From Thermoanaerobaculia bacterium (GTDB taxonomy: Bacteria > Acidobacteriota > Thermoanaerobaculia > UBA5066): a DNA stretch of 64,000 bases. The DNA is taken from assembly GCA_963816185.1 (NCBI GenBank), contig CAWFJJ010000001.1, positions 224,001-288,000 of the forward strand, written 5' to 3'. The notes below the pieces were generated by a model, which ran no database searches, was not told where the DNA came from, and saw only the letters and a list, made by a program, of their open reading frames with translations. Below, piece by piece: positions 1-64,000 of the stretch (position 1 is its first letter; each line of letters starts with the position of its first letter). The position numbers and the translations under genes were made by a program.

Positions 1-990
1 CTGGACGGCTGGGAGCTCGACCCCGACTCGCGCGCGTTCGTGGCCGCGGCGAAACGCCGGCCCGTCACGGTCGTCCTGCCGCTCGCGACGCACGGCAAGC
101 TCCTGGGACTTCTCGCCGTCGGGCGCAAGCGTTCCGAGGAGGAGCTTTCGCGAGAGGATCTCGACCATCTGCTGACGATCGCGAATCAGGGCGCGCTCGG
201 GCTCGAGGCGGCGGGTCTCCACGAGGAGCTCACGCGCCGGGCGGAGATGGAGAGGGATCTGGACATCGCGCGCGAGATCCAGACGAGCCTTTTTCCGCGG
301 GAGCTGCCGCGCGTGCCGGGGGTTTCGTTCTTCGGCGTGAGCCGGCCGGCGCGCGTCGTGGGCGGCGACTTCTACGACTTTCTCGAGGTGGACGGCGACG
401 TGCGAGCGGGCGGGCGCCTCGGCCTCGTCGTGGGCGACGTGTCGGGCAAGTCGATCCCGGCCTCGCTCCTCATGGTCGCCGCCAAGGAGATCGTCTACGC
501 CCGGGCGATGGCCGATCCCGATCCCGGCGTCGTCTTCCGCGAGTCGAACCGGCGCCTGTACGACATCAAGCGGCGGATGTTCGTGTCGCTCGCGTACTTC
601 CTCCTCGACCCGAAGACGCTCTCCCTCACCTACGCGTTCGGCGGCCAGCCGACGCCCCTCCTCCTGCGCGCGGGCTCGGGCACCGCGGTGGAGATTCCGG
701 CACCTACGAATCGGCTGCCTCTCGGAGCCTTCCGCGACGTTCCTTACGACACCGTCACGTCTTACCTCTCGCCCGGGGACCTCCTCCTCTTCTACACGGA
801 CGGCCTCAACGAGGCGATGTCCGCCGAAATGGCACCGTACGGGGACGAAAGGCTCAAGGCCTCGTTCGTCCGCCACGCAAAGCGCCCTCTGCCGCAGCTC
901 GCCGACGAGCTTCTCGAGGACATCCGCCAGTTTACCCAGGACGCCGAGCAATACGACGACCAGACCTTCGTCCTGATGCGCGTCGGGTAA
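1..990 (+). CDS. GAF + SpoIIE/PP2C (RsbU-like) serine phosphatase, 5'-truncated by the window edge
   Basis: Frame open from base 1; GAF tail (LLGLLAVGRK..DLDHLLTIANQ), then PP2C motifs VGGDFYD, GDVSGK, YTDGL, DDQT. Confidence 0.9.
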   Translation: MDGWELDPDSRAFVAAAKRRPVTVVLPLATHGKLLGLLAVGRKRSEEELSREDLDHLLTIANQGALGLEAAGLHEELTRRAEMERDLDIAREIQTSLFPRELPRVPGVSFFGVSRPARVVGGDFYDFLEVDGDVRAGGRLGLVVGDVSGKSIPASLLMVAAKEIVYARAMADPDPGVVFRESNRRLYDIKRRMFVSLAYFLLDPKTLSLTYAFGGQPTPLLLRAGSGTAVEIPAPTNRLPLGAFRDVPYDTVTSYLSPGDLLLFYTDGLNEAMSAEMAPYGDERLKASFVRHAKRPLPQLADELLEDIRQFTQDAEQYDDQTFVLMRVG

Positions 991-1052
991 AACTCGAAAC
1001 GCCGCGGGCGCGTATCATCGAATGGCCGCCCCGTGCGGCCTCCGGAGGCTCC

Positions 1053-2500
1053 ATGCCGCTCGCGTCCCGCCGCTTCCTGCGCCCGCTCACCCTCGCCCTC
1101 GTGGTGGCGGGTCTCGTGGTGGCCGGGACCGCCGCGGCGTTCTTCCTCAGGAGCCGCCGCGAGGTCACGACGTCCTCGAAGCAGGCCCTGAAGGCTTACA
1201 ACGAGGCGCGCGACAACGACCTCAAGATGTACGAGCGCGAGGCGATCTCCGGGTACGCGACGGCGCTTCAGTACGACCCCCATTTCGTCATGGCGACGCT
1301 CCGACTCGCCGAAAAGATCCGGGGGCGCGACCCCGAGCGGGCCAAGTCGCTCCTCATGTCGGCGGCGCGCTGGAGGGACGGGCTCACGCCGCGCGAGCAG
1401 CTCATGCTCAAGATCTACGAGGAGCGCTGGGAGCGGCACGACCCGGCGGCTCTGGGCGCGCTCTACGACGAGTACCTGCGTCGATTCCCGGACGACCCGG
1501 AAGGCTATCTGATGCGGTGCTACTTCCTGGCGAGCCAGAAGCGGACCGCCGAGGCCCTCGCGGAATACGAGCGCCTTCTCACGGTGAATCCGAACTACGC
1601 GACAGCCTACAACGTGCTCGGCTATGCCAGCGCGGCGCGCGGCGACTACGCAAAGGCCGAGGACTACCTCAAGCGCTACCGCTACCTCGCGCCGGACCAG
1701 GCGAACCCTCTCGATTCGCTCGGCGAGCTCTACGCGCTCACGGGGCGGTACGACGAAGCCGAGGACGTCCTCAAGAAGGCGCTCGCGGTAAAGAGCGACT
1801 TCTTCCCCGCCTACGGCCACCTCGGAACCGTGGAAATCGACCGGGGAAACCCGGCGAAGGCCGCCGAGTACTTTCTCAAGGCGTCGGACGAGGCCAGCCC
1901 AGACCGGTATGCGCCTCGACTTCCGCTTCTACGCTTCGATCGCCCTGCTCGACGCAGGCGACGAAGCGGCCGCACGCAAAGAGCTCGACCGCTTGGGGAC
2001 GGAGACAGCCGGCCTTCCGCCCGGATCGGAGGCCGAGCAGCTCCAAGGGAAGATCGCGTTTTATCAGGCGGCGTTTCTCGCGATGAAGGGCGAGACGACG
2101 GGGCTCGACGCCCTGCTCGCGACCGCGGCCGCCTCTTTCGAGAAGGTGCCGGAGGCCGAAAAGAAAGGCGCAGATCAAAACATCGCCCTGGTCCGCGGAC
2201 TCGCGGCAGCCCGGTCCGGCCGCTGCGAGGAGGCGGTGGCGCTCCTCCGGGGGAACCAGCAGCCGGTAGGTGAGTTCGGCCTCGGCGGAACGCAGTACTA
2301 CCCGGCAAACGACTTCTTCCGCGTCGTCACGGCTCGCTGCCTCCACGAGCTCGGGCGCACCGAGGAAGCGGAGAAGGAGCTCGAGTCCGCTTCTGAAGAG
2401 GAACCCGCATTTCGCCCCCGCCGTCGCCGTCGCCGCGCGCCTCAAGGCCGGGACGCCGGCTGCGGAGGTTCGGGCCTCCCGCGCCGCGGGCGCACCCTGA
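1053..2500 (+). CDS. TPR-repeat protein with N-terminal membrane anchor; two apparent +1 frameshifts (~1900, ~2390)
   Basis: Hydrophobic N-terminus and TPR-like repeats (NPNYATAYNVLG, PDQANPLDSLG); TPR-like sequence continues in frames 1909..2511 and 2270..2500 (LLKRNPHFAPA). Confidence 0.75.
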
Positions 2501-2507
2501 GCCGTCG

Positions 2508-4001
2508 ATGAACGGCGCCCGGCCGCCTGCGCGCGACCTGGAGACGTTCGCGCTCAAGAAGAAAGTCCTGCGCCTCGAAACCCTATACGACGTCAGCCGT
2601 TCGCTCTCGGCCGCCCGCGACGAGAAGGCCCTACTCGAGGAGATCCTCGCGCGCGCGGTCCCCGTCCTCGACGCCGCACGCGGGTTCGCCGCCGCCTTCG
2701 AGGACGCCGAGGGTTCGGGCACCGTGGCCTCGCTCGGGATCGCGCCCGAGCCCGATCCGCTCGCCGTCTCGTCCGATCCATTCGTGCTCGACCTGGCGCG
2801 CGCGAAGACCGCTCTCTCGCGCGGAAGAGAGACGGTTCTGGGCAACGCCGTGGAGAGCGTCGCGGGTGTTCCGTTGCTCGGGGGCGGGCGCGTGCTCGGC
2901 GTTCTCGTGGTTCTCGACCGCGAGGCGCGGAGAGGAGCTGCTCCATCCTTCGACGAGGAGGATCGCCGCTTTCTCGTCTCGCTCGCGGGCCTCGTCGCGC
3001 CGACGCTCGATGCGGCGCGCCGCTTTCGCGCGCTCGCCGCCGACCTCGATCGCCTCAGGGAGGAGAACCGCTCGCTCAAGGGGAGCCTCGGCGTGGACGA
3101 GATCCTCGTGGGCGACTCGCCACCCATGCGGCGGGCGAAGGAGCTCGTCGCCCGGGCCGCCGCATCGCGTGTCAACGTCCTCGTCACGGGCGAGAGCGGC
3201 ACCGGTAAGGAGCTCGCGGCGAAGCTTCTGCACGCGGGCTCGCCCCGGCGCGAAGGACCCTTTCTCGCCCTGAACTGCGCGGCCGTCCCCGAGAGCCTCC
3301 TGGAGAGCGAGCTCTTCGGCATCGAGAGAGGCGTCGCGACGGGTGTCGAGGCGAGGCTCGGCAAATTCGAGCTTGCGAACGGGGGCACGATCTTTCTCGA
3401 CGAGATCGGCGACACGCCGCTCGCCATCCAGGCGAAGCTCCTGCGCGTTCTGCAGGAGCGCGAGATCGAGCGCATCGGCGGGCGCACGAGAGTGCCGGTC
3501 GACGTGCGCGTCATCTCGGCGACGCATCAGGATCTGCCCGCCGAGATCCGTGCGGGGCGCTTCCGCGAGGACCTCTTCTACAGGCTTCGCGTCGTCGAAA
3601 TCCGTATGCCCGCGTTGCGCGAGCACCGCGAGGACATTCCGCGCCTCGCGGGGCACTTCCTCGGGCGCATTGCGGCGCGAGACGGCCGCCGCCCACCCTC
3701 GCTCTCGCGTGATGCCGTGAAGGCGCTCCTCGATTACTCGTTTCCCGGCAACGTGCGCGAGCTCGAGAATCTGCTCGAGGGCGCGGCCGCGCTCGTCTCG
3801 GGCGACGTGATCGAGGCCGCGGACCTTCAGTTCGGCATCGCGCGAGAGGGAGCCGACGACCTCCGCCTCGCGTCGGCTGATTTGCGCCACGTGGAGAACG
3901 CGCACATCCGGCGCGTCCTCGCCCAGGTGAAAGGCAACAAGAGCCGCGCGGCAAAGCTCCTCGGGGTCAGCAGGCGCACGCTGTACCGGAAGAGAATCTG
4001 A
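2508..4001 (+). CDS. GAF-AAA+-HTH (Fis) sigma54-type enhancer-binding protein
   Basis: Walker A GESGTGKE, Walker B FLDEIG, FREDLFYRL, FPGNVRELEN, C-terminal HTH GNKSRAAKLLGVSRRTLY. Confidence 0.93.
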   Translation: MNGARPPARDLETFALKKKVLRLETLYDVSRSLSAARDEKALLEEILARAVPVLDAARGFAAAFEDAEGSGTVASLGIAPEPDPLAVSSDPFVLDLARAKTALSRGRETVLGNAVESVAGVPLLGGGRVLGVLVVLDREARRGAAPSFDEEDRRFLVSLAGLVAPTLDAARRFRALAADLDRLREENRSLKGSLGVDEILVGDSPPMRRAKELVARAAASRVNVLVTGESGTGKELAAKLLHAGSPRREGPFLALNCAAVPESLLESELFGIERGVATGVEARLGKFELANGGTIFLDEIGDTPLAIQAKLLRVLQEREIERIGGRTRVPVDVRVISATHQDLPAEIRAGRFREDLFYRLRVVEIRMPALREHREDIPRLAGHFLGRIAARDGRRPPSLSRDAVKALLDYSFPGNVRELENLLEGAAALVSGDVIEAADLQFGIAREGADDLRLASADLRHVENAHIRRVLAQVKGNKSRAAKLLGVSRRTLYRKRI

Positions 4002-4026
4002 TAGCGGTTGTGTCGCGCCTGGCGCG

Positions 4027-6312
4027 CTACGGTTCCTTGCGGATCAGCCTCCACAGTGTGGCCCGATCGGGCGCGAGGAGCTCTGCGATGCGCCGGGGGT
4101 CGACGTCGGCGACGATGATCTGGCCGACCTCGGTCGTGACCTCGCGGAAGATGCCGTGGACCTTCATCTTCGCGGCCTGATACTGGTTGTCCTCGGTGGG
4201 AGAGACGTAGTGCACCGAGTCGGCCCGAAAGCGGTGAATCAGGAAGAGGTGGACGAGGTCCATCAGGCGCTTCTTGCGGAGCGCCGCCGCGAAGGTGTTC
4301 TGGTCGCGCACCGAGAGAATGCTGCGACCGCGCCGGTCGTGGATGGGAGCGAAGACGACGTTCGCGTGCTTTTCGTTCCCGTGGCCGGTGATGCCGAGCT
4401 CGAGCAGCTCCGAGCCGGCGCTGTGCGGCCGGAGCTGGACACGGAGCGGGCCCGGGAGGCCGTAGTGCTGCGTCCACATCGCGAGCCAGTCCTCGAGCAG
4501 CTTTTTCGGGACCTCGGTCTGCACGAGGTGCTGGTGCTGGGTGGAGCCCTTGCCCATCGCCATGGTGGTCGCCGTGCGCCCCGACGTGGCCGTCAGCGCG
4601 GCGTCCGCGCGCGGGCCGCCGACGAGGGTCTGCGGCGTGCGGTACGGCGACTCGACCATGCGGAGCTTCCGCTGCAAGCGGGCGAGAGCGAGCATGCCGT
4701 CCTGCTTGAGGGCGGTCGCCAGCTCCTCGGCGGCGAGACCGTCGATCTGGTGGCCGCCGTACGTGATGAAGTTGAAGACGAAGCCCAGCTTGCCGAGCTC
4801 CTCGGGGAATCGCCGCATCTCCTCGTCGCTCATGCCGGTGGTGTCCCAGCTGAACGACGGCGAGAGGTTGTAGGCGAGCATCTTGTCCGGGAACTCGGCG
4901 TGGACCGCTTCGGCGAATTCGCGGGCATCGGAGAGGTCGGCGGTCTTCGTCTCCATCCACAGGATGTCGGCGAAAGGGGCCGCGGCGAGCGACTTCGCGA
5001 CGGCGTACGGGATGCCGCCGCGGACCTGGTAGAAGCCCTCTGAAGTCCTGGCCAGCTCACAATCCCAGTCGACGTCGGCGCCGAGCGCGCGCGCCTTCTC
5101 GCGGGCGGCGTAGAGCGAGGCGCGCGCGGCGAACCTTCGCCACTCGTCGGGGCTCGTCTCGAGCGCTTCACCCTCACTCGCGCGGAAGTCGAGCACTTCG
5201 GCGACGGCCTCGCCGTAAGGTTCGAGGATCGCTTCGGTCTCCCACGCTGCGAGGAAGGCGGAGGCGACCCGGTCGAACATCCCGTCGAGTGAGATTTCCT
5301 TCCCGTCCCGGTAGGCCGCCGCGGCCTCCGCGGCCAGCCGCAGAAGGCCCTTGCGTTCGAGCCAGGCGGACGCGGCCGCGTGCTCGCCGTCGGGGACGGC
5401 GTAGAGCAGGTGGCCGTTGAGCTCGCGGACGCCCGTCTCGTAGAAGCTCCGGATGAGCGCCAGGTAGCAGGCCTTGTAGGCCGGCACTTCGAGGTTCGTG
5501 GCGCCGAGGAGGAACGGCTGGTCGCGCTCGTCGGCGCGTCCGTCGAGAAGGTTGGCCGCTTCCGCATCGGTGCGGGCGACGATGATGCCGGCGACTCCCA
5601 TGACGTCGAGCTGGAAGCGGGCGGCGTTCAATCGCTTGTTCTGCTCATCCTGTGCGACCAGCACCTTGCCGCCCTGGTGGCCGCACTTTTTGGTGCCCGG
5701 GCGCTGGTCTTCGATGTGGTAGCCGGACACGCCGGACTCGACGAAGCGGCGGATCAAATTGCGGACGTGGGGGTCGCCGCCGTGTCCCGTGTCGGCGTCG
5801 GCGATGATGAACGGGCGGAAGTCGTGGGCCGGCGCGGCGGCGCGCTGCGCCTCGGTCATGCGCAAGCGCAGGTAGTGCTGGTTGCGGTCGGCGGTAAGCA
5901 GGGCGCGCACCAACGTCGCGGCCTCGTCGGGCACCTGGCTCAGCGGGTAGCTCGCGAGATCGGGCCCCGGGTCTTCGCTCGTTCCGCCTTTGGCGGAGGT
6001 CGCCCAGCCGCCCAGGTAGATCCCTTCGATACCCATGCGCTTCATCGTCACGGCCTGCCCCGGCGAGTATGGGCCGAACGTCGTGATGGATTTCCTCTCG
6101 GCGAAAAGCTGGCGCAGACGGTCGTAGAACGCCGCTGCGGCCTCGCGCGCCACGGTGTAATCGTGGGCGATAGTGCCTCGCTGCTCCACGACCTGGCGCG
6201 CCGTGTAGAGGCGGGTGATCCCCGCGAAGCGGGGGCTGTCGAACCACCGCTGGGTGGCGGCGACTTCCTTCTCGAACGAGGTCATGGCGGGACTCGCTGT
6301 TGCCGTGGTCAT
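4027..6312 (-). CDS. aceA: Isocitrate lyase, long ICL2 (mycobacterial AceA) type
   Basis: DADTGHG, catalytic [17 protein letters not shown] motifs; about 760 aa with C-terminal extension; start uncertain (6363/6312/6285). Confidence 0.92.
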
Positions 6313-6431
6313 GCGGCGAAGTCTATCGAACAGACCTTCGGCCGTTCCACGACGCCTCGTCACTTGGACAGAAAGGCCTAGAAATCACCGAGTTTGAGCG
6401 GGGAGATCCGGCGGAGAAATTTCTTGCTCCC

Positions 6432-6447
6432 TGTCAGTTTGATGACA
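6432..6447. promoter_or_regulatory. Palindrome TGTCA-N6-TGACA (TGT-N10-ACA), candidate bEBP upstream activating sequence
   Basis: tgtcagtttgatgaca, about 210 bp upstream of a -24/-12 motif. Confidence 0.4.
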
Positions 6448-6451
6448 ACGT

Positions 6452-6464
6452 GCTACACTGTAGC
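6452..6464. promoter_or_regulatory. Palindrome GCTACA-C-TGTAGC, candidate operator upstream of aceA
   Basis: Perfect 6-1-6 inverted repeat in the divergent intergenic region. Confidence 0.35.
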
Positions 6465-6490
6465 GTTATGGCGCAGTCAAGCTAAGTTAT

Positions 6491-6596
6491 TTTCTTAGAA
6501 TGCTAATATGATATCCGTGTGGCGTTGATCCCATAATTGTGACATAGTGGCGCATAGCTAGCCTTGGCTGCCCTGCCCATATTACCTTCTAAGAAA
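6491..6596. repeat. Inverted pair of TTCTWAGAA motifs (pair A)
   Basis: TTTCTTAGAA 6491-6500 and TTCTAAGAAA 6587-6596 in an AT-rich patch. Confidence 0.85.
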
Positions 6597-6656
6597 CCTA
6601 ATCTTTCCAACATCTTACATCAGCTTCGGCAGCCTCGAAATCGGCGCGCGGATCAT

Positions 6657-6671
6657 TGGCTTGACCCTTGC
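6657..6671 (+). promoter_or_regulatory. Candidate sigma54 -24/-12 promoter
   Basis: TGGC-TTGACCC-TTGC matches TGGC-N7-TTGC; GGAGG at 6688 and ATG at 6700 follow. Confidence 0.6.
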
Positions 6672-6699
6672 GATGCGGGTGTCAACCGGAGGCACCCAG

Positions 6700-6972
6700 A
6701 TGTTCAGAGAGGGCGGAATCAAGGCTGAGGCGGCAAGCGTGTCGGAGCACGCGTCATCCATGCCTGGGCGCTCCTCTTTTGCCGCCGCGCCCTCATTTTC
6801 CGAAGCTGATTCTTCCGCATCCGTCACTGCGTCTCTCCCCGTCTGGATCCGCGCGTCACACGTCACCCTCTCTCTCCTTCTCGCCGAGACCGCCGTCTTC
6901 GCCCTCGCCGCTGCGTCGGGTAAGATCCCTTCGTTCCTCTTCACAGCGATTCGCGCGCTCCTGACGTTCTAG
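6700..6972 (+). CDS. Small hypothetical protein (90 aa), Ser/Ala-rich N-terminus and hydrophobic C-terminus
   Basis: GGAGG RBS 7 nt before ATG; ends just before the rsbW-like gene; no recognisable domain. Confidence 0.45.
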   Translation: MFREGGIKAEAASVSEHASSMPGRSSFAAAPSFSEADSSASVTASLPVWIRASHVTLSLLLAETAVFALAAASGKIPSFLFTAIRALLTF

Positions 6973-7000
6973 GGCTCTGAGAGGGGATTGCCGAAAAGCA

Positions 7001-7438
7001 ATGTCGTCGGTCGAGCGTCGCGAGGTGCACATGACCATTCCGGTTGCGCCGGAAATGGAGATTGCCGCCACGGCACAGGTCTCGGCGCTCGGCGAGTGGA
7101 TGGAAATGGGCCGCGACAAGATCGACGAGGTGAAGATGGCCGTCGTCGAGGCCTGCATCAACGCGTTCGAGCACAGCGCGACGCCGGACCGCAAGGTCGA
7201 GCTCTCCTTTCGCGTAGGAGCCGAGGAGGGCGGCCGGGGCGCCTATCTCGAGGTCGACGTGGCGGACGCGGGCCACGGGTTTGATCCGACCCGGCTCAAG
7301 ACCCCTGAAATCGCAGCCGCGCTCAGGTCCAGCCGAAAGCGCGGCTGGGGCATCAAGATCATCGAAAGCCTGATGGACGACGTCCGGATCGAAAGCGGCG
7401 AGCATGGCACCCGCATCGTCATGCGCAAATATCGATAA
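7001..7438 (+). CDS. RsbW/SpoIIAB-like anti-sigma factor Ser kinase (HATPase_c_2)
   Basis: N-box EACINAFEH, D-x-G-x-G (DAGHGFD), RGWGIKII. Confidence 0.9.
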   Translation: MSSVERREVHMTIPVAPEMEIAATAQVSALGEWMEMGRDKIDEVKMAVVEACINAFEHSATPDRKVELSFRVGAEEGGRGAYLEVDVADAGHGFDPTRLKTPEIAAALRSSRKRGWGIKIIESLMDDVRIESGEHGTRIVMRKYR

Positions 7439-7453
7439 GGTATAAAGGACCGA

Positions 7454-7816
7454 ATGAGCGAGACCTTGAAAGTCGTCGTAGACCGGCCGGACGTCAACGT
7501 CGCCGTTCTCCGCACGGACGGCTACATCAACAATACCGGCGGCGAGGAGATCGCCAAGCAGGCTTACGCTCTCCTCGGGACGGGCGTGAATCGCCTGCTC
7601 CTCGACCTCGAGAAGACGAAGATCGTCAATTCGATCGGCATTTCCATTCTCATCGAGATTCTGGAAAAGCTGCTCGACCAGGGGGGAAAGCTGGCTTTCT
7701 GCCGGTTGACACCCACGATCGAGAAGACTTTCCAGATCATGGGGCTGGCCCAATATGCGCGCATCTTCCCCGCTCCCGAGCCCGCCCTCGCCTGGCTCCG
7801 GGGCGAGACCGAGTAG
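7454..7816 (+). CDS. STAS-domain anti-sigma antagonist (RsbV/SpoIIAA-like)
   Basis: LLLDLEKTKIVNSIGIS with the conserved phospho-acceptor Ser; FQIMGL. Confidence 0.9.
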   Translation: MSETLKVVVDRPDVNVAVLRTDGYINNTGGEEIAKQAYALLGTGVNRLLLDLEKTKIVNSIGISILIEILEKLLDQGGKLAFCRLTPTIEKTFQIMGLAQYARIFPAPEPALAWLRGETE

Positions 7817-9425
7817 CGCGGCGATCTCCGGGTCGCCCGCCACGGCTGCCGACCGGGACAACGCGATCCTCGCGGCGCACCGGAAGCTCGCGGAGCTCGA
7901 CCCGTTTTCCGATCGCGAGCGGCTCTTCGAGGGGATCCTCGCTGCGCTCCTGACGGCGGCTCACGCCGAGCGAGGCGTCCTCGTGGATCCCCAGCAGCCG
8001 CCGAGCTCCGCGGGTCAGGACGCCGTAAAGGCCGTCGAGGAGCCGGTCACGATCCCGCTCACCGCGCGGGACGAGACGCTCGCGCTTCTCAAGCTCGAGA
8101 AACCTCCCCTCGATCCGATCGGCTTCGCGTCGGTCACGGCCCACGCGGCGCGACTCCTCGATTCCGTGCGGATGGCCGACAAGGTGCAGAAGGCGGACTT
8201 CGAGCTGAAGTACAGGGTCTGGGAGCTGCAGAGCCTGTACGACGTCGGGCTCTCGATCGCGGGCACCCTCAACTTCGAGTCGCTGGCCGAGGACATTCTC
8301 TACAAGTCCATCTCGCTCCTCAACGCGCGCACGGGGACGCTCATCGTGTGCGACCGCGCTTCGGACGGCCCGGTCTACGTGCGCCATCTCGGCGAGCCGC
8401 TTCTCGACGGCGAGTCGGCACGGCTGCTCCCGTCGACGTCGCTCCGCTGCAACACGATCGCCGAGCGGGTGGGCCTGCTCGTGAACGCCCCGGCGGAAAA
8501 GCTCCTCGCCGTGCCGATCCTCGCCGACGGGCGCTGGCTCGGAGTCCTCATCGTGGCCGACAAGGAGAACCGGAACGGTTCGATCGACGACTTCACCGAG
8601 GCCGACGAGCGCGTCGCGTCGCTTTTCGCGAATCAGGCCGCGATCGCGCTCGAGAACGCGCGCCTCCACCGCGAGGCGGTCGAGAAGGAGAAGATGGAGC
8701 GGGAGATCGAGCTCGCCGCCTCCATCCAGAAGACGATTCTCCCGGAGACGCTTCCGGACGTGCCGGGGCTCCTCGTGGCCGGCGGGAACCGGCCGACGAA
8801 GCAGGTCGGGGGCGATTACTACGACGTCTATCCGCTCGCGGACGGGCGCACGGCGCTCTGCGTGGCCGACGTCTCGGGCAAAGGCGTGCCTGCGGCGCTC
8901 CTCGTGTCCACGGTCCACGCCTGCCTTCATCTCCTCGTGCCGAACCACGCCTCCGACCTTCCCGCTCTCGTGGCTCGCGTCAACCGTCATCTCGTGGGCT
9001 TCTCGTCCACCCGCAAGTTTGCGACGCTGTTCATCGCCGTCTACGATCCCGCCGCCGGGACGCTCACGTACGTGAACGCGGGCCACAACCCCGGGCTCTG
9101 GATCTCGCCGGAAGGCGTGACGCTGCTGCCGAGCGGCGGCGTGCCCGTCGGAATGATGCCGGGCGTCACGCACACGCAGGCCACGATTCAGATGGCGTCC
9201 GGCGACACGCTTCTCCTGTACTCCGACGGAATCACCGAAGCGCTGAACGGCGCCGACGAGGAGTTCGGCATGGAGCGTCTCACGGCGCTTGCCGTCGAGG
9301 GGCGCGCGCAGCCCCCGGCGGAGCTTTCCCGGCGCATCTTCGGCGCGGTGAGCGACTTCACGACCGGCGTCGCGCAATACGACGACCAGACGGTGCTCAT
9401 CGCGCGGGTCGTGCCGGCGGCGTGA
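7755..9425 (+). CDS. GAF + SpoIIE/PP2C (RsbU-like) phosphatase; start uncertain
   Basis: GAF ending FANQAAIALENARL; VGGDYYD, ADVSGKG, NAGH, YSDGITE, DDQT. Confidence 0.9.
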   Translation: MRASSPLPSPPSPGSGARPSSAAISGSPATAADRDNAILAAHRKLAELDPFSDRERLFEGILAALLTAAHAERGVLVDPQQPPSSAGQDAVKAVEEPVTIPLTARDETLALLKLEKPPLDPIGFASVTAHAARLLDSVRMADKVQKADFELKYRVWELQSLYDVGLSIAGTLNFESLAEDILYKSISLLNARTGTLIVCDRASDGPVYVRHLGEPLLDGESARLLPSTSLRCNTIAERVGLLVNAPAEKLLAVPILADGRWLGVLIVADKENRNGSIDDFTEADERVASLFANQAAIALENARLHREAVEKEKMEREIELAASIQKTILPETLPDVPGLLVAGGNRPTKQVGGDYYDVYPLADGRTALCVADVSGKGVPAALLVSTVHACLHLLVPNHASDLPALVARVNRHLVGFSSTRKFATLFIAVYDPAAGTLTYVNAGHNPGLWISPEGVTLLPSGGVPVGMMPGVTHTQATIQMASGDTLLLYSDGITEALNGADEEFGMERLTALAVEGRAQPPAELSRRIFGAVSDFTTGVAQYDDQTVLIARVVPAA

Positions 9426-10786
9426 GGTTCCGCGGAGGATCCCTCGCCGTGGCGGCGCTCGGCGCCCTTGCCTGCACGTTCTCGCGGGAGATCACGATCC
9501 TGCCTCACAGGCTCGAAAAGCCGCTCCCGAACGGGCTCGTGAACTCCTACAACGCCGAAGAGCAGCTCCAACGCGGTTACATCCCCGAGGTCTCCGAATT
9601 CCTCGCCGGACCGGGCGCCCGAACCCTCGACACCGTCCGCTTCGACCGCCTGGCCGGCCAGGTTCTTCTCGAGCGCGGCAACTTCCGCGGCGCCGCGTCG
9701 CGGCTCGAGCGTGCCCTGGCGGGCACGGGCCGCATGTCGGACCGCGCGGACCTCGCGTGGCTCCTGTCGCAGGCCGCCTACTGGGACGGAGACTTCTCGT
9801 CCGCGGGGCGCTGGGGGCGCGAGGCGCAGCGCGAGGGAAAACGCGTGCCGGACGGCTGGCTCGTCTTCCTGGAATCGCAGGGCGCGCGCGTCCTGTACGG
9901 CGGCGCGGCGGCGGGAGAACGCTTTTCGATCCCCGTCGCGTTCGGGCGGCCGAACCTCCTGCGCATCCCCGTGCGCGTGAACTCTCGTCCCGCCGAGGAG
10001 ATGGTCCTCGACTCGGGCGCGTCGCTGTCCCTCCTGACGGAGAGCGCGGCGGCCCGGCTGGGCGTGGCGTTCGTTCCGGGCGCGACGGCCGTCGCGAAGG
10101 GTCTGCACGAAAGGGACCTTCCCATGCGCCTCGGCTGGGTCGATTCCGTACGCGTGGGCGACCTCACGCTGACGGATGTCCCGGTCGGCGTCCTGCCCGA
10201 CGGCACGCTTACGTTCGCGACAGCTACGGCCGGGCTCTTCCGCCTGAACGGGGTCCTCGGTGTCCATCTCATGAAGGAGCTCGACTGGAGAATCGAGTTC
10301 AAAGACCGCCTCCTCCAGGCCCGACGCCTCGATCCGCACATCGTGCGCGGCTCGAAGGACCAGAATCTCTTCTTCCGGAGAATGAAGCCCATGGCGCGCG
10401 CCTCGCTCAACGGGCAGCCGTGGTCGCTCTTCCTTCTCGACACCGGGTCCGAGCCCTCGATGGTCACGCGCGGCGGGCTGAGCCGGACGCGCCTCTTCGA
10501 ACCGGCGGCGGCGTACCCGATCACGCTCGAGGGGATCGGGCAGTCGCGCGTGTCGTGGGCCAAGATCTCGAACGTGACGGTGGGGGTCTCGGCCTACATG
10601 GTCCGGTTCAAGGACATCGTCGTGAAAGAGGAGTCGGACGGGATCGAGGACGGCATCCTGGGCGCGTCTTTTCTTTCCTCGTTCGACGTGGAGATTCGTT
10701 TCGGCGCGATGACTCTCGTGCTCGAGAACCCGTTGGATCGATACCTCCGACAGAAGGAGGCGGCCTCGCAGGAGATCGCACGATAG
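9422..10786 (+). CDS. Putative lipoprotein with two retropepsin-like aspartyl protease domains
   Basis: GTG overlapping upstream stop; lipobox-like ALAC; LDSGAS and LDTGSE motifs, each followed by G-x-LG. Confidence 0.8.
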   Translation: MRFRGGSLAVAALGALACTFSREITILPHRLEKPLPNGLVNSYNAEEQLQRGYIPEVSEFLAGPGARTLDTVRFDRLAGQVLLERGNFRGAASRLERALAGTGRMSDRADLAWLLSQAAYWDGDFSSAGRWGREAQREGKRVPDGWLVFLESQGARVLYGGAAAGERFSIPVAFGRPNLLRIPVRVNSRPAEEMVLDSGASLSLLTESAAARLGVAFVPGATAVAKGLHERDLPMRLGWVDSVRVGDLTLTDVPVGVLPDGTLTFATATAGLFRLNGVLGVHLMKELDWRIEFKDRLLQARRLDPHIVRGSKDQNLFFRRMKPMARASLNGQPWSLFLLDTGSEPSMVTRGGLSRTRLFEPAAAYPITLEGIGQSRVSWAKISNVTVGVSAYMVRFKDIVVKEESDGIEDGILGASFLSSFDVEIRFGAMTLVLENPLDRYLRQKEAASQEIAR

Positions 10787-10787
10787 A

Positions 10788-11555
10788 ATGAGTCGCGTGC
10801 AGGGGCGCCATCCACGGGGAGCGGCGGCGGCCGCGGCGCTCGCGGCAATGAGCGTCCTCTACGCGGGAGGGTGCCGGGGTCCGGCCGATCCTATGCAGAA
10901 GAAGCGGAACGACATGGTCGAGCACCAGATCGTCGCGCGCGGGATTCGGGATCCGCGCGTGCTCGAGGCGATGCGCACCGTGCCACGCCACCTTTTCGTC
11001 CCGCCGGCGGAGGAAGCGTCCGCGTACGACGACCGGCCGCTGCCCATCGGAAGCGGTCAGACGATCTCGCAGCCCTATGTCGTCGCCTTCATGGCCGAGC
11101 AGCTTCGCCTGACCGGGAAGGAGAAGGTCCTCGAGATCGGGACGGGCTCGGGCTATTCGACGGCGATCCTCGCGGCCGTGGCCTCGAAGGTCTTCTCGAT
11201 CGAGATCCGCCCCGAGCTGGCGCGTCTGGCGAAGGAACGTCTCGAAAAGCTGGGCATCAAGAACGTCGAGCTGAGGGCGGCCGACGGCTATCGAGGCTGG
11301 CCGGAGGAAGCGCCGTTCGACGCGATCGTCGTCACCGCCGCTCCGGAGCGGATCCCGCCCCCGCTCCTCGAGCAGCTCGCCCCCGAAGGGCGGATGGTGA
11401 TCCCGGTCGGCGCGTTCTATCAGGAGCTGAAGGTCATCAAGCGGCAGGGCGGAGGCTACTCGGAGAAGAGCGTCCTTCCCGTGCGGTTCGTGCCTCTCGT
11501 GGGCGAGGCCGAAGGAAGCGCGCCTCCGGCCCGCGACCCCGGGACCTCGCGATGA
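10788..11555 (+). CDS. pcm: Protein-L-isoaspartate O-methyltransferase
   Basis: VPRHLFV, GQTISQPY, VLEIGTGSGY, APFDAIVVTAA, VRFVPL. Confidence 0.93.
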   Translation: MSRVQGRHPRGAAAAAALAAMSVLYAGGCRGPADPMQKKRNDMVEHQIVARGIRDPRVLEAMRTVPRHLFVPPAEEASAYDDRPLPIGSGQTISQPYVVAFMAEQLRLTGKEKVLEIGTGSGYSTAILAAVASKVFSIEIRPELARLAKERLEKLGIKNVELRAADGYRGWPEEAPFDAIVVTAAPERIPPPLLEQLAPEGRMVIPVGAFYQELKVIKRQGGGYSEKSVLPVRFVPLVGEAEGSAPPARDPGTSR

Positions 11556-11830
11556 GCGCCGTGAAGGCGCTCACGAATTCCTCGGTCCTTCTCGAACGAG
11601 TGCCCGTCAGGGAGCGCGGCGCGTCGCTGACGCGCTCCGCGTGGCGAATCGCGGTGACGGCGGATGAGGGCGCGGGCACGATCGTCCGTCTCGAGGTGTC
11701 GGACGGCGCGGTTCATTTCCGCGGCGACGGCCTGTTCCTCGGCTGGGGCGCGGAAGACATGCGCGCCGCCTGGGACGCGCTCGCGCGCTCGGATGCCGCG
11801 CCAGAGCCGGAGCTCATGCAGCTCGGCTAG
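11552..11830 (+). CDS. Hypothetical protein (92 aa)
   Basis: ATGA overlap with the pcm stop; plausible globular composition. Confidence 0.6.
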   Translation: MSAVKALTNSSVLLERVPVRERGASLTRSAWRIAVTADEGAGTIVRLEVSDGAVHFRGDGLFLGWGAEDMRAAWDALARSDAAPEPELMQLG

Positions 11831-12627
11831 ATCCCGGCCCAGCCCGGTTCCAGGCGCGTCCAGCCTTCTTCGATCGCCCACAAGTCCATCGCGAGCGAGA
11901 CGAGGTCGTCCACTTCCGGGAGCGGCCGCGCGTCGAGCGTGAGGTCGATCGACTTGACGTAGCGACGGCACGTCTCGCACGCCTCGATGCGGACGTTCTT
12001 GTGCACGTCGCTCTGGAAGCCCGGCAGCTTCGCGGGATTCTCTTCCCGGCACGAGGGGCAGCGGATCCGGTTGAAGGGCCACTCCGTCCCGCAGAGCCCG
12101 CAGATGAGGAAGCGCGCGGCGCCGTTGGATTCGGGCAGCTCCTTGCGGTAGGAGACGATGGGCGCGGCGCCGCAGGCGGGGCAGTGGCCTTCGTGCCGGG
12201 GGCGTTGGGCGGCGATCCCCGCGCGCGCAAGGACCTCGGCGAAGGGCCGGAGGAACGCACGTGACAGATAGTCCTCCGCTGCGTCGCGGCCCCCTTCCCA
12301 GTAGACGCGGAGCCGGGTGGCGGCGGTCGCCGGATCGTCTTTCGCGCGAGCCTCCGCGGCCTCCGCCAGCTCGGACGGCCCGTCGGCGGCGGCGAAGGAG
12401 AGAAGAGGAGGCAGCAGGTCGGCGAGGCGGGGCAGGTCCACCGCCCCGCCTGTGAACGGCGTGTCGGCGTGCCGTGCCGCGATAGCGGCAGCGAGGCGGC
12501 CCTGCAGGCGGAAGAGCTTTGCGGCGAACCCCAGCGGATCGGCAACGGCAGGGGCGGTCCCGGCAAGCAGCTCGGCGCGCGCAGCGCGCTTTTCGAACGC
12601 CGCCACCGGGTCGAAGCTCGTTTTCAC
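11827..12627 (-). CDS. fdhE: Formate dehydrogenase accessory protein FdhE
   Basis: CPACG, CGLCGTEW, RIRCPSC, CETCRRYVK, DDLVSLAMD. Confidence 0.9.
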   Translation of the reverse strand: MKTSFDPVAAFEKRAARAELLAGTAPAVADPLGFAAKLFRLQGRLAAAIAARHADTPFTGGAVDLPRLADLLPPLLSFAAADGPSELAEAAEARAKDDPATAATRLRVYWEGGRDAAEDYLSRAFLRPFAEVLARAGIAAQRPRHEGHCPACGAAPIVSYRKELPESNGAARFLICGLCGTEWPFNRIRCPSCREENPAKLPGFQSDVHKNVRIEACETCRRYVKSIDLTLDARPLPEVDDLVSLAMDLWAIEEGWTRLEPGWAGI

Positions 12628-12714
12628 TCGAGCACGTTATCGCTGGAGGGCCGGAAAACGAAACCTTCGGCTCATCGGATGGCGCCCACCCGGAATTCCG
12701 TGCCCGCCGCCTTG

Positions 12715-12735
12715 ATACCTTGTAATACAAGGTAT
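12715..12735. promoter_or_regulatory. PadR autoregulatory operator overlapping the promoter
   Basis: Perfect 10-1-10 palindrome ATACCTTGTA-A-TACAAGGTAT overlapping TTGATA and TATAGT; padR ATG lies 8 nt after the -10. Confidence 0.75.
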
Positions 12736-12746
12736 AGTGTCATCAT

Positions 12747-13127
12747 ATGACTTCTGCACCGCTCGCGACCGGGAGACCCGAACCCCTCGACAAGTGGGAG
12801 GTTCAGATCCGGAAAGGTTGCCTCGAGCTGGCGATCCTCGCCGCTGTGTGGTCCAAAGCGCGTTACGGGCTAGAGATCCTGCGCGAACTGACCGACGCCG
12901 CGGATCTCGTCGTTCCGGAGGGAACCGTGTATCCGCTGCTGAGCCGGCTCAAGGCGGAGGGCCTCCTCGAGTCGGAGTGGGTGGAAGCCGAGGGCGGCCA
13001 CCCGCGGAAGTACTACCGCCTCACTGCGAGCGGCCGCCGCCGGGCCGTGCAGATGGCGCATTTCTGGTCGACCTTCACCGCGAAGCTTCACGGCCTCATC
13101 ACGCCGCTCCGAAAGGAGGAACGCTGA
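12747..13127 (+). CDS. PadR-family transcriptional regulator
   Basis: RKGCLELAIL, YGLEI, EGTVYPLLSRL, PRKYYRLT. Confidence 0.92.
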   Translation: MTSAPLATGRPEPLDKWEVQIRKGCLELAILAAVWSKARYGLEILRELTDAADLVVPEGTVYPLLSRLKAEGLLESEWVEAEGGHPRKYYRLTASGRRRAVQMAHFWSTFTAKLHGLITPLRKEER

Positions 13128-13735
13128 TGCCGGATACCCGCGCGGCGCACCAAAGGATCGATCGGTATCTTCAAGATCTGCGAAGGGCGCTCGGCGGCCT
13201 CCCGGAGGAGCACGTGGCCGACATCGTGGAGGAATTGCGCAGTCACTTGCTGGAGAAGGCGACGGCCGGCGGAGAGCTGACGGCGGAATCGGTCGCATCG
13301 GCGCTCGAAGGGCTTGGTGACCCCGAGGAGCTGGCCAGCCAGTACCTGACGGACCATCTCTTGGCGCGGGCGCAATTCAGCCACTCACCTCTGCTCGTCC
13401 TCCGCGGCCTCTTCCAGACGGCGACTCTCGGCCTTGCGGGGATCTTCGTCCTCGTCGGATCGGGCGTGGGTTACGGCCTATGCCTCGCCGTCGTCCTATG
13501 CGCGGCCTTGAAAGTGTTTCATCCGGCCTCGGCGGGGCTCTGGGCGGGCCCGGAAGGCGAGCTGAGCCTTCGCATGGGGTTCGGTGCTCCACCGGCGGGT
13601 ACCCGCGAGCTCCTGGGTTGGTGGATCATCCCGATCGGGCTTGCGCTGGGAGCCGGCCTTTATCTTCTGACGATCCGTTTCGGCCGATGGGGCGTTCGCA
13701 CCCTACGGCATGCGGGCCGGGCCGAGAAGCCGTGA
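13127..13735 (+). CDS. DUF1700/HAAS-domain membrane protein
   Basis: YLQDLRRAL..DIVEELRSH..LGDPEELA plus TM helices; coupled to padR. Confidence 0.8.
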   Translation: MPDTRAAHQRIDRYLQDLRRALGGLPEEHVADIVEELRSHLLEKATAGGELTAESVASALEGLGDPEELASQYLTDHLLARAQFSHSPLLVLRGLFQTATLGLAGIFVLVGSGVGYGLCLAVVLCAALKVFHPASAGLWAGPEGELSLRMGFGAPPAGTRELLGWWIIPIGLALGAGLYLLTIRFGRWGVRTLRHAGRAEKP

Positions 13736-13736
13736 C

Positions 13737-14390
13737 ATGAAGCTTTCCGACTCCCGCTTCGTGAGCGCCCTCGAACTCGTGCTGGGGACATTCGTCGTGA
13801 TCGGCCACAACGTCTTTCACGCCGTGCCCAACGAGGTGCCGATCCTCGCCGCGCTGGGCCTGATCTCGTTTCGGGTACGCGGCGGCGGCTGGTCCGCGTT
13901 GCCGTTTCGGCGTCCGGTTTCCTGGAAGCGCATCGTCCTGATTGCATTCGTGACCGCGGCGGCGAGAATCCTGCTGGGTCAGCTGGTCGAACCGCTCACC
14001 GCGAGGTTCTGGCCTCCGATCGTGGAGCCCGCCGGAATGAACACGATCGCGGGTCACCCGGGCGTCGCGCTCAAATGGCTCGCGATCGTCTGGACGTGGG
14101 CCGCGTTCGGCGAGGAATTCGGGTATCGCGGCTATCTCCTCACGCGGGCCGCCGACCTCGGAAAAGGATCGGAGGCGGCCTATCTCGCCGGCATGGTCTT
14201 CGTGGCGATCTTGTTCGGCTACGGGCACTATTACAAGGGACCCGCGGGGGTCGTAGACTCGGGCGTCGCCGGGCTCGTGCTCGGGGCCGCGTACCTCTTT
14301 TCCGGCCGGAATCTCTGGGCGTGCGTCCTCGCCCACGGCTTCATCGACACGTTCGGGGTGACCGCGCTCTACCTCGGCTGGGCGAACTGA
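13737..14390 (+). CDS. CPBP (CAAX/Abi) intramembrane metalloprotease
   Basis: EEFGYRG, FGYGH, LWACVLAHGFID. Confidence 0.88.
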   Translation: MKLSDSRFVSALELVLGTFVVIGHNVFHAVPNEVPILAALGLISFRVRGGGWSALPFRRPVSWKRIVLIAFVTAAARILLGQLVEPLTARFWPPIVEPAGMNTIAGHPGVALKWLAIVWTWAAFGEEFGYRGYLLTRAADLGKGSEAAYLAGMVFVAILFGYGHYYKGPAGVVDSGVAGLVLGAAYLFSGRNLWACVLAHGFIDTFGVTALYLGWAN

Positions 14391-14397
14391 CTCCGGA

Positions 14398-15090
14398 CTA
14401 TTTCTTGGGCTCCATCACTTCCTTGTACCACTTCGGATGGTGCAGGCGCGCCCAGGCCTTGGTCACGGTGCCGCGGGTCATCGAGCCGAACGTCCCAGGC
14501 TCGGCTGCAGTGCCGAGGTAGATGTGGAAGACGATCGTGACGGCGAACAGGATGAACGTGCCGTCGTGGAGAAGGATCGCGATCTCGCGAAAGAAGTGCG
14601 AGAACTTGAGCGGGAACCAGAGGACGACGCCCGAGACGAGGAGGCCGAGCGCCGCGAGCGCCGACGTGAAGAAGAAGATCTTCTGGCCGCCGTTGTATTT
14701 CCCGACGTCGGAGTCGTCGGTCTGGTAGCGCATGTACGTGAAGAGCTTCGGGCCGATCCAGCTCCTCTCGTCGGGCCTGAGCTCCATCTCGGAGTACCAG
14801 GCGACGAGCATCACGAGTGTCGCAATCGAGAAAGCGACGCCCGCCCAGGGATGCAGCCAGCGGCAGACCTGGAGTCCGCCGAAGAGCGGCGCCATCCAGG
14901 CGAAGACCGGCGTCCAGATTGGCAGGCCGGTGAGCAGACAGACGATGAACGTGACGGCGACGCACCAATGGATGACGCGTGAGGAGAGACGGTGGCGGAT
15001 GATCTCGTTTCCAACGACGACGTTCTCGCGATCACGGCCCACGATGACGGCTTCGTCCATCGCCCGGTCGCGGGTCGGGACAGAGCTCAT
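14398..15090 (-). CDS. fdoI: Formate dehydrogenase gamma subunit (cytochrome b556)
   Basis: HW, RWLHPW, GKYNGGQK, FHIY, WARLHHPKW. Confidence 0.92.
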   Translation of the reverse strand: MSSVPTRDRAMDEAVIVGRDRENVVVGNEIIRHRLSSRVIHWCVAVTFIVCLLTGLPIWTPVFAWMAPLFGGLQVCRWLHPWAGVAFSIATLVMLVAWYSEMELRPDERSWIGPKLFTYMRYQTDDSDVGKYNGGQKIFFFTSALAALGLLVSGVVLWFPLKFSHFFREIAILLHDGTFILFAVTIVFHIYLGTAAEPGTFGSMTRGTVTKAWARLHHPKWYKEVMEPKK

Positions 15091-15115
15091 GTTGCCTCCT
15101 CTTTCTCTTTCCTGC

Positions 15116-16012
15116 TCACGCCTGCGGAAGGTTGGACTCGGCGTCCGCCGCGCCCTTCACTTCCTTCTTGCCGAAGTTGAGGTAATGCCCGAAAGCGCCG
15201 ACGACGGCTCCGACGATGGCGATCAGTCCGAGCGGGCGGACGACGTTCTTCCAGAACTTCATGCCCAGCGGCACGTGCGGATCGCGGGGAAGCGCGCCGT
15301 ACCACTCGGGATGGTCGGCGTGCGCGAGCACGGTGACGACTCCGGTGCCGCCGACGCCCTGCGGGTCATACAGCCCGGCCGACGCGAACCCGTTCTTCTT
15401 GAGCTGCTCCACGCGTGAGTTGCCGAGCGCGACCATGTCGTCCTTCGTGCCGAAGTGCAGACAGCCGGTCGGGCAGGCCTTGATGCACGCAGGCTCGAGA
15501 CCGACCGAGACGCGGTCCACGCAGAGCGTGCACTTGGCCATCTTCCCCGTGGCGGCGTGGAACTTCGGGACGTCGAACGGGCAGCCGGTCGCGCAATAGC
15601 CGCAGCCGATGCACTGCTCCGGGTTCACGTCCACGATGCCGTTCGCGTACTGCACGATCGCGCCCGGAGCGGGGCAGGCCTCGAGGCAACCGGGCTCGGC
15701 GCAGTGCATGCACTGGTCCTTGCGCATCAGCCACATGAGCCCGCCGTCCACTTCGCGCTCGTCGAAGCGGATCAGGTTCCAGAAGGACGGGTCGAGCGTC
15801 GGCATCGTCTGATACGTGCCGGTCTGGGCGGTCGGGACGACCTTCAAGTCGTTCCACTCCTGGCACGCCACCTCGCAGGCCTTGCAGCCGATGCAGGTCG
15901 AGGTGTCGATGTACTTGGAGACGGCCGGCAGGCTGCGCAGGCCGGTGACGTTCCCCGACGAGAGGATGCCCGAGGCCGAGGAGCGGGAGATCTCGAGATT
16001 CTGAACGCTCAT
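15116..16012 (-). CDS. fdoH: Formate dehydrogenase beta (Fe-S) subunit
   Basis: CIGCKACEVAC, RKDQCMHC, CIGCGYC, KCTLCVDR, C-terminal TM. Confidence 0.93.
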   Translation of the reverse strand: MSVQNLEISRSSASGILSSGNVTGLRSLPAVSKYIDTSTCIGCKACEVACQEWNDLKVVPTAQTGTYQTMPTLDPSFWNLIRFDEREVDGGLMWLMRKDQCMHCAEPGCLEACPAPGAIVQYANGIVDVNPEQCIGCGYCATGCPFDVPKFHAATGKMAKCTLCVDRVSVGLEPACIKACPTGCLHFGTKDDMVALGNSRVEQLKKNGFASAGLYDPQGVGGTGVVTVLAHADHPEWYGALPRDPHVPLGMKFWKNVVRPLGLIAIVGAVVGAFGHYLNFGKKEVKGAADAESNLPQA

Positions 16013-16025
16013 GGTCGTCCTCCTC

Positions 16026-19000
16026 TCACGCCTTCTCGAGCTTGACGAGGAAGGTCTTGTACTCCGGCGTCCAGGTGTTCGGGTCCATGGCCGAGGGCGT
16101 CAGGAAGTTCGCGAGCGGGCCGGTATGACCGGCTTCGCCCTCGTAGCCCCAGTGGAGCGGGAAGCCGATCTGCCACATCGCCTGCCCGTTGACCTTCAGA
16201 GGGCGCAGGCGCTTCGTGACCATCGCCACCCCTTCGACGGAGCCGCGCGCCGACGTGACGCGGGCGCGCCCTCCGTTGACGATGCCCTTCTCCTTCGCGA
16301 GATCCTCCGGGATCTCGATGAAGAAGCCCGGCTGCTCCTGGTTCAGGCGATCGATGTGCTTCGTCCAGTAGTGGTAGTGCTCCGTGAGGCGGTACGTCAT
16401 GCAGACGATCGGGAACTGGTCGCGTTTGCCGTAAATGTCCTTGTCGGACTTGAACTTCTTCGTGGCCGGATTGGAGGTCACCTTGGGGTGCAGGGGGTTG
16501 TCGCACGGGGCTTCCACCGCCTCGTAGTGCTCGGGGAACGGGCCGTCGTTCAGGGGTGCGAAAAGCTTGCCGACGCCTTCGGGCAGCATGATGAAGGCAC
16601 CGAACGTTCCCGGAGGCGCGTCGGGCTTCATATCGGGTACATCGCCGACCCACTTCGCGCCGTTCCACTTGATGCCGGCCCGCGTCGGATCCCAGGGCTT
16701 GCCCTCTGCGTCGGCGGAGGCGCGGTTGTACATGACGCGCCGGTTCGCCGGCCAGGAGAAGCACCAGTTGTGGTACATGCCGAGGCCGCTCGCATCGTCC
16801 ACGGGGTTGCGCCTCTGCGTCAGATTGCCCGCCTCGGTGTAGCAGCCCGACATGAGCCAGTTGCCGCACATCGTCGAGCCGTCGTCCTGGAGCTGCGTGA
16901 ATCCATCGAGCTGCTGGCCGGCCGCCTTGATGAGCTTGGTCTTGTCCTTCGGGTCGTGGATGTCTTCGAGGGCTTTGCCGTTCAGCTCCTTCAGGACCTC
17001 GGACAGGTCGGGCGCAGCCGGATTTGTGTAGGCCCAATCGACGTTCAGGACCGCCTCCGCCGCGGGGCCGCCTTCCTTCCGGTAGAGGTCCCGGACGGCG
17101 AGGAAGATCCTCGCGAGGATCTCCTGGTCCGTCTTGATCTGCCCCGGAGGATCCAGGGCCTTCCATTTCCACTGGATCCAGCGCGCGGAGTTCGTGAAGC
17201 TGCCGTCCTTCTCCGCGAAGTTGGACGCGGGCAGCTGGAAGACCTCGGTCTGGATCTTCGAGGGCTCCGCCCCGCCGTACTCCTTGGGGGCCTTCCAGAA
17301 GGTCGCCGTCTCCACCTGGTGGTTCTCGACGACCACGAGCCACTTCAATTTCGAGTGCGCGGCGATCATTTTCGGCGTGTTCGGCCCGATGCCGACGGGG
17401 TTCATGCCGAAGGTCATGAGCCCCTCCGGGCCGGGCTCCTGACCGCCGGCGCGGCTCGAGTTGCCGCGGTACATGTCGTCGAAGATGAACATCCAGGAGT
17501 AGTTGCCGTCGACCTTCGGAAGCCAGTTGTATCCGAACTCGTTCTCCTTCGTCGCGTTCTTGCCGTAGCAGGCCTTCAGGACCGAGACCATGAACTTCGA
17601 GTAGTTCTGCCAGTAGTTCATGGACGGGCCGAGCGCTTTCGGAGTGTTCGCCTCGACGTACTCCTTGAGCGATTGCCAGGGCGCCTGGGGCGTCTTGACG
17701 TACCCCGGCAGGATGTCGAAGACGCCCGCCGTGTCGGTCGCACCCTGGATGTTCGAGTGGCCGCGCAGCGCGTTCACGCCGCCGCCCGGCCGGCCCACGT
17801 TACCCAGCAGGAGCTGCAGCATCGCGGCCGTGCGAATGATCTGGACGCCGATCGAGTGCTGCGTCCAGCCGAGCGCGTACATGATCGTGCCGCAGCGCTC
17901 GGCGTTGCCCGTCGACGTCACGACCTCGGCGACCTTGAGGAACGTCTCTTTGGGCGTGCCGCAGACCTTCTCGACCATCTCCGGCGTGTAGCGGTCGACG
18001 TGCTTCTTCAGGAGCTGGAAGACGCAGTTCGGGTCTTCGAGGGTCGGGTCCTTCTTCGCCTCTCCCTTCGCGTCGAGCTGATACGCCCACGTGTCGCGCT
18101 TGTAGCTGCCCGACGCCTCGTCGAAGCCGGAGAAGAGGCCGTCGTCGAACTTGAAGTCGGCATTGATCAGGAGGGGCGCGTTCGTGTGGATCCTGACGTA
18201 GTCCTCGTGGAACCTCTTCTTGTCGATCGCGTACCGGATGATGCCGAGCAGGTACGCGATGTCCGTGCCGGCCCGGATCGGGGAGTAGACGTCGGCCACG
18301 GCCGCGGTCCGCGTGAAGCGCGGATCCACCGCGACGATTTTGGCGTTACGCGTCTTCTTGGCCTCGATGGCCCACTTGAAGCCGCAGGGGTGGTTCTCGG
18401 CGGGGTTCCCGCCCATGCAGAGGACGACGTCTGCGTTCTTGATGTCGACCCATCCGTTCGTCATCGCTCCGCGCCCGAACGTGGCGGCCAGACTGGCCAC
18501 CGTGGGGCCGTGTCATACCCGGGCCTGAGTGTCCCGGTACGGCACCCCCCAAGCCGATGCGGACTTCCAGTAGAGGAAGTTGAACTCCGTCGTGTCGGTG
18601 CAGCCTCCGATCATCGCCATGCCGGGGTTGCGGTTGACGACCTGCCCCTTGGCGTTCTTCGCGACGAAGCTCTTGTCGCGGGTATCCTTGACGTGGCGAG
18701 CGATCTTCGCGATCGCCTCGTCCCAGGAGATGTCCTCCCAGTGATCGGATCCGGGCTTGCGGATCTGGGGCGTCTTGAGGCGGGTCGGGCTGTTGATGTC
18801 GTCCTTGACGGTCGCGCCCTTCGGACACAGCGTGCCGCGGTTGATCGGATGGTCGGGATCGCCCTCCACGTGGACGACCGACGCCGTGGCGTTCTTGGCC
18901 TTGTCCCCCAGCGTGTGGATGATAAGACCGCACGAGACCGCGCAGTAAGGACACGTACTGCGCGTTTCCGTCGTGCGCGAGATCTTGAACTCTCGCATCT

Positions 19001-19088
19001 CGGCGCGGGCCTCGTGGAGATCGAAACCCAGAGCGACGGCTCCACCGGCGGTTCCCGCCTTCAGAAAGGTGCGTCGGGTCAGGCTCAT
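16026..19088 (-). CDS. fdoG: Formate dehydrogenase alpha subunit, Mo/W-bisPGD selenoprotein (Sec UGA at 18513-18515)
   Basis: Tat signal TRRTFLK, CPYCAVSC; ORFs 18513..19088 and 16026..18500 are in frame across QARV-UGA-HGPTVASL; ALRGHSNIQG. Confidence 0.95.
18481..18512 (-). promoter_or_regulatory. Bacterial SECIS element
   Basis: mRNA UGA-CACGGCCCCACGGU-GGCC-AGUCU-GGCC hairpin in the position of the E. coli fdnG/fdoG SECIS. Confidence 0.8.
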
Positions 19089-19191
19089 AACACCCCTCCT
19101 CGACTGACTGGCTGGATGGGCCTAGCAGATCAATGAACGGGGCTCAATGTCAAGACCGGTTCTCAGAAGGCCTGTTAACGCGTGACCCACG

Positions 19192-20036
<845 letters not shown>

Positions 20037-20040
<4 letters not shown>

Positions 20041-21104
20041 GCCGGAACCTGCTGCGTGATGCAGTGGAAAGCCCCGCCGCCCTCGAGGAGGTTCCTGGCC
20101 GAAACGGAGAGGATGCGGCGCGTCGGGAACAGGCTCGCGACGCCGGTGCGGGCCGCCTCGTCGTTCGGGACGCCGTACGCCGGCACGATCACGGTCGTGT
20201 TCGCGACGTAGAAGTTCACGTAGCTTGCGGGCATCGGATGACCCGCGGCGTCCGCCACGATCCCGGGAGACGGCACGCCGACGACCTCGAGGCGCCGGCC
20301 GCGCACGTCACGAAAAGTACGGAGCTTCGCCTCGGCGGCGCGAAGCGCCTTTGCGTTCGGATCGAGGCGGCCTGCCGGGCGCATGCAGACGACGACTCCC
20401 GGCGCTACGAAGCGCGCGAGCGTGTCCACGTGGCCGTCCGTGTGGTCGTTGCACAGTCCGTCGCCCAGCCAAAGGACGGTCTCGACGCCGAGCGCGTCCC
20501 TGAGACCCGCCTCGAGCATCTCCTCCGTCATCGCCGGATTGCGGTTCGGGTGCAGGAGGCATTGGCGCGTCGTCAGGCACGTGCCCTCGCCGTCCACCTC
20601 CACGGAACCGCCCTCGAGCACCAAGGGAAAGCGAAAGGCGGGAAGCTCCGCCGCTGCCGCGATGCGCGACGACACGCCCTCGTCGTGCGGCAGGACGTAC
20701 TTGCCGCCCCAGCCGTTGAATGCGAACGACACGCTGGCCCGTGCGCCGCCCTTGCCCGTGAGGAAGACCGGCGCCGTGTCGCGCAGCCAGATGTCGCCGA
20801 ACGGAATGCGGTGGAAGCGCGCCCCGAGACCCGCGAGGGCGGATTTCGCGGACGCTTCGTTCGCGGCGTCCGGCACGAGAACCTCGAGCCTCTCGCCGCG
20901 GGGCCTGCCCCTGTCGAGATCGACGTCCGCGATGGCCGACGCGAAATCCGTGAAGGCCGAACGCACCGGCTCGAGCGCATCGCCCCAGAGGTCGCGGTGA
21001 CTCGGCCAGGCGAGCCAGACGGCCTCGTGCCTATCCCATTCCGCGGGCTGGCGGAACCCCGCGGCACGCGGAGTCGGCACGGCGAAAGCCGTCTTCGTCG
21101 ACAT
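20037..21104 (-). CDS. aguA: Agmatine deiminase
   Basis: PAEW, WLRDTAP, FNGWGGKY, LEGGS, DHTDGHVD, ASYVNF, GGGAFHCITQQ. Confidence 0.93.
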
Positions 21105-21123
21105 CCGGGGATAATCCGCCACC

Positions 21124-22812
21124 ATGGTCAAAGCTTCAAGGTTCGCCCTCTCCCTCTCTCTCGCGATCGCCGCCTTCGCCGTATTCGCTCAGGACGCGCC
21201 GGTCACGCCCTCCCAGAAAGTCGCGGCGAACGCGATCACGGCCGACCTGATCCGCTCGCACATCCGGTTCCTCTCGTCGGACCTCCTCGAGGGGCGCGGC
21301 CCCGCGACGCGCGGCGACCAGCTCGCCGAGGCATACATCCAGGCTCAATTGGAAGGCCTCGGCCTCAAGCCCGGCGCGTCGGGCGGCGGGTGGATTCAGA
21401 AGGTCCCTCTCGTCGGCATCCGGCGCACCTCGTCGGATCCCGCGATCTTCATGTCCGGCCGCGGCGCGCTGAGGGGCAAGCTCGGCGAGAACTTCGTCGC
21501 GGTCTCCGGCGTCCAGAAGCCGGAGTCGAAGATCGACGGCGCGGAGGTCGTGTTCGTCGGCTATGGCATCGTCGCGCCCGAGTACCGATGGGACGACTAC
21601 AAGGACGCGGACCTCAAAGGCAAGGTCCTCCTCGTCATGAACAACGACCCGGAGGGGAGCGCAAAAGAGCCGGACCTCTTCGCGGGCAAGACGCGGCTCT
21701 GGTACGGGCGATGGGACTACAAGTACCTCATGGCCGCACGCAAGGGCGCCGTGGGCGCGATCATCATCCACACGCGGCCGTCGGCGGGCTACGGTTGGCA
21801 GGTCATTCAGACGTCGTTCGCGGGAGAGCAGTTCGAGCTGCCCGACGACGGCACGCCGCGCGTCGCCGCGAAGATGTGGGCGACCGAGGAGCTCGCGAAG
21901 AAAATCGTGGAGCTGGGGGGCAAGGACCTCGACTCCCTCCGGGCCTCGGCGGAAGACCGCTCGTTCAAGCCGGTCGACCTCGGCGTCACGGTATCCCTTG
22001 CGCTGACGAATGCGATCGGACAGAAGGAGTCGGGCAACGTCATCGGCGTCCTCCCGGGGTCCGATCCGAAGCGTGCCGGCGAGGCCGTGATCTACACCGC
22101 CCATCACGACCATCTCGGGATCCGAGAGGGTGCCCGGCCGGGCTCCGACGCGATCTACAACGGCGCCCTCGACAACGCGTCGGGCGTGGCCGCGATCCTC
22201 TCCGTCGCGAAGGCGTTCGCGAGCCTCGAGGCGGCGCCCGCGCGCTCCACGTACTTCGCTTTCGTGGCGGGCGAGGAGCAGGGGCTCCTCGGGTCGGAGT
22301 ACCTGGCGAAACATCCTCCGGTCCCGGCCGGCCGGATCGCGGCCGACATCAACATAGACGGCATCGGATGGTACGGGCGGACGCGCGACATCGTGCTGAT
22401 CGGCCTCGGCAAGTCGTCGCTCGACGGCGACGTGAAGGCGGTCGCGGACATGGAGGGCCGGCGCGTGGAGGGCGACCAGTTCCCCGATCGGGGCACGTTC
22501 TACCGATCCGACCAGTTCAGCTTCGCGAGGGTGGGGGTTCCCGCGGCGTACCTGAAGAAGGGAACGGACGTGATCGGAAAGGCGCCCGGCTTCGGGCGCG
22601 AGCAGGAAGAGAGCTACGAGAGGGCCGACTACCACCAGCCGTCGGACGAGTTCCGGGAAACGTGGGACTTTTCCGGCGCGGTGGAAGACGTGAAGCTCGC
22701 CTTCTGGCTCGGATGCCGCGTCGCCGACGCGCAGGAGCTGCCGCGCTGGAACAAGGGAGACGAGTTCGAGGCCGCGCGGCTGAAGGCGGTGGGGGAGGCC
22801 GCAGGGCGCTAG
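21124..22812 (+). CDS. Secreted M28-family peptidase with PA domain
   Basis: Signal peptide; TAHHDHLG, NGALDNASG, GEEQGLLGS, RSDQ, YHQPSD. Confidence 0.9.
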   Translation: MVKASRFALSLSLAIAAFAVFAQDAPVTPSQKVAANAITADLIRSHIRFLSSDLLEGRGPATRGDQLAEAYIQAQLEGLGLKPGASGGGWIQKVPLVGIRRTSSDPAIFMSGRGALRGKLGENFVAVSGVQKPESKIDGAEVVFVGYGIVAPEYRWDDYKDADLKGKVLLVMNNDPEGSAKEPDLFAGKTRLWYGRWDYKYLMAARKGAVGAIIIHTRPSAGYGWQVIQTSFAGEQFELPDDGTPRVAAKMWATEELAKKIVELGGKDLDSLRASAEDRSFKPVDLGVTVSLALTNAIGQKESGNVIGVLPGSDPKRAGEAVIYTAHHDHLGIREGARPGSDAIYNGALDNASGVAAILSVAKAFASLEAAPARSTYFAFVAGEEQGLLGSEYLAKHPPVPAGRIAADINIDGIGWYGRTRDIVLIGLGKSSLDGDVKAVADMEGRRVEGDQFPDRGTFYRSDQFSFARVGVPAAYLKKGTDVIGKAPGFGREQEESYERADYHQPSDEFRETWDFSGAVEDVKLAFWLGCRVADAQELPRWNKGDEFEAARLKAVGEAAGR

Positions 22813-22887
22813 AGGCGCACGCCGTGGGAATGCCTCTACAATCCGCGCCGCCCGGCAGAAGAATCGCCGAGGAAAGGAAGGAGAATC

Positions 22888-23370
22888 ATGAACACGCGCG
22901 AGTACTTCAACGAGTGTTTCAAGGCCGAAGTCCCGAAGTTCATCCGGGTCTTGAAGGCCGTGCCGCAGGACCAGGCCGCCTACCGGCCCCACCCGCGCTC
23001 GACGTCAGCCGGCGATCTCGTCTGGCTGCTCGCGAGCGAGCTCCGCGACGCGTGCGAGGTCGTCGACAAGGGCCAGGTCGCCTACGTGCAGAAGCCGGCT
23101 CCGACGCTGGCCGAAGCCGTCACGGCCTACGAGAAGAACGCGGCGGCGCTGAAGAGGCGCCTCGCGAAGGTGAAGGACGCGGCGTGGAAGAAGAAGGCCA
23201 AGTTTCTCATGGACGGCAAGGTCGTGTGGGAAACCTCGCTCGGCGACATGCTTTGGGGCTTTCTCTTCGACGCGATCCATCACCGTGGCCAGCTCTCGAC
23301 GTACCTCCGGCCCATGGGTGCGAAGGTGCCCTCGATCTACGGGCCCTCCGCGGACGATCCGGGAATGTGA
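22888..23370 (+). CDS. DinB-family protein
   Basis: IHHRGQLSTYLRPMGAKVPSIYG; strong RBS. Confidence 0.88.
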   Translation: MNTREYFNECFKAEVPKFIRVLKAVPQDQAAYRPHPRSTSAGDLVWLLASELRDACEVVDKGQVAYVQKPAPTLAEAVTAYEKNAAALKRRLAKVKDAAWKKKAKFLMDGKVVWETSLGDMLWGFLFDAIHHRGQLSTYLRPMGAKVPSIYGPSADDPGM

Positions 23371-23396
23371 CGGGAGGGCCGCGCCGCGCTCCGCAA

Positions 23397-25370
23397 TCAG
23401 TCCTTAGGGACCGTCGCCGCCATCGGATCGAGTGAGCGGGCGGCGGCGCGAAGCTGCTCGTCCGTGAGCTTGTCGAGCTGCGGGAGGAGCGGCGCACCGG
23501 CGTCGAGCCCGGCGATCGTCGCCCGATGGGCGTCCATCCAGGCCACCAGCCCCTTCATGACCTTCAGGTTCGCCTGGCCGTGGGGGGTCGGGTTGCCGAT
23601 GCCGTCCGTGAATATCCCGCCGAAGGCGAGGCGCGGGGCCGGCGCGAAAGCGATTTCGGAAAGCTTGGCCCGGTACTCCCGCGTGGCGCGGTCCTTCACG
23701 TCCTCGAAGAACTGGGAGTCGATGGCGTGCCGGCCTTCATGCGCGAAGATCGACGACTCGATCACCGCCCGGTCGGTCGCCGCCACGAAGGCGGCGCGCA
23801 AGGCTCCGTCCGAAAGGCCCCGGGCCTTCTCCTCGTCGAGAATCCTCGTGAGGCCCTGGTCCAGGAGCCGCTGGGAGAGACCCGGGAGATACGCGTACGG
23901 GTCCTTCGTGGCGCGCTCGGTGTCACGCTCCGTCTCTTCCGCCATCTTCGCGAGAGCCTTCGCACGCCGCTCGGGATCGGTCATCTCCTGCCACCTCCAC
24001 GGGCCGCCCTCGGCGTAGGCCGGCCGGACCTGAACCACGAGCCCGACGCCTCCCCAGCCGCCATGCGCGCCCTGGCCGTCCCACATCCAGGTTTCGTAGC
24101 CGTTCGAGACGATCGCGTCGAGCGCCATGAAACGGATTTCCGCCCGACGGCCGTACTGGTCCGCGATGCGCTTCTCGTCCACGACGCGATGCCCCATGTG
24201 GAGGTCCCGGAATCCGGCCGTCGATCCGGCCCCCCCGGCCGTTCCGAAGCGGGTCCCGAGCTCGGTGTCGGCGGAGCGCTCGAGGACCTTCTCGTCGAAG
24301 GGCGGCCGACCCGCCGGCCACGAAAGGCCTTTCCAGAGACGCGTCGCCCGTCTTCTCAGCTTCTTCATCCACGCATCGGGATCTGACGTTCCGCGCGCCA
24401 CGTCGCGGTAGTAGAGGTCAGTCGTCCTGCGGACATCGCGAATGAAGGACTCGTAAAGGACGAGATCCCTGATCCGGGGGAGCCGGTCGACGCGGGCTTC
24501 CCGCGGAGTGCGCGGGTCCTTCGCGAGGATCACGGCCTCCGTGAAGAACCGCGAGTCCGCGAGCGCCTCGACGACGGCCTCGCGGTCCTGTCTGCCGGCC
24601 GCGGGACCCTTCCAGACAGGCAGCCGCTCCGACAGGGCGGACCGGGGGCCGGCGAGAAGCGTCGAATCGGCCGCCCCTGCGGCCAGGTAATAAGAGCTCC
24701 ATGCGGCGAGAGCGGCCGGACCGTCGTCCAGGAGGAGGGCCGCGTCGAGCGCCGTCTTCGAAGGCTCCAGCAGGCCCGGCTCGTCGCGGACGAGGGGCGC
24801 CAGGAAGCCGAGAGCCTCGATCAGCCTCCGCCGGCCTTCATCCCCGAAGGCCTTGCGCTTGCCGAGGCGGGCGGCCTCGACTTCCTCCTCGACGAGGGCG
24901 GAGGACAGCGCAATCGTGGCGCTCCGCCGTTCGGCATCCGTCCCGGCGGCGGCGAGCGCCCGCCGCGCGGCAGCCCGGGCCGCGTCGAAACGTCCGACCG
25001 TCCGCTCCATGCGCGAGAGAAGAAGGAGGGGCGGGATTTTCCTTCGGGCGTCCCGGGCGATCCTCTCCAGACGCCCGCGGGCCGCATCGGCCTTCCCGTC
25101 GATCCGCCACGTGATGCGGGCCAGCTCCTGAGCCGCCGCGTCGCGGTCCTCGGGGCGCGCCAAGGACGATGCGACGATCGCCTCGAGGAGCGGGCGGGCG
25201 TCCTTGAAGCGGCCGTCGTGCGACGCCCTCTCGGCCTCGCGCAGCGCGGGCGACGGGACCTCGAGGTCGTCGTCGGCCCGGCAGCGTCCGGCGAAACACG
25301 TGGGGAGCGCGACGAGCGCGACGAGCGGAAGGGAAAATCGCGGAGAAACGCGAAGCGGGGCCGTTCTCAT
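23397..25370 (-). CDS. Secreted hypothetical protein, TPR-like N-terminus and HExxH motif
   Basis: Signal-like N-terminus, helical repeats, IFAHEGRHAID followed by a downstream Glu (EYRAKLSE). Confidence 0.65.
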   Translation of the reverse strand: MRTAPLRVSPRFSLPLVALVALPTCFAGRCRADDDLEVPSPALREAERASHDGRFKDARPLLEAIVASSLARPEDRDAAAQELARITWRIDGKADAARGRLERIARDARRKIPPLLLLSRMERTVGRFDAARAAARRALAAAGTDAERRSATIALSSALVEEEVEAARLGKRKAFGDEGRRRLIEALGFLAPLVRDEPGLLEPSKTALDAALLLDDGPAALAAWSSYYLAAGAADSTLLAGPRSALSERLPVWKGPAAGRQDREAVVEALADSRFFTEAVILAKDPRTPREARVDRLPRIRDLVLYESFIRDVRRTTDLYYRDVARGTSDPDAWMKKLRRRATRLWKGLSWPAGRPPFDEKVLERSADTELGTRFGTAGGAGSTAGFRDLHMGHRVVDEKRIADQYGRRAEIRFMALDAIVSNGYETWMWDGQGAHGGWGGVGLVVQVRPAYAEGGPWRWQEMTDPERRAKALAKMAEETERDTERATKDPYAYLPGLSQRLLDQGLTRILDEEKARGLSDGALRAAFVAATDRAVIESSIFAHEGRHAIDSQFFEDVKDRATREYRAKLSEIAFAPAPRLAFGGIFTDGIGNPTPHGQANLKVMKGLVAWMDAHRATIAGLDAGAPLLPQLDKLTDEQLRAAARSLDPMAATVPKD

Positions 25371-25493
25371 CGTCTGAAGCAAGCTCTCTGGTCAGACTAC
25401 GCGCGGCGGAAGAAAAGGTGTCGCCCGCCCGTCGCCGATTGCGTGATCCGCGACACGTCCGAGACGCCGTCTCATTCTGCTAGTCTGCCCGCC

Positions 25494-26027
25494 ATGAAGA
25501 TCGCCATCCGCTCCCTCGCGCTCGCCGCTCTTCTCGCCGCCGTGTCGCGCCCGGCCGCCGCCGATCAGCCCGCCGTCGGCACGAAGGCCCCCGCCGTCTC
25601 GCTCCCGAACCAGGAGGGCCAGACGGTCACCCTCGACCAGAACAAGGGGAAGTGGGTCGTCCTCTACTTCTACCCGAAAGACTTCACGTCGGGATGCACG
25701 ATGGAAGCCCACAACTTCCAGCGGGACCTCGCCAAGTACGAGAAGGCGAACGCCGTGATTCTCGGGGTGAGCGTCGACACGGTCGACTCTCACAAGGGGT
25801 TCTGCGCGAAGGAGGGGCTCAACTTCAAGCTCCTTTCCGACACCACCGCAGCCGCCTCGAAGACGTACGACTCGCTCGCGACTTACAACGGCAAGACGTA
25901 CTCCGCGCGGAACACGTTCCTGATCGATCCGTCGGGAACGATCCGGAAGGTCTACGTGAAAGTGAACCCGACGACGCACAGCGAGGACGTGCTCAAGGAT
26001 CTCGTGACGCTCCAGGCGGCGAAGTAG
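25494..26027 (+). CDS. bcp: Peroxiredoxin (BCP/PrxQ) with signal peptide
   Basis: VVLYFYPKDFTSGCT, LGVSVD, RNTFLIDP. Confidence 0.9.
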   Translation: MKIAIRSLALAALLAAVSRPAAADQPAVGTKAPAVSLPNQEGQTVTLDQNKGKWVVLYFYPKDFTSGCTMEAHNFQRDLAKYEKANAVILGVSVDTVDSHKGFCAKEGLNFKLLSDTTAAASKTYDSLATYNGKTYSARNTFLIDPSGTIRKVYVKVNPTTHSEDVLKDLVTLQAAK

Positions 26028-26076
26028 CCGGGTCCCCCACTTCGTAAGGAACAGTCGCGGCGGCGCACTCCAGAGT

Positions 26077-27981
26077 GTGCGGCTGTTGGCGTGGCCTCTC
26101 CTCGCGGCGGCGCTCCTCGTTGCGGAGCGAGCGGAGGCGGCGACGAGGAGCGACGTGCTCGACGCCGCGATCAAGGCCGCCAACCGCCTCCCGACGGTCC
26201 GCGCCGTGGGGCGGAACTGGGAAGACGTGCCGTATCTCGTGGGCCTCCTTCTCGTCGCCGAGCGGCTCGACGAGCGGTCGCCCGGCTCGGGACAGTCTTG
26301 GATTGCCGACGTGACCACCGTGATCGGCGGCGGTGACGCGCCCATCGCCCACGGCGACTACGCCGGCTACGCGCAGGCCGCCATGGACCTCTATCGGCTC
26401 GCCTCGCCCGGCGATGCGCCGACGAGGGCGCGCCTCCTGGACGCCACGAGCGGGCCGATCGAGTTCGCCGCCCGGGCGCTCCAGATCACGCCTTTGAGCG
26501 GCCCCCCGGCGTCGCCCTGGTGGGTGAGCGGCGGTTACGGCACGCGCTTCTGGGTGGACGACCTCTTCACTTTGCCGCCTTGGCTCGCCATGCGCGGCTC
26601 GAGACGCGACGGGCTCCCCGCCGATCCCGTGGCGCGTGACCTTGCCTACGAGTGGATCGAGAGCTATGTCTACGACCACCGCCCGCCGACGACGGACCCT
26701 GTGGCCGCGGCCGTGCCTTCGCAGCGCCGGCGCGCTGGACCGCTGCTGTGGGACCCCGGCCTCTCCCTTTTTCGACACGATCCGGGCGGCGGCGCCGGAA
26801 CCTACTGGGGACGCGGGAACGGATGGGCCGCATGGGGGCTCGCACGTTCGGCCCGGTACCTCGACGCCCCCTACGGTGGTGGCCGATACGACGAGGTCAT
26901 CGACAGAACGGGGATCCGCGAAGTCCTCGCGCGCCTAGCGAGCGCTCTCGCCGCGCGCCGTTCGGACGACGGCGGCTGGCCGACGGATCTCGGGCACCCG
27001 GAGGCTTGCCCCGCGAGCGAGACTTCGGCGACCGGCCTCGTCACCTACATGCTGGCGAAGGGCGTCAACGAAGGATGGCTGGATCGTGCCGCGTTCACCC
27101 CGGTCGTCTTGAAGGCGCTTTCCCTCCTTCTCGGCCGGCTCGATGCACAGGGCGATCTCGCCGGCATCCAGCCGCCCGGGACTGGTCCCGATTGTGGCGT
27201 GACCGTATCGAATGACCCTGCGGTGGACGTCTCTTATGGAGTCGGAGCGTTCCTTCTCGCCGTGTCCGAAGCCCTGAAGCTGCCGGACGCGGACCTCGCG
27301 ACGCTGGAAGACGTCGCGTCGCGGCCGGTCGATCGTGCGCCCGTCGGGCGGACGTGGATCGTCTCGTTACCAGGCGGCTGCGACCGACCCGAGATCTTGC
27401 TGACCAATGCAGGACCGAGTGTCGTCCACGCTCGCCTGGAGGCGGGCGCCGGGCCGCTCGCCGGATTCGAGACGGCGGATCTCCTTCCACGAAGCGCGGC
27501 CGTTCTCAGGATCGCGCGTGTCTCTGCTCTGGATACGCCCCTTGTCTTTACGCTTCGGGCGGACGGCGACCTCGCCGTTCATCCGCGAGCGGTGTGCGAG
27601 GAGGCCGTCGGCTTCGACGACCGGGCCTTCACCCTATTCCGCCGCCCGTCACGGCGCGCTGGAACCGCGGTTCCGCTCTGGACCGCGCTCGCCGGCGGAG
27701 AAGCGACGACCTTCGTTCAACGCGACGGCGGCTTCCTCTCGCTCGGAGGAGACGACATGTCGCCCGGTCCGGCGTCGATGCTCGTGGAGATCCACTCCGT
27801 CGACGGGGCCCTCGTGGAGCAGCTCACGCTGGAGTTGCCCTCGGGCGGCGCGGTTCTCGAGACCCTGTTCGTGCCCGAGGGCTCGCGTGTGACTCTCTCG
27901 AACGTTTCCGTAGGCACCAACATCGTGCCGCTATGGTTTGGAAGCGAACCACCTTCTCCGCTGTCGGGTCCCGCTTTTTGA
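26077..27981 (+). CDS. GH88/GH105-like glycoside hydrolase with unknown C-terminal domain
   Basis: WVDDLF, YWGRGNGW, SETSATG, YGVGAFLLA. Confidence 0.75.
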   Translation: MRLLAWPLLAAALLVAERAEAATRSDVLDAAIKAANRLPTVRAVGRNWEDVPYLVGLLLVAERLDERSPGSGQSWIADVTTVIGGGDAPIAHGDYAGYAQAAMDLYRLASPGDAPTRARLLDATSGPIEFAARALQITPLSGPPASPWWVSGGYGTRFWVDDLFTLPPWLAMRGSRRDGLPADPVARDLAYEWIESYVYDHRPPTTDPVAAAVPSQRRRAGPLLWDPGLSLFRHDPGGGAGTYWGRGNGWAAWGLARSARYLDAPYGGGRYDEVIDRTGIREVLARLASALAARRSDDGGWPTDLGHPEACPASETSATGLVTYMLAKGVNEGWLDRAAFTPVVLKALSLLLGRLDAQGDLAGIQPPGTGPDCGVTVSNDPAVDVSYGVGAFLLAVSEALKLPDADLATLEDVASRPVDRAPVGRTWIVSLPGGCDRPEILLTNAGPSVVHARLEAGAGPLAGFETADLLPRSAAVLRIARVSALDTPLVFTLRADGDLAVHPRAVCEEAVGFDDRAFTLFRRPSRRAGTAVPLWTALAGGEATTFVQRDGGFLSLGGDDMSPGPASMLVEIHSVDGALVEQLTLELPSGGAVLETLFVPEGSRVTLSNVSVGTNIVPLWFGSEPPSPLSGPAF

Positions 27982-28044
27982 AGAGCCGGTGTCGTGCGGG
28001 GCTCGGCGCGGTCTCCGCCATTCACTCGCTTTCGACGAAGCGCC

Positions 28045-28458
28045 TCAGCCCCGAGCGCCCATGACGCGCATGAAGAGCGCGACGCCCGCGCCCCACGCGC
28101 CGTTCAGGAGAAGCGCGCCAACGAGGAGGTCCGGCTTCCAGCCGCCGCCCACGGGCAGGCCCTTGAGCGGGAAGACGACGAAGAGCGCGACGAGCGTGGG
28201 CAGGATCGCCCCGAGGAGGATCGCGCGAATCCAGAGGCGCGATCCCTTGGCGCCGCGAATCATGAGCCAGAGCGCGATTCCCCAGAGGCCGCCCCAGAAG
28301 GCGAGCGAGAGCACCGACGGGATTCCGAGCGGCGGGACGGGCGTCATCACCCACGGCTTACGTGCGGTCATGCCCGCGCCGTGAAGGATCGCGAGAACGC
28401 CCTGGTGGAAGACGAGCGTCGAGAGAAACCCGGCGAGGAATGCTTTGGCGGTCGTCAT
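28045..28458 (-). CDS. Small multi-TM membrane protein
   Basis: Four hydrophobic segments; TAGAGT 6 nt before ATG. Confidence 0.7.
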   Translation of the reverse strand: MTTAKAFLAGFLSTLVFHQGVLAILHGAGMTARKPWVMTPVPPLGIPSVLSLAFWGGLWGIALWLMIRGAKGSRLWIRAILLGAILPTLVALFVVFPLKGLPVGGGWKPDLLVGALLLNGAWGAGVALFMRVMGARG

Positions 28459-28548
28459 CCGTCAACTCTATCGCAGGGCGAAGAGACTAGAATTCGCCCC
28501 GAAACCGACCTGACGCTTTCGCGTGAGGCGCGTGGAGGGGCTCGCCTG

Positions 28549-31500
28549 ATGGGAAAGATCACGGCTCTTTGTCTGGCCCTCGGCCTGGCCGCGCCGGCGT
28601 GTAACCTCGCGGCGTCCGAGCCGACTCAATCCGCGGGCGTCATCGATCCCGCGCTCTTCTCGGACCTTCGATGGCGCTCGATCGGTCCCTTTCGCGGCGG
28701 GCGCGTCCTGGCCGTGGCCGGCGTGCCCGGAGAGATGGCGCACTTCTACTTCGGCGGCGTCAACGGCGGCGTGTGGGAGACGAACGATGCGGGCCGGACC
28801 TGGCGGCCGATCTTCGACGCCCAGCCGGTCGGCTCCATCGGCGCGCTCGCGCTCGCGCCTTCGGACCCGAAGGTGATCTACGTGGGCACCGGCGAGGCCG
28901 ACATGCGCTCCGACATCGCCCAGGGCGACGGGATGTACAAGTCCGTCGACGGCGGAAAGACCTTCTCTCACATCGGGCTCGGCGACTCGCAGCAGATCGG
29001 AAGGATTCTGGTCGACCCGCGTGACGCGGATCGGGTTCTGGTCGCGGCCCTCGGCCACCCCTACGGCCCGAACACCGAGCGCGGCGTTTTTCTCTCGCGC
29101 GACGGGGGACGGATCTGGCAACGGGTGCTTTACCGAGACGAGAACACCGGCGCCATCGATCTCGCGTTCAAGCCGGGCGATCCCCGCGTCGTGTACGCGG
29201 CTCTCTGGCAGACCCGCCGGCCGCCATGGAACGTTTACCCGCCGTCACACGGGCCGGGGAGCGGCCTTTACAAATCGACGGACGGCGGGGGCACCTGGAC
29301 GGAGGTCCGGGGGGGCGGCTTTCCGGCCGATCCGGGCCGCATCGGGCTCGCCATGGCTCCCAGCCAGCCCGACCGCGTCTACGCGATCGTGGACGCCGGG
29401 CGCGGCGGTCTCTACCGCTCGGACGACGACGGCGCAACCTGGACGTTGACGAGCGACGATCCGCGGATCTGGGGACGCGGCTGGTACTTCGGCGGAATCG
29501 CGGTCGAGCCGCGCGACGCCGACGTCGTCTACGCGTGCAACACCTCGGTCTATCGGTCGCAGGACGGCGGCCGCACGTTCGCACCGATCAAGGGAGCTCC
29601 TGGCGGGGACGATTATCACGAGCTCTGGATCGACCCCGAGCACCCCGAGCGCCGCATGCTCGGCGTCGACCAGGGCGCTCTCGTGTCGCTGAACGGCGGC
29701 GAGACCTGGAGCTCCTGGTACAACCAGCCGACCGGGCAGTTCTATCGAATCGCGACCGACAACCGCTTCCCCTACTGGATCTATGGCTCGCAGCAGGACT
29801 CGGGCGCGGCCGCCGTTCCCAGCCGGACGACCCAGCGCGACGGGATCAACCTGATGCAGTTCCGCATGGTCACGGTGGGCGGGGAGAACGACTCGCTCGC
29901 TCCCGATCCGTCGGACCCGGACGTCGTCTTCGGAGGCCGCGTCGCGAAGCTCGACCTGAAGACCCAGCAGACGCACACGCTCGATCCGACCCTGGCGTTT
30001 CCCGGACGCCACCGGTCGGTCTGGACCCTGCCGCTCGTCTTCTCGCGGCACAACCCGCGCGTCCTCTACTTCGCGCACCAGCAGCTCTTCCGTACCGCGG
30101 ACAGCGGCCAGACCTGGAGCGCGATCAGCCCGGATCTCACGCGCGAGGACGCCGGCGCGCCTCCGAACCTCGACCCCATCACGGCCGCCTGGGACGGCGG
30201 GACGGGCGGACGGCGCGGCGTCATCTACGCGATCGCCCCGTCGCGCGTGGTCGACCGGGACATCTGGGTCGGCACGGACGACGGCCTCATCTGGCGCAGC
30301 CTCGACGAGGGCGGCCACTGGTCCGACATCACGCCCCAGGCCGTCGGCGCGTGGTCGAAGGTCACGATGCTCGAGGTCTCGCACACCGATCGGGACACCG
30401 CCTGGGCGGCCGTCGATCGGCATCGCCTCGACGATTTCGCGCCTTACGTCTATCGGACGGTGGACGGCGGCAAGAGCTGGACGCCTTCGGTCAACGGCAT
30501 TCCCCGCGGCAGCTTCGTCAACGCGGTGCGCGAGGACCCCGTTCGCCCCGGCCTCCTTTACGCCGGCACCGAGAAGGGCGTGTCCATCTCGTTCGACGGC
30601 GGCGACTCCTGGCAGTCGCTCCAGCTCAACCTCCCGGTGACCTCGGTGCGCGATATCGACGTGCACGGTGACGACGTGGTGATCGCAACGCACGGTCGCG
30701 GTCTCTGGATCCTGGACGACGCCACGCCGCTCCGGCAGGCCGAGCCCGGCCTTGGACGCAGCGAGCCCTCGCTTTTCACCCCTGCAACCGCCGTGCGCAT
30801 GCGGCCGGCCGGGTTCACGGGCACGCCTCTGCCGAAGGACGAGCCGAGAGGCGAGAATCCGCCGCTCGGCGCCATGCTCGACTACGTTCTGGATCACGTG
30901 CCGGCAGGGCCCGTGACGCTCAGCATCCTCGACGAAAAAGGCGATCTCGTGCGCCGCTACAGCAGTACCGACAAGCTTCCGGCATTGAGTCGCGAGGAGC
31001 GCCGCCTCGCTCCGGAGTGGCTCAAGCCTCCCGTGGTGCTTCCCGCGACGCCGGGGATGCATCGCTTCGTCTGGCCGCTCCGCTATCCGGCCCCGCCGGC
31101 GCTCGCACGTGGAAACACGTTCGCGGACGGCGTCTGGGCGCCGCCGGGCCGCTACATCGTGGAGCTCGACGCCGACGGACGGCGCGTCACGCGCCCGCTC
31201 GTCGTCGAGCCCGATCCCCGCGTCGTCCTCGAACCCGCCGCCTACGGCCGGCAGTTCGAGCTGGCGAGGCGCGTGGAGAGGGCGCGTGAGTCGGTTGCCG
31301 TCGCGATGAAGGAAGCCGAGGGGCTCCACAAGCAGCTCGTCGCGCGGGCCGCCGCCTTGCCGGCCCCCGCCCCGCCGGCCGCCGCTTCGCGGGCCGCCGC
31401 CGCGCGCCCCGTCAGTCCCGCGGTTTCTCTTTCCCGGGCGATGTCGGCCCTCGACGCGGAAGCACAAGCGCTTTCCGAGCGGGAAGAGCCGGACCCGCGG

Positions 31501-31743
31501 TCGATGCCCCCGCCCCCGACGAGCCTTTCCAGCCTCCGCTTTCTCGAAGGCGCGCTCTCGAGGCTGGCTTCGGCCGTGGACGGCGCGGACGCCGATCCGA
31601 CTCCGGACGCCAAAGCGGGGCTCGCCGCGCTCGAGACGACGCTCACGAAGACGCTCGCCTCGTGGGAGACGCTGAAGGCGGGGCGTCTCGCGGCGCTGAA
31701 CGCCAAGCTGCGTCAGGCCGGCGAGGCGGCCATCGGGCCGTAG
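28549..31743 (+). CDS. Secreted VPS10/BNR-repeat beta-propeller glycosyl hydrolase-like protein
   Basis: WRSIGPFRGGR, repeated S-x-D-G-G-x-T-W Asp boxes, ATHGRGLWILDD. Confidence 0.88.
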   Translation: MGKITALCLALGLAAPACNLAASEPTQSAGVIDPALFSDLRWRSIGPFRGGRVLAVAGVPGEMAHFYFGGVNGGVWETNDAGRTWRPIFDAQPVGSIGALALAPSDPKVIYVGTGEADMRSDIAQGDGMYKSVDGGKTFSHIGLGDSQQIGRILVDPRDADRVLVAALGHPYGPNTERGVFLSRDGGRIWQRVLYRDENTGAIDLAFKPGDPRVVYAALWQTRRPPWNVYPPSHGPGSGLYKSTDGGGTWTEVRGGGFPADPGRIGLAMAPSQPDRVYAIVDAGRGGLYRSDDDGATWTLTSDDPRIWGRGWYFGGIAVEPRDADVVYACNTSVYRSQDGGRTFAPIKGAPGGDDYHELWIDPEHPERRMLGVDQGALVSLNGGETWSSWYNQPTGQFYRIATDNRFPYWIYGSQQDSGAAAVPSRTTQRDGINLMQFRMVTVGGENDSLAPDPSDPDVVFGGRVAKLDLKTQQTHTLDPTLAFPGRHRSVWTLPLVFSRHNPRVLYFAHQQLFRTADSGQTWSAISPDLTREDAGAPPNLDPITAAWDGGTGGRRGVIYAIAPSRVVDRDIWVGTDDGLIWRSLDEGGHWSDITPQAVGAWSKVTMLEVSHTDRDTAWAAVDRHRLDDFAPYVYRTVDGGKSWTPSVNGIPRGSFVNAVREDPVRPGLLYAGTEKGVSISFDGGDSWQSLQLNLPVTSVRDIDVHGDDVVIATHGRGLWILDDATPLRQAEPGLGRSEPSLFTPATAVRMRPAGFTGTPLPKDEPRGENPPLGAMLDYVLDHVPAGPVTLSILDEKGDLVRRYSSTDKLPALSREERRLAPEWLKPPVVLPATPGMHRFVWPLRYPAPPALARGNTFADGVWAPPGRYIVELDADGRRVTRPLVVEPDPRVVLEPAAYGRQFELARRVERARESVAVAMKEAEGLHKQLVARAAALPAPAPPAAASRAAAARPVSPAVSLSRAMSALDAEAQALSEREEPDPRSMPPPPTSLSSLRFLEGALSRLASAVDGADADPTPDAKAGLAALETTLTKTLASWETLKAGRLAALNAKLRQAGEAAIGP

Positions 31744-31762
31744 GGCGATCGTCGAGCGATCC

Positions 31763-33445
31763 TCATGCCGCGCCGGAGTACAGGAAACGCTTGATCTTCT
31801 TCGTCGGCGTCTTCTGGAACTCCTCCGAATAGACGTCGATCTTCGCGATCGAGGCGTACGGCGGGAGGATCCGGTTCAGCGCGAGGCGGTTCCTCTCCAT
31901 CCGCAAGACGAGCTCGCGCTCGTCGAGCCGTAACTGGTCGACCCGCTCGAGGTCGGGGTAGACGAGCGCGAAGAGCTTTCCGTTCCGCTCGAGCACGAGG
32001 GATTCCCCGACGAAGGGCAGACTGTTCAGCTTCGCCTCGATCTCCTCGGGGAAGATGTTCTGTCCCGACGGACCGAGGAACATCGTCTTCGAGCGCCCGC
32101 GGATGAAGATCGACCCGTCCGCGTCCACGACGCCGAGGTCGCCCGTGTGAAGCCAGCCGTCCGCGTCGATCGCCGCCGCCGTGGCGTCGGGATTCTTGTA
32201 ATAGCCGGCCATGACGTTGACTCCCCGGACGAGGATCTCGCCCGGCACGGCCCGTGGATCGACCGAAGCGACGCGCACTTCGAGCGTATCGACCTTCCGT
32301 CCGACGTCGCCGAGCTTGTGGTCGCGCCATCCGGAGTAGCTGATGAGCGGCCCGCACTCGGTCATCCCGTAGCCGCACGTGAAGGGAAAACCGATGGTCG
32401 AGAAGAACCGCTCCACGTCGCCGTTCAGCGCGGCCCCGCCGATGACGATCTCCCGGAACCGTCCTCCGAAAACCGCGACGAGCTTTTCGCGGATCTTCCG
32501 GTAGAGGATCCGCCTGACCGGCGGGATCTTCATCAGGAGCTTCGTCGTCTCCTTCTCGAGGGCCGGTCGCAGCCTCTTCGCGTAGATCTTCTCGATCACG
32601 AGAGGCACCGACAGGATGAGCCGCGGGCGGACCTTGCCGAACGCTTCGAGAATGACCTGGGGAGAGGGTGTCTGCGCGAGAAACGTGATCGCGCAGCCGG
32701 CCGTGAAGGGGAACAGGAACTCGAAGGCGCACCCGAACGCGTGGGCGAGCGGGAGGAAGGAGACGATCGTGTCCCCCGGCTCGAGCGGCATGTTCTTCTT
32801 CGCGAAGACCACGTTCGCGAGAAGGCTCCGATGCGGGAGCATGACTCCCTTGGAGAACCCGGTCGTCCCCGACGTGTAGACGATCGCCGCGAGCTTCTCG
32901 TCCTCGACGGCGGCGATCTGGAAGCGCTCGGGGGGCTCCTGCTTGCGGCGGGTGTCCCGGGCCGGCACGAGGACGTCGGCGAGGCTTCGGGCAAGGCTCT
33001 CTTTCCGGCAATGGAGCACCCGGAAGTCCGTCAGCGAGAAGACGGCCTCGACGTCGTGCAGCTTTTCCGCGTCGAGAGGGGCGAAGAGGGCGTCCGCCGC
33101 GAACAAGAGGACGGCATCGGAGTGGTTCACGATGTGATGCACGTCGTCGGGACGGAAGTCGGGAAGGATCGGGACGACGACGGCGCCGTACGTGACGCCG
33201 GCGAGCCAGACGACCGCCCAGCTCGCGGAGTTCCGCCCGAGAAGCGCGATCTTGTCGCCGCGTCCGACGCGGCAGATCCGGAAGACCTCGTGGAGCAGCA
33301 TGATCTCGCCCGCGACCTGCCCGTAGGTGAGCTCCCGGCCTCCCCAGTCCGCGAGCGCGGGCCGCGTCCAGTTCTGTCGCACGCTCTCTCCGATGAGATC
33401 AACGAGGTTCTCCTGCGTCCGGGGCGCATCGGCTTTGGCGTTCAT
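31763..33445 (-). CDS. Long-chain fatty acid-CoA ligase (AMP-binding)
   Basis: YTSGTTGFSKG, GYGMTE, WLHTGDLG, GQNIFPEEIE. Confidence 0.92.
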   Translation of the reverse strand: MNAKADAPRTQENLVDLIGESVRQNWTRPALADWGGRELTYGQVAGEIMLLHEVFRICRVGRGDKIALLGRNSASWAVVWLAGVTYGAVVVPILPDFRPDDVHHIVNHSDAVLLFAADALFAPLDAEKLHDVEAVFSLTDFRVLHCRKESLARSLADVLVPARDTRRKQEPPERFQIAAVEDEKLAAIVYTSGTTGFSKGVMLPHRSLLANVVFAKKNMPLEPGDTIVSFLPLAHAFGCAFEFLFPFTAGCAITFLAQTPSPQVILEAFGKVRPRLILSVPLVIEKIYAKRLRPALEKETTKLLMKIPPVRRILYRKIREKLVAVFGGRFREIVIGGAALNGDVERFFSTIGFPFTCGYGMTECGPLISYSGWRDHKLGDVGRKVDTLEVRVASVDPRAVPGEILVRGVNVMAGYYKNPDATAAAIDADGWLHTGDLGVVDADGSIFIRGRSKTMFLGPSGQNIFPEEIEAKLNSLPFVGESLVLERNGKLFALVYPDLERVDQLRLDERELVLRMERNRLALNRILPPYASIAKIDVYSEEFQKTPTKKIKRFLYSGAA

Positions 33446-33580
33446 GGAAGTCTCCTGGCGATTATTGGGTCACGGCGTGCGGAGCGCGCACTGAAGCACC
33501 TGCATGGCGCTTCCGGTGCAGCGCGAAGCAGAAAGAACGGCTTCGACCCTGCGGATCGAATCAAGATATCGTCGAAGGAC

Positions 33581-34185
33581 GTGAGCGAGGCCGGCCCTCT
33601 CGTCCGAAATGTCTCGGACACCGCACTCTGGGTCGCGGTATACCGGGCCCGTGAGACGGAGCGGCCCGATGCGCTCTTCCGGGATCCTTACGCGCGCCGG
33701 CTGGCCGGCGCGCGCGGCGAAAAGATCGCCGCCTCGATGCCGTTCTCGGACAAGGCGACTTGGGCCTGGGTGGCGCGCACGGTGCTTTTCGACCAGCTCA
33801 TCGAGGAGCAGGTCCGGGGCGGCGCGGATCTCGTCGTCAACCTCGCGGCGGGGATCGACGCGAGGCCGGGGATCTCGCGGCGCCTCCGAGCTTCCGGAGC
33901 TGGGCCCTCGACATTGCGTCGCCGGGCCTCCTCAAGATGATCCAGAAAGACTCGGGAACCAAGCTCAGCGCTGCAGGCGCCGCCCTGAAGTTCGGGCCCC
34001 CAGAAGGGCCGGGATTCTTCGCGCCCCACGGCTGGAAGAGTGTCGACGTCCGCTCGCCGCTCAAGACGGCAGCGCGCCTGAAGCGGCTCGGGCTCGGGAT
34101 GCGGATCCTCGCGAAGCTGCCGGAGTCGTCGGGCCCGCAGGGCTCGCGGCCCTGGTCGGGCGTGTGCCTTCTCGAGAGGGCTTGA
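33581..34185 (+). pseudogene. LCM-type SAM-dependent methyltransferase with internal deletion and frameshift
   Basis: N-part VSDTALWVAVYRA..LAAGIDARP jumps at ~33870 into another frame encoding the C-part DLAAPPSF..WSGVCLL; the EVDLP and EGLLxYL core is missing. Confidence 0.75.
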
Positions 34186-34232
34186 ACCGACCGACGAAAC
34201 CTCCTCCCGTTCCAACCGTACAAGCACCTGGG

Positions 34233-35135
34233 ATGATCCTCGCTAGGTTCGTGCACGCGATCGGGGTCGCCTTGGCGCTCGCTGCGTTTTCGCGCCGGGC
34301 CGCCGCGGGTGAAGCACTGAAGGTCAAGAAGATCCTCTGGGTCGATGGCGTCAAGAACGCCTACCCGCGCTGGTCGAAGCACGGCACCCGGATCCTCTAC
34401 GAGTCGAACCGCACCGGGAAATGGCAGCTCTACGTGATGGACGCGGACGGATCGCACGACCGCGCGCTCACGAGCGGGGGCGCTGACAACCAGCTTCCCG
34501 ACTGGTCGCCGGACAACGCGCGGATCGCGTTCGTATCGAACCGCGACGGCAACGACGAGATCTACGTCATGCGCGAGGACGGCACCGGCGTTCGCAACCT
34601 CTCGAGCAGCCCGGCACGCGACATCCATCCCTACTGGTCACCGGACGGCGCGTGGATCCTGTTCAACTCCGACCGCGACGGCAAGACGCTTCAGCTCTAC
34701 GAGGTGCGTCCGGACGGCACGGACCTTCGACGCCTCGCCGTCAGCGAAGACGAGGAGACGTGCGCGCGCGTCTCGCCGCAGGGCGACCGCATCGTCCTCC
34801 TTGCGAACCTCAAGGCGGGACGCGACGACGTGATCCTGCGCCGACGCGACGGCTCGAACCCTTTGAACCTGACCCGCGACGCCGCGGCCGATGGCTGGCC
34901 GACCTGGACGCCCGACGGCCGGCGCATCGTGTACGCGTCGCAGCGCGGCGGCCCCTTCGCCCTGTATTCCATGAAACCGGACGGCTCCGACATCCGCCAG
35001 CTCACGTTCCCGGAGAAGCCGTCCTCCGACGCCCGACCGAGCGTCTCGCCCGACGGCCGCCATATCGTCTTCAACCGCGAGAAGGGCGAGACGATCGGCA
35101 TCTTCGTAACGGACCTGGCATTGGCGCCTCGCTAG
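34233..35135 (+). CDS. TolB-like PD40 beta-propeller protein
   Basis: Repeated P-x-WSPDG..I-x-F-x-S-x-RDG; signal-like N-terminus. Confidence 0.85.
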   Translation: MILARFVHAIGVALALAAFSRRAAAGEALKVKKILWVDGVKNAYPRWSKHGTRILYESNRTGKWQLYVMDADGSHDRALTSGGADNQLPDWSPDNARIAFVSNRDGNDEIYVMREDGTGVRNLSSSPARDIHPYWSPDGAWILFNSDRDGKTLQLYEVRPDGTDLRRLAVSEDEETCARVSPQGDRIVLLANLKAGRDDVILRRRDGSNPLNLTRDAAADGWPTWTPDGRRIVYASQRGGPFALYSMKPDGSDIRQLTFPEKPSSDARPSVSPDGRHIVFNREKGETIGIFVTDLALAPR

Positions 35136-37274
35136 CGCTTCGCCGCCAGCGGCACTCCGAGCTGCGAAAGCAGGAACGCGTCGACGTCGGTGGTGAGCGA
35201 GACGACGTCCTTCACGCCCGCGCCGATTCCGCCGTGGCCGGTGCTGCCGCTCGTGCGTAAGAGCACGGTCCCCTTCGGATCCGCCGCCTGCAGGCGCGCG
35301 ACCATTTTCCGCGACTGCATGGGGTCCACCCGGGGGTCATTCGCTCCCGTGGGCATGAGGATCGCGGGATAGCGCGTCCCGTCCTTGACGTGGTGGTAGG
35401 GCGAGTACGCGTAAAGCGCACGGAACTGTTCGGGGACTTTCACGGTGCCGAACTCCACGGTGTTGAATTGTCCGTTCGCCGACGTTTCGACGCGGAGCAT
35501 GTCGTAGATGCCGACGTGCGAAACGACGGCCCGGAACAGCTTCGGCGCCTGCGTGAGTGCCGCGCCCATCAGGAGGCCCCCATTCGAGCCGCCCTCGATC
35601 GCGAGCTTGCCGGGGTTCGTGATCTTCAGCTCGATGAGCCGGCGCGCGCAGGCGAGGAAGTCGTCGAAGACGTTCTGCTTCTTCGTGAGGCGGCCCGCGT
35701 CGTGCCATTCCTGGCCGAACTCGCCGCCTCCGCGCAGGATCGCGAAGACCTGAACGACGCCCCGTTCCGTGTAGACGTGCGCGAGGTCGCTGTAACGGGG
35801 CGTCTGCGAGATCCCGAAGCCGCCGTACCCGGTCAGGACGACCGGGTTCCGGCCGTCCCGCTTCGTGCCTTTCGGCTGAAGGATGAACATGGGGACGCGC
35901 GTGCCGTCCTTCGAGAGCGCGCTCTCCTCGAGGACCTCGGCGTCCGAGAAGTCCACGACGGGCGGCCGGCCCACGACCGTCCGCGTCGAGACCTTCTTCG
36001 CCGGGTCGAAGACGTAACCCCGGGACGGCTCGAGGAAGCTCGAGACGCCGTAGAACACCCGATTGCCGTCCAGCGGTTGCAGAGAGAACGCGGCGGAAAC
36101 CGCCGGGGTCGGCAGCTCCTCGACGAGGTTGCCGGCGAGGTCGTACGCGCGGACGCGGCTCTTCCCGCCGAGCGCCTCGATCGCGTAAAGGCGCGACCGA
36201 CCGGGCGCGATCGCCTCGATCACCGCCGGCGCGCTGGTCCAGCACGACGTGCGCCGCGGCCAGCGTCGGGTTGCCGGCGGGGATCCTCAGGACGCGCCGG
36301 CGCGGGGCGCCTTTCTTCGAGATCGCCCAGATCGAGCCGTCCGGGCCGAAGCGCGCGTCGATGAGGCCGTCGGCGAACGTGCTCACGCTTTGCCAGCTCG
36401 CGGCGCCTTCCGGGAGGACGTAGAGCGCGTAGTCGCCGCTGTCGCCGTTCTGGACCAGGGCGAGGTGGAGGCGTCCGTCCCTGCTCGCGCGCAGGAAGAT
36501 CTCGGCGATGCGCGGCAGGTCCTTGCCGAAGGCGTACCGGTCCTCTCCGACCGGCCGGCCGAGCTCGTGGAAATAGACTTGCTGGTGGAAGTCGAGGTCC
36601 TCCTTCGGCCGCTCGCCCTCGTGGGGATAGCGCGTGTACCAGAGGCCTTTGGAATCCGCGGTCCAGGCGACGCTTCCTCCGGCCGTGCCCACCTGTACCC
36701 GCGGGATCTCGTCGCCGGTCTCCCTGCCCGTCGCGACGTCGTAGACGTGAAGCGTGCCCGACTCGCTTCCGCCCTCCGAGAGGGAGACGGCGAGCTTGCT
36801 GCCGTCGGGCGAGGGGACGAACCAGTCGAATGCCGTGTGGCCGGTCGGATCGATGACGTTCGGGTCGACGATCGCTTGCATCCCGTCGGTGCTCGTGAGC
36901 GACGGCAGGAGGACGATCCACGCCTGCTGTTTCCTGGCGGGATCGAAGCACACGGCGAAGGTCTTGCCGCCCCGCACGACGGGACCGCCGATGGAGGGCG
37001 GGCGCGTCGTGACGAGATGCTCGATCCGCGCACTCAGCGCCGCCCGGCCGGGCAGGCGGTCCAGGAACGCACGCGTGCGAGCGTTCTGAGCCTCGCTCCA
37101 CGCCTTGACCTTCGGATCGGTTCCGGTCTCGAGCCAGCGGTAGTCGTCCACGACGCGGACGCCGTAGTACGTGTCCGTCACGGGGATCTTCGGCGTGCCG
37201 GAAGGCGTCGCGGCGACGAGCGGGGCCGCGCAAAGGAGCGAAGCCGCGAGGACGGCATGGGCTGCGTATTTCAT
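35132..37274 (-). CDS. Prolyl oligopeptidase (S9A), frameshifted near 36228
   Basis: VVDDYRWLE N-terminus; GYGGF, RGGGEFG, GGSNGG, DPRV, GHG in the second frame. Confidence 0.88.
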
Positions 37275-37380
37275 TGCCGAGCATCGTATCGGAGTCATGG
37301 CCGGGAATAACTCGTGGCCTCGCGAGGTCTTTTCTTCAAAGCCGGCGGATCCTCCGGCCGGCGGAAAGGATACAAAGATC

Positions 37381-37867
37381 ATGAGCAAAAACGGTTCGTC
37401 GGGGAGAGCTCTCATCGCCTTCGCGCTCGCGGCGGCGTGCGCATCCGCGGTTCCGGCCGCAGCCGCGAAGATCATCGTTTTGGACCGGAGCCTTCCGCCC
37501 GAAGTGAAGGTCACCGGCACGAGCTTCGACGTCGACGAAAAGCTCGGGCGGGCGCGTCTTGCGGTCGACCTTTACGACCAGTCGTTCGAGGGAAGTTTCT
37601 CTCTCCGAGTCGGTCGCCGTTCCCGGGCTCACGTTCGACCGCCAGCGCCGGGAGGTGCGGTACGAGAGCGGTGGCTCGGTCGTGACGTGCGCCCGGAGCA
37701 AGAATTTCCTGTGGGGGAAGACCTATCCGGACACAGGCGCCTGCCGGATCACCGTGCGGAGCGAGCCACGGGTCGCGGACACCGGCGCCGGAGCGCGCCC
37801 GATGACGGGGTGGGTCGTCGAGCTCGCGACGAACGAACCGACGAGATCAGCCGGGCTGAAGCGCTGA
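37381..37867 (+). CDS. Secreted hypothetical protein, frameshift near 37600
   Basis: Signal peptide (..AVPAAAA); continues in frame 37559..37867. Confidence 0.55.
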
Positions 37868-37874
37868 GAAGGAC

Positions 37875-38288
37875 CTACTTGGCCGGCGTCGTGAGCGGCT
37901 TGCCTTTCTCGGCGACGAACACGGCGGCCAATTTCGCCGTGACGCTGCCCTTGTTGATTGCCTGGTGAATCTGGCCCGGCTTGATATGGAAGACGTCGCC
38001 GGCTTTCAGCGTCACCGTGGGATTGCCTTCCGTCTCGAGCGAGATCGTGCCTTCCTGCACGAACGCGTAGACCTCGGCGGGGTGACTGTGTCGCCCTTCT
38101 GCCGAACCGGGAGGCAATTCCACGAGGGCCATGACGGCCTCGTGGCCCGGAATGGTCATGTCCTGCTTCATGACGATGTTTCGTTTGACCTGGGGAGGTT
38201 GCTGGGCGTTGAGCGCCTGGCCGCCGGCCAATCCAATGAGGGCGACGACCAATGAGATTCCGACGATCTTCGAGCTCCGGGTGTTCAT
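37875..38288 (-). CDS. Secreted cupin-domain protein
   Basis: GRHSHPAE..G-D-V-F-H-I..IH cupin motifs; AAGGAG RBS. Confidence 0.85.
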   Translation of the reverse strand: MNTRSSKIVGISLVVALIGLAGGQALNAQQPPQVKRNIVMKQDMTIPGHEAVMALVELPPGSAEGRHSHPAEVYAFVQEGTISLETEGNPTVTLKAGDVFHIKPGQIHQAINKGSVTAKLAAVFVAEKGKPLTTPAK

Positions 38289-38378
38289 GACGTCTCCTTC
38301 TTGTCCTGAAAACGGCTTCGACTCACGGTTGCGTCTCGGGAGGGGGCGAATGCTACGGGATGGCATGCCAAGAGTAAA

Positions 38379-39290
38379 TCAAGGCGGCAAGGTGCGGTCG
38401 AGGAATTCGGCGGCGACGTCGGCTGGCCGCCGGTGCTGCCCGACGACGAGGTTGTTGAGCTTTTGCATCACCTCCGTCGCAATCTTGCCGCACAGCTCCT
38501 CGAGCGCCGCGCGAGCCTTCGGCTCCTTCGTAAAGAGGCTTTCGTTGACGACGAAGGCCGCCTCGTAAGGTGGAAAGTACTTTCGGTCGTCTTCGAGCAC
38601 CTTGAAATCGCGCTCCGCGAGAATGCCGTCCGTGGAATTCCCGGCCACGAGGTCGACCTGACCTCCTTGGAGCGCGGTATAGAGGAGGCCGAGGTCCATG
38701 GTCTTCGGCGCCCCTTCGAGGGGCAGAGCGTAGGTCTTCTGGAGGCCGGCGAGGCCGTCCGGGCGGTTCAGGAACTCGTATCCCACGCCGAGCACCCAGG
38801 GTTTCTTCCGTTGCGCGGCCTGACTCAGCGTCGCGATTCCCAGAGAACGCGCGTCGGCGCCGCGGATGACCATCGCGAACGTGTCGTCGAAGCCGAGCGG
38901 GGGAAGCCAGACGAGCTTCCAGCGCGAGCGATATTCCTTCGCGACGGTGTCGTAGACGGCCTTCGGGTCGGTCGCGGCGGGGAGCTTCAGGATCGCCGTG
39001 AGGGCGGTGCCCGTGTACTCCGGATAGAGATCGATCTCTCCCGCGACGAGCGCCTCGTGCGCGAGCAGCGTCCCGCCGATGTCGAGCTTGCGCGCCACGC
39101 GGATCCCAAGCCGCCTCTCGAGCTGCTGCGCGGCGATCTCGCCGAGGATCTCCTGCTCGGTGAAGTTCTTCGATCCGACGACGAGCGTGCGAGAGCGCGC
39201 GCAACCCGTCAGGCTCGCGCTCGCGAACGTCGCGGCGAGCGCGACCGAGAGTCCGGCCGTTAGGGTCGCGCGAAAAGCCGCTCGATCCAT
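38379..39290 (-). CDS. Glycine betaine/choline ABC substrate-binding lipoprotein (OpuC/OsmF-like)
   Basis: LTGC lipobox, VGSKNFTEQ, YPEYTGT, FPPY. Confidence 0.92.
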   Translation of the reverse strand: MDRAAFRATLTAGLSVALAATFASASLTGCARSRTLVVGSKNFTEQEILGEIAAQQLERRLGIRVARKLDIGGTLLAHEALVAGEIDLYPEYTGTALTAILKLPAATDPKAVYDTVAKEYRSRWKLVWLPPLGFDDTFAMVIRGADARSLGIATLSQAAQRKKPWVLGVGYEFLNRPDGLAGLQKTYALPLEGAPKTMDLGLLYTALQGGQVDLVAGNSTDGILAERDFKVLEDDRKYFPPYEAAFVVNESLFTKEPKARAALEELCGKIATEVMQKLNNLVVGQHRRPADVAAEFLDRTLPP

Positions 39291-39877
39291 CCGAGACCTC
39301 CGTCGGCAAGAAGTGCCAGTAGCGCCGCGGGCACCGCTCCCGCGAGTATCTGCGAAGAGTCGACCGAGGCGAGACCGCGGAAGATGAAGACGCCGAGGCC
39401 GCCGCCGCCGATGGCCGCCGCGATCGTGGCCGTGCCGATCGTCGTGACGGTGGCGACGCGCACCCCGGCGAGGATCGTCGGGGCGGCGAGCGGCAGCTCG
39501 ACTTGAAAGAGCCGCTGCCGGTCGGTCATCCCCATCGCGACGGCGGACTCCACGACGGCGGGGTCGACGCCGAGGATTCCCGTCAGCGTGTTGCGCAGGA
39601 TGGGGAGGAGCGCGTAGAGGACGAGCGCGACGATCGCCGTCCTCTTGCCGATGCCTCCGATGAAGGGAAGGGGAATGAGAAAGCCGAAGAGGGCGAGGCT
39701 CGGGATCGTCTGGACGACGTTCGTGAATCCGAGGACCGCGGAGCGAAAGGCCGCTCTCCGGGTGAGGAAGATACCCGCCGGAATGCCGATGAAAGACGCG
39801 CTCGAAAGCGCGACGGCGACGAGGACGATGTGCTCGAGAGTCAGAGACGCGATCTCGTGGAGGAGCGAAGCCGGCAT
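39260..39877 (-). CDS. Osmoprotectant ABC permease
   Basis: QTIPSLALFG, LYALLPILRNT, VELPLA, GGGGLG. Confidence 0.92.
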   Translation of the reverse strand: MPASLLHEIASLTLEHIVLVAVALSSASFIGIPAGIFLTRRAAFRSAVLGFTNVVQTIPSLALFGFLIPLPFIGGIGKRTAIVALVLYALLPILRNTLTGILGVDPAVVESAVAMGMTDRQRLFQVELPLAAPTILAGVRVATVTTIGTATIAAAIGGGGLGVFIFRGLASVDSSQILAGAVPAALLALLADGGLGWIERLFARP

Positions 39878-40620
39878 CAGGCCTCCGGAAGGTCCTCGAG
39901 CGCCGCGAGAAAGAATCGCGCCTCGCCGCTCTTGGCGGCGAGGAACTCGCGAGGCGTCGCCACGACCTCGAGCCGCCCTTCGTGCAAGAGCGCGATCCGC
40001 GTTGCGAGCGCGAGCGCTTCGCGGACGTCGTGGGTGACGAAAAGCGAGGTCTTCGTCCAGGTGCTCCGAAGCGTCCGGAACTCGCGCTGGAGGTCGCGGC
40101 GCGTCACGGGATCGAGCGCGCCGAACGGCTCGTCCATGAGAAGGACCGACGGCTCCGCGGCGAGCGCACGCGCCACACCGACACGCTGCCTCTGCCCTCC
40201 CGACAGCTCTCGCGGATATCGCGACCGGAACTCGGCGGGCGGAAGGCCGACGCGGGAGAGGAGCTCGTCGACGCGCGCGTCGATCCGGCCGCGCTCCCAC
40301 CCCAGGAGCTCCGGCACGACGGCGACGTTCCGGGACACCGTGTAATGCGGAAAGAGCCCCGCCTCCTGGATCACGTAGCCGATCCGGCGCCTGAGGAGAA
40401 TCGGGTCCCACTTTCGCGTGGGCTTCCCCTCGACGAAAACGTCGCCGAAATCCGGCGCGAGAAGCGCGTTCACCATTTTCAGAGCGGTGGTCTTTCCCGA
40501 GCCGCTCCGGCCGAGGAGAACAAGAGTCTCTCCCGCCGCGACCTCGAGATCGAAATGACGAAGGACCCCTTTCCCGCGAATGCCGTACGAGACATCCCGG
40601 AAGGCGATCACCGGCTCCAT
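39877..40620 (-). CDS. Osmoprotectant ABC ATPase
   Basis: GRSGSGKT, LSGGQRQR, LLMDEPFGALD. Confidence 0.93.
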   Translation of the reverse strand: MEPVIAFRDVSYGIRGKGVLRHFDLEVAAGETLVLLGRSGSGKTTALKMVNALLAPDFGDVFVEGKPTRKWDPILLRRRIGYVIQEAGLFPHYTVSRNVAVVPELLGWERGRIDARVDELLSRVGLPPAEFRSRYPRELSGGQRQRVGVARALAAEPSVLLMDEPFGALDPVTRRDLQREFRTLRSTWTKTSLFVTHDVREALALATRIALLHEGRLEVVATPREFLAAKSGEARFFLAALEDLPEA

Positions 40621-40708
40621 TCGAAGTCAGTATATCGGCGGCGCGTGGCTCGCTCCTTGCTCGGAGGACGCCGGGGGAGGCTCACCCGAGCCTTTTTGGA
40701 GGACTTAC

Positions 40709-41161
40709 ATGAAAGTGAAGGACATCATGACGGGCAGCCCTACGTTCTGCACGACCCGGACGGGGCTCGAAGAGGTCGCAAGGCTCCTTACCGAGCACGA
40801 CTGCGGCGCGATGCCGGTCGTCGATGACGACGCGTTTCCGAGGCCCATCGGAATCGTGACGGACCGCGACATCGTCTGTCGCGTCGTCGCCGCCGGAGAA
40901 GACCCGAGCCTTCTGACGGCGGGCGACTGCATGTCGAGTCCGGTGGTCACCGTCAACCCCGTGACCCGCCTCGACGTCTGCTGCGAGCTCATGGAGAGGA
41001 ACAAGATCCGGCGCCTCGTCGTCGTGGACGAGGACGGCTTCTGCTGCGGCATCGTTTCGCAGGCCGACATTGCGCGGCGTGCGACCGAAAAGACGGCCGA
41101 GGTGCTCAAGGAGCTTTCGCAGCCGACGCACGGCGCGTCGTCGGTCGCCGCGAGCATGTGA
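40709..41161 (+). CDS. CBS-domain protein
   Basis: GIVTDRDI, IRRLVVVD..GIVSQAD; GGAGG RBS. Confidence 0.9.
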   Translation: MKVKDIMTGSPTFCTTRTGLEEVARLLTEHDCGAMPVVDDDAFPRPIGIVTDRDIVCRVVAAGEDPSLLTAGDCMSSPVVTVNPVTRLDVCCELMERNKIRRLVVVDEDGFCCGIVSQADIARRATEKTAEVLKELSQPTHGASSVAASM

Positions 41162-41176
41162 GGCGGCGAGCGAGCG

Positions 41177-41668
41177 TCAGCCGATGCGCGGGCTGCGCCG
41201 CTCCATGAGGACGACGTCGCACCACGCGTCGCCGAGCTTTCCGAGGCGCTCGCGCGTGCCCACGACGCGGAAGCCGCACGCGACGTGGAGGCGGATGCTG
41301 GGTGTGTTGGCCGTTAGGATCCCGGCCTGAAGCGTCCAGAGGCCGCACGCCTCCGAGGCGCGGACGAGCTCCGTGAGGAGGCGCGCGCCGACGCCTCGCC
41401 CACGAAAGGCTTCGGCGACGAAGATGCTCTCTTCCGCGACGCCCGCGTACACGCGCCGGCTCGAGACGGGGCTCAGCGCGGTCCATCCCGCCATCGTGCC
41501 CCCCGAGACCGCCTTCAGCCGTGGCTTCGCGAGGTGCCCCGCGTCCCACTTCTCCCAGGACGGCGCCTCCGTCTCGAACGTCGCGACTCCGGTCGCGATG
41601 CCCTCGAGGTAGATCGACCGGACCTCGGGCCAGTCGGCTTCAACGAACGACTCGACGGACGTATCCAT
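41177..41668 (-). CDS. GNAT N-acetyltransferase (phosphinothricin acetyltransferase/YncA-like)
   Basis: ATFETEAP, RGRGVG, NTPSIRLH..GF, WCDVVLME. Confidence 0.88.
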   Translation of the reverse strand: MDTSVESFVEADWPEVRSIYLEGIATGVATFETEAPSWEKWDAGHLAKPRLKAVSGGTMAGWTALSPVSSRRVYAGVAEESIFVAEAFRGRGVGARLLTELVRASEACGLWTLQAGILTANTPSIRLHVACGFRVVGTRERLGKLGDAWCDVVLMERRSPRIG

Positions 41669-41736
41669 CTCGCGCCGAGTATCTCGCACGTGGGGGACGC
41701 TAAGATCCCGGCGGCTTCGCGCTTCGAGGTGTCGCC

Positions 41737-43140
41737 ATGCGCCGCAAGAAGGTCTCTGCGCTTCTGTCTCCTCTCGTCTTCGTCGCCCGCGCTCTCTTCG
41801 CAGAAAACGCGATACCCGCCGACACCCGTGCGGCGATCGACAAGGACGTCGGCGAGGTCCTCGCGAAGACGGGGGCGCCGAGCGCCTCGATCGCGATCGT
41901 GAAAGACGGGAAGATCGCGTACGTTCACGCGTACGGCTCGGCGCGACTCGGGCCTCCCGCCGTCGTCGCAGCGCCCGCGATGCGGTACAGCATCGGTTCC
42001 GTCAGCAAACAGTTCACGTCGACGGCCATTCTTCTGCTCGCCGAAGAGGGAAAGCTGTCGCTCGACGATCGGCTCGTGCGGTGGCTGCCGGAGCTGACAC
42101 GCGCGGGAGACGTCACGATTCGCCAGCTCCTGTCGATGACGGCCGGCTATCAGGACTACTGGCCGCAGGACTACGTGATGCCGCGCATGAAAGAGCCGGT
42201 CACGGCGCACGAGATCGTCGACGGCTGGGCGAAAAAGCCGCTCGACTTCGCGCCCGGCGCGAAATGGCAGTACAGCAACACGAATTACGTCATCGCGGGG
42301 CTCATCGTCGAGAAGGCGAGCGGCACGCCGCTGTTCGACTTTCTCGAGAAGCGCGTCTTCGGGCCCCTCGGCATGACGACGGCCGTGAACACGGACGCAA
42401 CGCCCCTCGGCTCCGACGATGCGGCCGGATACCAGCGGTTCGCGCTCGGTCCGCCTCGCCCGGCGCCTAAGGAAGGGAAGGGCTGGTTGTTCGCCGCGGG
42501 CGAGCTGTCGATGACCGCCCAGGACCTCGCGCGCTGGGACATCTCGCTTATCGACCAGACGGTGATGAGACCCGCGTCGTACCGGGAGCTGGAAACGGAC
42601 GTGCGGCTCGAAAGCGGCGTGGGATCACGTTACGGGCTTGGCGTCGGGTTCGCCCTCGTCGACGGTCGAAGACTGGTCTCTCACGGCGGAGAGGTTTCGG
42701 GCTTCACGGCTCGGAACGACGTCTATCCCGACGAGCGCGCCGCCGTCATCGTGCTCGTCAACCTCGACGCGACACCGGCCCCGACCGAGATCGCGAAGAG
42801 GATCGGGAACTCATTGTTCGCCACTTCGGACGGCGGTACCAATCAAGCGGTGGAACAAGCGAAGAAGATCTTCGAAGGTCTTCGGCTCGGAAGACTCGAC
42901 CGCGCGCTTTTCACGTCGAACGCAAACGCCTACTTCAGCGAACAGGCGGTCAAGGATTTCGCGGCCAGCCTCCGCCCCTTGGGCAAGCTCCAGGAATTCA
43001 CGCAGAAATCCAGGTCTCTCCGCGGCGGCATGACGCTCCGCCGCCTGACGGCGAAGTTCGCGAAGAAGACCCTCGGCGTCACGACACTCGAGACGCCTGA
43101 CGGCAAGCTCGAGCAGTTCATGGTGGCCGCCGAGGAGTAG
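41737..43140 (+). CDS. Serine hydrolase, beta-lactamase/AmpC-like family
   Basis: GSVSKQF (SxxK), YSNTNY, HGG. Confidence 0.88.
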   Translation: MRRKKVSALLSPLVFVARALFAENAIPADTRAAIDKDVGEVLAKTGAPSASIAIVKDGKIAYVHAYGSARLGPPAVVAAPAMRYSIGSVSKQFTSTAILLLAEEGKLSLDDRLVRWLPELTRAGDVTIRQLLSMTAGYQDYWPQDYVMPRMKEPVTAHEIVDGWAKKPLDFAPGAKWQYSNTNYVIAGLIVEKASGTPLFDFLEKRVFGPLGMTTAVNTDATPLGSDDAAGYQRFALGPPRPAPKEGKGWLFAAGELSMTAQDLARWDISLIDQTVMRPASYRELETDVRLESGVGSRYGLGVGFALVDGRRLVSHGGEVSGFTARNDVYPDERAAVIVLVNLDATPAPTEIAKRIGNSLFATSDGGTNQAVEQAKKIFEGLRLGRLDRALFTSNANAYFSEQAVKDFAASLRPLGKLQEFTQKSRSLRGGMTLRRLTAKFAKKTLGVTTLETPDGKLEQFMVAAEE

Positions 43141-43170
43141 CGCGGCCGGCCGGTCGCAGGGTCCCCCGGT

Positions 43171-43641
43171 TCAGTCTTCGATCTGCTGGGCGAGGTAGTT
43201 CGGCAGCCCCATTTCCTCGATCTGCCCGAGCTGGGCCTCCAGCCAGTCGATGTGCTCCTCTTCCTCCTTCAGGATCTTCTCGAGAAGGAGCCGCGAGCCG
43301 TTGTCTCCCTTGGCGCGGCACGCCTCCAGCCCTGCGTTCAGGCGCGCGACGGCCTTCCGCTCGACCTCGAGGTCGAAGCGGTGCTGGTCGGGGATGGTCT
43401 GCCCGACCTGGATCGGGAAATAGCGCTGCATGTTCGGGGCGCCTTCGAGGTAGAGGATGCGCTCGATGAGCTCCTGCGCGTGCTTCATCTCCTCGATTGA
43501 CTCCTTGCGCGAATGCTCGGCGAGCCTCTTGTAGTGCCAGTTACGGCACATCATCGCGTGGATGAAGTACTGGTTGACGGCGGTGAGCTCGGCCGTGAGC
43601 ACCTCGTTCAGCAGCGTGATGACGTCTGCTTCTCCACGCAT
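43171..43641 (-). CDS. bfr: Bacterioferritin
   Basis: ELTAVNQYFIH, EEMKHA, ERILYLEG, EEEHIDWLE. Confidence 0.95.
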   Translation of the reverse strand: MRGEADVITLLNEVLTAELTAVNQYFIHAMMCRNWHYKRLAEHSRKESIEEMKHAQELIERILYLEGAPNMQRYFPIQVGQTIPDQHRFDLEVERKAVARLNAGLEACRAKGDNGSRLLLEKILKEEEEHIDWLEAQLGQIEEMGLPNYLAQQIED

Positions 43642-43673
43642 TCTTCCTCCGGTTCGCGAGATTATCAGCCGCG

Positions 43674-43916
43674 TCAGGCGCGGCTGGCGAGATAGGATTC
43701 GAGGTCGGGGCGGCAAGCCGTACAGGTGCTGCCGCAGCCCGTCCGTGCGAGCGCCGCGGGAAGGGGCTCCCCGGCATCGAGAAGCCTTCCGATCTCCGCG
43801 AAGGAGATGCCGGCGCATTCGCAGCGGGTCATCGCCCGCCCGAAGGCGGGAAGCGCGAAAAGGTTCCGGGCCGGTGCCGGTGTCTCGTCGACCGGTTGAG
43901 TGAGACTCGTTCTCAT
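43674..43916 (-). CDS. bfd: Bfd-like [2Fe-2S] protein
   Basis: C-x-C ... GCGSTCTAC upstream of bfr; start 43916 (TATATT 7 nt upstream) or 43832. Confidence 0.75.
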   Translation of the reverse strand: MRTSLTQPVDETPAPARNLFALPAFGRAMTRCECAGISFAEIGRLLDAGEPLPAALARTGCGSTCTACRPDLESYLASRA

Positions 43917-43972
43917 CGCTCGCAATATACGCCCCGCGGGCTCCGGGTCACTGATGCAAATGGATCGGTCCG

Positions 43973-45307
43973 TCAGTCGGGCAGGAGCTCCCGCGTGAGG
44001 TTACGGTTCGCGCCCTTTCCCACGAGGATGTTGTCCTCGATCCGGATGCCGCCCGAAGGAATGAGCCGGTCCACGAGCGCCCAGTCGAAGGCGTCCCGAT
44101 TCGCTCCCGAGCGATAAGGATCGAGCAGCATCGGAATGAAGTAGAGCCCCGGCTCGATCGTGAAGACCATGCGCTCCTCGATGACGCGGGTCGTCCGGAG
44201 GGCCGGGTGGCCGTCCGGCGGCGGCGCGATCGTGCCTTCGCGGTCTATCTGGCGGCCCGCGACGTCATGGACCTGAATGCCGAGGAAGTGACCGAGGCCG
44301 TGGGGCAGGAACGGGCGCGTGAGACCCTTCTCGAACGCGTCGGCGCCCGAGACGCGAAAAACACCGGCCTCCGAGAGAAGAGCGCCCACGCCCCGATGGG
44401 TTTCGAGATGCAGGTCGACATAGGAAATGCCCGGGCGGCCTTTCACGCAGAGGCGCGCCTGGAGGGTCTTCATGCCGTCGAGGAGGGTCGCGAAGACAGG
44501 ATCGGCCGCGGCCGTTGCGTAGGTGCGGGTGATGTCGCTCGCGTAGCCGCGCACGGCCGCGCCGGCGTCGATCAGGAAGACACGGGCACTCGCGGCCTGC
44601 CGCCCGCGCTTTCCGTGATAGTGGAGCGTGGCGGCGTGGTGGTCGAGGCCCACGATCGTCGTGTAGGGGAGAGCCTCCTCGACGTCGCCGAGCGCGGCGA
44701 GGTAGGCGTGATGGATGTCGATCTCCGAGGCGCCGGCGCGGAACGCGGCCTCGGCGGCGCGGTGCGCGGGCGCCGCCTTCGCGGTCGCCGCTGCGATCGC
44801 GTCGACCTCCCAGTCGCTCTTGTACGACCGCTCCCAGTCGAGACGCGCGACGAGGGCCTTCGGGTTCACGCCCGCCGGCGGCACCCCATGCGCGCCGGCC
44901 TCCTCCGCAGGGGCGCCTACGAAGGCCGTGCGTGCTCCGGCCGCTCCGATCTCCCTCCACGCCTCCTCGGGCGTCGCGACCTCGACGACGTCGAATTCGC
45001 GGCGTACGAAATCCGGTGCGGGTGCGGGCGGCGCGTACCAGTAGTCGCGCGGCTGGACGCGCACGAGGCGCGGCCGCCTGCCCGGCACGACATCGAGCAG
45101 GTGGTACGGGCCGTCCACGGGCGCCCAGTGCGCGAAGTGAGGCGTCGAATGAAAGGGCGCGTCGTTGTCGTCGGCGAAGTACGTGAACGGGACGCCCGAG
45201 TGGATTAGCAGCCGGTCGAAACCGGTCTCCCCGAGAGCGCGCGCGGTCGTGGCGGCGCGCGCGGCGACGTGGGCGGAGTAGGTCGCGAAAGAGGCGGTCG
45301 TGGGCAC
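43973..45307 (-). CDS. pepQ: Xaa-Pro dipeptidase
   Basis: LIDAGA, YASDITRT, PHGLGHFLGIQVHDVAG, TIEPGLYF, GGIRIEDN. Confidence 0.92.
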   Translation of the reverse strand: MPTTASFATYSAHVAARAATTARALGETGFDRLLIHSGVPFTYFADDNDAPFHSTPHFAHWAPVDGPYHLLDVVPGRRPRLVRVQPRDYWYAPPAPAPDFVRREFDVVEVATPEEAWREIGAAGARTAFVGAPAEEAGAHGVPPAGVNPKALVARLDWERSYKSDWEVDAIAAATAKAAPAHRAAEAAFRAGASEIDIHHAYLAALGDVEEALPYTTIVGLDHHAATLHYHGKRGRQAASARVFLIDAGAAVRGYASDITRTYATAAADPVFATLLDGMKTLQARLCVKGRPGISYVDLHLETHRGVGALLSEAGVFRVSGADAFEKGLTRPFLPHGLGHFLGIQVHDVAGRQIDREGTIAPPPDGHPALRTTRVIEERMVFTIEPGLYFIPMLLDPYRSGANRDAFDWALVDRLIPSGGIRIEDNILVGKGANRNLTRELLPD

Positions 45308-45310
45308 GCG

Positions 45311-45946
45311 CTACTTCTTCGTGGCAGGTGCCGCGGCGGCGGGCGCCTGCGGCTTGCTCTTGTTCGCCTCGACGGTGATGGTGAGGTCCACGTCGTCCGA
45401 GAGCATCGCATTCCCGTCCACGATGCTGTTCCAGCTCACGCCGAAGTCCTTACGGTTCAGCTTTCCGGTCACGTCGAAGCCGGCCTTCTGTCCGCCGTGC
45501 CCGTCGTTCGCAAAGCCGTTCGACGCCACGGTCAGGACGACGGGCTTCGTCACGCCCCGGATCGTGAGGTCCCCCGTCACTTCGTAGAGGTCTTTTCCCT
45601 TCGCGGCGATCTTGGTGGACGTGAACGTGATCTGCGGGAACTTCGCGGTGTCGAAGAAGTCGGGGGAGTTGAGGTGCTTGTCGCGAGTCGGGTTGCCGGT
45701 GTCGAGGCTCGTGGCGTCGATCGTGAGGTGCACGGCGCTCGCCGCGGGGTTCGCCCGGTCGATCTCGATCGTGCCGTCGAACTTCGTGAAGCGGCCGCCG
45801 ACTTTCGAGACGAAGTGGCGCACCTTGAAGTCGAACTCGGAGTGAGCCTTGTCGAAGGTGAAGGTCTCCTTGTCGGCCCGCGCGCCGGGCGCGAGCGCGA
45901 GGACGGCGAGCGCCACCAGGGGCGCGAGGCGGCGGAGTCGGATCAT
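45311..45946 (-). CDS. YceI-family protein
   Basis: DKAHSEFDFKVRH, RDKHLNSPDFFD, GDLTIRGVTK. Confidence 0.92.
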   Translation of the reverse strand: MIRLRRLAPLVALAVLALAPGARADKETFTFDKAHSEFDFKVRHFVSKVGGRFTKFDGTIEIDRANPAASAVHLTIDATSLDTGNPTRDKHLNSPDFFDTAKFPQITFTSTKIAAKGKDLYEVTGDLTIRGVTKPVVLTVASNGFANDGHGGQKAGFDVTGKLNRKDFGVSWNSIVDGNAMLSDDVDLTITVEANKSKPQAPAAAAPATKK

Positions 45947-46043
45947 GAGCGCGGTCTCTCCTTTTTTCCGGTAGATTGCGGGGGCTCGCCCCGGCGCGCG
46001 CGAGTCTAGTCGAGTCATTTTCCAGAGGAAAGCGGAGGAGCTC

Positions 46044-46493
46044 ATGCCCGAAGACGGCGTTCAGGTTTACGCGACTCACCGGCGTTGGGATCCCTGGTAT
46101 CACTTTTTCGCCTTCTCGGTCGTTTCGATCTCGTTCTTCGCGGCGCTCTGGATCTTCATCAAGAGCCTCTCGGGCGGCTTCTCCGTCTGGGGCGCCTGGA
46201 ACGTCGTGGTCTGGGCGGCCGTGATCGCGTTGACGCTGAGGGTCAGGCTCTATCCGCTGAGGGTGCAGGACCGGATCATCCGACTCGAAGAACGGCTTCG
46301 GCTCGCGACGCTTCTCGACAACTCTCTCAAGGCGCGCATCGGCGAGCTCGACGTCAAGCAGCTCGTCGGGCTGCGTTTCGCCTCGGACGCCGAGGTGCCG
46401 GGGCTCGTGAAGATCGCGCTCGACGAGAAGCTCACGGGCGAGGAGATCAAGAAACGCATCAAGACCTGGCGCCCCGATACGTTCCGCGTCTAG
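46044..46493 (+). CDS. Membrane hypothetical protein (DUF6526-like)
   Basis: QDRIIRLEERLR, LVGLRFASDAE, IKTWRPD; GGAGG RBS. Confidence 0.75.
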   Translation: MPEDGVQVYATHRRWDPWYHFFAFSVVSISFFAALWIFIKSLSGGFSVWGAWNVVVWAAVIALTLRVRLYPLRVQDRIIRLEERLRLATLLDNSLKARIGELDVKQLVGLRFASDAEVPGLVKIALDEKLTGEEIKKRIKTWRPDTFRV

Positions 46494-46506
46494 ATTCTTC
46501 GTCTCG

Positions 46507-47295
46507 TCAAAATGCGGCCGCGGTCTCCCCAAACAGCTCGTGGCGGGCGGCGTCCATCTCCGCTCGCGTGCGCGACAGCAGTGCCGGGAGGTCGTCCTCC
46601 GTCATTCCGGCCGTCGCGATCGGCTCGAGAACCTTCACTTTGATCCGGCCCGGGCGAACCAGCAGCCGCCTCGCGTCGAGGACGGCCGCGAGCGGCCCGA
46701 CGACGAACGGCACGATCGGCACGTGCGCCGCGAGGGCGAGACGAAACGCGCCCTTCTTGAACGGGAGCATTTCGGGGCCCTGATTCCGGTGCCCCTCGGG
46801 CGCCATCCAGACGCGCCAACCCTCCCGCTGGATCCGCCTTGCGGCCTCGGCGATCGAGCTCCGCGCCTTGGCGGCATCCTCGCGGTCGACCAGGATGTTG
46901 CCGGTCGCGCGGAACAGCCAGCCGAAGATCGGGATGAGCCCGATCTGCTTCTTGCCGAGGACCAGCGTCGAATCGGGAAAGAAGGCGGCCCACACGACGG
47001 CATCGAGATTCGACTGGTGGTTCCCCACGAGAATCGCCGGGCGGTGCGCGACGAGCCGCTCGGCGTGCTCCACCTCGACCGTCCAGCCGAGGACGGCCAT
47101 CATGAGGCCCGACCAGCGGTCCAGCCAGCGCCGCGTGGCGCGGTCGCGCTCCCACTTCAGGACGACGAGGCGAAAGAGCGCGAGGACGGAGAGCGAGAGG
47201 AAGAGGGCGCCACCGAAGAGACACGCGGCGACGAAATAGACCCGGGTGAAGAGCCGGCGCAGGGCGCCGGCAAGTCCGCCTTTCCGTTCGGGCAT
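46507..47295 (-). CDS. plsC: 1-acyl-sn-glycerol-3-phosphate acyltransferase
   Basis: NHQSNLD, PEGHR, PFKKGAF. Confidence 0.88.
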   Translation of the reverse strand: MPERKGGLAGALRRLFTRVYFVAACLFGGALFLSLSVLALFRLVVLKWERDRATRRWLDRWSGLMMAVLGWTVEVEHAERLVAHRPAILVGNHQSNLDAVVWAAFFPDSTLVLGKKQIGLIPIFGWLFRATGNILVDREDAAKARSSIAEAARRIQREGWRVWMAPEGHRNQGPEMLPFKKGAFRLALAAHVPIVPFVVGPLAAVLDARRLLVRPGRIKVKVLEPIATAGMTEDDLPALLSRTRAEMDAARHELFGETAAAF

Positions 47296-47313
47296 GCCGC
47301 AATATAGCCCGCG

Positions 47314-48649
47314 GTGAAGCCGGATGTCGTCGTCGTGGGAGGGGGCGCGGCGGGCCTTCTCGCGGCGCTGGCGGCGGCGCGCGGCGGCCGGCGTGTCCTC
47401 GTGCTCGAGGCGGCGAAGGACGCCGGCCGGAAGATCCTCGTGTCCGGCGGCGGCCGCTGCAACGTCCTCCCGATGGAGGACGCGCCCCAACGCTTCGTCT
47501 CCGAGTCGCCGAACCGCCTCGTGCGCCGCTTCCTCGACCGGTGGCCGCTTTCAGGCCAACGCTCGTTCTTCGAGGAACTTCTCGGGGGGAAGCTCCGAGA
47601 GGAGCCCGAGACCCGGAAGCTCTTCCCGCCCTCGAACCGCGCGAAGGACGTGCGCGACGCGCTGTGCGAGGCGCTGGCGGCCGCGGGAGGGACGCTGCGC
47701 GCGGCGGCGAGAGTGCGTCGACCTCGTGCGCGCGGGCGAGGGCTTTTCCTTTCGCCTCGACGGAGACGAGGAGATCGCCGCGCCGCGCGTGATCCTCGCG
47801 ACCGGCGGGCGCTCCGTCCTCGCGGGGGGAGCGGACGCGGCGGGTTACGCGTGGGCCGCCGCGATGGGCCATACGGTCCGGCCGACGTACCCGGCGCTCG
47901 TGCCTCTCACGGGCGACGCGCCGGCCCATCACGCGCTCGCGGGCGTCTCGGTCGCGGCGCGTGTTACCGCGCAGAGCGAGAAAGAGCGTGCGACGTCGAG
48001 CGGCGGCTTCCTCTTCACGCACAAGGGCTGGAGCGGCCCTGCGGTCCTCGACGTCGCGCACGTCGTCGAACGCGCCGCGCTCGCGGGAGCGAGCGCCGAA
48101 GTCCGGGTCTGCTTCGGATTCGGAGAAGGACGAAGAAAGGAGGAAGACGAAGAGAAGATTTCTTTGAATCGTCCCGTGCAGGGGGGAACGGCCTCTTCAT
48201 CCGGCCGGGCCGACACAGCCGCAAGGTGGGATGCCGCCCTACGCAGCGGCGGGGTTTCCTGCGGCTCCCTCTCTCTTTCTTCCTTTCTAAGCAAATCTTC
48301 TTCTTCTCTTCCCGACCGTCTGGTCCGCCTGATCCTCGAAACAGCACGGGTCCCGGATGTCCGACTCTCTTATCTTTCGCGCGAAGCGCGCTTGCGCGTC
48401 GTGGAAACGCTGACCGCGTTTCCGCTCCCCGCGACGGGGACCGAGGGCTATCGCACGGCGGAGGTGACCGGGGGCGGTGTCGCTCTCGAGGAGGTGGACC
48501 CCGGAAGCGGGCGCAGCCGGCTCGTGCCGGGCCTTTTTCTCGCGGGCGAGATCCTCGATGCCTTCGGCCCGATCGGTGGCTTCAACTTCCAGTGGGCATG
48601 GGCGACCGGCCGCACCGCCGGCGAAGCCGTGGCGCGCGCCGGAATCTAG
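47314..48649 (+). CDS. HI0933/BaiN-family flavoprotein, frameshift near 47716
   Basis: GGGAAG, GRKILVSGGGRCN, ATGG, FTHKGWSGP, VTGGGV, GEILD..GGFNFQWA. Confidence 0.88.
48150..48310. repeat. Degenerate inverted TTCTWAGAA pair inside the flavoprotein CDS (pair B)
   Basis: gaagaTTTCTTTGAA (48159-48168) and ctTTCTAAGCAAatcttcttc (48285-48293) with purine and pyrimidine halos. Confidence 0.65.
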
Positions 48650-49320
48650 ATCTTGGCCCCGTCCCACCAGCTCGAGAGATGCGCCGTGGGCGTTCCCGGG
48701 GCTCCCCGCGCGTAATGGGAGACGTCGTTGAAAAGAGTCAGGCGGGCGTGGGAGGAGTCCTTGAAGTCGAGGGCGTTCAGGCACGCGGGACTCTGGTCGA
48801 GGCGGTCGCGATAGAAGCGCGGGTCGAAGCCGACGAGGACCGAGATCAGGAGGCGAATCGTGGCCTTGTGCGAGACGACGAGGAACGAGCGACCGGTCTG
48901 CGCGGAAACGAGAGAGAACAGCGCGGGAAGCGCGCGCGCCGTGACCGCGAGCCCGCTTTCGCCGCCCTCCGGCGCGAACGTGTACGGGTCCGAGTCCCAG
49001 CGCGCGTACTCTTCTGGCCACAGCGCCTCGACCTCGCGGCGCGTCTTCGTCTCCCAGCGGCCGTGTGAGATCTCCCGGAGAGCCGGGACGGGGACGACCG
49101 GGAGTCCGTGCGGCCCGGCGAGGATGCCGGCGCTCTCGAGCGTGCGGCGCATCGGGCTCGCGTAAATCGCGCAGAGAGGCTCGTGCGCGAGGCGGTCGGC
49201 GAGCTGGCGAAGCTGCGCGCGCCCCGAATCCGAGAGATCCACGTCCGTCTCCCCCGCGAAGCGGTCCTCGGCCGAGAGCGTCGTGGCCCCGTGCCGGACG
49301 AGATAAACGCGCGTCGCCAT
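48646..49320 (-). CDS. Histidine phosphatase (PGM-like) family protein
   Basis: LVRHG, SPMRR, LREISHG, GGES, VVSH. Confidence 0.9.
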   Translation of the reverse strand: MATRVYLVRHGATTLSAEDRFAGETDVDLSDSGRAQLRQLADRLAHEPLCAIYASPMRRTLESAGILAGPHGLPVVPVPALREISHGRWETKTRREVEALWPEEYARWDSDPYTFAPEGGESGLAVTARALPALFSLVSAQTGRSFLVVSHKATIRLLISVLVGFDPRFYRDRLDQSPACLNALDFKDSSHARLTLFNDVSHYARGAPGTPTAHLSSWWDGAKI

Positions 49321-49325
49321 TCGGG

Positions 49326-49676
49326 TCAGCCTTTCACCGAGAGATTCTTAGAAGGAAGAAGAACACGGAGGCGCTCGCGCCACTCGCCTTGAAGCTCGAT
49401 CGTGGCGCCCACGACCGAGCCGCCAGTGCCGAGGGACTTCTTGAGTTCCTTCGCTAATCCTTCTAAGAAATCCGAATTCTCCGGAAGTCCGTAGAGAACC
49501 GTCACCGTCTTGCCGCTCCGCCCCTTTTTTTCGATCCGCAGCCTGACGACGACCTTCGAAGGGATCTCTTCCTCCGCCTTCGAGGAACATCTGCATTGAT
49601 CCGAGGGCCAGCCGCATGTAGCGCAGACGCGCCCGACGGCCGTGGAATAGACGAGCCGGACAGGGTCCTGCCTCAC
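49326..49676 (-). CDS. yciH: SUI1/YciH translation initiation factor homolog
   Basis: LVYST, CxxC..CxC, KGRSGKTVT, LKKSLGTGG, IELQG. Confidence 0.88.
   Translation of the reverse strand: MRQDPVRLVYSTAVGRVCATCGWPSDQCRCSSKAEEEIPSKVVVRLRIEKKGRSGKTVTVLYGLPENSDFLEGLAKELKKSLGTGGSVVGATIELQGEWRERLRVLLPSKNLSVKG
49345..49470. repeat. Inverted TTCTWAGAA pair inside yciH (pair C)
   Basis: TTCTTAGAAgg 49345-49353 and ccTTCTAAGAAa 49461-49469. Confidence 0.85.
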
Positions 49677-49695
49677 GGTCTCAGGATAATGCCCT

Positions 49696-50127
49696 ATGGC
49701 CGATCCGATCCCGGTCGCCCCGGGGGTGACGATTCCGGCGGCCGCGCTCGAGACGCGGCAGGTTCGGGCGTCGGGACCGGGTGGGCAGAACGTGAACAAG
49801 GTGGCGTCCCGCGTGGAGCTGCTCGTGGACGCGGCCCTGATCGAGGGTCTGGACTCCGCCGCGCGCCTTCGCCTCTTCGCGCTTGCCGGCAAGAGGCGGG
49901 CGGCCGACGGGCGGCTTCGCCTCGTGGCCCAGGAGAGCCGCGATCGGCACCGGAATCTGGAAACCGCCCGGAAGCGCGCCCGGGATCTCGTGAGGCGGGC
50001 CCTTCACGTGCCCGCTGTGCGACGGCCCACGGGGCCTTCCCGCGGCGCCCGGGAGGCGCGTCTCAGGGAGAAAACACGGGAAAGCCGTCTCAAGGCGGCC
50101 CGCCGACCGGTCGGGGCCGACGAATAG
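49696..50127 (+). CDS. arfB: Alternative ribosome-rescue factor B
   Basis: RASGPGGQNVNK, basic C-terminal tail. Confidence 0.9.
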   Translation: MADPIPVAPGVTIPAAALETRQVRASGPGGQNVNKVASRVELLVDAALIEGLDSAARLRLFALAGKRRAADGRLRLVAQESRDRHRNLETARKRARDLVRRALHVPAVRRPTGPSRGAREARLREKTRESRLKAARRPVGADE

Positions 50128-50213
50128 CGCATCTGAACTACTGCAAGTCGCAGTTCCGGGGCCCATCGTTCACGTTGGCGGGCCATGGGGCGTCTGCCGA
50201 GGAGGATTCGACT

Positions 50214-51551
50214 ATGTCATCCAGTGCACCGCGGCAGTCTGTGACCGTCACCGACAACCGCACCGGGAAAACGATCGAGGTTCCGATCCAGAACGGCACG
50301 ATCAAAGCTCTCGACCTTCGGGTCCTGAAGACCTCTCCGGAGGACTTCGGCCTGATGACGTACGACCCCGCGTTCATGAACACGGCCTCGTGCAAGAGCA
50401 AGATCACGTTCATCGACGGCGACAAGGGCATCCTCGAGTATCGCGGATACCCGATTGCCGAGCTGGCCGAGAAGACGACGTACCTCGAGACGGCGTATCT
50501 CGTCCTCAACGGAGAGCTGCCGACCAAGCAGCAGCACACCGACTGGGTGAAGGACGTCACCTACCACACGATGGTCCACGAGAACATCAAGGACCTGATG
50601 GCGGCGTTCCGGTATGACGCGCACCCGATGGGCATGCTCGCCTCCACGGTCGCGGCGCTGTCCACGTTCTACCCGGAGTCCAAGGAAGTTCGTTCGCCCG
50701 AGACCCGGAAGCAGCAGATCGTGCGCCTGGTCGCGAAGATGCCGACCCTGGCCGCCTTCGCCTACCGCCATTCGATCGGCTTCCCGTACGCGTACCCGGA
50801 CAACGACCTCTCGTACACGGGGAACTTCCTGCAGATGATGTACCGCGCGGCCGAGCCGAAATACCGGCCGAACCCGGTCCTCGAGCGGGCGCTCGAAGTC
50901 CTCTTCATCCTCCACGCCGACCACGAGCAGAACTGCTCGACGAACGCCATGCGTGCGGTCGGCTCCTCGGAAGCCGATCCGTATTGCTCGGCAGCCGGCG
51001 CGATCTCGGCCCTCTACGGCCCGCTGCACGGCGGGGCGAACGAGGCGGTCCTGCGCATGCTGTTCGAGATCGGCTCGAAGGCGAACATCCCGGCCTTCAT
51101 CAAGGCGGTCAAGGAGAGCGGCGGCGAGACGCGCCTCATGGGCTTCGGCCACCGCGTCTACAAGAACTACGACCCGCGCGCGAAGGTCATCAAGAACATG
51201 GCCGAGCAGGTCTTCGAGGTCACCGGCCGCAACCCGCTCCTCGACATCGCGCTCGAGCTCGAGCGGATCGCCCTCCAGGACGAGTACTTCCTCAAACGGA
51301 AGCTCTATCCGAACGTGGACTTCTACTCCGGCCTCATCTACCAGGCCATGAAGTTCCCCGTCGACATGTTCCCGGTCCTCTTCGCGATCCCGCGCATGTC
51401 CGGCTGGCTCGCCCAGTGGAACGAGATGATGGGGGACAAGGAGCAGAAGATCGCCCGCCCGCGCCAGGTCTTCCTCGGCGAACGCGAGCGCCACTTCATC
51501 CCGTTCGAGAAGCGGGAAGTCAAGACGGAGGGCGTGCTCACGACGGCGTAA
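50214..51551 (+). CDS. gltA: Citrate synthase
   Basis: [43 protein letters not shown]. Confidence 0.96.
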
Positions 51552-51954
51552 TCGGCAAGCGCGTGATCGGGGACGGGCGCCGCTTCTCGTCCACGTTCAC
51601 GTAGACGACCTCGGCCTCGGTCACCTTCACGGTTTCGTCCGTCTTCTGCCAGCGCTCGGCGGTGACGACGACCTTGATGGTGATCGAGGTTCGGCCGATG
51701 CGGGCGACGGTCGTGTAAAAGCTCACGATGTCGCCCACGTAGACGGGGGCATGGAAGACGACTTCGTTCATCTTCACGGTGAGCACGCGGTCACAGTGCG
51801 GCCGCGTCGCGATCGCTCCCGCCTGGTCGATGTAGGCGAGGAGCACCCCGCCGAAGATCGTCCCGTGGCCGTTCGTGTCGCGCGGGAACATCGACACGCG
51901 GATCGCGGGCTGGAGGCCTGAGGAAGAAGACGGAGCGCCGGTCTCGGAGTCCAT
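51538..51954 (-). CDS. Acyl-CoA thioesterase (YciA-like hotdog fold)
   Basis: [26 protein letters not shown]. Confidence 0.88.
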
Positions 51955-51984
51955 GGCCGGATTATGGCGGGCTAAGATCCCTTC

Positions 51985-54179
51985 ATGCCTCCCGCGAGAA
52001 ACGGCCTCTTCCTGGGCCGGGCCGTCGACCCGGCTTCGGGAAAGACCGGCGCCGAGCCTTTCCTCCTCGACCCCGCCGACCTCACGACGCACGGCCTCAT
52101 CGTAGGCATGACGGGGAGCGGCAAGACGGCGCTCGGCATCGTCCTGATCGAGGAGCTGCTCTTGCGCGGCATCCCGGTCCTCGCGATCGACCCGAAAGGG
52201 GACCTCGGCAACCTGCTCCTCGACTTTCCGGGCCTTTCGCCCGCGGAGTTCGCGCCCTTCGTCGACCCGTCCGCCGGGACGCCCGAGTCCGAGGCGAAGA
52301 AGTGGTCGGAGGGCCTCGCGGGCTGGGGACTCCATCCCGCGGACGTCCGGGCGCTCGTCGACAGCCGGGACGCCGTGATCTTCACGCCCGGTTCGACGTC
52401 GGGAACGCCGGTCGACCTCTTCGGATCCTGTGCGCCTCCGCCGAAGGAGGCCGACGACGAGGACCGCCGGGACGTCGTCACGGCCTTCGTGGGAGGGCTT
52501 CTCACCCTCGCGGGCCGCGACGCGGATCCCGTGAAATCGCGCGACTTCATCTTCCTGTCGCTCTGCGTGACCGCGCTCTGGGAGAAGGGCGCAACCGCGA
52601 CGTTCGAGTCGCTTCTCGAGCTTGCGGCCTCGCCGCCTTTCGCGAAGGTCGGCGTGCTGCCCCTCGAGACGTTCTATCCCGCGAAGGAGCGGCAAGATCT
52701 CGTCCTCGCGGTCAATGCCCTCCTCGCATCGCCCGCGACGTCTGCGTTCCGCGAAGGGGAGCCGCTCGACGTCGGGCGGATGCTGGCTCCGACGCCGGCC
52801 GGCGGGAAAGCGCGGCTTTCGATCGTTTCGATCGCGCACCTCGGCGACGCCGAGCGAATCTTCGTCGTGGCGACGCTCCTTGCGCGCGTGAAAGCCTGGA
52901 TGCGCTCGCTGCCGGGCAGCCCCGCGCTCCGGGCGCTCGTCTACGTGGACGAGATCTTCGGGTTCTTCCCGCCCTCGGCCGAGCCGCCCACGAAAAGGCC
53001 GCTCCTCACGCTTCTCAAGCAGGCGCGAGCGTTCGGGGTGGGAGTCGCCCTCGCCTCGCAGAACCCCGTCGACCTCGACTACCGCGGCCTCGCGAACTGC
53101 GGCTGCTGGTGGATGGGCACGCTTCAGACCGAGCGGGACAAGCTGCGCCTCTCCGAGGGGCTCGTGGAAGCCGGCGGCACGGACGCCTCGGAGCTCCTGA
53201 CCAGGACGCGGAAGCGCGTCTTTCTCCTGAACGACGTGCACCGCAAGGAGCCCGCGCTCGTCGAGACGCGCTGGGCGATGAGCTATCTCCGCGGGCCGAT
53301 GACGAAGGCCGACCTCACGAGGCTGAAGGGTGCCGGCGGCGAGGCGACCGCGCCGCCGAGGAAGACCCCGGCGGAGTCGGCGGCGCCCGCCCTTTCCTCG
53401 GCTTGGCCGGTGCGATGGCTCGAGAAGCGGAATGCCGACATCGCATCCCCGTCGCTTTTCGTGAAGTATGCCGTGCGCTTCCATTCGGGTACGTCGTCTG
53501 CGCCGGAGATCACCGCCGCAAAGCTTTTCCCCCTCACAGCGGGGTCCCCCGCGGAAGTGCTGGAGACCGAACCCTCGACCTCGAGCCCTCCGGCCTGGAG
53601 TCGCTGAGAGCCGCCGCACCCGGCCGGCCGCTGCGATATGCGGACCTGCCCGCATGGCTCGGCGAAGGAACGGTGAAGGCCGTCGAAAAGGCGGTGCGAT
53701 CGCGGCTCCCCGACAAGCTCGCAACGACGCTCCTGAAGGATCCCGTCACGGGCGCGCTCTCCTCTCCGGGCGAATCGCCCGAGGACTTCGCGAAGCGCCT
53801 CGCGACGGGCACAGAGCCGCCGGCGGCTCTTCGCGAGAAGCTCGAGAAGAAGCGCCGCGATCTCGCGGCGGCCGAGGCCTCCGAGCAGGGGAGATCGATG
53901 GAGACTCTCGCGACAGGCGCCGCGGCGGCTTGGGACGTCGTCGGGGGGATTTTCTTTGGAAGAAAGAGAACGCTGCGCGTCTCGAAAGTCAGCTCGGTTC
54001 TGACGAAGAAACGGCTCGAGGACGCCGCGGACGCCAAAGTCTCAGGTCTTCGCGCCGAGGTCGCCTCGTTGGAGGAGAAGGTGGCTCCGCCGGACACGAG
54101 TCGCTTCGAGAAGGTGAACGTCGTCCCGGCCGCAGCACACGTGGACGTGCTGTCGATCGGAATAGCCTGGATCTGTTAA
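51985..54179 (+). CDS. DUF87/HerA-like P-loop ATPase, frameshift near 53580
   Basis: [43 protein letters not shown]; coiled-coil C-terminus in frame 52302..54179. Confidence 0.82.
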
Positions 54180-54196
54180 GAGAAGAGTAAGAAAGA

Positions 54197-54283
54197 TTTC
54201 TTAGAAGGTAATAGGGCTGGGGCAGCGCCGCCCTTGCCGCGAGGCGCCTGCCCTGCCCGAGAACGCATTCACTTTCTAAGAAA
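54197..54283. repeat. Hairpin element bounded by inverted TTTCTTAGAA/TTCTAAGAAA (pair D)
   Basis: Terminal inverted repeats plus internal GC stem gggctggggcagcgcc / ggcgcctgccctgccc; purine-rich left flank and pyrimidine-rich right flank. Confidence 0.85.
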
Positions 54284-54318
54284 CTCTTATCTTCGGTCTC
54301 TTTCTCTAGAATCCTCCC

Positions 54319-54690
54319 ATGCCCAAGATACCTCCCCGGAAGGAAGTGCTTGAGCACCCGCTCTACCGCGCGGCCATGGCCGCGCAGCACCTCGCCTATC
54401 AGCTCATGCGCGAGGTGCCGCCCGAGCACAAGGCCGCCGCGACGCGGCTGCACGCGTCGCTCGTCCACGCCACGACGTATGCAGCCTACGCGGTCGACCC
54501 GGACGTGCCCGACAAGGAGGCGCAGCGGGCGGGCCTCGCCGCGACCGCGGCCCGGGCGAAGGAGCAGCTCCAGCCGCTCGCCCAGTTCGCCGGCGACGCG
54601 CGCGACGTGGAGAAGCTGAGCGAAAAGATCAGCGAGCTGTCTTCGGCAGGGGAAAAGGGGCTCATTCCTCCCTCTTCGTCCCCAGGATGA
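54319..54690 (+). CDS. Divergent four-helix-bundle (23S rRNA IVP-like) protein
   Basis: LYRAA..LAYQL...P.E....RL..S pattern; TAGAAT 6 nt before ATG. Confidence 0.55.
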   Translation: MPKIPPRKEVLEHPLYRAAMAAQHLAYQLMREVPPEHKAAATRLHASLVHATTYAAYAVDPDVPDKEAQRAGLAATAARAKEQLQPLAQFAGDARDVEKLSEKISELSSAGEKGLIPPSSSPG

Positions 54691-55012
54691 CGAGCACGAT
54701 CAGGAGCAGGAGGACGATCAGACCGATGACGATCGTCGTCGTACGCGAAGAGCCTGCCGGCGACTCGGCTGCCGCGGCGTTCGACGTGGCGGCGGTCGCC
54801 GCCGCTGCCGTGGTCGGCTGCGGGGCCTCGCCCGTGGTGGGAGCGGCGGCCGCCGTCGAAGGAGCGCCCGTCGACGCCGCCGCGGGCGGGGCCGTCGCGG
54901 ATTCGGCGGGTTTCGGCGCGGCGGCCGTGCTGGCAGTCGACTGCGAACGGGCGGCGGACGAGACGAGGGCGAGAGCGAGGAGGAGGGCGGAGATCGCGGC
55001 GCGTGGCTTCAT
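54662..55012 (-). CDS. Small exported Ala/Thr/Pro-rich protein with C-terminal TM anchor
   Basis: Signal peptide, low-complexity stalk, IVIGLIVLLLLIVLVIL-GTKREE. Confidence 0.7.
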   Translation of the reverse strand: MKPRAAISALLLALALVSSAARSQSTASTAAAPKPAESATAPPAAASTGAPSTAAAAPTTGEAPQPTTAAAATAATSNAAAAESPAGSSRTTTIVIGLIVLLLLIVLVILGTKREE

Positions 55013-55066
55013 AGCGGATGAAACTATCGGGCGGACACCGAAGCGTCAAGCGGTCGGGGCGTGCGC

Positions 55067-56606
55067 GTGACGACGCTCCCGCGCGCGGGTTGGCGCCTCG
55101 ACGCGGCCGTTTTCCTCTCGGGCGCGGCCCTGATGGGCCTCGAGATCGTCGGGAGCCGCGTCCTCGCTCCGGTTTTCGGGACCTCGCTCTTCGTCTGGGG
55201 AGCCCTGATCACGACTTTTCTCGCGGCGCTCGCGCTCGGATATGCCTTCGGCGGGCGCCTGGCCGATCGCCGGCCCGACCCGGGAATGCTGGCCGCGCTC
55301 CTCGCGTGCAGCGGAATCCTGCTCTTCGCGGTCTTCTCGTCCCCTCAGGTCCTGCTCGCGGCGCTCGGCCGCGCCTCCGTTCCCGAGCGCTTTCGCCCGC
55401 TCGTCGCGGCCGTGATTCTGTTCGGCCCGCCCAGCGTCCTGATGGGGATGGTCACGCCCTTCGCGGTGCGCCTCGCCGCGAAGGAGATCGCGACGGTCGG
55501 CGCTGCGGCGGGCCGCCTGTCTGCGCTCTCCACGGCGGGCTCCATCCTGGGAACGTTCGCGACGGCCTTCTTCCTCATTCCGGCATTCGCGACCCGGCCG
55601 ATCCTCTTCGGCCTCGGCGCAACGCTTCTCGTGGCCTCGCTGCTCGTTCCCGTCCCGCGCTCGGCTGCACGGTTCGCGCTCGTTTCCCTCCTGGCGATCG
55701 GGGGCGCGGTCTCGTACCTTGCCGTGCCTTCGGATACGGGTTCACCCGAGCCGGCCGGGAAGGTCGTCTACGAGAAGGAGACGGCCTATCACCACCTCCG
55801 CGTCGTCGACGGGGGGCTCCGCCGCTCGCTCTATTTCGACGCTCGCCTGCAGGGCTTCATCGCCGTGCGGCCCGACCTCGTGCTGCACGAAGAACTATAC
55901 GGACGGCATGATGCTCGCGCTCCTTTTTCCCGTCCGGCCCGTCAAGACGGCCGTCATGATCGGTCTCGGGGCGGGCATGGTCCCGACCCTCCTTTCCGAG
56001 CGCGCGCCGGAGATCGCCACGACCTCGATCGAGATCGACCCCGAGGTCGTCGAGACCGCGCGGCGCTTCTTTCGATTCACGCCGGGCGCGAACAGCCGCG
56101 TTCTCGTGGGCGACGGCCGGCGTGAGCTCGACCGCCAGGTTCCGGCCGCCGACGTCATATTCGTGGACGCGTATTTCGCGGACAGCTTGCCTTTCCATCT
56201 CGTGACGAAGGAGTTCTTCGAGCTCTGCCATCGAAAGCTCCCGCCAGACGGCGTCCTCGCGATGAACTTCGGCGGCCTGCTGACGGGCCGGCGGAACGTC
56301 CTGTTCTGGGCGGCGGTCAAGACCGTCCGCCTCGTCTTTCCGCGCACGTACATCTTCTCGTCCGAGCTCGCATCGGGGCGAGCGACCTTCGCCTCGAACG
56401 CCATCCTCATCGCGACGCGATCTCCCGACGGCCTCGACAGGGCCACGATCTCCGACCGCGCCGCCGTGCTCGCGAAAAAGCTCTCACGCCCGCCCGTCGT
56501 GGACTGGGCGAACGAGCTTTACGACGGCGAGCTGAAGGTCGGGGATGTCCCGGTCCTCACGGACGCGTACGCGCCGACCGACGCGCTCCAGAACCTCACG
56601 CGATGA
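55067..56606 (+). CDS. Fused MFS-like membrane domain/spermidine synthase-like methyltransferase, frameshift near 55880
   Basis: LEIVGSRVLAPVFGTS, STAGSILGT, then IGLGAG, IEIDPEVV, GDGR, DAY, VLTDAYAP. Confidence 0.85.
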
Positions 56607-57619
56607 ATCGCCGGCTCCGTCTCGCGTGCGGGGTTTCCGCGCTCGTCGTCGCCGTGGCCTGCGCGCCTCGCGAGCGGCCCCCGGCGGTTTCCGCCTCCGA
56701 CCCCGCGGGCGAGACGCTCGAGGCCGACACGCGAGCGCTGTGCGCGCTCGGGCCGCGCGTGACGGGCTCCGATGCGTGCACGCGGGCGGAGGAATGGGCC
56801 GCCGCGCGCCTTCGCGAGTCGGGCCTCGCCGCGCGGCTCGAGCCCTGGGAGTGGCCTTCCCGCCCGCCCGGAGCCGCGATCCCGCGCAACGTGGTGGCGG
56901 AGCTTCCCGGCCGGGATCGGCCGGGCGAGATCGTGCTCCTCGCCGCGCATCTCGACACGGTGGCGGGAAGCTCCGGCGCGAACGACGATGCCGTGAACGT
57001 GGCGCTCGTCCTGGGCGTGGCTCGGGCGATGCGCGCGGCGGGCCCCGCTCGCCGGTCGCTGCGCTTCGTCCTCTTCACCGGAGAGGAGCAGAAGCTTCTC
57101 GGCTCACGGGCTTATGTGAAGGCGCACGCGAAAGAGCTCGGGGCGCACGTCCTCGCTCTCGTGTACGACCTCGGGTCCGCACGGACGCTGGGCTTTTACC
57201 TGAACGGACGGAAGCAGGACCTGCGCGCGCTCTTCATGCGCGCCCTGTCCACGCGCGAGGGCTCGGGCCGCCTCGTCGGCCTTTATTCCATCTGGGAGGG
57301 ATGCGACGCCTTCTCGTTCGTGGAGGAGGGAATTCCGGCGCTGACCGCCTACCAGGAGCTCGGGCCGTACCTTGCCGTCTACCACTCGGAAAGAGACAGG
57401 GTCGAGACGGTGAATTTCGCGGCGGCGCGCGAGAACGCGGCGCTCGCCTCCGCCCTCGTGAAAGGGGTGGCGGAAGACCCGGAGCCCGCGTTGCGCCGGA
57501 TGACGCCGGAAGAAACCGCGGCCCTCCTCGAGCGCCACGGACTCGGAAAGGCCCCTCCGGATGTCAGTGCGTCCGCCCGCCCGACCGTTCTTCCCGGAGC
57601 TGCGCCAGCTCGCCCCTGA
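56603..57619 (+). CDS. M28-family peptidase lipoprotein
   Basis: AVAC lipobox, AHLD, GANDDA, GEEQKLLGS, YHSERD. Confidence 0.85.
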   Translation: MNRRLRLACGVSALVVAVACAPRERPPAVSASDPAGETLEADTRALCALGPRVTGSDACTRAEEWAAARLRESGLAARLEPWEWPSRPPGAAIPRNVVAELPGRDRPGEIVLLAAHLDTVAGSSGANDDAVNVALVLGVARAMRAAGPARRSLRFVLFTGEEQKLLGSRAYVKAHAKELGAHVLALVYDLGSARTLGFYLNGRKQDLRALFMRALSTREGSGRLVGLYSIWEGCDAFSFVEEGIPALTAYQELGPYLAVYHSERDRVETVNFAAARENAALASALVKGVAEDPEPALRRMTPEETAALLERHGLGKAPPDVSASARPTVLPGAAPARP

Positions 57620-57929
57620 GAGCCGAGAGATCGCTCAGGAGACTCTCGCGGTCCGGCTCGGGGATCCCGGCGAGGGCGGGCTCGGAAGTCAGCAGCTTCG
57701 CCACCTCGGCTAGCTTCGTCTCGGCCAGGTCGAGCGCTTCCGCCACGTCGCTGCCCGGGAGATCGAGAAAAGCCTCCCCGACGAGCGACGGGACCGAGAC
57801 GGCGGCCTTCCGAAGCCGGGTCCCGGCCTCCGTACCCTTCGCCCCGGCGGCCTCGACCGCGGCGTACACGGTGTGAGCAAAACTCATTCCGCGCTTCCAG
57901 GTCGGGAGGTTCTTGTAGTGGCTCACCAT
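57564..57929 (-). CDS. Four-helix-bundle protein (23S rRNA IVP family)
   Basis: [27 protein letters not shown] resembles L-x-RAAVSIPSNIAEG. Confidence 0.7.
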
Positions 57930-58038
57930 CGTCATCCTAGTACGTTTGCATGGTCGCGGGCGTCGCAATCCCGGTGCTAGGCTCCTCGATATTCAGGCAC
58001 GTCTTTCGACCTTGACGTGCGAGGAAGGAGCGAAGCCA

Positions 58039-58965
58039 ATGCGACGCAAAGTCACTGTGATCGGTGCCGGAAATGTGGGCGCGACCGTCGCCCAGAGAAT
58101 CGTCGAAAAGGAGCTCGCCGACGTCGTCCTCGTGGACGTCATCGAGGGGGTCCCGCAGGGCAAGGGGCTGGACATGATCCAGTCGGGCGCCGTCGAGGGC
58201 TTCGACATGAGGATCGTCGGCTCGAACGGCTACGACGAGACCGCGGGGTCCGACCTCGTGATCGTCACGGCCGGTCTCGCGCGCAAGCCGGGCATGTCGC
58301 GGGACGACCTCCTGCACAAGAACGAGGAGATCGTCGCGAGCTGCATCTCGAAGACGACGCGCGGGTCGCGCGACCTGACCGTCATCGTCGTCACGAATCC
58401 GCTCGACGCGATGTGCGAGGTCGTCCGCCGCGTCACGAAGCTGCCCAAGAACAGGGTCATCGGCATGGCGGGAATCCTGGACAGCGCCCGGATGCGCGCG
58501 TTCATCGCGATGGAGCTCGGCGTCTCGATGACGAACATCCACGCGACCGTCCTCGGCGGACACGGCGACACGATGGTCCCGCTCCCGCGGTACTCCACGG
58601 TGGCCGGCGTGCCGATCACCGAGCTGCTGTCGCCCGAGCGCGTCGCGGCGATCGTCAAGCGCACCGCGGGCGGCGGCGCCGAGATCGTGAACCTCCTGAA
58701 GACGGGCTCGGCCTACTACGCCCCGTCCGCGGCCGCCGTCGAGATGACCGAGGCGATTTTCAACGACCGCAAGAAGATCCTGCCGTGCGCCGCGTACCTC
58801 GAGGGCGAGTACGGAATCAACGGCGTCTTCGTGGGCGTTCCGGTCGTGCTCGGCAAGAACGGAATCGAGAGGATCATCGAGCTCAAGCTCACGCCGGAAG
58901 AGTCCGCCGCCCTCAAGAAGTCCGCCAGCTCCGTTCAGGAGCTCGTCGGATTGCTGGCCGTCTGA
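58039..58965 (+). CDS. mdh: Malate dehydrogenase (LDH-like)
   Basis: [37 protein letters not shown]. Confidence 0.96.
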
Positions 58966-59000
58966 TTCCGTCCGACAACTGAGGGAGGAGACTCGATCGC

Positions 59001-59669
59001 ATGGCGGCTCCCGCGCACCTTCTGAACTCGTCGGTCGGCAAGAAGATCGTCATGGCGATCACCGGGATCGTCCTTTCGCTCTTCGTCCTCGGCCACATGG
59101 CCGGAAACCTGCAGGCCTTCCTTCCGAACGGCCCGGCGGCGCTGGACCACTACGGCGCCTTCCTGCGAGAGCTCGTGCACGGCACCGGAATCTGGTTCGT
59201 CCGGGCGGGGCTCCTCCTCGCGGTGGGCCTCCACATCTGGGCCTACCTCGGCCTCTCGCTGAAGAGCTGGGCGGCCCGGCCGCAGGGCTATCGGGTGACG
59301 GACTACGAGGAGGCCACGCTCGCGTCGCGCTCGATGCGCTGGACGGGCCCTCTCCTCGGGATCTTCATCGTCTACCACATCCTCCACATGACGACGGGCA
59401 CGCTCCACCCGCACTTCGTCGAGGGCAGGGTCTACCAGAACCTCGTCGCGGGTCTCACGCCCGTCGCCGTCGCGCTCTTCTATCTCGTCGCGATGGGCGC
59501 GCTCGCGTTTCATCTGTTCCACGGCGCCTGGAGCATGTTGCAGACCCTCGGCCTGTCGCACCCGAAGTACGACCCGTGGCGAAAGCGCCTCGCGATCGCC
59601 TTCACGATCGTCGTGGCCGGGGGTTTCGCCCTCGTCCCGATCGCGGTCCTCGCGGGGTGGCTGAAATGA
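59001..59669 (+). CDS. sdhC: Succinate dehydrogenase cytochrome b subunit
   Basis: [13 protein letters not shown], four heme-ligand His, [11 protein letters not shown]. Confidence 0.92.
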
Positions 59670-59676
59670 AGACACG

Positions 59677-59749
59677 GGAGAAGAAGAAGCTTTTCTTAGA
59701 AAGAAAGAATTCGGAGAAGAAAAAGATCTTCTTAGAAGGAAAGAGAGAC
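59677..59749 (+). repeat. Tandem direct pair of TTCTTAGAA motifs, 36-bp period (pair E), between sdhC and sdhA
   Basis: ggagaagaagaagcttTTCTTAGAAagaaag / ggagaagaaaaagatcTTCTTAGAAggaaag (cores 59693-59701 and 59729-59737). Confidence 0.85.
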
Positions 59750-59799
59750 AGCGGCGTGCCGAGTATTGGTTTCTTCGTGGCTCTTTCCGGGGGGCGCTC

Positions 59800-61713
59800 A
59801 TGGAACTGAAGTCGAACGTCCCCGATGGTCCTCTCGAGAAGAAGTGGGACAAGTACCGCTTCGACATGAAGCTCGTCAACCCGGCGAACAAGCGCAAGTA
59901 CTCGGTCATCGTCGTCGGCTCCGGCCTCGCCGGCGGCGCGGGGGCCGCGTCGCTCGCCGAGCTCGGCTACAACGTCTCGTGCTTCTGCTATCAGGACAGC
60001 CCGCGGCGCGCGCACTCGATCGCGGCGCAGGGCGGCATCAACGCTTCGAAGAACTACCAGAACGACGGCGACAGCATCCAGCGACTCTTCTACGACACGA
60101 TCAAGGGCGGGGACTTCCGCGCCCGCGAGGCGAACGTCTACCGGCTCGCGCAGGTCAGTGCGAACATCATCGACCAGTGCGTCGCCCAGGGCGTGCCGTT
60201 CGGACGCGAATACGGCGGCACGCTCGCGAACCGCTCGTTCGGCGGCGCGCAGGTGTCGCGCACGTTCTACGCGCGCGGCCAGACGGGGCAGCAGCTCCTC
60301 CTCGGCGCCTATCAGGCCCTCGCGCGCCAGATCGGCCTCGGCAACGTGAAGATGCACGCGCGCCACGAGATGCTCGAGGTCGTCCTCGTCGACGGCCGCG
60401 CGCGCGGCATCGTGACCCGCAACATGATCACGGGCGCCATCGAGTCGCACGTGGCCGACGCCGTCGTCCTCGCGACCGGCGGCTACGCGAACGTCTTCTA
60501 CCTCTCCACGAACGCCGCGGGTTGCAACACGACGGCGATCTGGCGGGCGTACAAGAAGGGCGCGGCCTTCGCGAATCCCTGCTACACGCAGATCCATCCG
60601 ACCTGCATCCCCGTCACGGGCGACCACCAGTCCAAGCTCACGCTCATGTCCGAGTCGCTCCGCAACGACGGGCGCATCTGGGTGCCTCTCAAGAAGGGCG
60701 AGATGCGGCCCCCCGACCAGATCCCCGAGGCGGAGCGCGACTACTACCTCGAGCGCAAGTACCCGTCGTACGGCAACCTCGCGCCGCGCGACATCGCGTC
60801 CCGCGCCGCCAAGCAGGTGTGCGACGAGGGGCGTGGCGTGGGAGAGACCGGCCTCGGCGTGTACCTCGACTTCGCGGACTCCATCAAGCGCCTCGGCGAG
60901 GACGTAATCCGCGAGCGCTACGGAAACCTGTTCGACATGTACGAGCGCATCACGGCGGAGAACCCGTACAAGGTCCCGATGCGCATCTTCCCGGCCGCGC
61001 ACTACGTGATGGGCGGCCTCTGGGTGGACTACAACCTCATGTCCACGATTCCGGGCCTCCACGTCGCGGGCGAGGCGAACTTCTCGGACCACGGCGCGAA
61101 CCGCCTCGGCGCGAGCGCCCTCATGCAGGGCCTCGCGGACGGATACTTCGTCCTGCCGTACACGATCGGCAACTACCTGGCGTCGACGAAGCAGCCGAAG
61201 ATCGACACGACGCACGCCGCGTTCCGGGAGGCCGAGGCGGCCGTCGGATCACGGATCAAGAGGCTTCTCGCGATCAAGGGGAAGCGGACCGTCGATTCCT
61301 TCCACAAGGAGCTCGGGAAGATCATGTGGGAGTACTGCGGCATGGGCCGCAACAAGGCCGGGCTCGAGACGGCTCTCCAGAAGATCCCCGCCCTGCGCGA
61401 GGAGTTCTGGAAGGACGCCGTCGTCGGCGGGCATTACGAGGAGCTGAACCAGTCGCTCGAGAGGGCCGGCCGCGTGGCCGATTTCCTCGAGCTCGGCGAG
61501 CTCTTGTGCCTCGACGCGCTCGCGCGCGAGGAATCCTGCGGCGGACACTTCCGCGAGGAGTACCAGACGCCGGACGGCGAGGCGCTTCGCAACGACGAGA
61601 AGTTCTGCCACGTCGCGGCCTGGGAGTACGCGGGCGAGGGCAAGGCGCCGATCCGCAACGTCGAGCCGCTCGCGTTCGAGAACGTGCACCTGACGCAGCG
61701 GAGTTACAAATGA
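59800..61713 (+). CDS. sdhA: Succinate dehydrogenase/fumarate reductase flavoprotein
   Basis: [44 protein letters not shown]. Confidence 0.96.
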
Positions 61714-62486
61714 AGCTCACCTTGAACGTCTGGCGTCAGAAGGACGCGAAGTCCGAGGGGAAGTTCGTCACGTACGACGCGCCGGACATCAGCCCCGACA
61801 TGTCCTTCCTCGAGATGCTCGACGTCGTCAACCAGCGCCTCATCCTGAGCGGTGAGGACCCGATCGCGTTCGACCACGACTGCCGCGAGGGCATCTGCGG
61901 GATGTGCGGCATCGTCGTGAACGGCAACCCGCACGGGCCGCGCCGCGGCACCACGAGCTGCCAGCTCCACATGCGCAGCTTCAAGGACGGCGACGTCATC
62001 ACGCTCGAGCCCTGGCGCGCGACGCCGTTCCCGGTCGTCAAGGACCTCATCGTCAACCGCTCGTCCTTCGACCGGATCATCGCCGCCGGAGGCTTCATCA
62101 CCCTGCCGACGGGCAATGCGCCGGACGGCAACGCGATTCCGGTCCCGAAGGACTGCGCCGAGCGCTCGATGGACGCGGCCGCGTGCATCGGCTGCGGCGC
62201 CTGCGCGGCGGCCTGCCCGAACGGCTCGGCGATGCTGTTCGTGGCGGCGAAGGTTTCGCACCTTGCGCTCCTGCCGCAGGGCCAGCCCGAGCGCTACGAC
62301 CGCGTCCTGTCGATGGTCGCGCAGATGGACGCGGAGGGCTTCGGCACGTGCACGAACCACGGCGAGTGCTCGCGCGCCTGCCCGAAGGAGATCCGCCAGG
62401 AGTTCATCGCGCAGCTCAATCGCGACTTCTTCAAGGCGACTCTCGTCAGCCGCCCGAAAGTCGCCGGGGGCGCCGGCGCCGGCTGA
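61710..62486 (+). CDS. sdhB: Succinate dehydrogenase iron-sulfur subunit
   Basis: [31 protein letters not shown]. Confidence 0.95.
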
Positions 62487-62512
62487 CGATCTAGACTCCG
62501 CGCATGAACGCG

Positions 62513-62564
62513 CGGCGGGCGGCGGTCCTTCTCTCGGCTCCGATCCGCCCGCCGTTTTTCTTTT
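62513..62564 (+). terminator. Probable intrinsic terminator of mdh-sdhCAB
   Basis: cggcgggcgg / ccgcccgccg 10-bp stem (long loop) followed by tttttctttt. Confidence 0.65.
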
Positions 62565-62692
62565 CTTAAAAGCGACGCGCGGCAGCGGTGGAGTGATTTT
62601 CCGGCGCCGTCGCCCGCGACGCGCTGACGCCGGTCACCCATTTGCAAGAAAGACTTGCGCGATCGCGGTCCGTATTTTGCACACTCGAGAAC

Positions 62693-63601
62693 ATGATGGA
62701 CGAGCCACGAGATAAGAAAGAGACGCCACTGCTAGGAGCCACCGTACTTTTTCTCCTGCTCGCGGCCGGATCGCGGGCGGCGGCGCAGCCGATCGACTTC
62801 AACAGCCCCGAGGCGTGGGCACTGAAGTATTTCAGCGCGGTCACGACGTTCACCGCCATCGGGCCTCCGGTCTTTCGGCAGCCCGGCGCGATCGACTTCG
62901 GCCTCGAGGGGGGTTGGATTCCCCATTTGAGCGAGAGCCAGCGCCGCGTCGGCTTCGGCGGAACGGCTCTCGAAGACCTCAACAAGCTGGCGGTGTACGG
63001 CCGGCCGAGGCTGACGGTGGGCCTCCCCGGCGGTGTTTCTGCCGAGGCCGGATGGGTGCCCCCGGTCGGGATCAACGGCCAAAGAACGAACCTCTTCGAC
63101 GCGGCGCTCGAACGGCCGTTCTTCGTCGGGGGCTCCTGGTCGATGGGCGGTCGGCTCTACGGTCAGGTCGGCCACTCGTATGGCGATTACACGTGCTCGG
63201 AAGACGTCGTCGCGCAGCCGCCGGGTTCGCCCGGCAATCCCAAGAATTGCGACGCGCGGTCGACGGACTCCGCCACGCTCGACAATGCGGGCGCGGCCCT
63301 GACGGGCGGCGTCAAGGTCGGCGGCGGCGGAAACATCCACTTTGCCGTCGGCGGGACGTACAACGACCTCGTGTTCCAGGTCGGCGCCTATACGGGGGGA
63401 AAGCCCGACAACACCCGTCTCGCGACCCATGGCTGGACGGGCTGGGTGGCCGCGGGAGCCGGTTGGCCGCTCGGCAAGGCCGCCTCGATCGCGGCCGAGG
63501 CCTACTACAGCCCGCTTCTCGTCAAGCGGCCGCCGAATTTCGACACGCAGAACGACGGACTCTTCAACGTTCGGGCGCTCCTGCGCTTTCACCTGCGCTG
63601 A
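62693..63601 (+). CDS. Secreted hypothetical protein, possible outer-membrane beta-barrel
   Basis: Signal peptide; alternating beta-strand-like segments; C-terminus ..LLRFHLR. Confidence 0.6.
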   Translation: MMDEPRDKKETPLLGATVLFLLLAAGSRAAAQPIDFNSPEAWALKYFSAVTTFTAIGPPVFRQPGAIDFGLEGGWIPHLSESQRRVGFGGTALEDLNKLAVYGRPRLTVGLPGGVSAEAGWVPPVGINGQRTNLFDAALERPFFVGGSWSMGGRLYGQVGHSYGDYTCSEDVVAQPPGSPGNPKNCDARSTDSATLDNAGAALTGGVKVGGGGNIHFAVGGTYNDLVFQVGAYTGGKPDNTRLATHGWTGWVAAGAGWPLGKAASIAAEAYYSPLLVKRPPNFDTQNDGLFNVRALLRFHLR

Positions 63602-63610
63602 GGAACGCCG

Positions 63611-64000
63611 TCAGGGCCTGGCCGTCACGATCTCGAAGTCGACCTTGACCTCGTCTTTCACATTGACCGTGCCGCCTCCGGCGCTGATCGGCTTGATGCC
63701 GAAGGCGCTCTGCTTGACGGTCGCCGAGCCGCGAAACCTCTCCTTCGAGCCAGTGACCTCGAAAGACAGCGGCACTTTCTTCCCGCGCAGCTCGAGGTCC
63801 CCTTCGACGCGCCAGCGCCCTTCTGCGATCTGCTTCACCGTCGTGGACTTGAAGCGGATCTCCGGGAACTTCGCGACGTCGAGCACCTCCGGCCCCAGCA
63901 TGCGCTTCTGCACCTCGGCCCGTTTCTCCTTCGCGAGCTTCGGGTCGAGCACCGTCATCTGACGCGCGTCCACCGCGATCTCCACCGCCGGCTTTTCTCC
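63611..64000 (-). CDS. YceI-family protein, 5'-truncated by the window edge
   Basis: VLDVAKFPEIRF, GDLELRG, VKQSAFGIKP. Confidence 0.8.
   Translation of the reverse strand, partial: GEKPAVEIAVDARQMTVLDPKLAKEKRAEVQKRMLGPEVLDVAKFPEIRFKSTTVKQIAEGRWRVEGDLELRGKKVPLSFEVTGSKERFRGSATVKQSAFGIKPISAGGGTVNVKDEVKVDFEIVTARP

Follow-up and report, generated by a model that had tools for sequence, protein, structure and literature searches.

A polar, convergently paired DNA signal in one Thermoanaerobaculia genus as candidate recognition sites for a lineage-specific protein

The motif TTCTWAGAA, noticed in a stretch of 64,000 nucleotides (the window, analysed at its full length), forms the core of a genuine signal that is polar, paired, and lineage-specific, and that arose in place and was not copied as a unit. 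We tentatively read its half-sites as paired recognition sites on duplex DNA for a putative lineage-specific protein, which we rate a little below an even chance. The original prediction had named paired sites of a DNA-binding protein as one option; the enrichment, polarity, and pairing behind it hold, and it stays the best reading, with the protein itself putative. No match to the signal was found among the described systems compared. With somewhat less confidence still, we propose that the genus may carry a previously undescribed genome-wide DNA recognition system, whose signal, two convergent copies of a polar 40-bp motif, has been created in place by substitution hundreds of times over, even in conserved domains of essential genes (hisA, ispE, aroD, yciH), and is held against codon bias. 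That a candidate protein reads the signal and binds both halves together, to the gain of the cell or of the signal, is what we infer.

The eight exact cores predicted in the window (positions 6492, 6587, 49345, 49461, 54198, 54274, 59693, and 59729) were all confirmed and compare with 0.09 expected, a count reached by 0 of 100 dinucleotide shuffles; matches with at most one mismatch number 13 against 2.32 expected, likewise reached by 0 of 100 shuffles. The 5.09-Mb genome contains 337 copies of TTCTWAGAA where ~5.6 are expected, and the motif and words overlapping it head the genome's 9-mers ranked by over-representation, homopolymers aside. Scoring of the flanks gave ~772 half-sites genome-wide, or one per 6.6 kb. 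TTCTWAGAA is the core of a purine-rich signal ~40 bp long, and a polar consensus was borne out on all 337 genomic copies (purine-rich-AGAT-TTCTTAGAA-GGKGAAKAGGG), with information content ending ~20 bp out on either side of the core. Core position 6 is occupied by A (n = 291), C (n = 140), T (n = 43), or G (n = 12), and the variant TGCTTAGAA is common (n = 34) while its mirror image TTCTTAGCA is rare (n = 6 genome-wide, a 2.9-fold excess). This variant hierarchy is not a decay spectrum, and the sharp and asymmetric specificity counts in favour of a protein reader. The four one-mismatch copies proposed earlier are all present in the window, and one of them, at 48285, passes the flank score. The copy at 48160 fails it, yet its purine tract and a partner 125 bp away keep it credible; those at 19160 and 62563 also fail and are probably chance matches, since ~2 one-mismatch matches are expected in the window. 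A further one-mismatch copy at 60045, absent from the earlier list, fails flank scoring.

Four inverted pairs (A–D) with the predicted spacings of 95, 125, 116, and 76 bp and a direct pair 36 bp apart (locus E) are present in the window. Pair A falls between two divergent genes, those for isocitrate lyase (minus strand) and a HATPase-domain protein (plus strand); its left half-site (6472–6511, plus strand) has the core TTCTTAGAA at 6492–6500 and a flank score of 4.7, and its right half-site (6576–6615, minus strand) has the core TTCTAAGAA at 6587–6595, 95 bp from the left core, and a flank score of 12.7. The left half-site of pair B (48130–48179, plus strand) lies in frame within an HI0933-like flavoprotein ORF and carries the one-mismatch core TTCTTTGAA at 48160–48168 after a purine tract; it is below the flank-score threshold and is accepted on context only, and relatives are shorter at this place by 87–99 bp (29–33 codons). 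The right half-site (48274–48313, minus strand; flank score 20.8) carries TTCTAAGCA at 48285–48293, an instance of the frequent variant TGCTTAGAA, and the pyrimidine tract that comes after it codes for SSSS. Both halves of pair C fall within yciH (SUI1, a minus-strand gene), one at 49345–49353 (plus strand), where the gene strand reads P-S-K-N, and its partner 116 bp away at 49461–49469 (minus strand), where it reads D-F-L-E with a rare TTA codon. Pair D starts directly 3' of the stop codon of the upstream gene with a left half-site at 54178–54217 (plus strand; core 54198–54206, purine tract, flank score 17.8), continues with a GC-rich, variable centre (54218–54262) that is not alignable between distant relatives, and ends with a right half-site at 54263–54306 (minus strand; core 54274–54282, canonical 76-bp spacing, pyrimidine tract, flank score 15.5), and the downstream gene starts at 54319. 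Locus E (59673–59756, plus strand), in the sdhC-sdhA intergenic region, consists of direct half-sites with cores at 59693–59701 and 59729–59737 and a two-mismatch copy at 59710; a convergent partner was not detected at this locus. Similarity to relatives is interrupted here at 59669–59800, and in one metatranscriptome contig 20 different letters replace 142 bp. The gene names that accompanied the original prediction were mostly right by Pfam (isocitrate lyase, an RF-1-domain ArfB-like protein, citrate synthase, sdhC, and sdhA), and yciH (SUI1) was confirmed.

Genome-wide, 416 of the 772 half-sites (54%), and ~70% of the exact ones, sit in convergent doublets, that is, two half-sites with their GG sides towards each other across a spacer of arbitrary sequence. 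Neighbouring sites are arranged convergently in 208 cases, divergently in 11, and directly in 95, so the predicted pairing extends to the whole genome. A partner matching at least 8 of 9 positions occurs on the inner side of 108/158 intergenic and 129/178 coding exact sites, and on the outer side of 8/158 and 17/178, respectively. Intergenic spacings have a single mode at 74–79 bp (19 of 53 pairs), with no visible ladder of the 10.5-bp phasing that had been suggested as a check; pairs in coding DNA are spaced 47 to 340 bp apart, and 12-mer pairs in other species keep the same offsets at 73–75. The two arms of an element are no more alike than arms of different elements (7.82 vs 7.91 of 24 positions; 6.20 vs 6.26 of 16), with 1209 and 1224 of 2000 permutations reaching the observed identity, and 6 pairs have the same variant core in both halves where 6.6 are expected. 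The halves thus vary independently, and base pairing is not what is selected. The doublet centres are unstructured (fold z ~0), and all 207 are unique apart from similarities that trace back to a duplicated contig, to a family of kinase paralogues, or to a second, nested repeat; beyond these three sources, a few 23–30-nt matches near the E-value limit are left.

The signal is confined to one uncultured Acidobacteriota soil genus within the Thermoanaerobaculia, where it stands out as an AT-rich word in GC-rich genomes, with a weaker presence in the sister genus. TTCTWAGAA was counted 79–346 times in 18 of 18 genus members and 0–4 times in 12 genomes of neighbouring families, and copies of the 12-mer number 45–149 in 11 of 11 genus genomes, 0 in six genomes of the family's other genera, and no more than 2 in 134 others. 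Copy number differs about four-fold between species whose genomes are similar in size. The sister-genus genome G074 has six copies, and its hisA halves have drifted to CTG/GAG and CTG AGG.

By our own simple gene caller, 178 of the 337 exact and 483 of the 772 scored sites lie in predicted genes. The site-bearing genes have unrelated functions (hisA, ispE, aroD/E, recG, uvrA, uvrD, RNase R, protein kinases), and Pfam domains run across the doublets in yciH, hisA, and aroD. As predicted, codon usage is broken at the sites: of the leucine codons in predicted genes, 0.30% are TTA (474 in total), and 47 of these 474 (9.9%) fall inside exact motifs. Where outgroup genera have GCC GCG CTC GCG and GAG CTC CTC GCG GAG in hisA, the motif genus has GAT TTC TTA GAA and CAC CTT CTA AGA AAA at the same places, and the yciH doublet aligns without gaps, and hence without length change, to relatives that lack it. 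Judged from these alignments, the hisA and yciH doublets arose by substitution in place and were kept across the genus. Among 19 genus genomes readable at hisA, 17 have an exact right core and 12 an exact left core, at unchanged spacing. Third-codon positions within cores are 0.71–0.94 conserved, compared with a gene mean of 0.72, and orthologous copies are kept where neutral sequence is saturated; the signal is under constraint as DNA. Between orthologues, its purine and pyrimidine tracts lengthen and shorten, and the RNase R doublet adds ~25 residues relative to the RNB profile.

Half-sites are denser in non-coding than in coding DNA (0.445 vs 0.109 per kb). Spacers between co-directional, divergent, and convergent genes hold 0.29, 0.20, and 0.13 sites per kb, and singletons in genes point with the direction of transcription as often as against it (68 vs 67). 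Three low-GC 50-kb bins together hold one site in 150 kb where ~10 are predicted from the genome mean of 3.3 per 50 kb. Of 18 exact doublets within predicted genes, four are in DNA-repair genes (uvrD-like, recG, uvrA, and an AddA/RecB-like helicase-nuclease). The central-metabolism regulon suggested by the original prediction is not supported, as sites occur genome-wide in all intergenic contexts at similar spacer-class densities and about half are intragenic in genes of unrelated function, with no pattern of promoter-distance sites upstream of related genes.

In the protein-reader model, the functional unit would be the convergent doublet, whose halves tend to lie ~76 bp apart wherever the DNA is unconstrained. 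Each half-site would be read as duplex DNA, in fixed orientation, by a lineage-specific protein that, as a dimer or a higher oligomer, would grip the two half-sites at once and either bridge the intervening 50–200 bp or wrap them. The reader could have a nucleoid or architectural role; alternatively, it could be a domesticated, transposase-like protein that binds sites resembling terminal repeats. Spacings that range from 47 to 340 bp in coding DNA and follow no 10.5-bp ladder are loose for a rigid complex, and the purine and pyrimidine tracts are not accounted for by the model; both count against it. The four-fold variation in copy number would be more readily expected of a selfish or driven signal than of a fixed architectural system, and at least five substitutions per motif, repeated hundreds of times and also within essential genes, would be hard to achieve by weak per-site selection and are explained more naturally by molecular drive.

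Few features of bacterial genomes have gone unexplained for as long as dispersed short repeats (REP, DUS/USS, HIP1), each known class of which has, to our knowledge, one mode of origin. The present signal is arranged in doublets like mobile REPINs yet originates as uptake sequences do, by point substitution within conserved genes. If the genus indeed carries a recognition system of its own, this would point to sequence-specific machinery for recognition or uptake of self-DNA, for chromosome folding, or for templated short-patch conversion. The gradient from the motif-rich genus to its sister genus, where the signal is decaying, allows a clean comparative test, in which genes present in motif-rich genomes and missing from the motif-poor sister genome and the outgroups would be candidates for the reader. 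The discovery of such a reader would uncover either a new system of nucleoid organisation or self-recognition in a major soil phylum or a new kind of molecular drive. The motif also offers a practical marker for assigning metagenomic contigs to the genus.

The main rival, which we regard as unlikely, is a self-recognition or uptake-type signal, analogous to the DUS of Neisseriaceae and the USS of Pasteurellaceae, spread by molecular drive. Competence machinery or another DNA-handling system would favour motif-bearing DNA, and recombination would fix motif-ward mutations wherever tolerated, without need of a benefit to the cell. The signal shares with DUS and USS its lineage specificity, polarity, flanking consensus, and hyper-abundance of one exact word, and its origin in place by substitution in both coding and non-coding DNA, together with its indifference to the direction of transcription, agrees with what the DUES literature reports (PMC1939737). 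The higher density in non-coding DNA, the near absence from the three low-GC bins, the differing copy number between species, and the decay in G074 favour the uptake rival as well, and the four doublets in DNA-repair genes echo a reported DUS bias, here anecdotally. ComEC and DprA are encoded in the genome, which is uninformative because both are widespread. The density of the signal is lower than that of known uptake signals, which are several-fold more frequent than one per 6.6 kb. Uptake sites are, moreover, mostly single, with only ~10% of DUES being inverted repeats (PMC1939737), whereas most half-sites here are in convergent doublets with a preferred spacing. The excess of 208 convergent over 11 divergent arrangements has no role in uptake. 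HIP1, the highly iterated palindrome GCGATCGC of cyanobacteria, which has no agreed function that we know of, resembles the signal as a short word vastly over-represented in the genes and spacers of one lineage and kept in place across species; it is, however, a true palindrome that occurs singly, while the signal is polar, ~40 bp long, flanked by purine/pyrimidine tracts, and paired.

It is improbable that the doublets are remnants of a non-autonomous MITE- or REPIN-like element with the half-sites as terminal inverted repeats and a transposase that was lost or not assembled. The original prediction had offered MITE- or REP-like ends as its second option, which we largely reject given the unique centres, the lack of hairpin covariation, the absence of a detected Y1/RAYT, and the hisA and yciH doublets, which arose without insertion. 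The inverted doublets at ~76 bp do resemble those of Pseudomonas fluorescens SBW25, for which the REPIN report gives spacings of 71 and 110 bp (PMC3116915). Further parallels to that account are that one short word outranks all others of the genome in over-representation, that the doublets are inverted and favour a particular spacing, that the spacer is less conserved than the ends, that singlets resemble decayed doublets, and that the element is lineage-specific (PMC3116915). The intergenic unit is present or absent as a ~140-bp block (joint at 59656/59799), and some doublets within genes are accompanied by a net gain of in-frame sequence (RNase R, ~25 residues; the HI0933-like gene, a 29–33 codon indel). 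REPINs, however, lie outside genes, fold into hairpins that show compensatory changes, multiply as whole units, and are associated with a RAYT, whereas about half of the present signal is in genes, its arms do not co-vary, its centres are unique and unstructured, and its doublets arise in place. Because the centres are unique, nothing has recently been copied as a unit. A search with PF01797 (Y1/RAYT) gave no match in the 94.9%-complete own genome, while the same search found matches in 6 of 14 reference genomes. The ends of the three multi-copy IS families (A, B, and C) are unrelated to the half-site, none of the pairs 0.4–6 kb apart encloses a transposase, a direct duplication was not seen when filled and empty sites were compared, and the conservation of orthologous copies beyond neutral saturation also speaks against decaying remnants. 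Neither a conserved internal sequence, nor a target-site duplication, nor a parent IS with the same ends, as in a MITE, was found. Neisserial intergenic mosaic elements (NIMEs) are variable, intergenic 50–150-bp units bounded by a conserved 20-bp inverted repeat (dRS3), which is a phage integration target, and Rickettsia palindromic elements (RPEs) are palindromic repeats tolerated in frame in protein-coding genes as inserted copies of one conserved element; the signal differs from both in that conservation is limited to its two ends and that substitution produced at least some of its doublets.

Least probable of all, and very much so, is an RNA element, in which transcripts across a doublet in either direction would fold purine arm against pyrimidine arm into a long hairpin acting in processing, stability, or translation. 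The purine strand also shows complementarity, with two G-U pairs and a 4-nt bulge, to the 16S rRNA 3' end and trailer. Whole doublets do fold better than shuffles (z −2.2 to −2.9; pair D, z −3.84) and their symmetry would work in transcripts of both directions, but the score follows from the shared consensus alone, compensatory changes between arms are absent, singletons lack strand preference, sites are alike in divergent, convergent, and co-directional intergenic regions, and no Rfam family matches. The outward strand, TTCACC-TTCTAAGAAATCT, is similar to the 3' end of the 16S rRNA, GATCACCTCCTTTCTAAGGGATCT; this similarity requires a gap and runs past what we take to be the usual mature 3' end. 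As a separate observation, the window contains a SECIS element at 18460–18518.

The TTCTWAGAA signal proved real and strong. The window holds eight exact cores, at 6492, 6587, 49345, 49461, 54198, 54274, 59693, and 59729, all where the original prediction had placed them, against 0.09 expected by chance (eight or more in 0 of 100 shuffles), and 13 matches with up to one mismatch against 2.32 by chance. The enrichment extends genome-wide over a Markov background: the window's own genome assembly (G000, with the window at C1:224001–288000; 5.09 Mb, 30 contigs, 67.2% GC) contains 337 exact copies versus ~5.6 under an order-3 model, and its top twenty over-represented 9-mers, homopolymers aside, are TTCTWAGAA or words overlapping it. 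Chance or composition as the source of the motif was ruled out by the shuffles, the Markov expectation, and the one-mismatch counts. The A9/T9 homopolymers number 1083 (both strands summed) versus ~7 under the order-3 model. Small contigs that are 88–99% identical to parts of large ones (C14 versus C24:139–183 kb, C10/C11 versus C1:148–158 kb, C22 versus C1:286–296 kb) indicate strain heterogeneity in this MAG, which slightly inflates motif counts.

Aligned copies yielded a polar consensus that is purine-rich from about −20 and continues through AGAT, TTCTTAGAA, GG, and KGAAKAGGG to about +19, with G at position +10 in 92%; GAA triplets show a weak 6-bp periodicity in both flanks of the core. 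Flanks were scored with a weight matrix whose cut-off was the 99.5th percentile of scores at 200,000 random positions; 291 of the 337 exact cores passed, as did 318 of the 1015 with one mismatch (5 by chance) and 163 of the 4171 with two (21 by chance). After de-duplication these amount to 772 half-sites (polar signals of ~40 bp around the core) in the genome. This scoring was used instead of nhmmer with a 45-column profile, which gave 367 matches and almost no gain. Common core variants are TTCTTCGAA (n = 140), TTCTTTGAA (n = 43), and TGCTTAGAA (n = 34), while TTCTTGGAA (n = 12) and TTCTTAGCA, the mirror image of TGCTTAGAA with six copies in the whole genome, are scarce. These counts are not a decay spectrum, and because TGCTTAGAA is common and its mirror image rare, the core is read as a polar word and not as a palindrome. 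The information content ends ~20 bp either side of the core, which rules out a fixed-distance promoter.

Neighbouring half-sites up to 400 bp apart are convergent, with their GG sides inward, in 208 cases, divergent in 11, and direct in 95, and 416 of the 772 half-sites lie in such convergent pairs (doublets). For 108/158 intergenic and 129/178 coding exact sites, a partner with 8 or more of 9 positions identical lies 20–300 bp away on the inner side; on the outer side the numbers are 8/158 and 17/178. With C14, which nearly duplicates part of contig C24, excluded, 19 of 53 intergenic but 9 of 106 coding pairs have spacings of 74–79 bp, and spacings in coding DNA range from 47 to 340 bp. Pairs of a 12-mer in other species of the genus have offsets of 73–75, matching those in G000. 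A spike at 93 bp stems from a single paralogous family of large Ser/Thr protein kinases (~11 loci, e.g., C24:602899, C28:51683, C23:2635), in which the doublet lies in the N-lobe (VAIKVLPEEFLEGEE...IYSFEEIP) and the cores vary between TTCTTAGAA and TTCTTCGAA. The four inverted pairs in the window (95, 125, 116, and 76 bp) and the 36-bp direct pair are as originally described; the suggested ~10.5-bp phasing was not borne out, no such ladder being visible in the pair spacings. The signal appears to be read at the DNA level, per half-site and in a fixed relative orientation.

The 9-mer occurs in 79–346 copies in all 18 members of the genus and in 0–4 copies in 12 genomes from two neighbouring families (two of which, G019 and G024, are flagged as unpublished; the outcome is the same without both). 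The 12-mer TTTCTTAGAAGG has 45–149 copies in 11 of 11 genus genomes; it is absent from six genomes representing four other genera of the family and reaches at most two copies in 134 more of the class. In the sister genus g10, the 9-mer counts per genome are 6, 23, and 45, and doublets are spaced 64–80 bp. Within G000, sites lie on every large contig, which rules out restriction to a macrodomain; the GC skew is too weak for locating origin or terminus. Three low-GC 50-kb bins hold one site in 150 kb, whereas the genome averages 3.3 per 50 kb; the signal therefore belongs to long-resident DNA. It is kept over the age of the genus by selection or drive.

Sites are not confined to intergenic DNA. 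According to our own codon-usage gene caller, whose predictions are approximate (4078 genes, 87% of G000), 178 of the 337 exact and 483 of the 772 scored sites fall within predicted genes, at a half-site density of 0.109 per kb in genes and 0.445 per kb outside; intergenic regions of all three kinds carry sites, and the extended consensus profile is identical in genic and intergenic copies. Only stop-free coding frames are used, so that one half encodes F-L-E or L-R and its partner S-K-K/N or L-R. The codons that they bring in are the rarest ones, and exact motifs account for 47 (9.9%) of the 474 TTA codons found across predicted genes. Pfam domains continue through several doublets, namely those of yciH (SUI1, residues 43–111, profile positions 4–75), aroD (DHquinase_I, residues 34–222, profile positions 23–230), and hisA (His_biosynth, residues 8–248, profile positions 2–227). 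YciH aligns without gaps to motif-less relatives, and over 15 sequences its site ranges from GAT TTC TTA GAA to GAG TTC CTC GAA, with the gene-strand half TTCTTAGAA exact in five and its partner TTCTAAGAA in three. Other doublets do accompany net in-frame insertions: RNase R exceeds the RNB profile by ~25 residues, the UvrD doublet (residues 662–715) falls between the UvrD_C and tudor domains, and relatives of the window's HI0933-like gene are shorter by 29–33 codons.

The clearest case of a doublet that originated in place, judged from aligned codons, is hisA. Its doublet (76-bp spacing) covers a conserved strand–loop segment of the barrel and is present in all readable genus genomes, with the right core exact in 17/19 and the left in 12/19; G015 (N letters) and G176 (frame-disrupted hisA) were displayed but left out of these counts. 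Third-codon conservation is 0.71–0.94 in the cores relative to a gene-wide mean of 0.72, and only 15% of hisA third positions are as conserved as 0.94. Seven outgroup genera of the same family have GCC GCG CTC GCG (A-A-L-A) and GAG CTC CTC GCG GAG, and the sister genus has exact or partial motif forms; each half therefore took at least five substitutions to make, with one further codon added. In the motif-poor sister-genus genome G074 (six copies), the hisA halves have drifted towards GC-richer codons. The poly-serine tract encoded by the pyrimidine flank grows and shrinks between species. In one genus member (G012, L070/L077) the hisA segment between the halves appears to be tandemly duplicated (~118 bp, with a different centre), which may reflect unequal exchange between half-sites or else an assembly artefact from mixed strains.

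The simplest mechanism, which we put forward tentatively, is a putative lineage-specific protein that would bind each polar half-site on duplex DNA and join two bound half-sites. The binding-site part of the original prediction survives as the best hypothesis, and the central-metabolism regulon is rejected. Clusters of sites (at least four within 300-bp steps) pointed to no obvious regulator gene. The loose spacing in genes and the four-fold variation in copy number between species count against such a protein, and weak per-site selection is unlikely to have built the motif hundreds of times. HIP1, NIME/dRS3, and the palindromic elements of Rickettsia were also compared. Among the papers listed by literature searches on the core word and on Thermoanaerobaculia, none described the motif in bacteria.

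Molecular drive like that of uptake signals would explain why the motif arose in place, why it is depleted from low-GC DNA, and why its abundance varies, but leaves the doublets and their polarity unaccounted for, and we regard it as rather unlikely. The likeness lies in the evolutionary mode: according to PMC1939737, uptake sequences lie inside reading frames in 65% and 35% of cases, form inverted repeats in ~10%, originate gradually by point mutation, and have no known intracellular binding protein.

Derivation from REPINs or MITEs, part of the original prediction, is improbable and mostly rejected. REPINs, as described in PMC3116915, are extragenic, RAYT-linked doublets of 71 and 110 bp that form hairpins with compensatory changes; they share the doublet geometry with the TTCTWAGAA signal, and its intergenic blocks agree with such an origin as well, but five of the six defining features tested were absent. 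Between genes, the unit is either there or missing en bloc. Among 14 loci orthologous to that of the core at 54198, seven lack the element (including L004 and L007, which with 98 and 100 nt between anchors fell below the length filter), four have both halves (one with a one-mismatch right core), two have a single half, and one has the right half beside a different repeat. The TAGAAT ahead of the gene starting at 54319 also occurs in relatives without the element, a further point against a fixed-distance promoter. Of the sampled words, at most 0.08 occurred in RNA runs; the short contigs of four runs are mostly 90–95% alike and therefore derive from relatives, and they yielded no usable RNA ends. 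In one RNA-library contig (X15), sdhC and sdhA are separated by 20 different letters where the window has its 142-bp motif-bearing spacer (59656–59799); the contig thus represents a relative that lacks the element there.

In a set of 207 doublets every centre is unique, apart from similarities that trace to the kinase family, to the duplicated contig (C14 versus C24), or to a nested second repeat, and apart from a few 23–30-nt matches close to the E-value limit; the GC content of the centres (0.72–0.73) is that of the genome. Two arms of one doublet resemble each other no more than do arms taken from separate doublets (7.82 versus 7.91 of 24 positions; 6.20 versus 6.26 over 16 positions), and core variants are independent, with six pairs sharing a common non-canonical core in both halves versus 6.6 expected (C14 and the kinase family with 93-bp spacing excluded). 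No match to a Y1/RAYT transposase (PF01797) was found in G000 (completeness 94.9%). Self-BLAST recovered three multi-copy IS families of ~1.3–1.5 kb with 4–8 copies each, often nested and near contig ends (e.g., C28:269659–270977, C2:6085–7596, C24:333973–335409); their ends are unrelated to the motif, which is thereby ruled out as the ends of these resident transposons. Half-site pairs 0.4–6 kb apart enclose ordinary housekeeping genes, as judged by eye from translations. Terminator or hairpin centres were ruled out, as centres fold no better than mononucleotide shuffles (30 each; z = 0.00, −0.46, −0.49). The doublet is neither a copy-and-paste element nor a selected hairpin. An RNA hairpin or processing signal is very improbable because the arms lack covariation and there is no strand bias (singletons in genes, 68 against 67 relative to the transcription strand).

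A second repeat family in G000 is a GC-rich hairpin, ATATGCGGCGGCTGC-TGAT-GCAGCCGCCGATAG, to which ~35 of 62 word matches correspond (e.g., L104–L109), and which also occurs in G012 at the locus orthologous to window position 54198 (L005). Ahead of it there is regularly a purine tract plus ATTTCTTTCT, resembling the left part of the main half-site, and in about six places it lies between two main-motif halves as part of a larger unit that has CCTTGACATCGGTCATTCGGG as a 22-bp inverted repeat. Between the 16S rRNA 3′ end and trailer, GGATCACCTCCTTTCTAAGGGATCT (L080:3040–3075, on C1), and the half-site's outward strand, TTCACC-TTCTAAGAAATCT, 11 of 13 contiguous positions agree and a further CACC matches after a 4-nt gap; this resemblance may be fortuitous or may hint at origin. 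The single Rfam match in the window, unrelated to the motif, is a bacterial SECIS element (RF01989, 18460–18518 on the reverse strand, 69.5 bits) in the 5′ part of the large gene at 16026–18500 on that strand; its position suggests a selenocysteine-containing formate-dehydrogenase-type gene split by an in-frame TGA.
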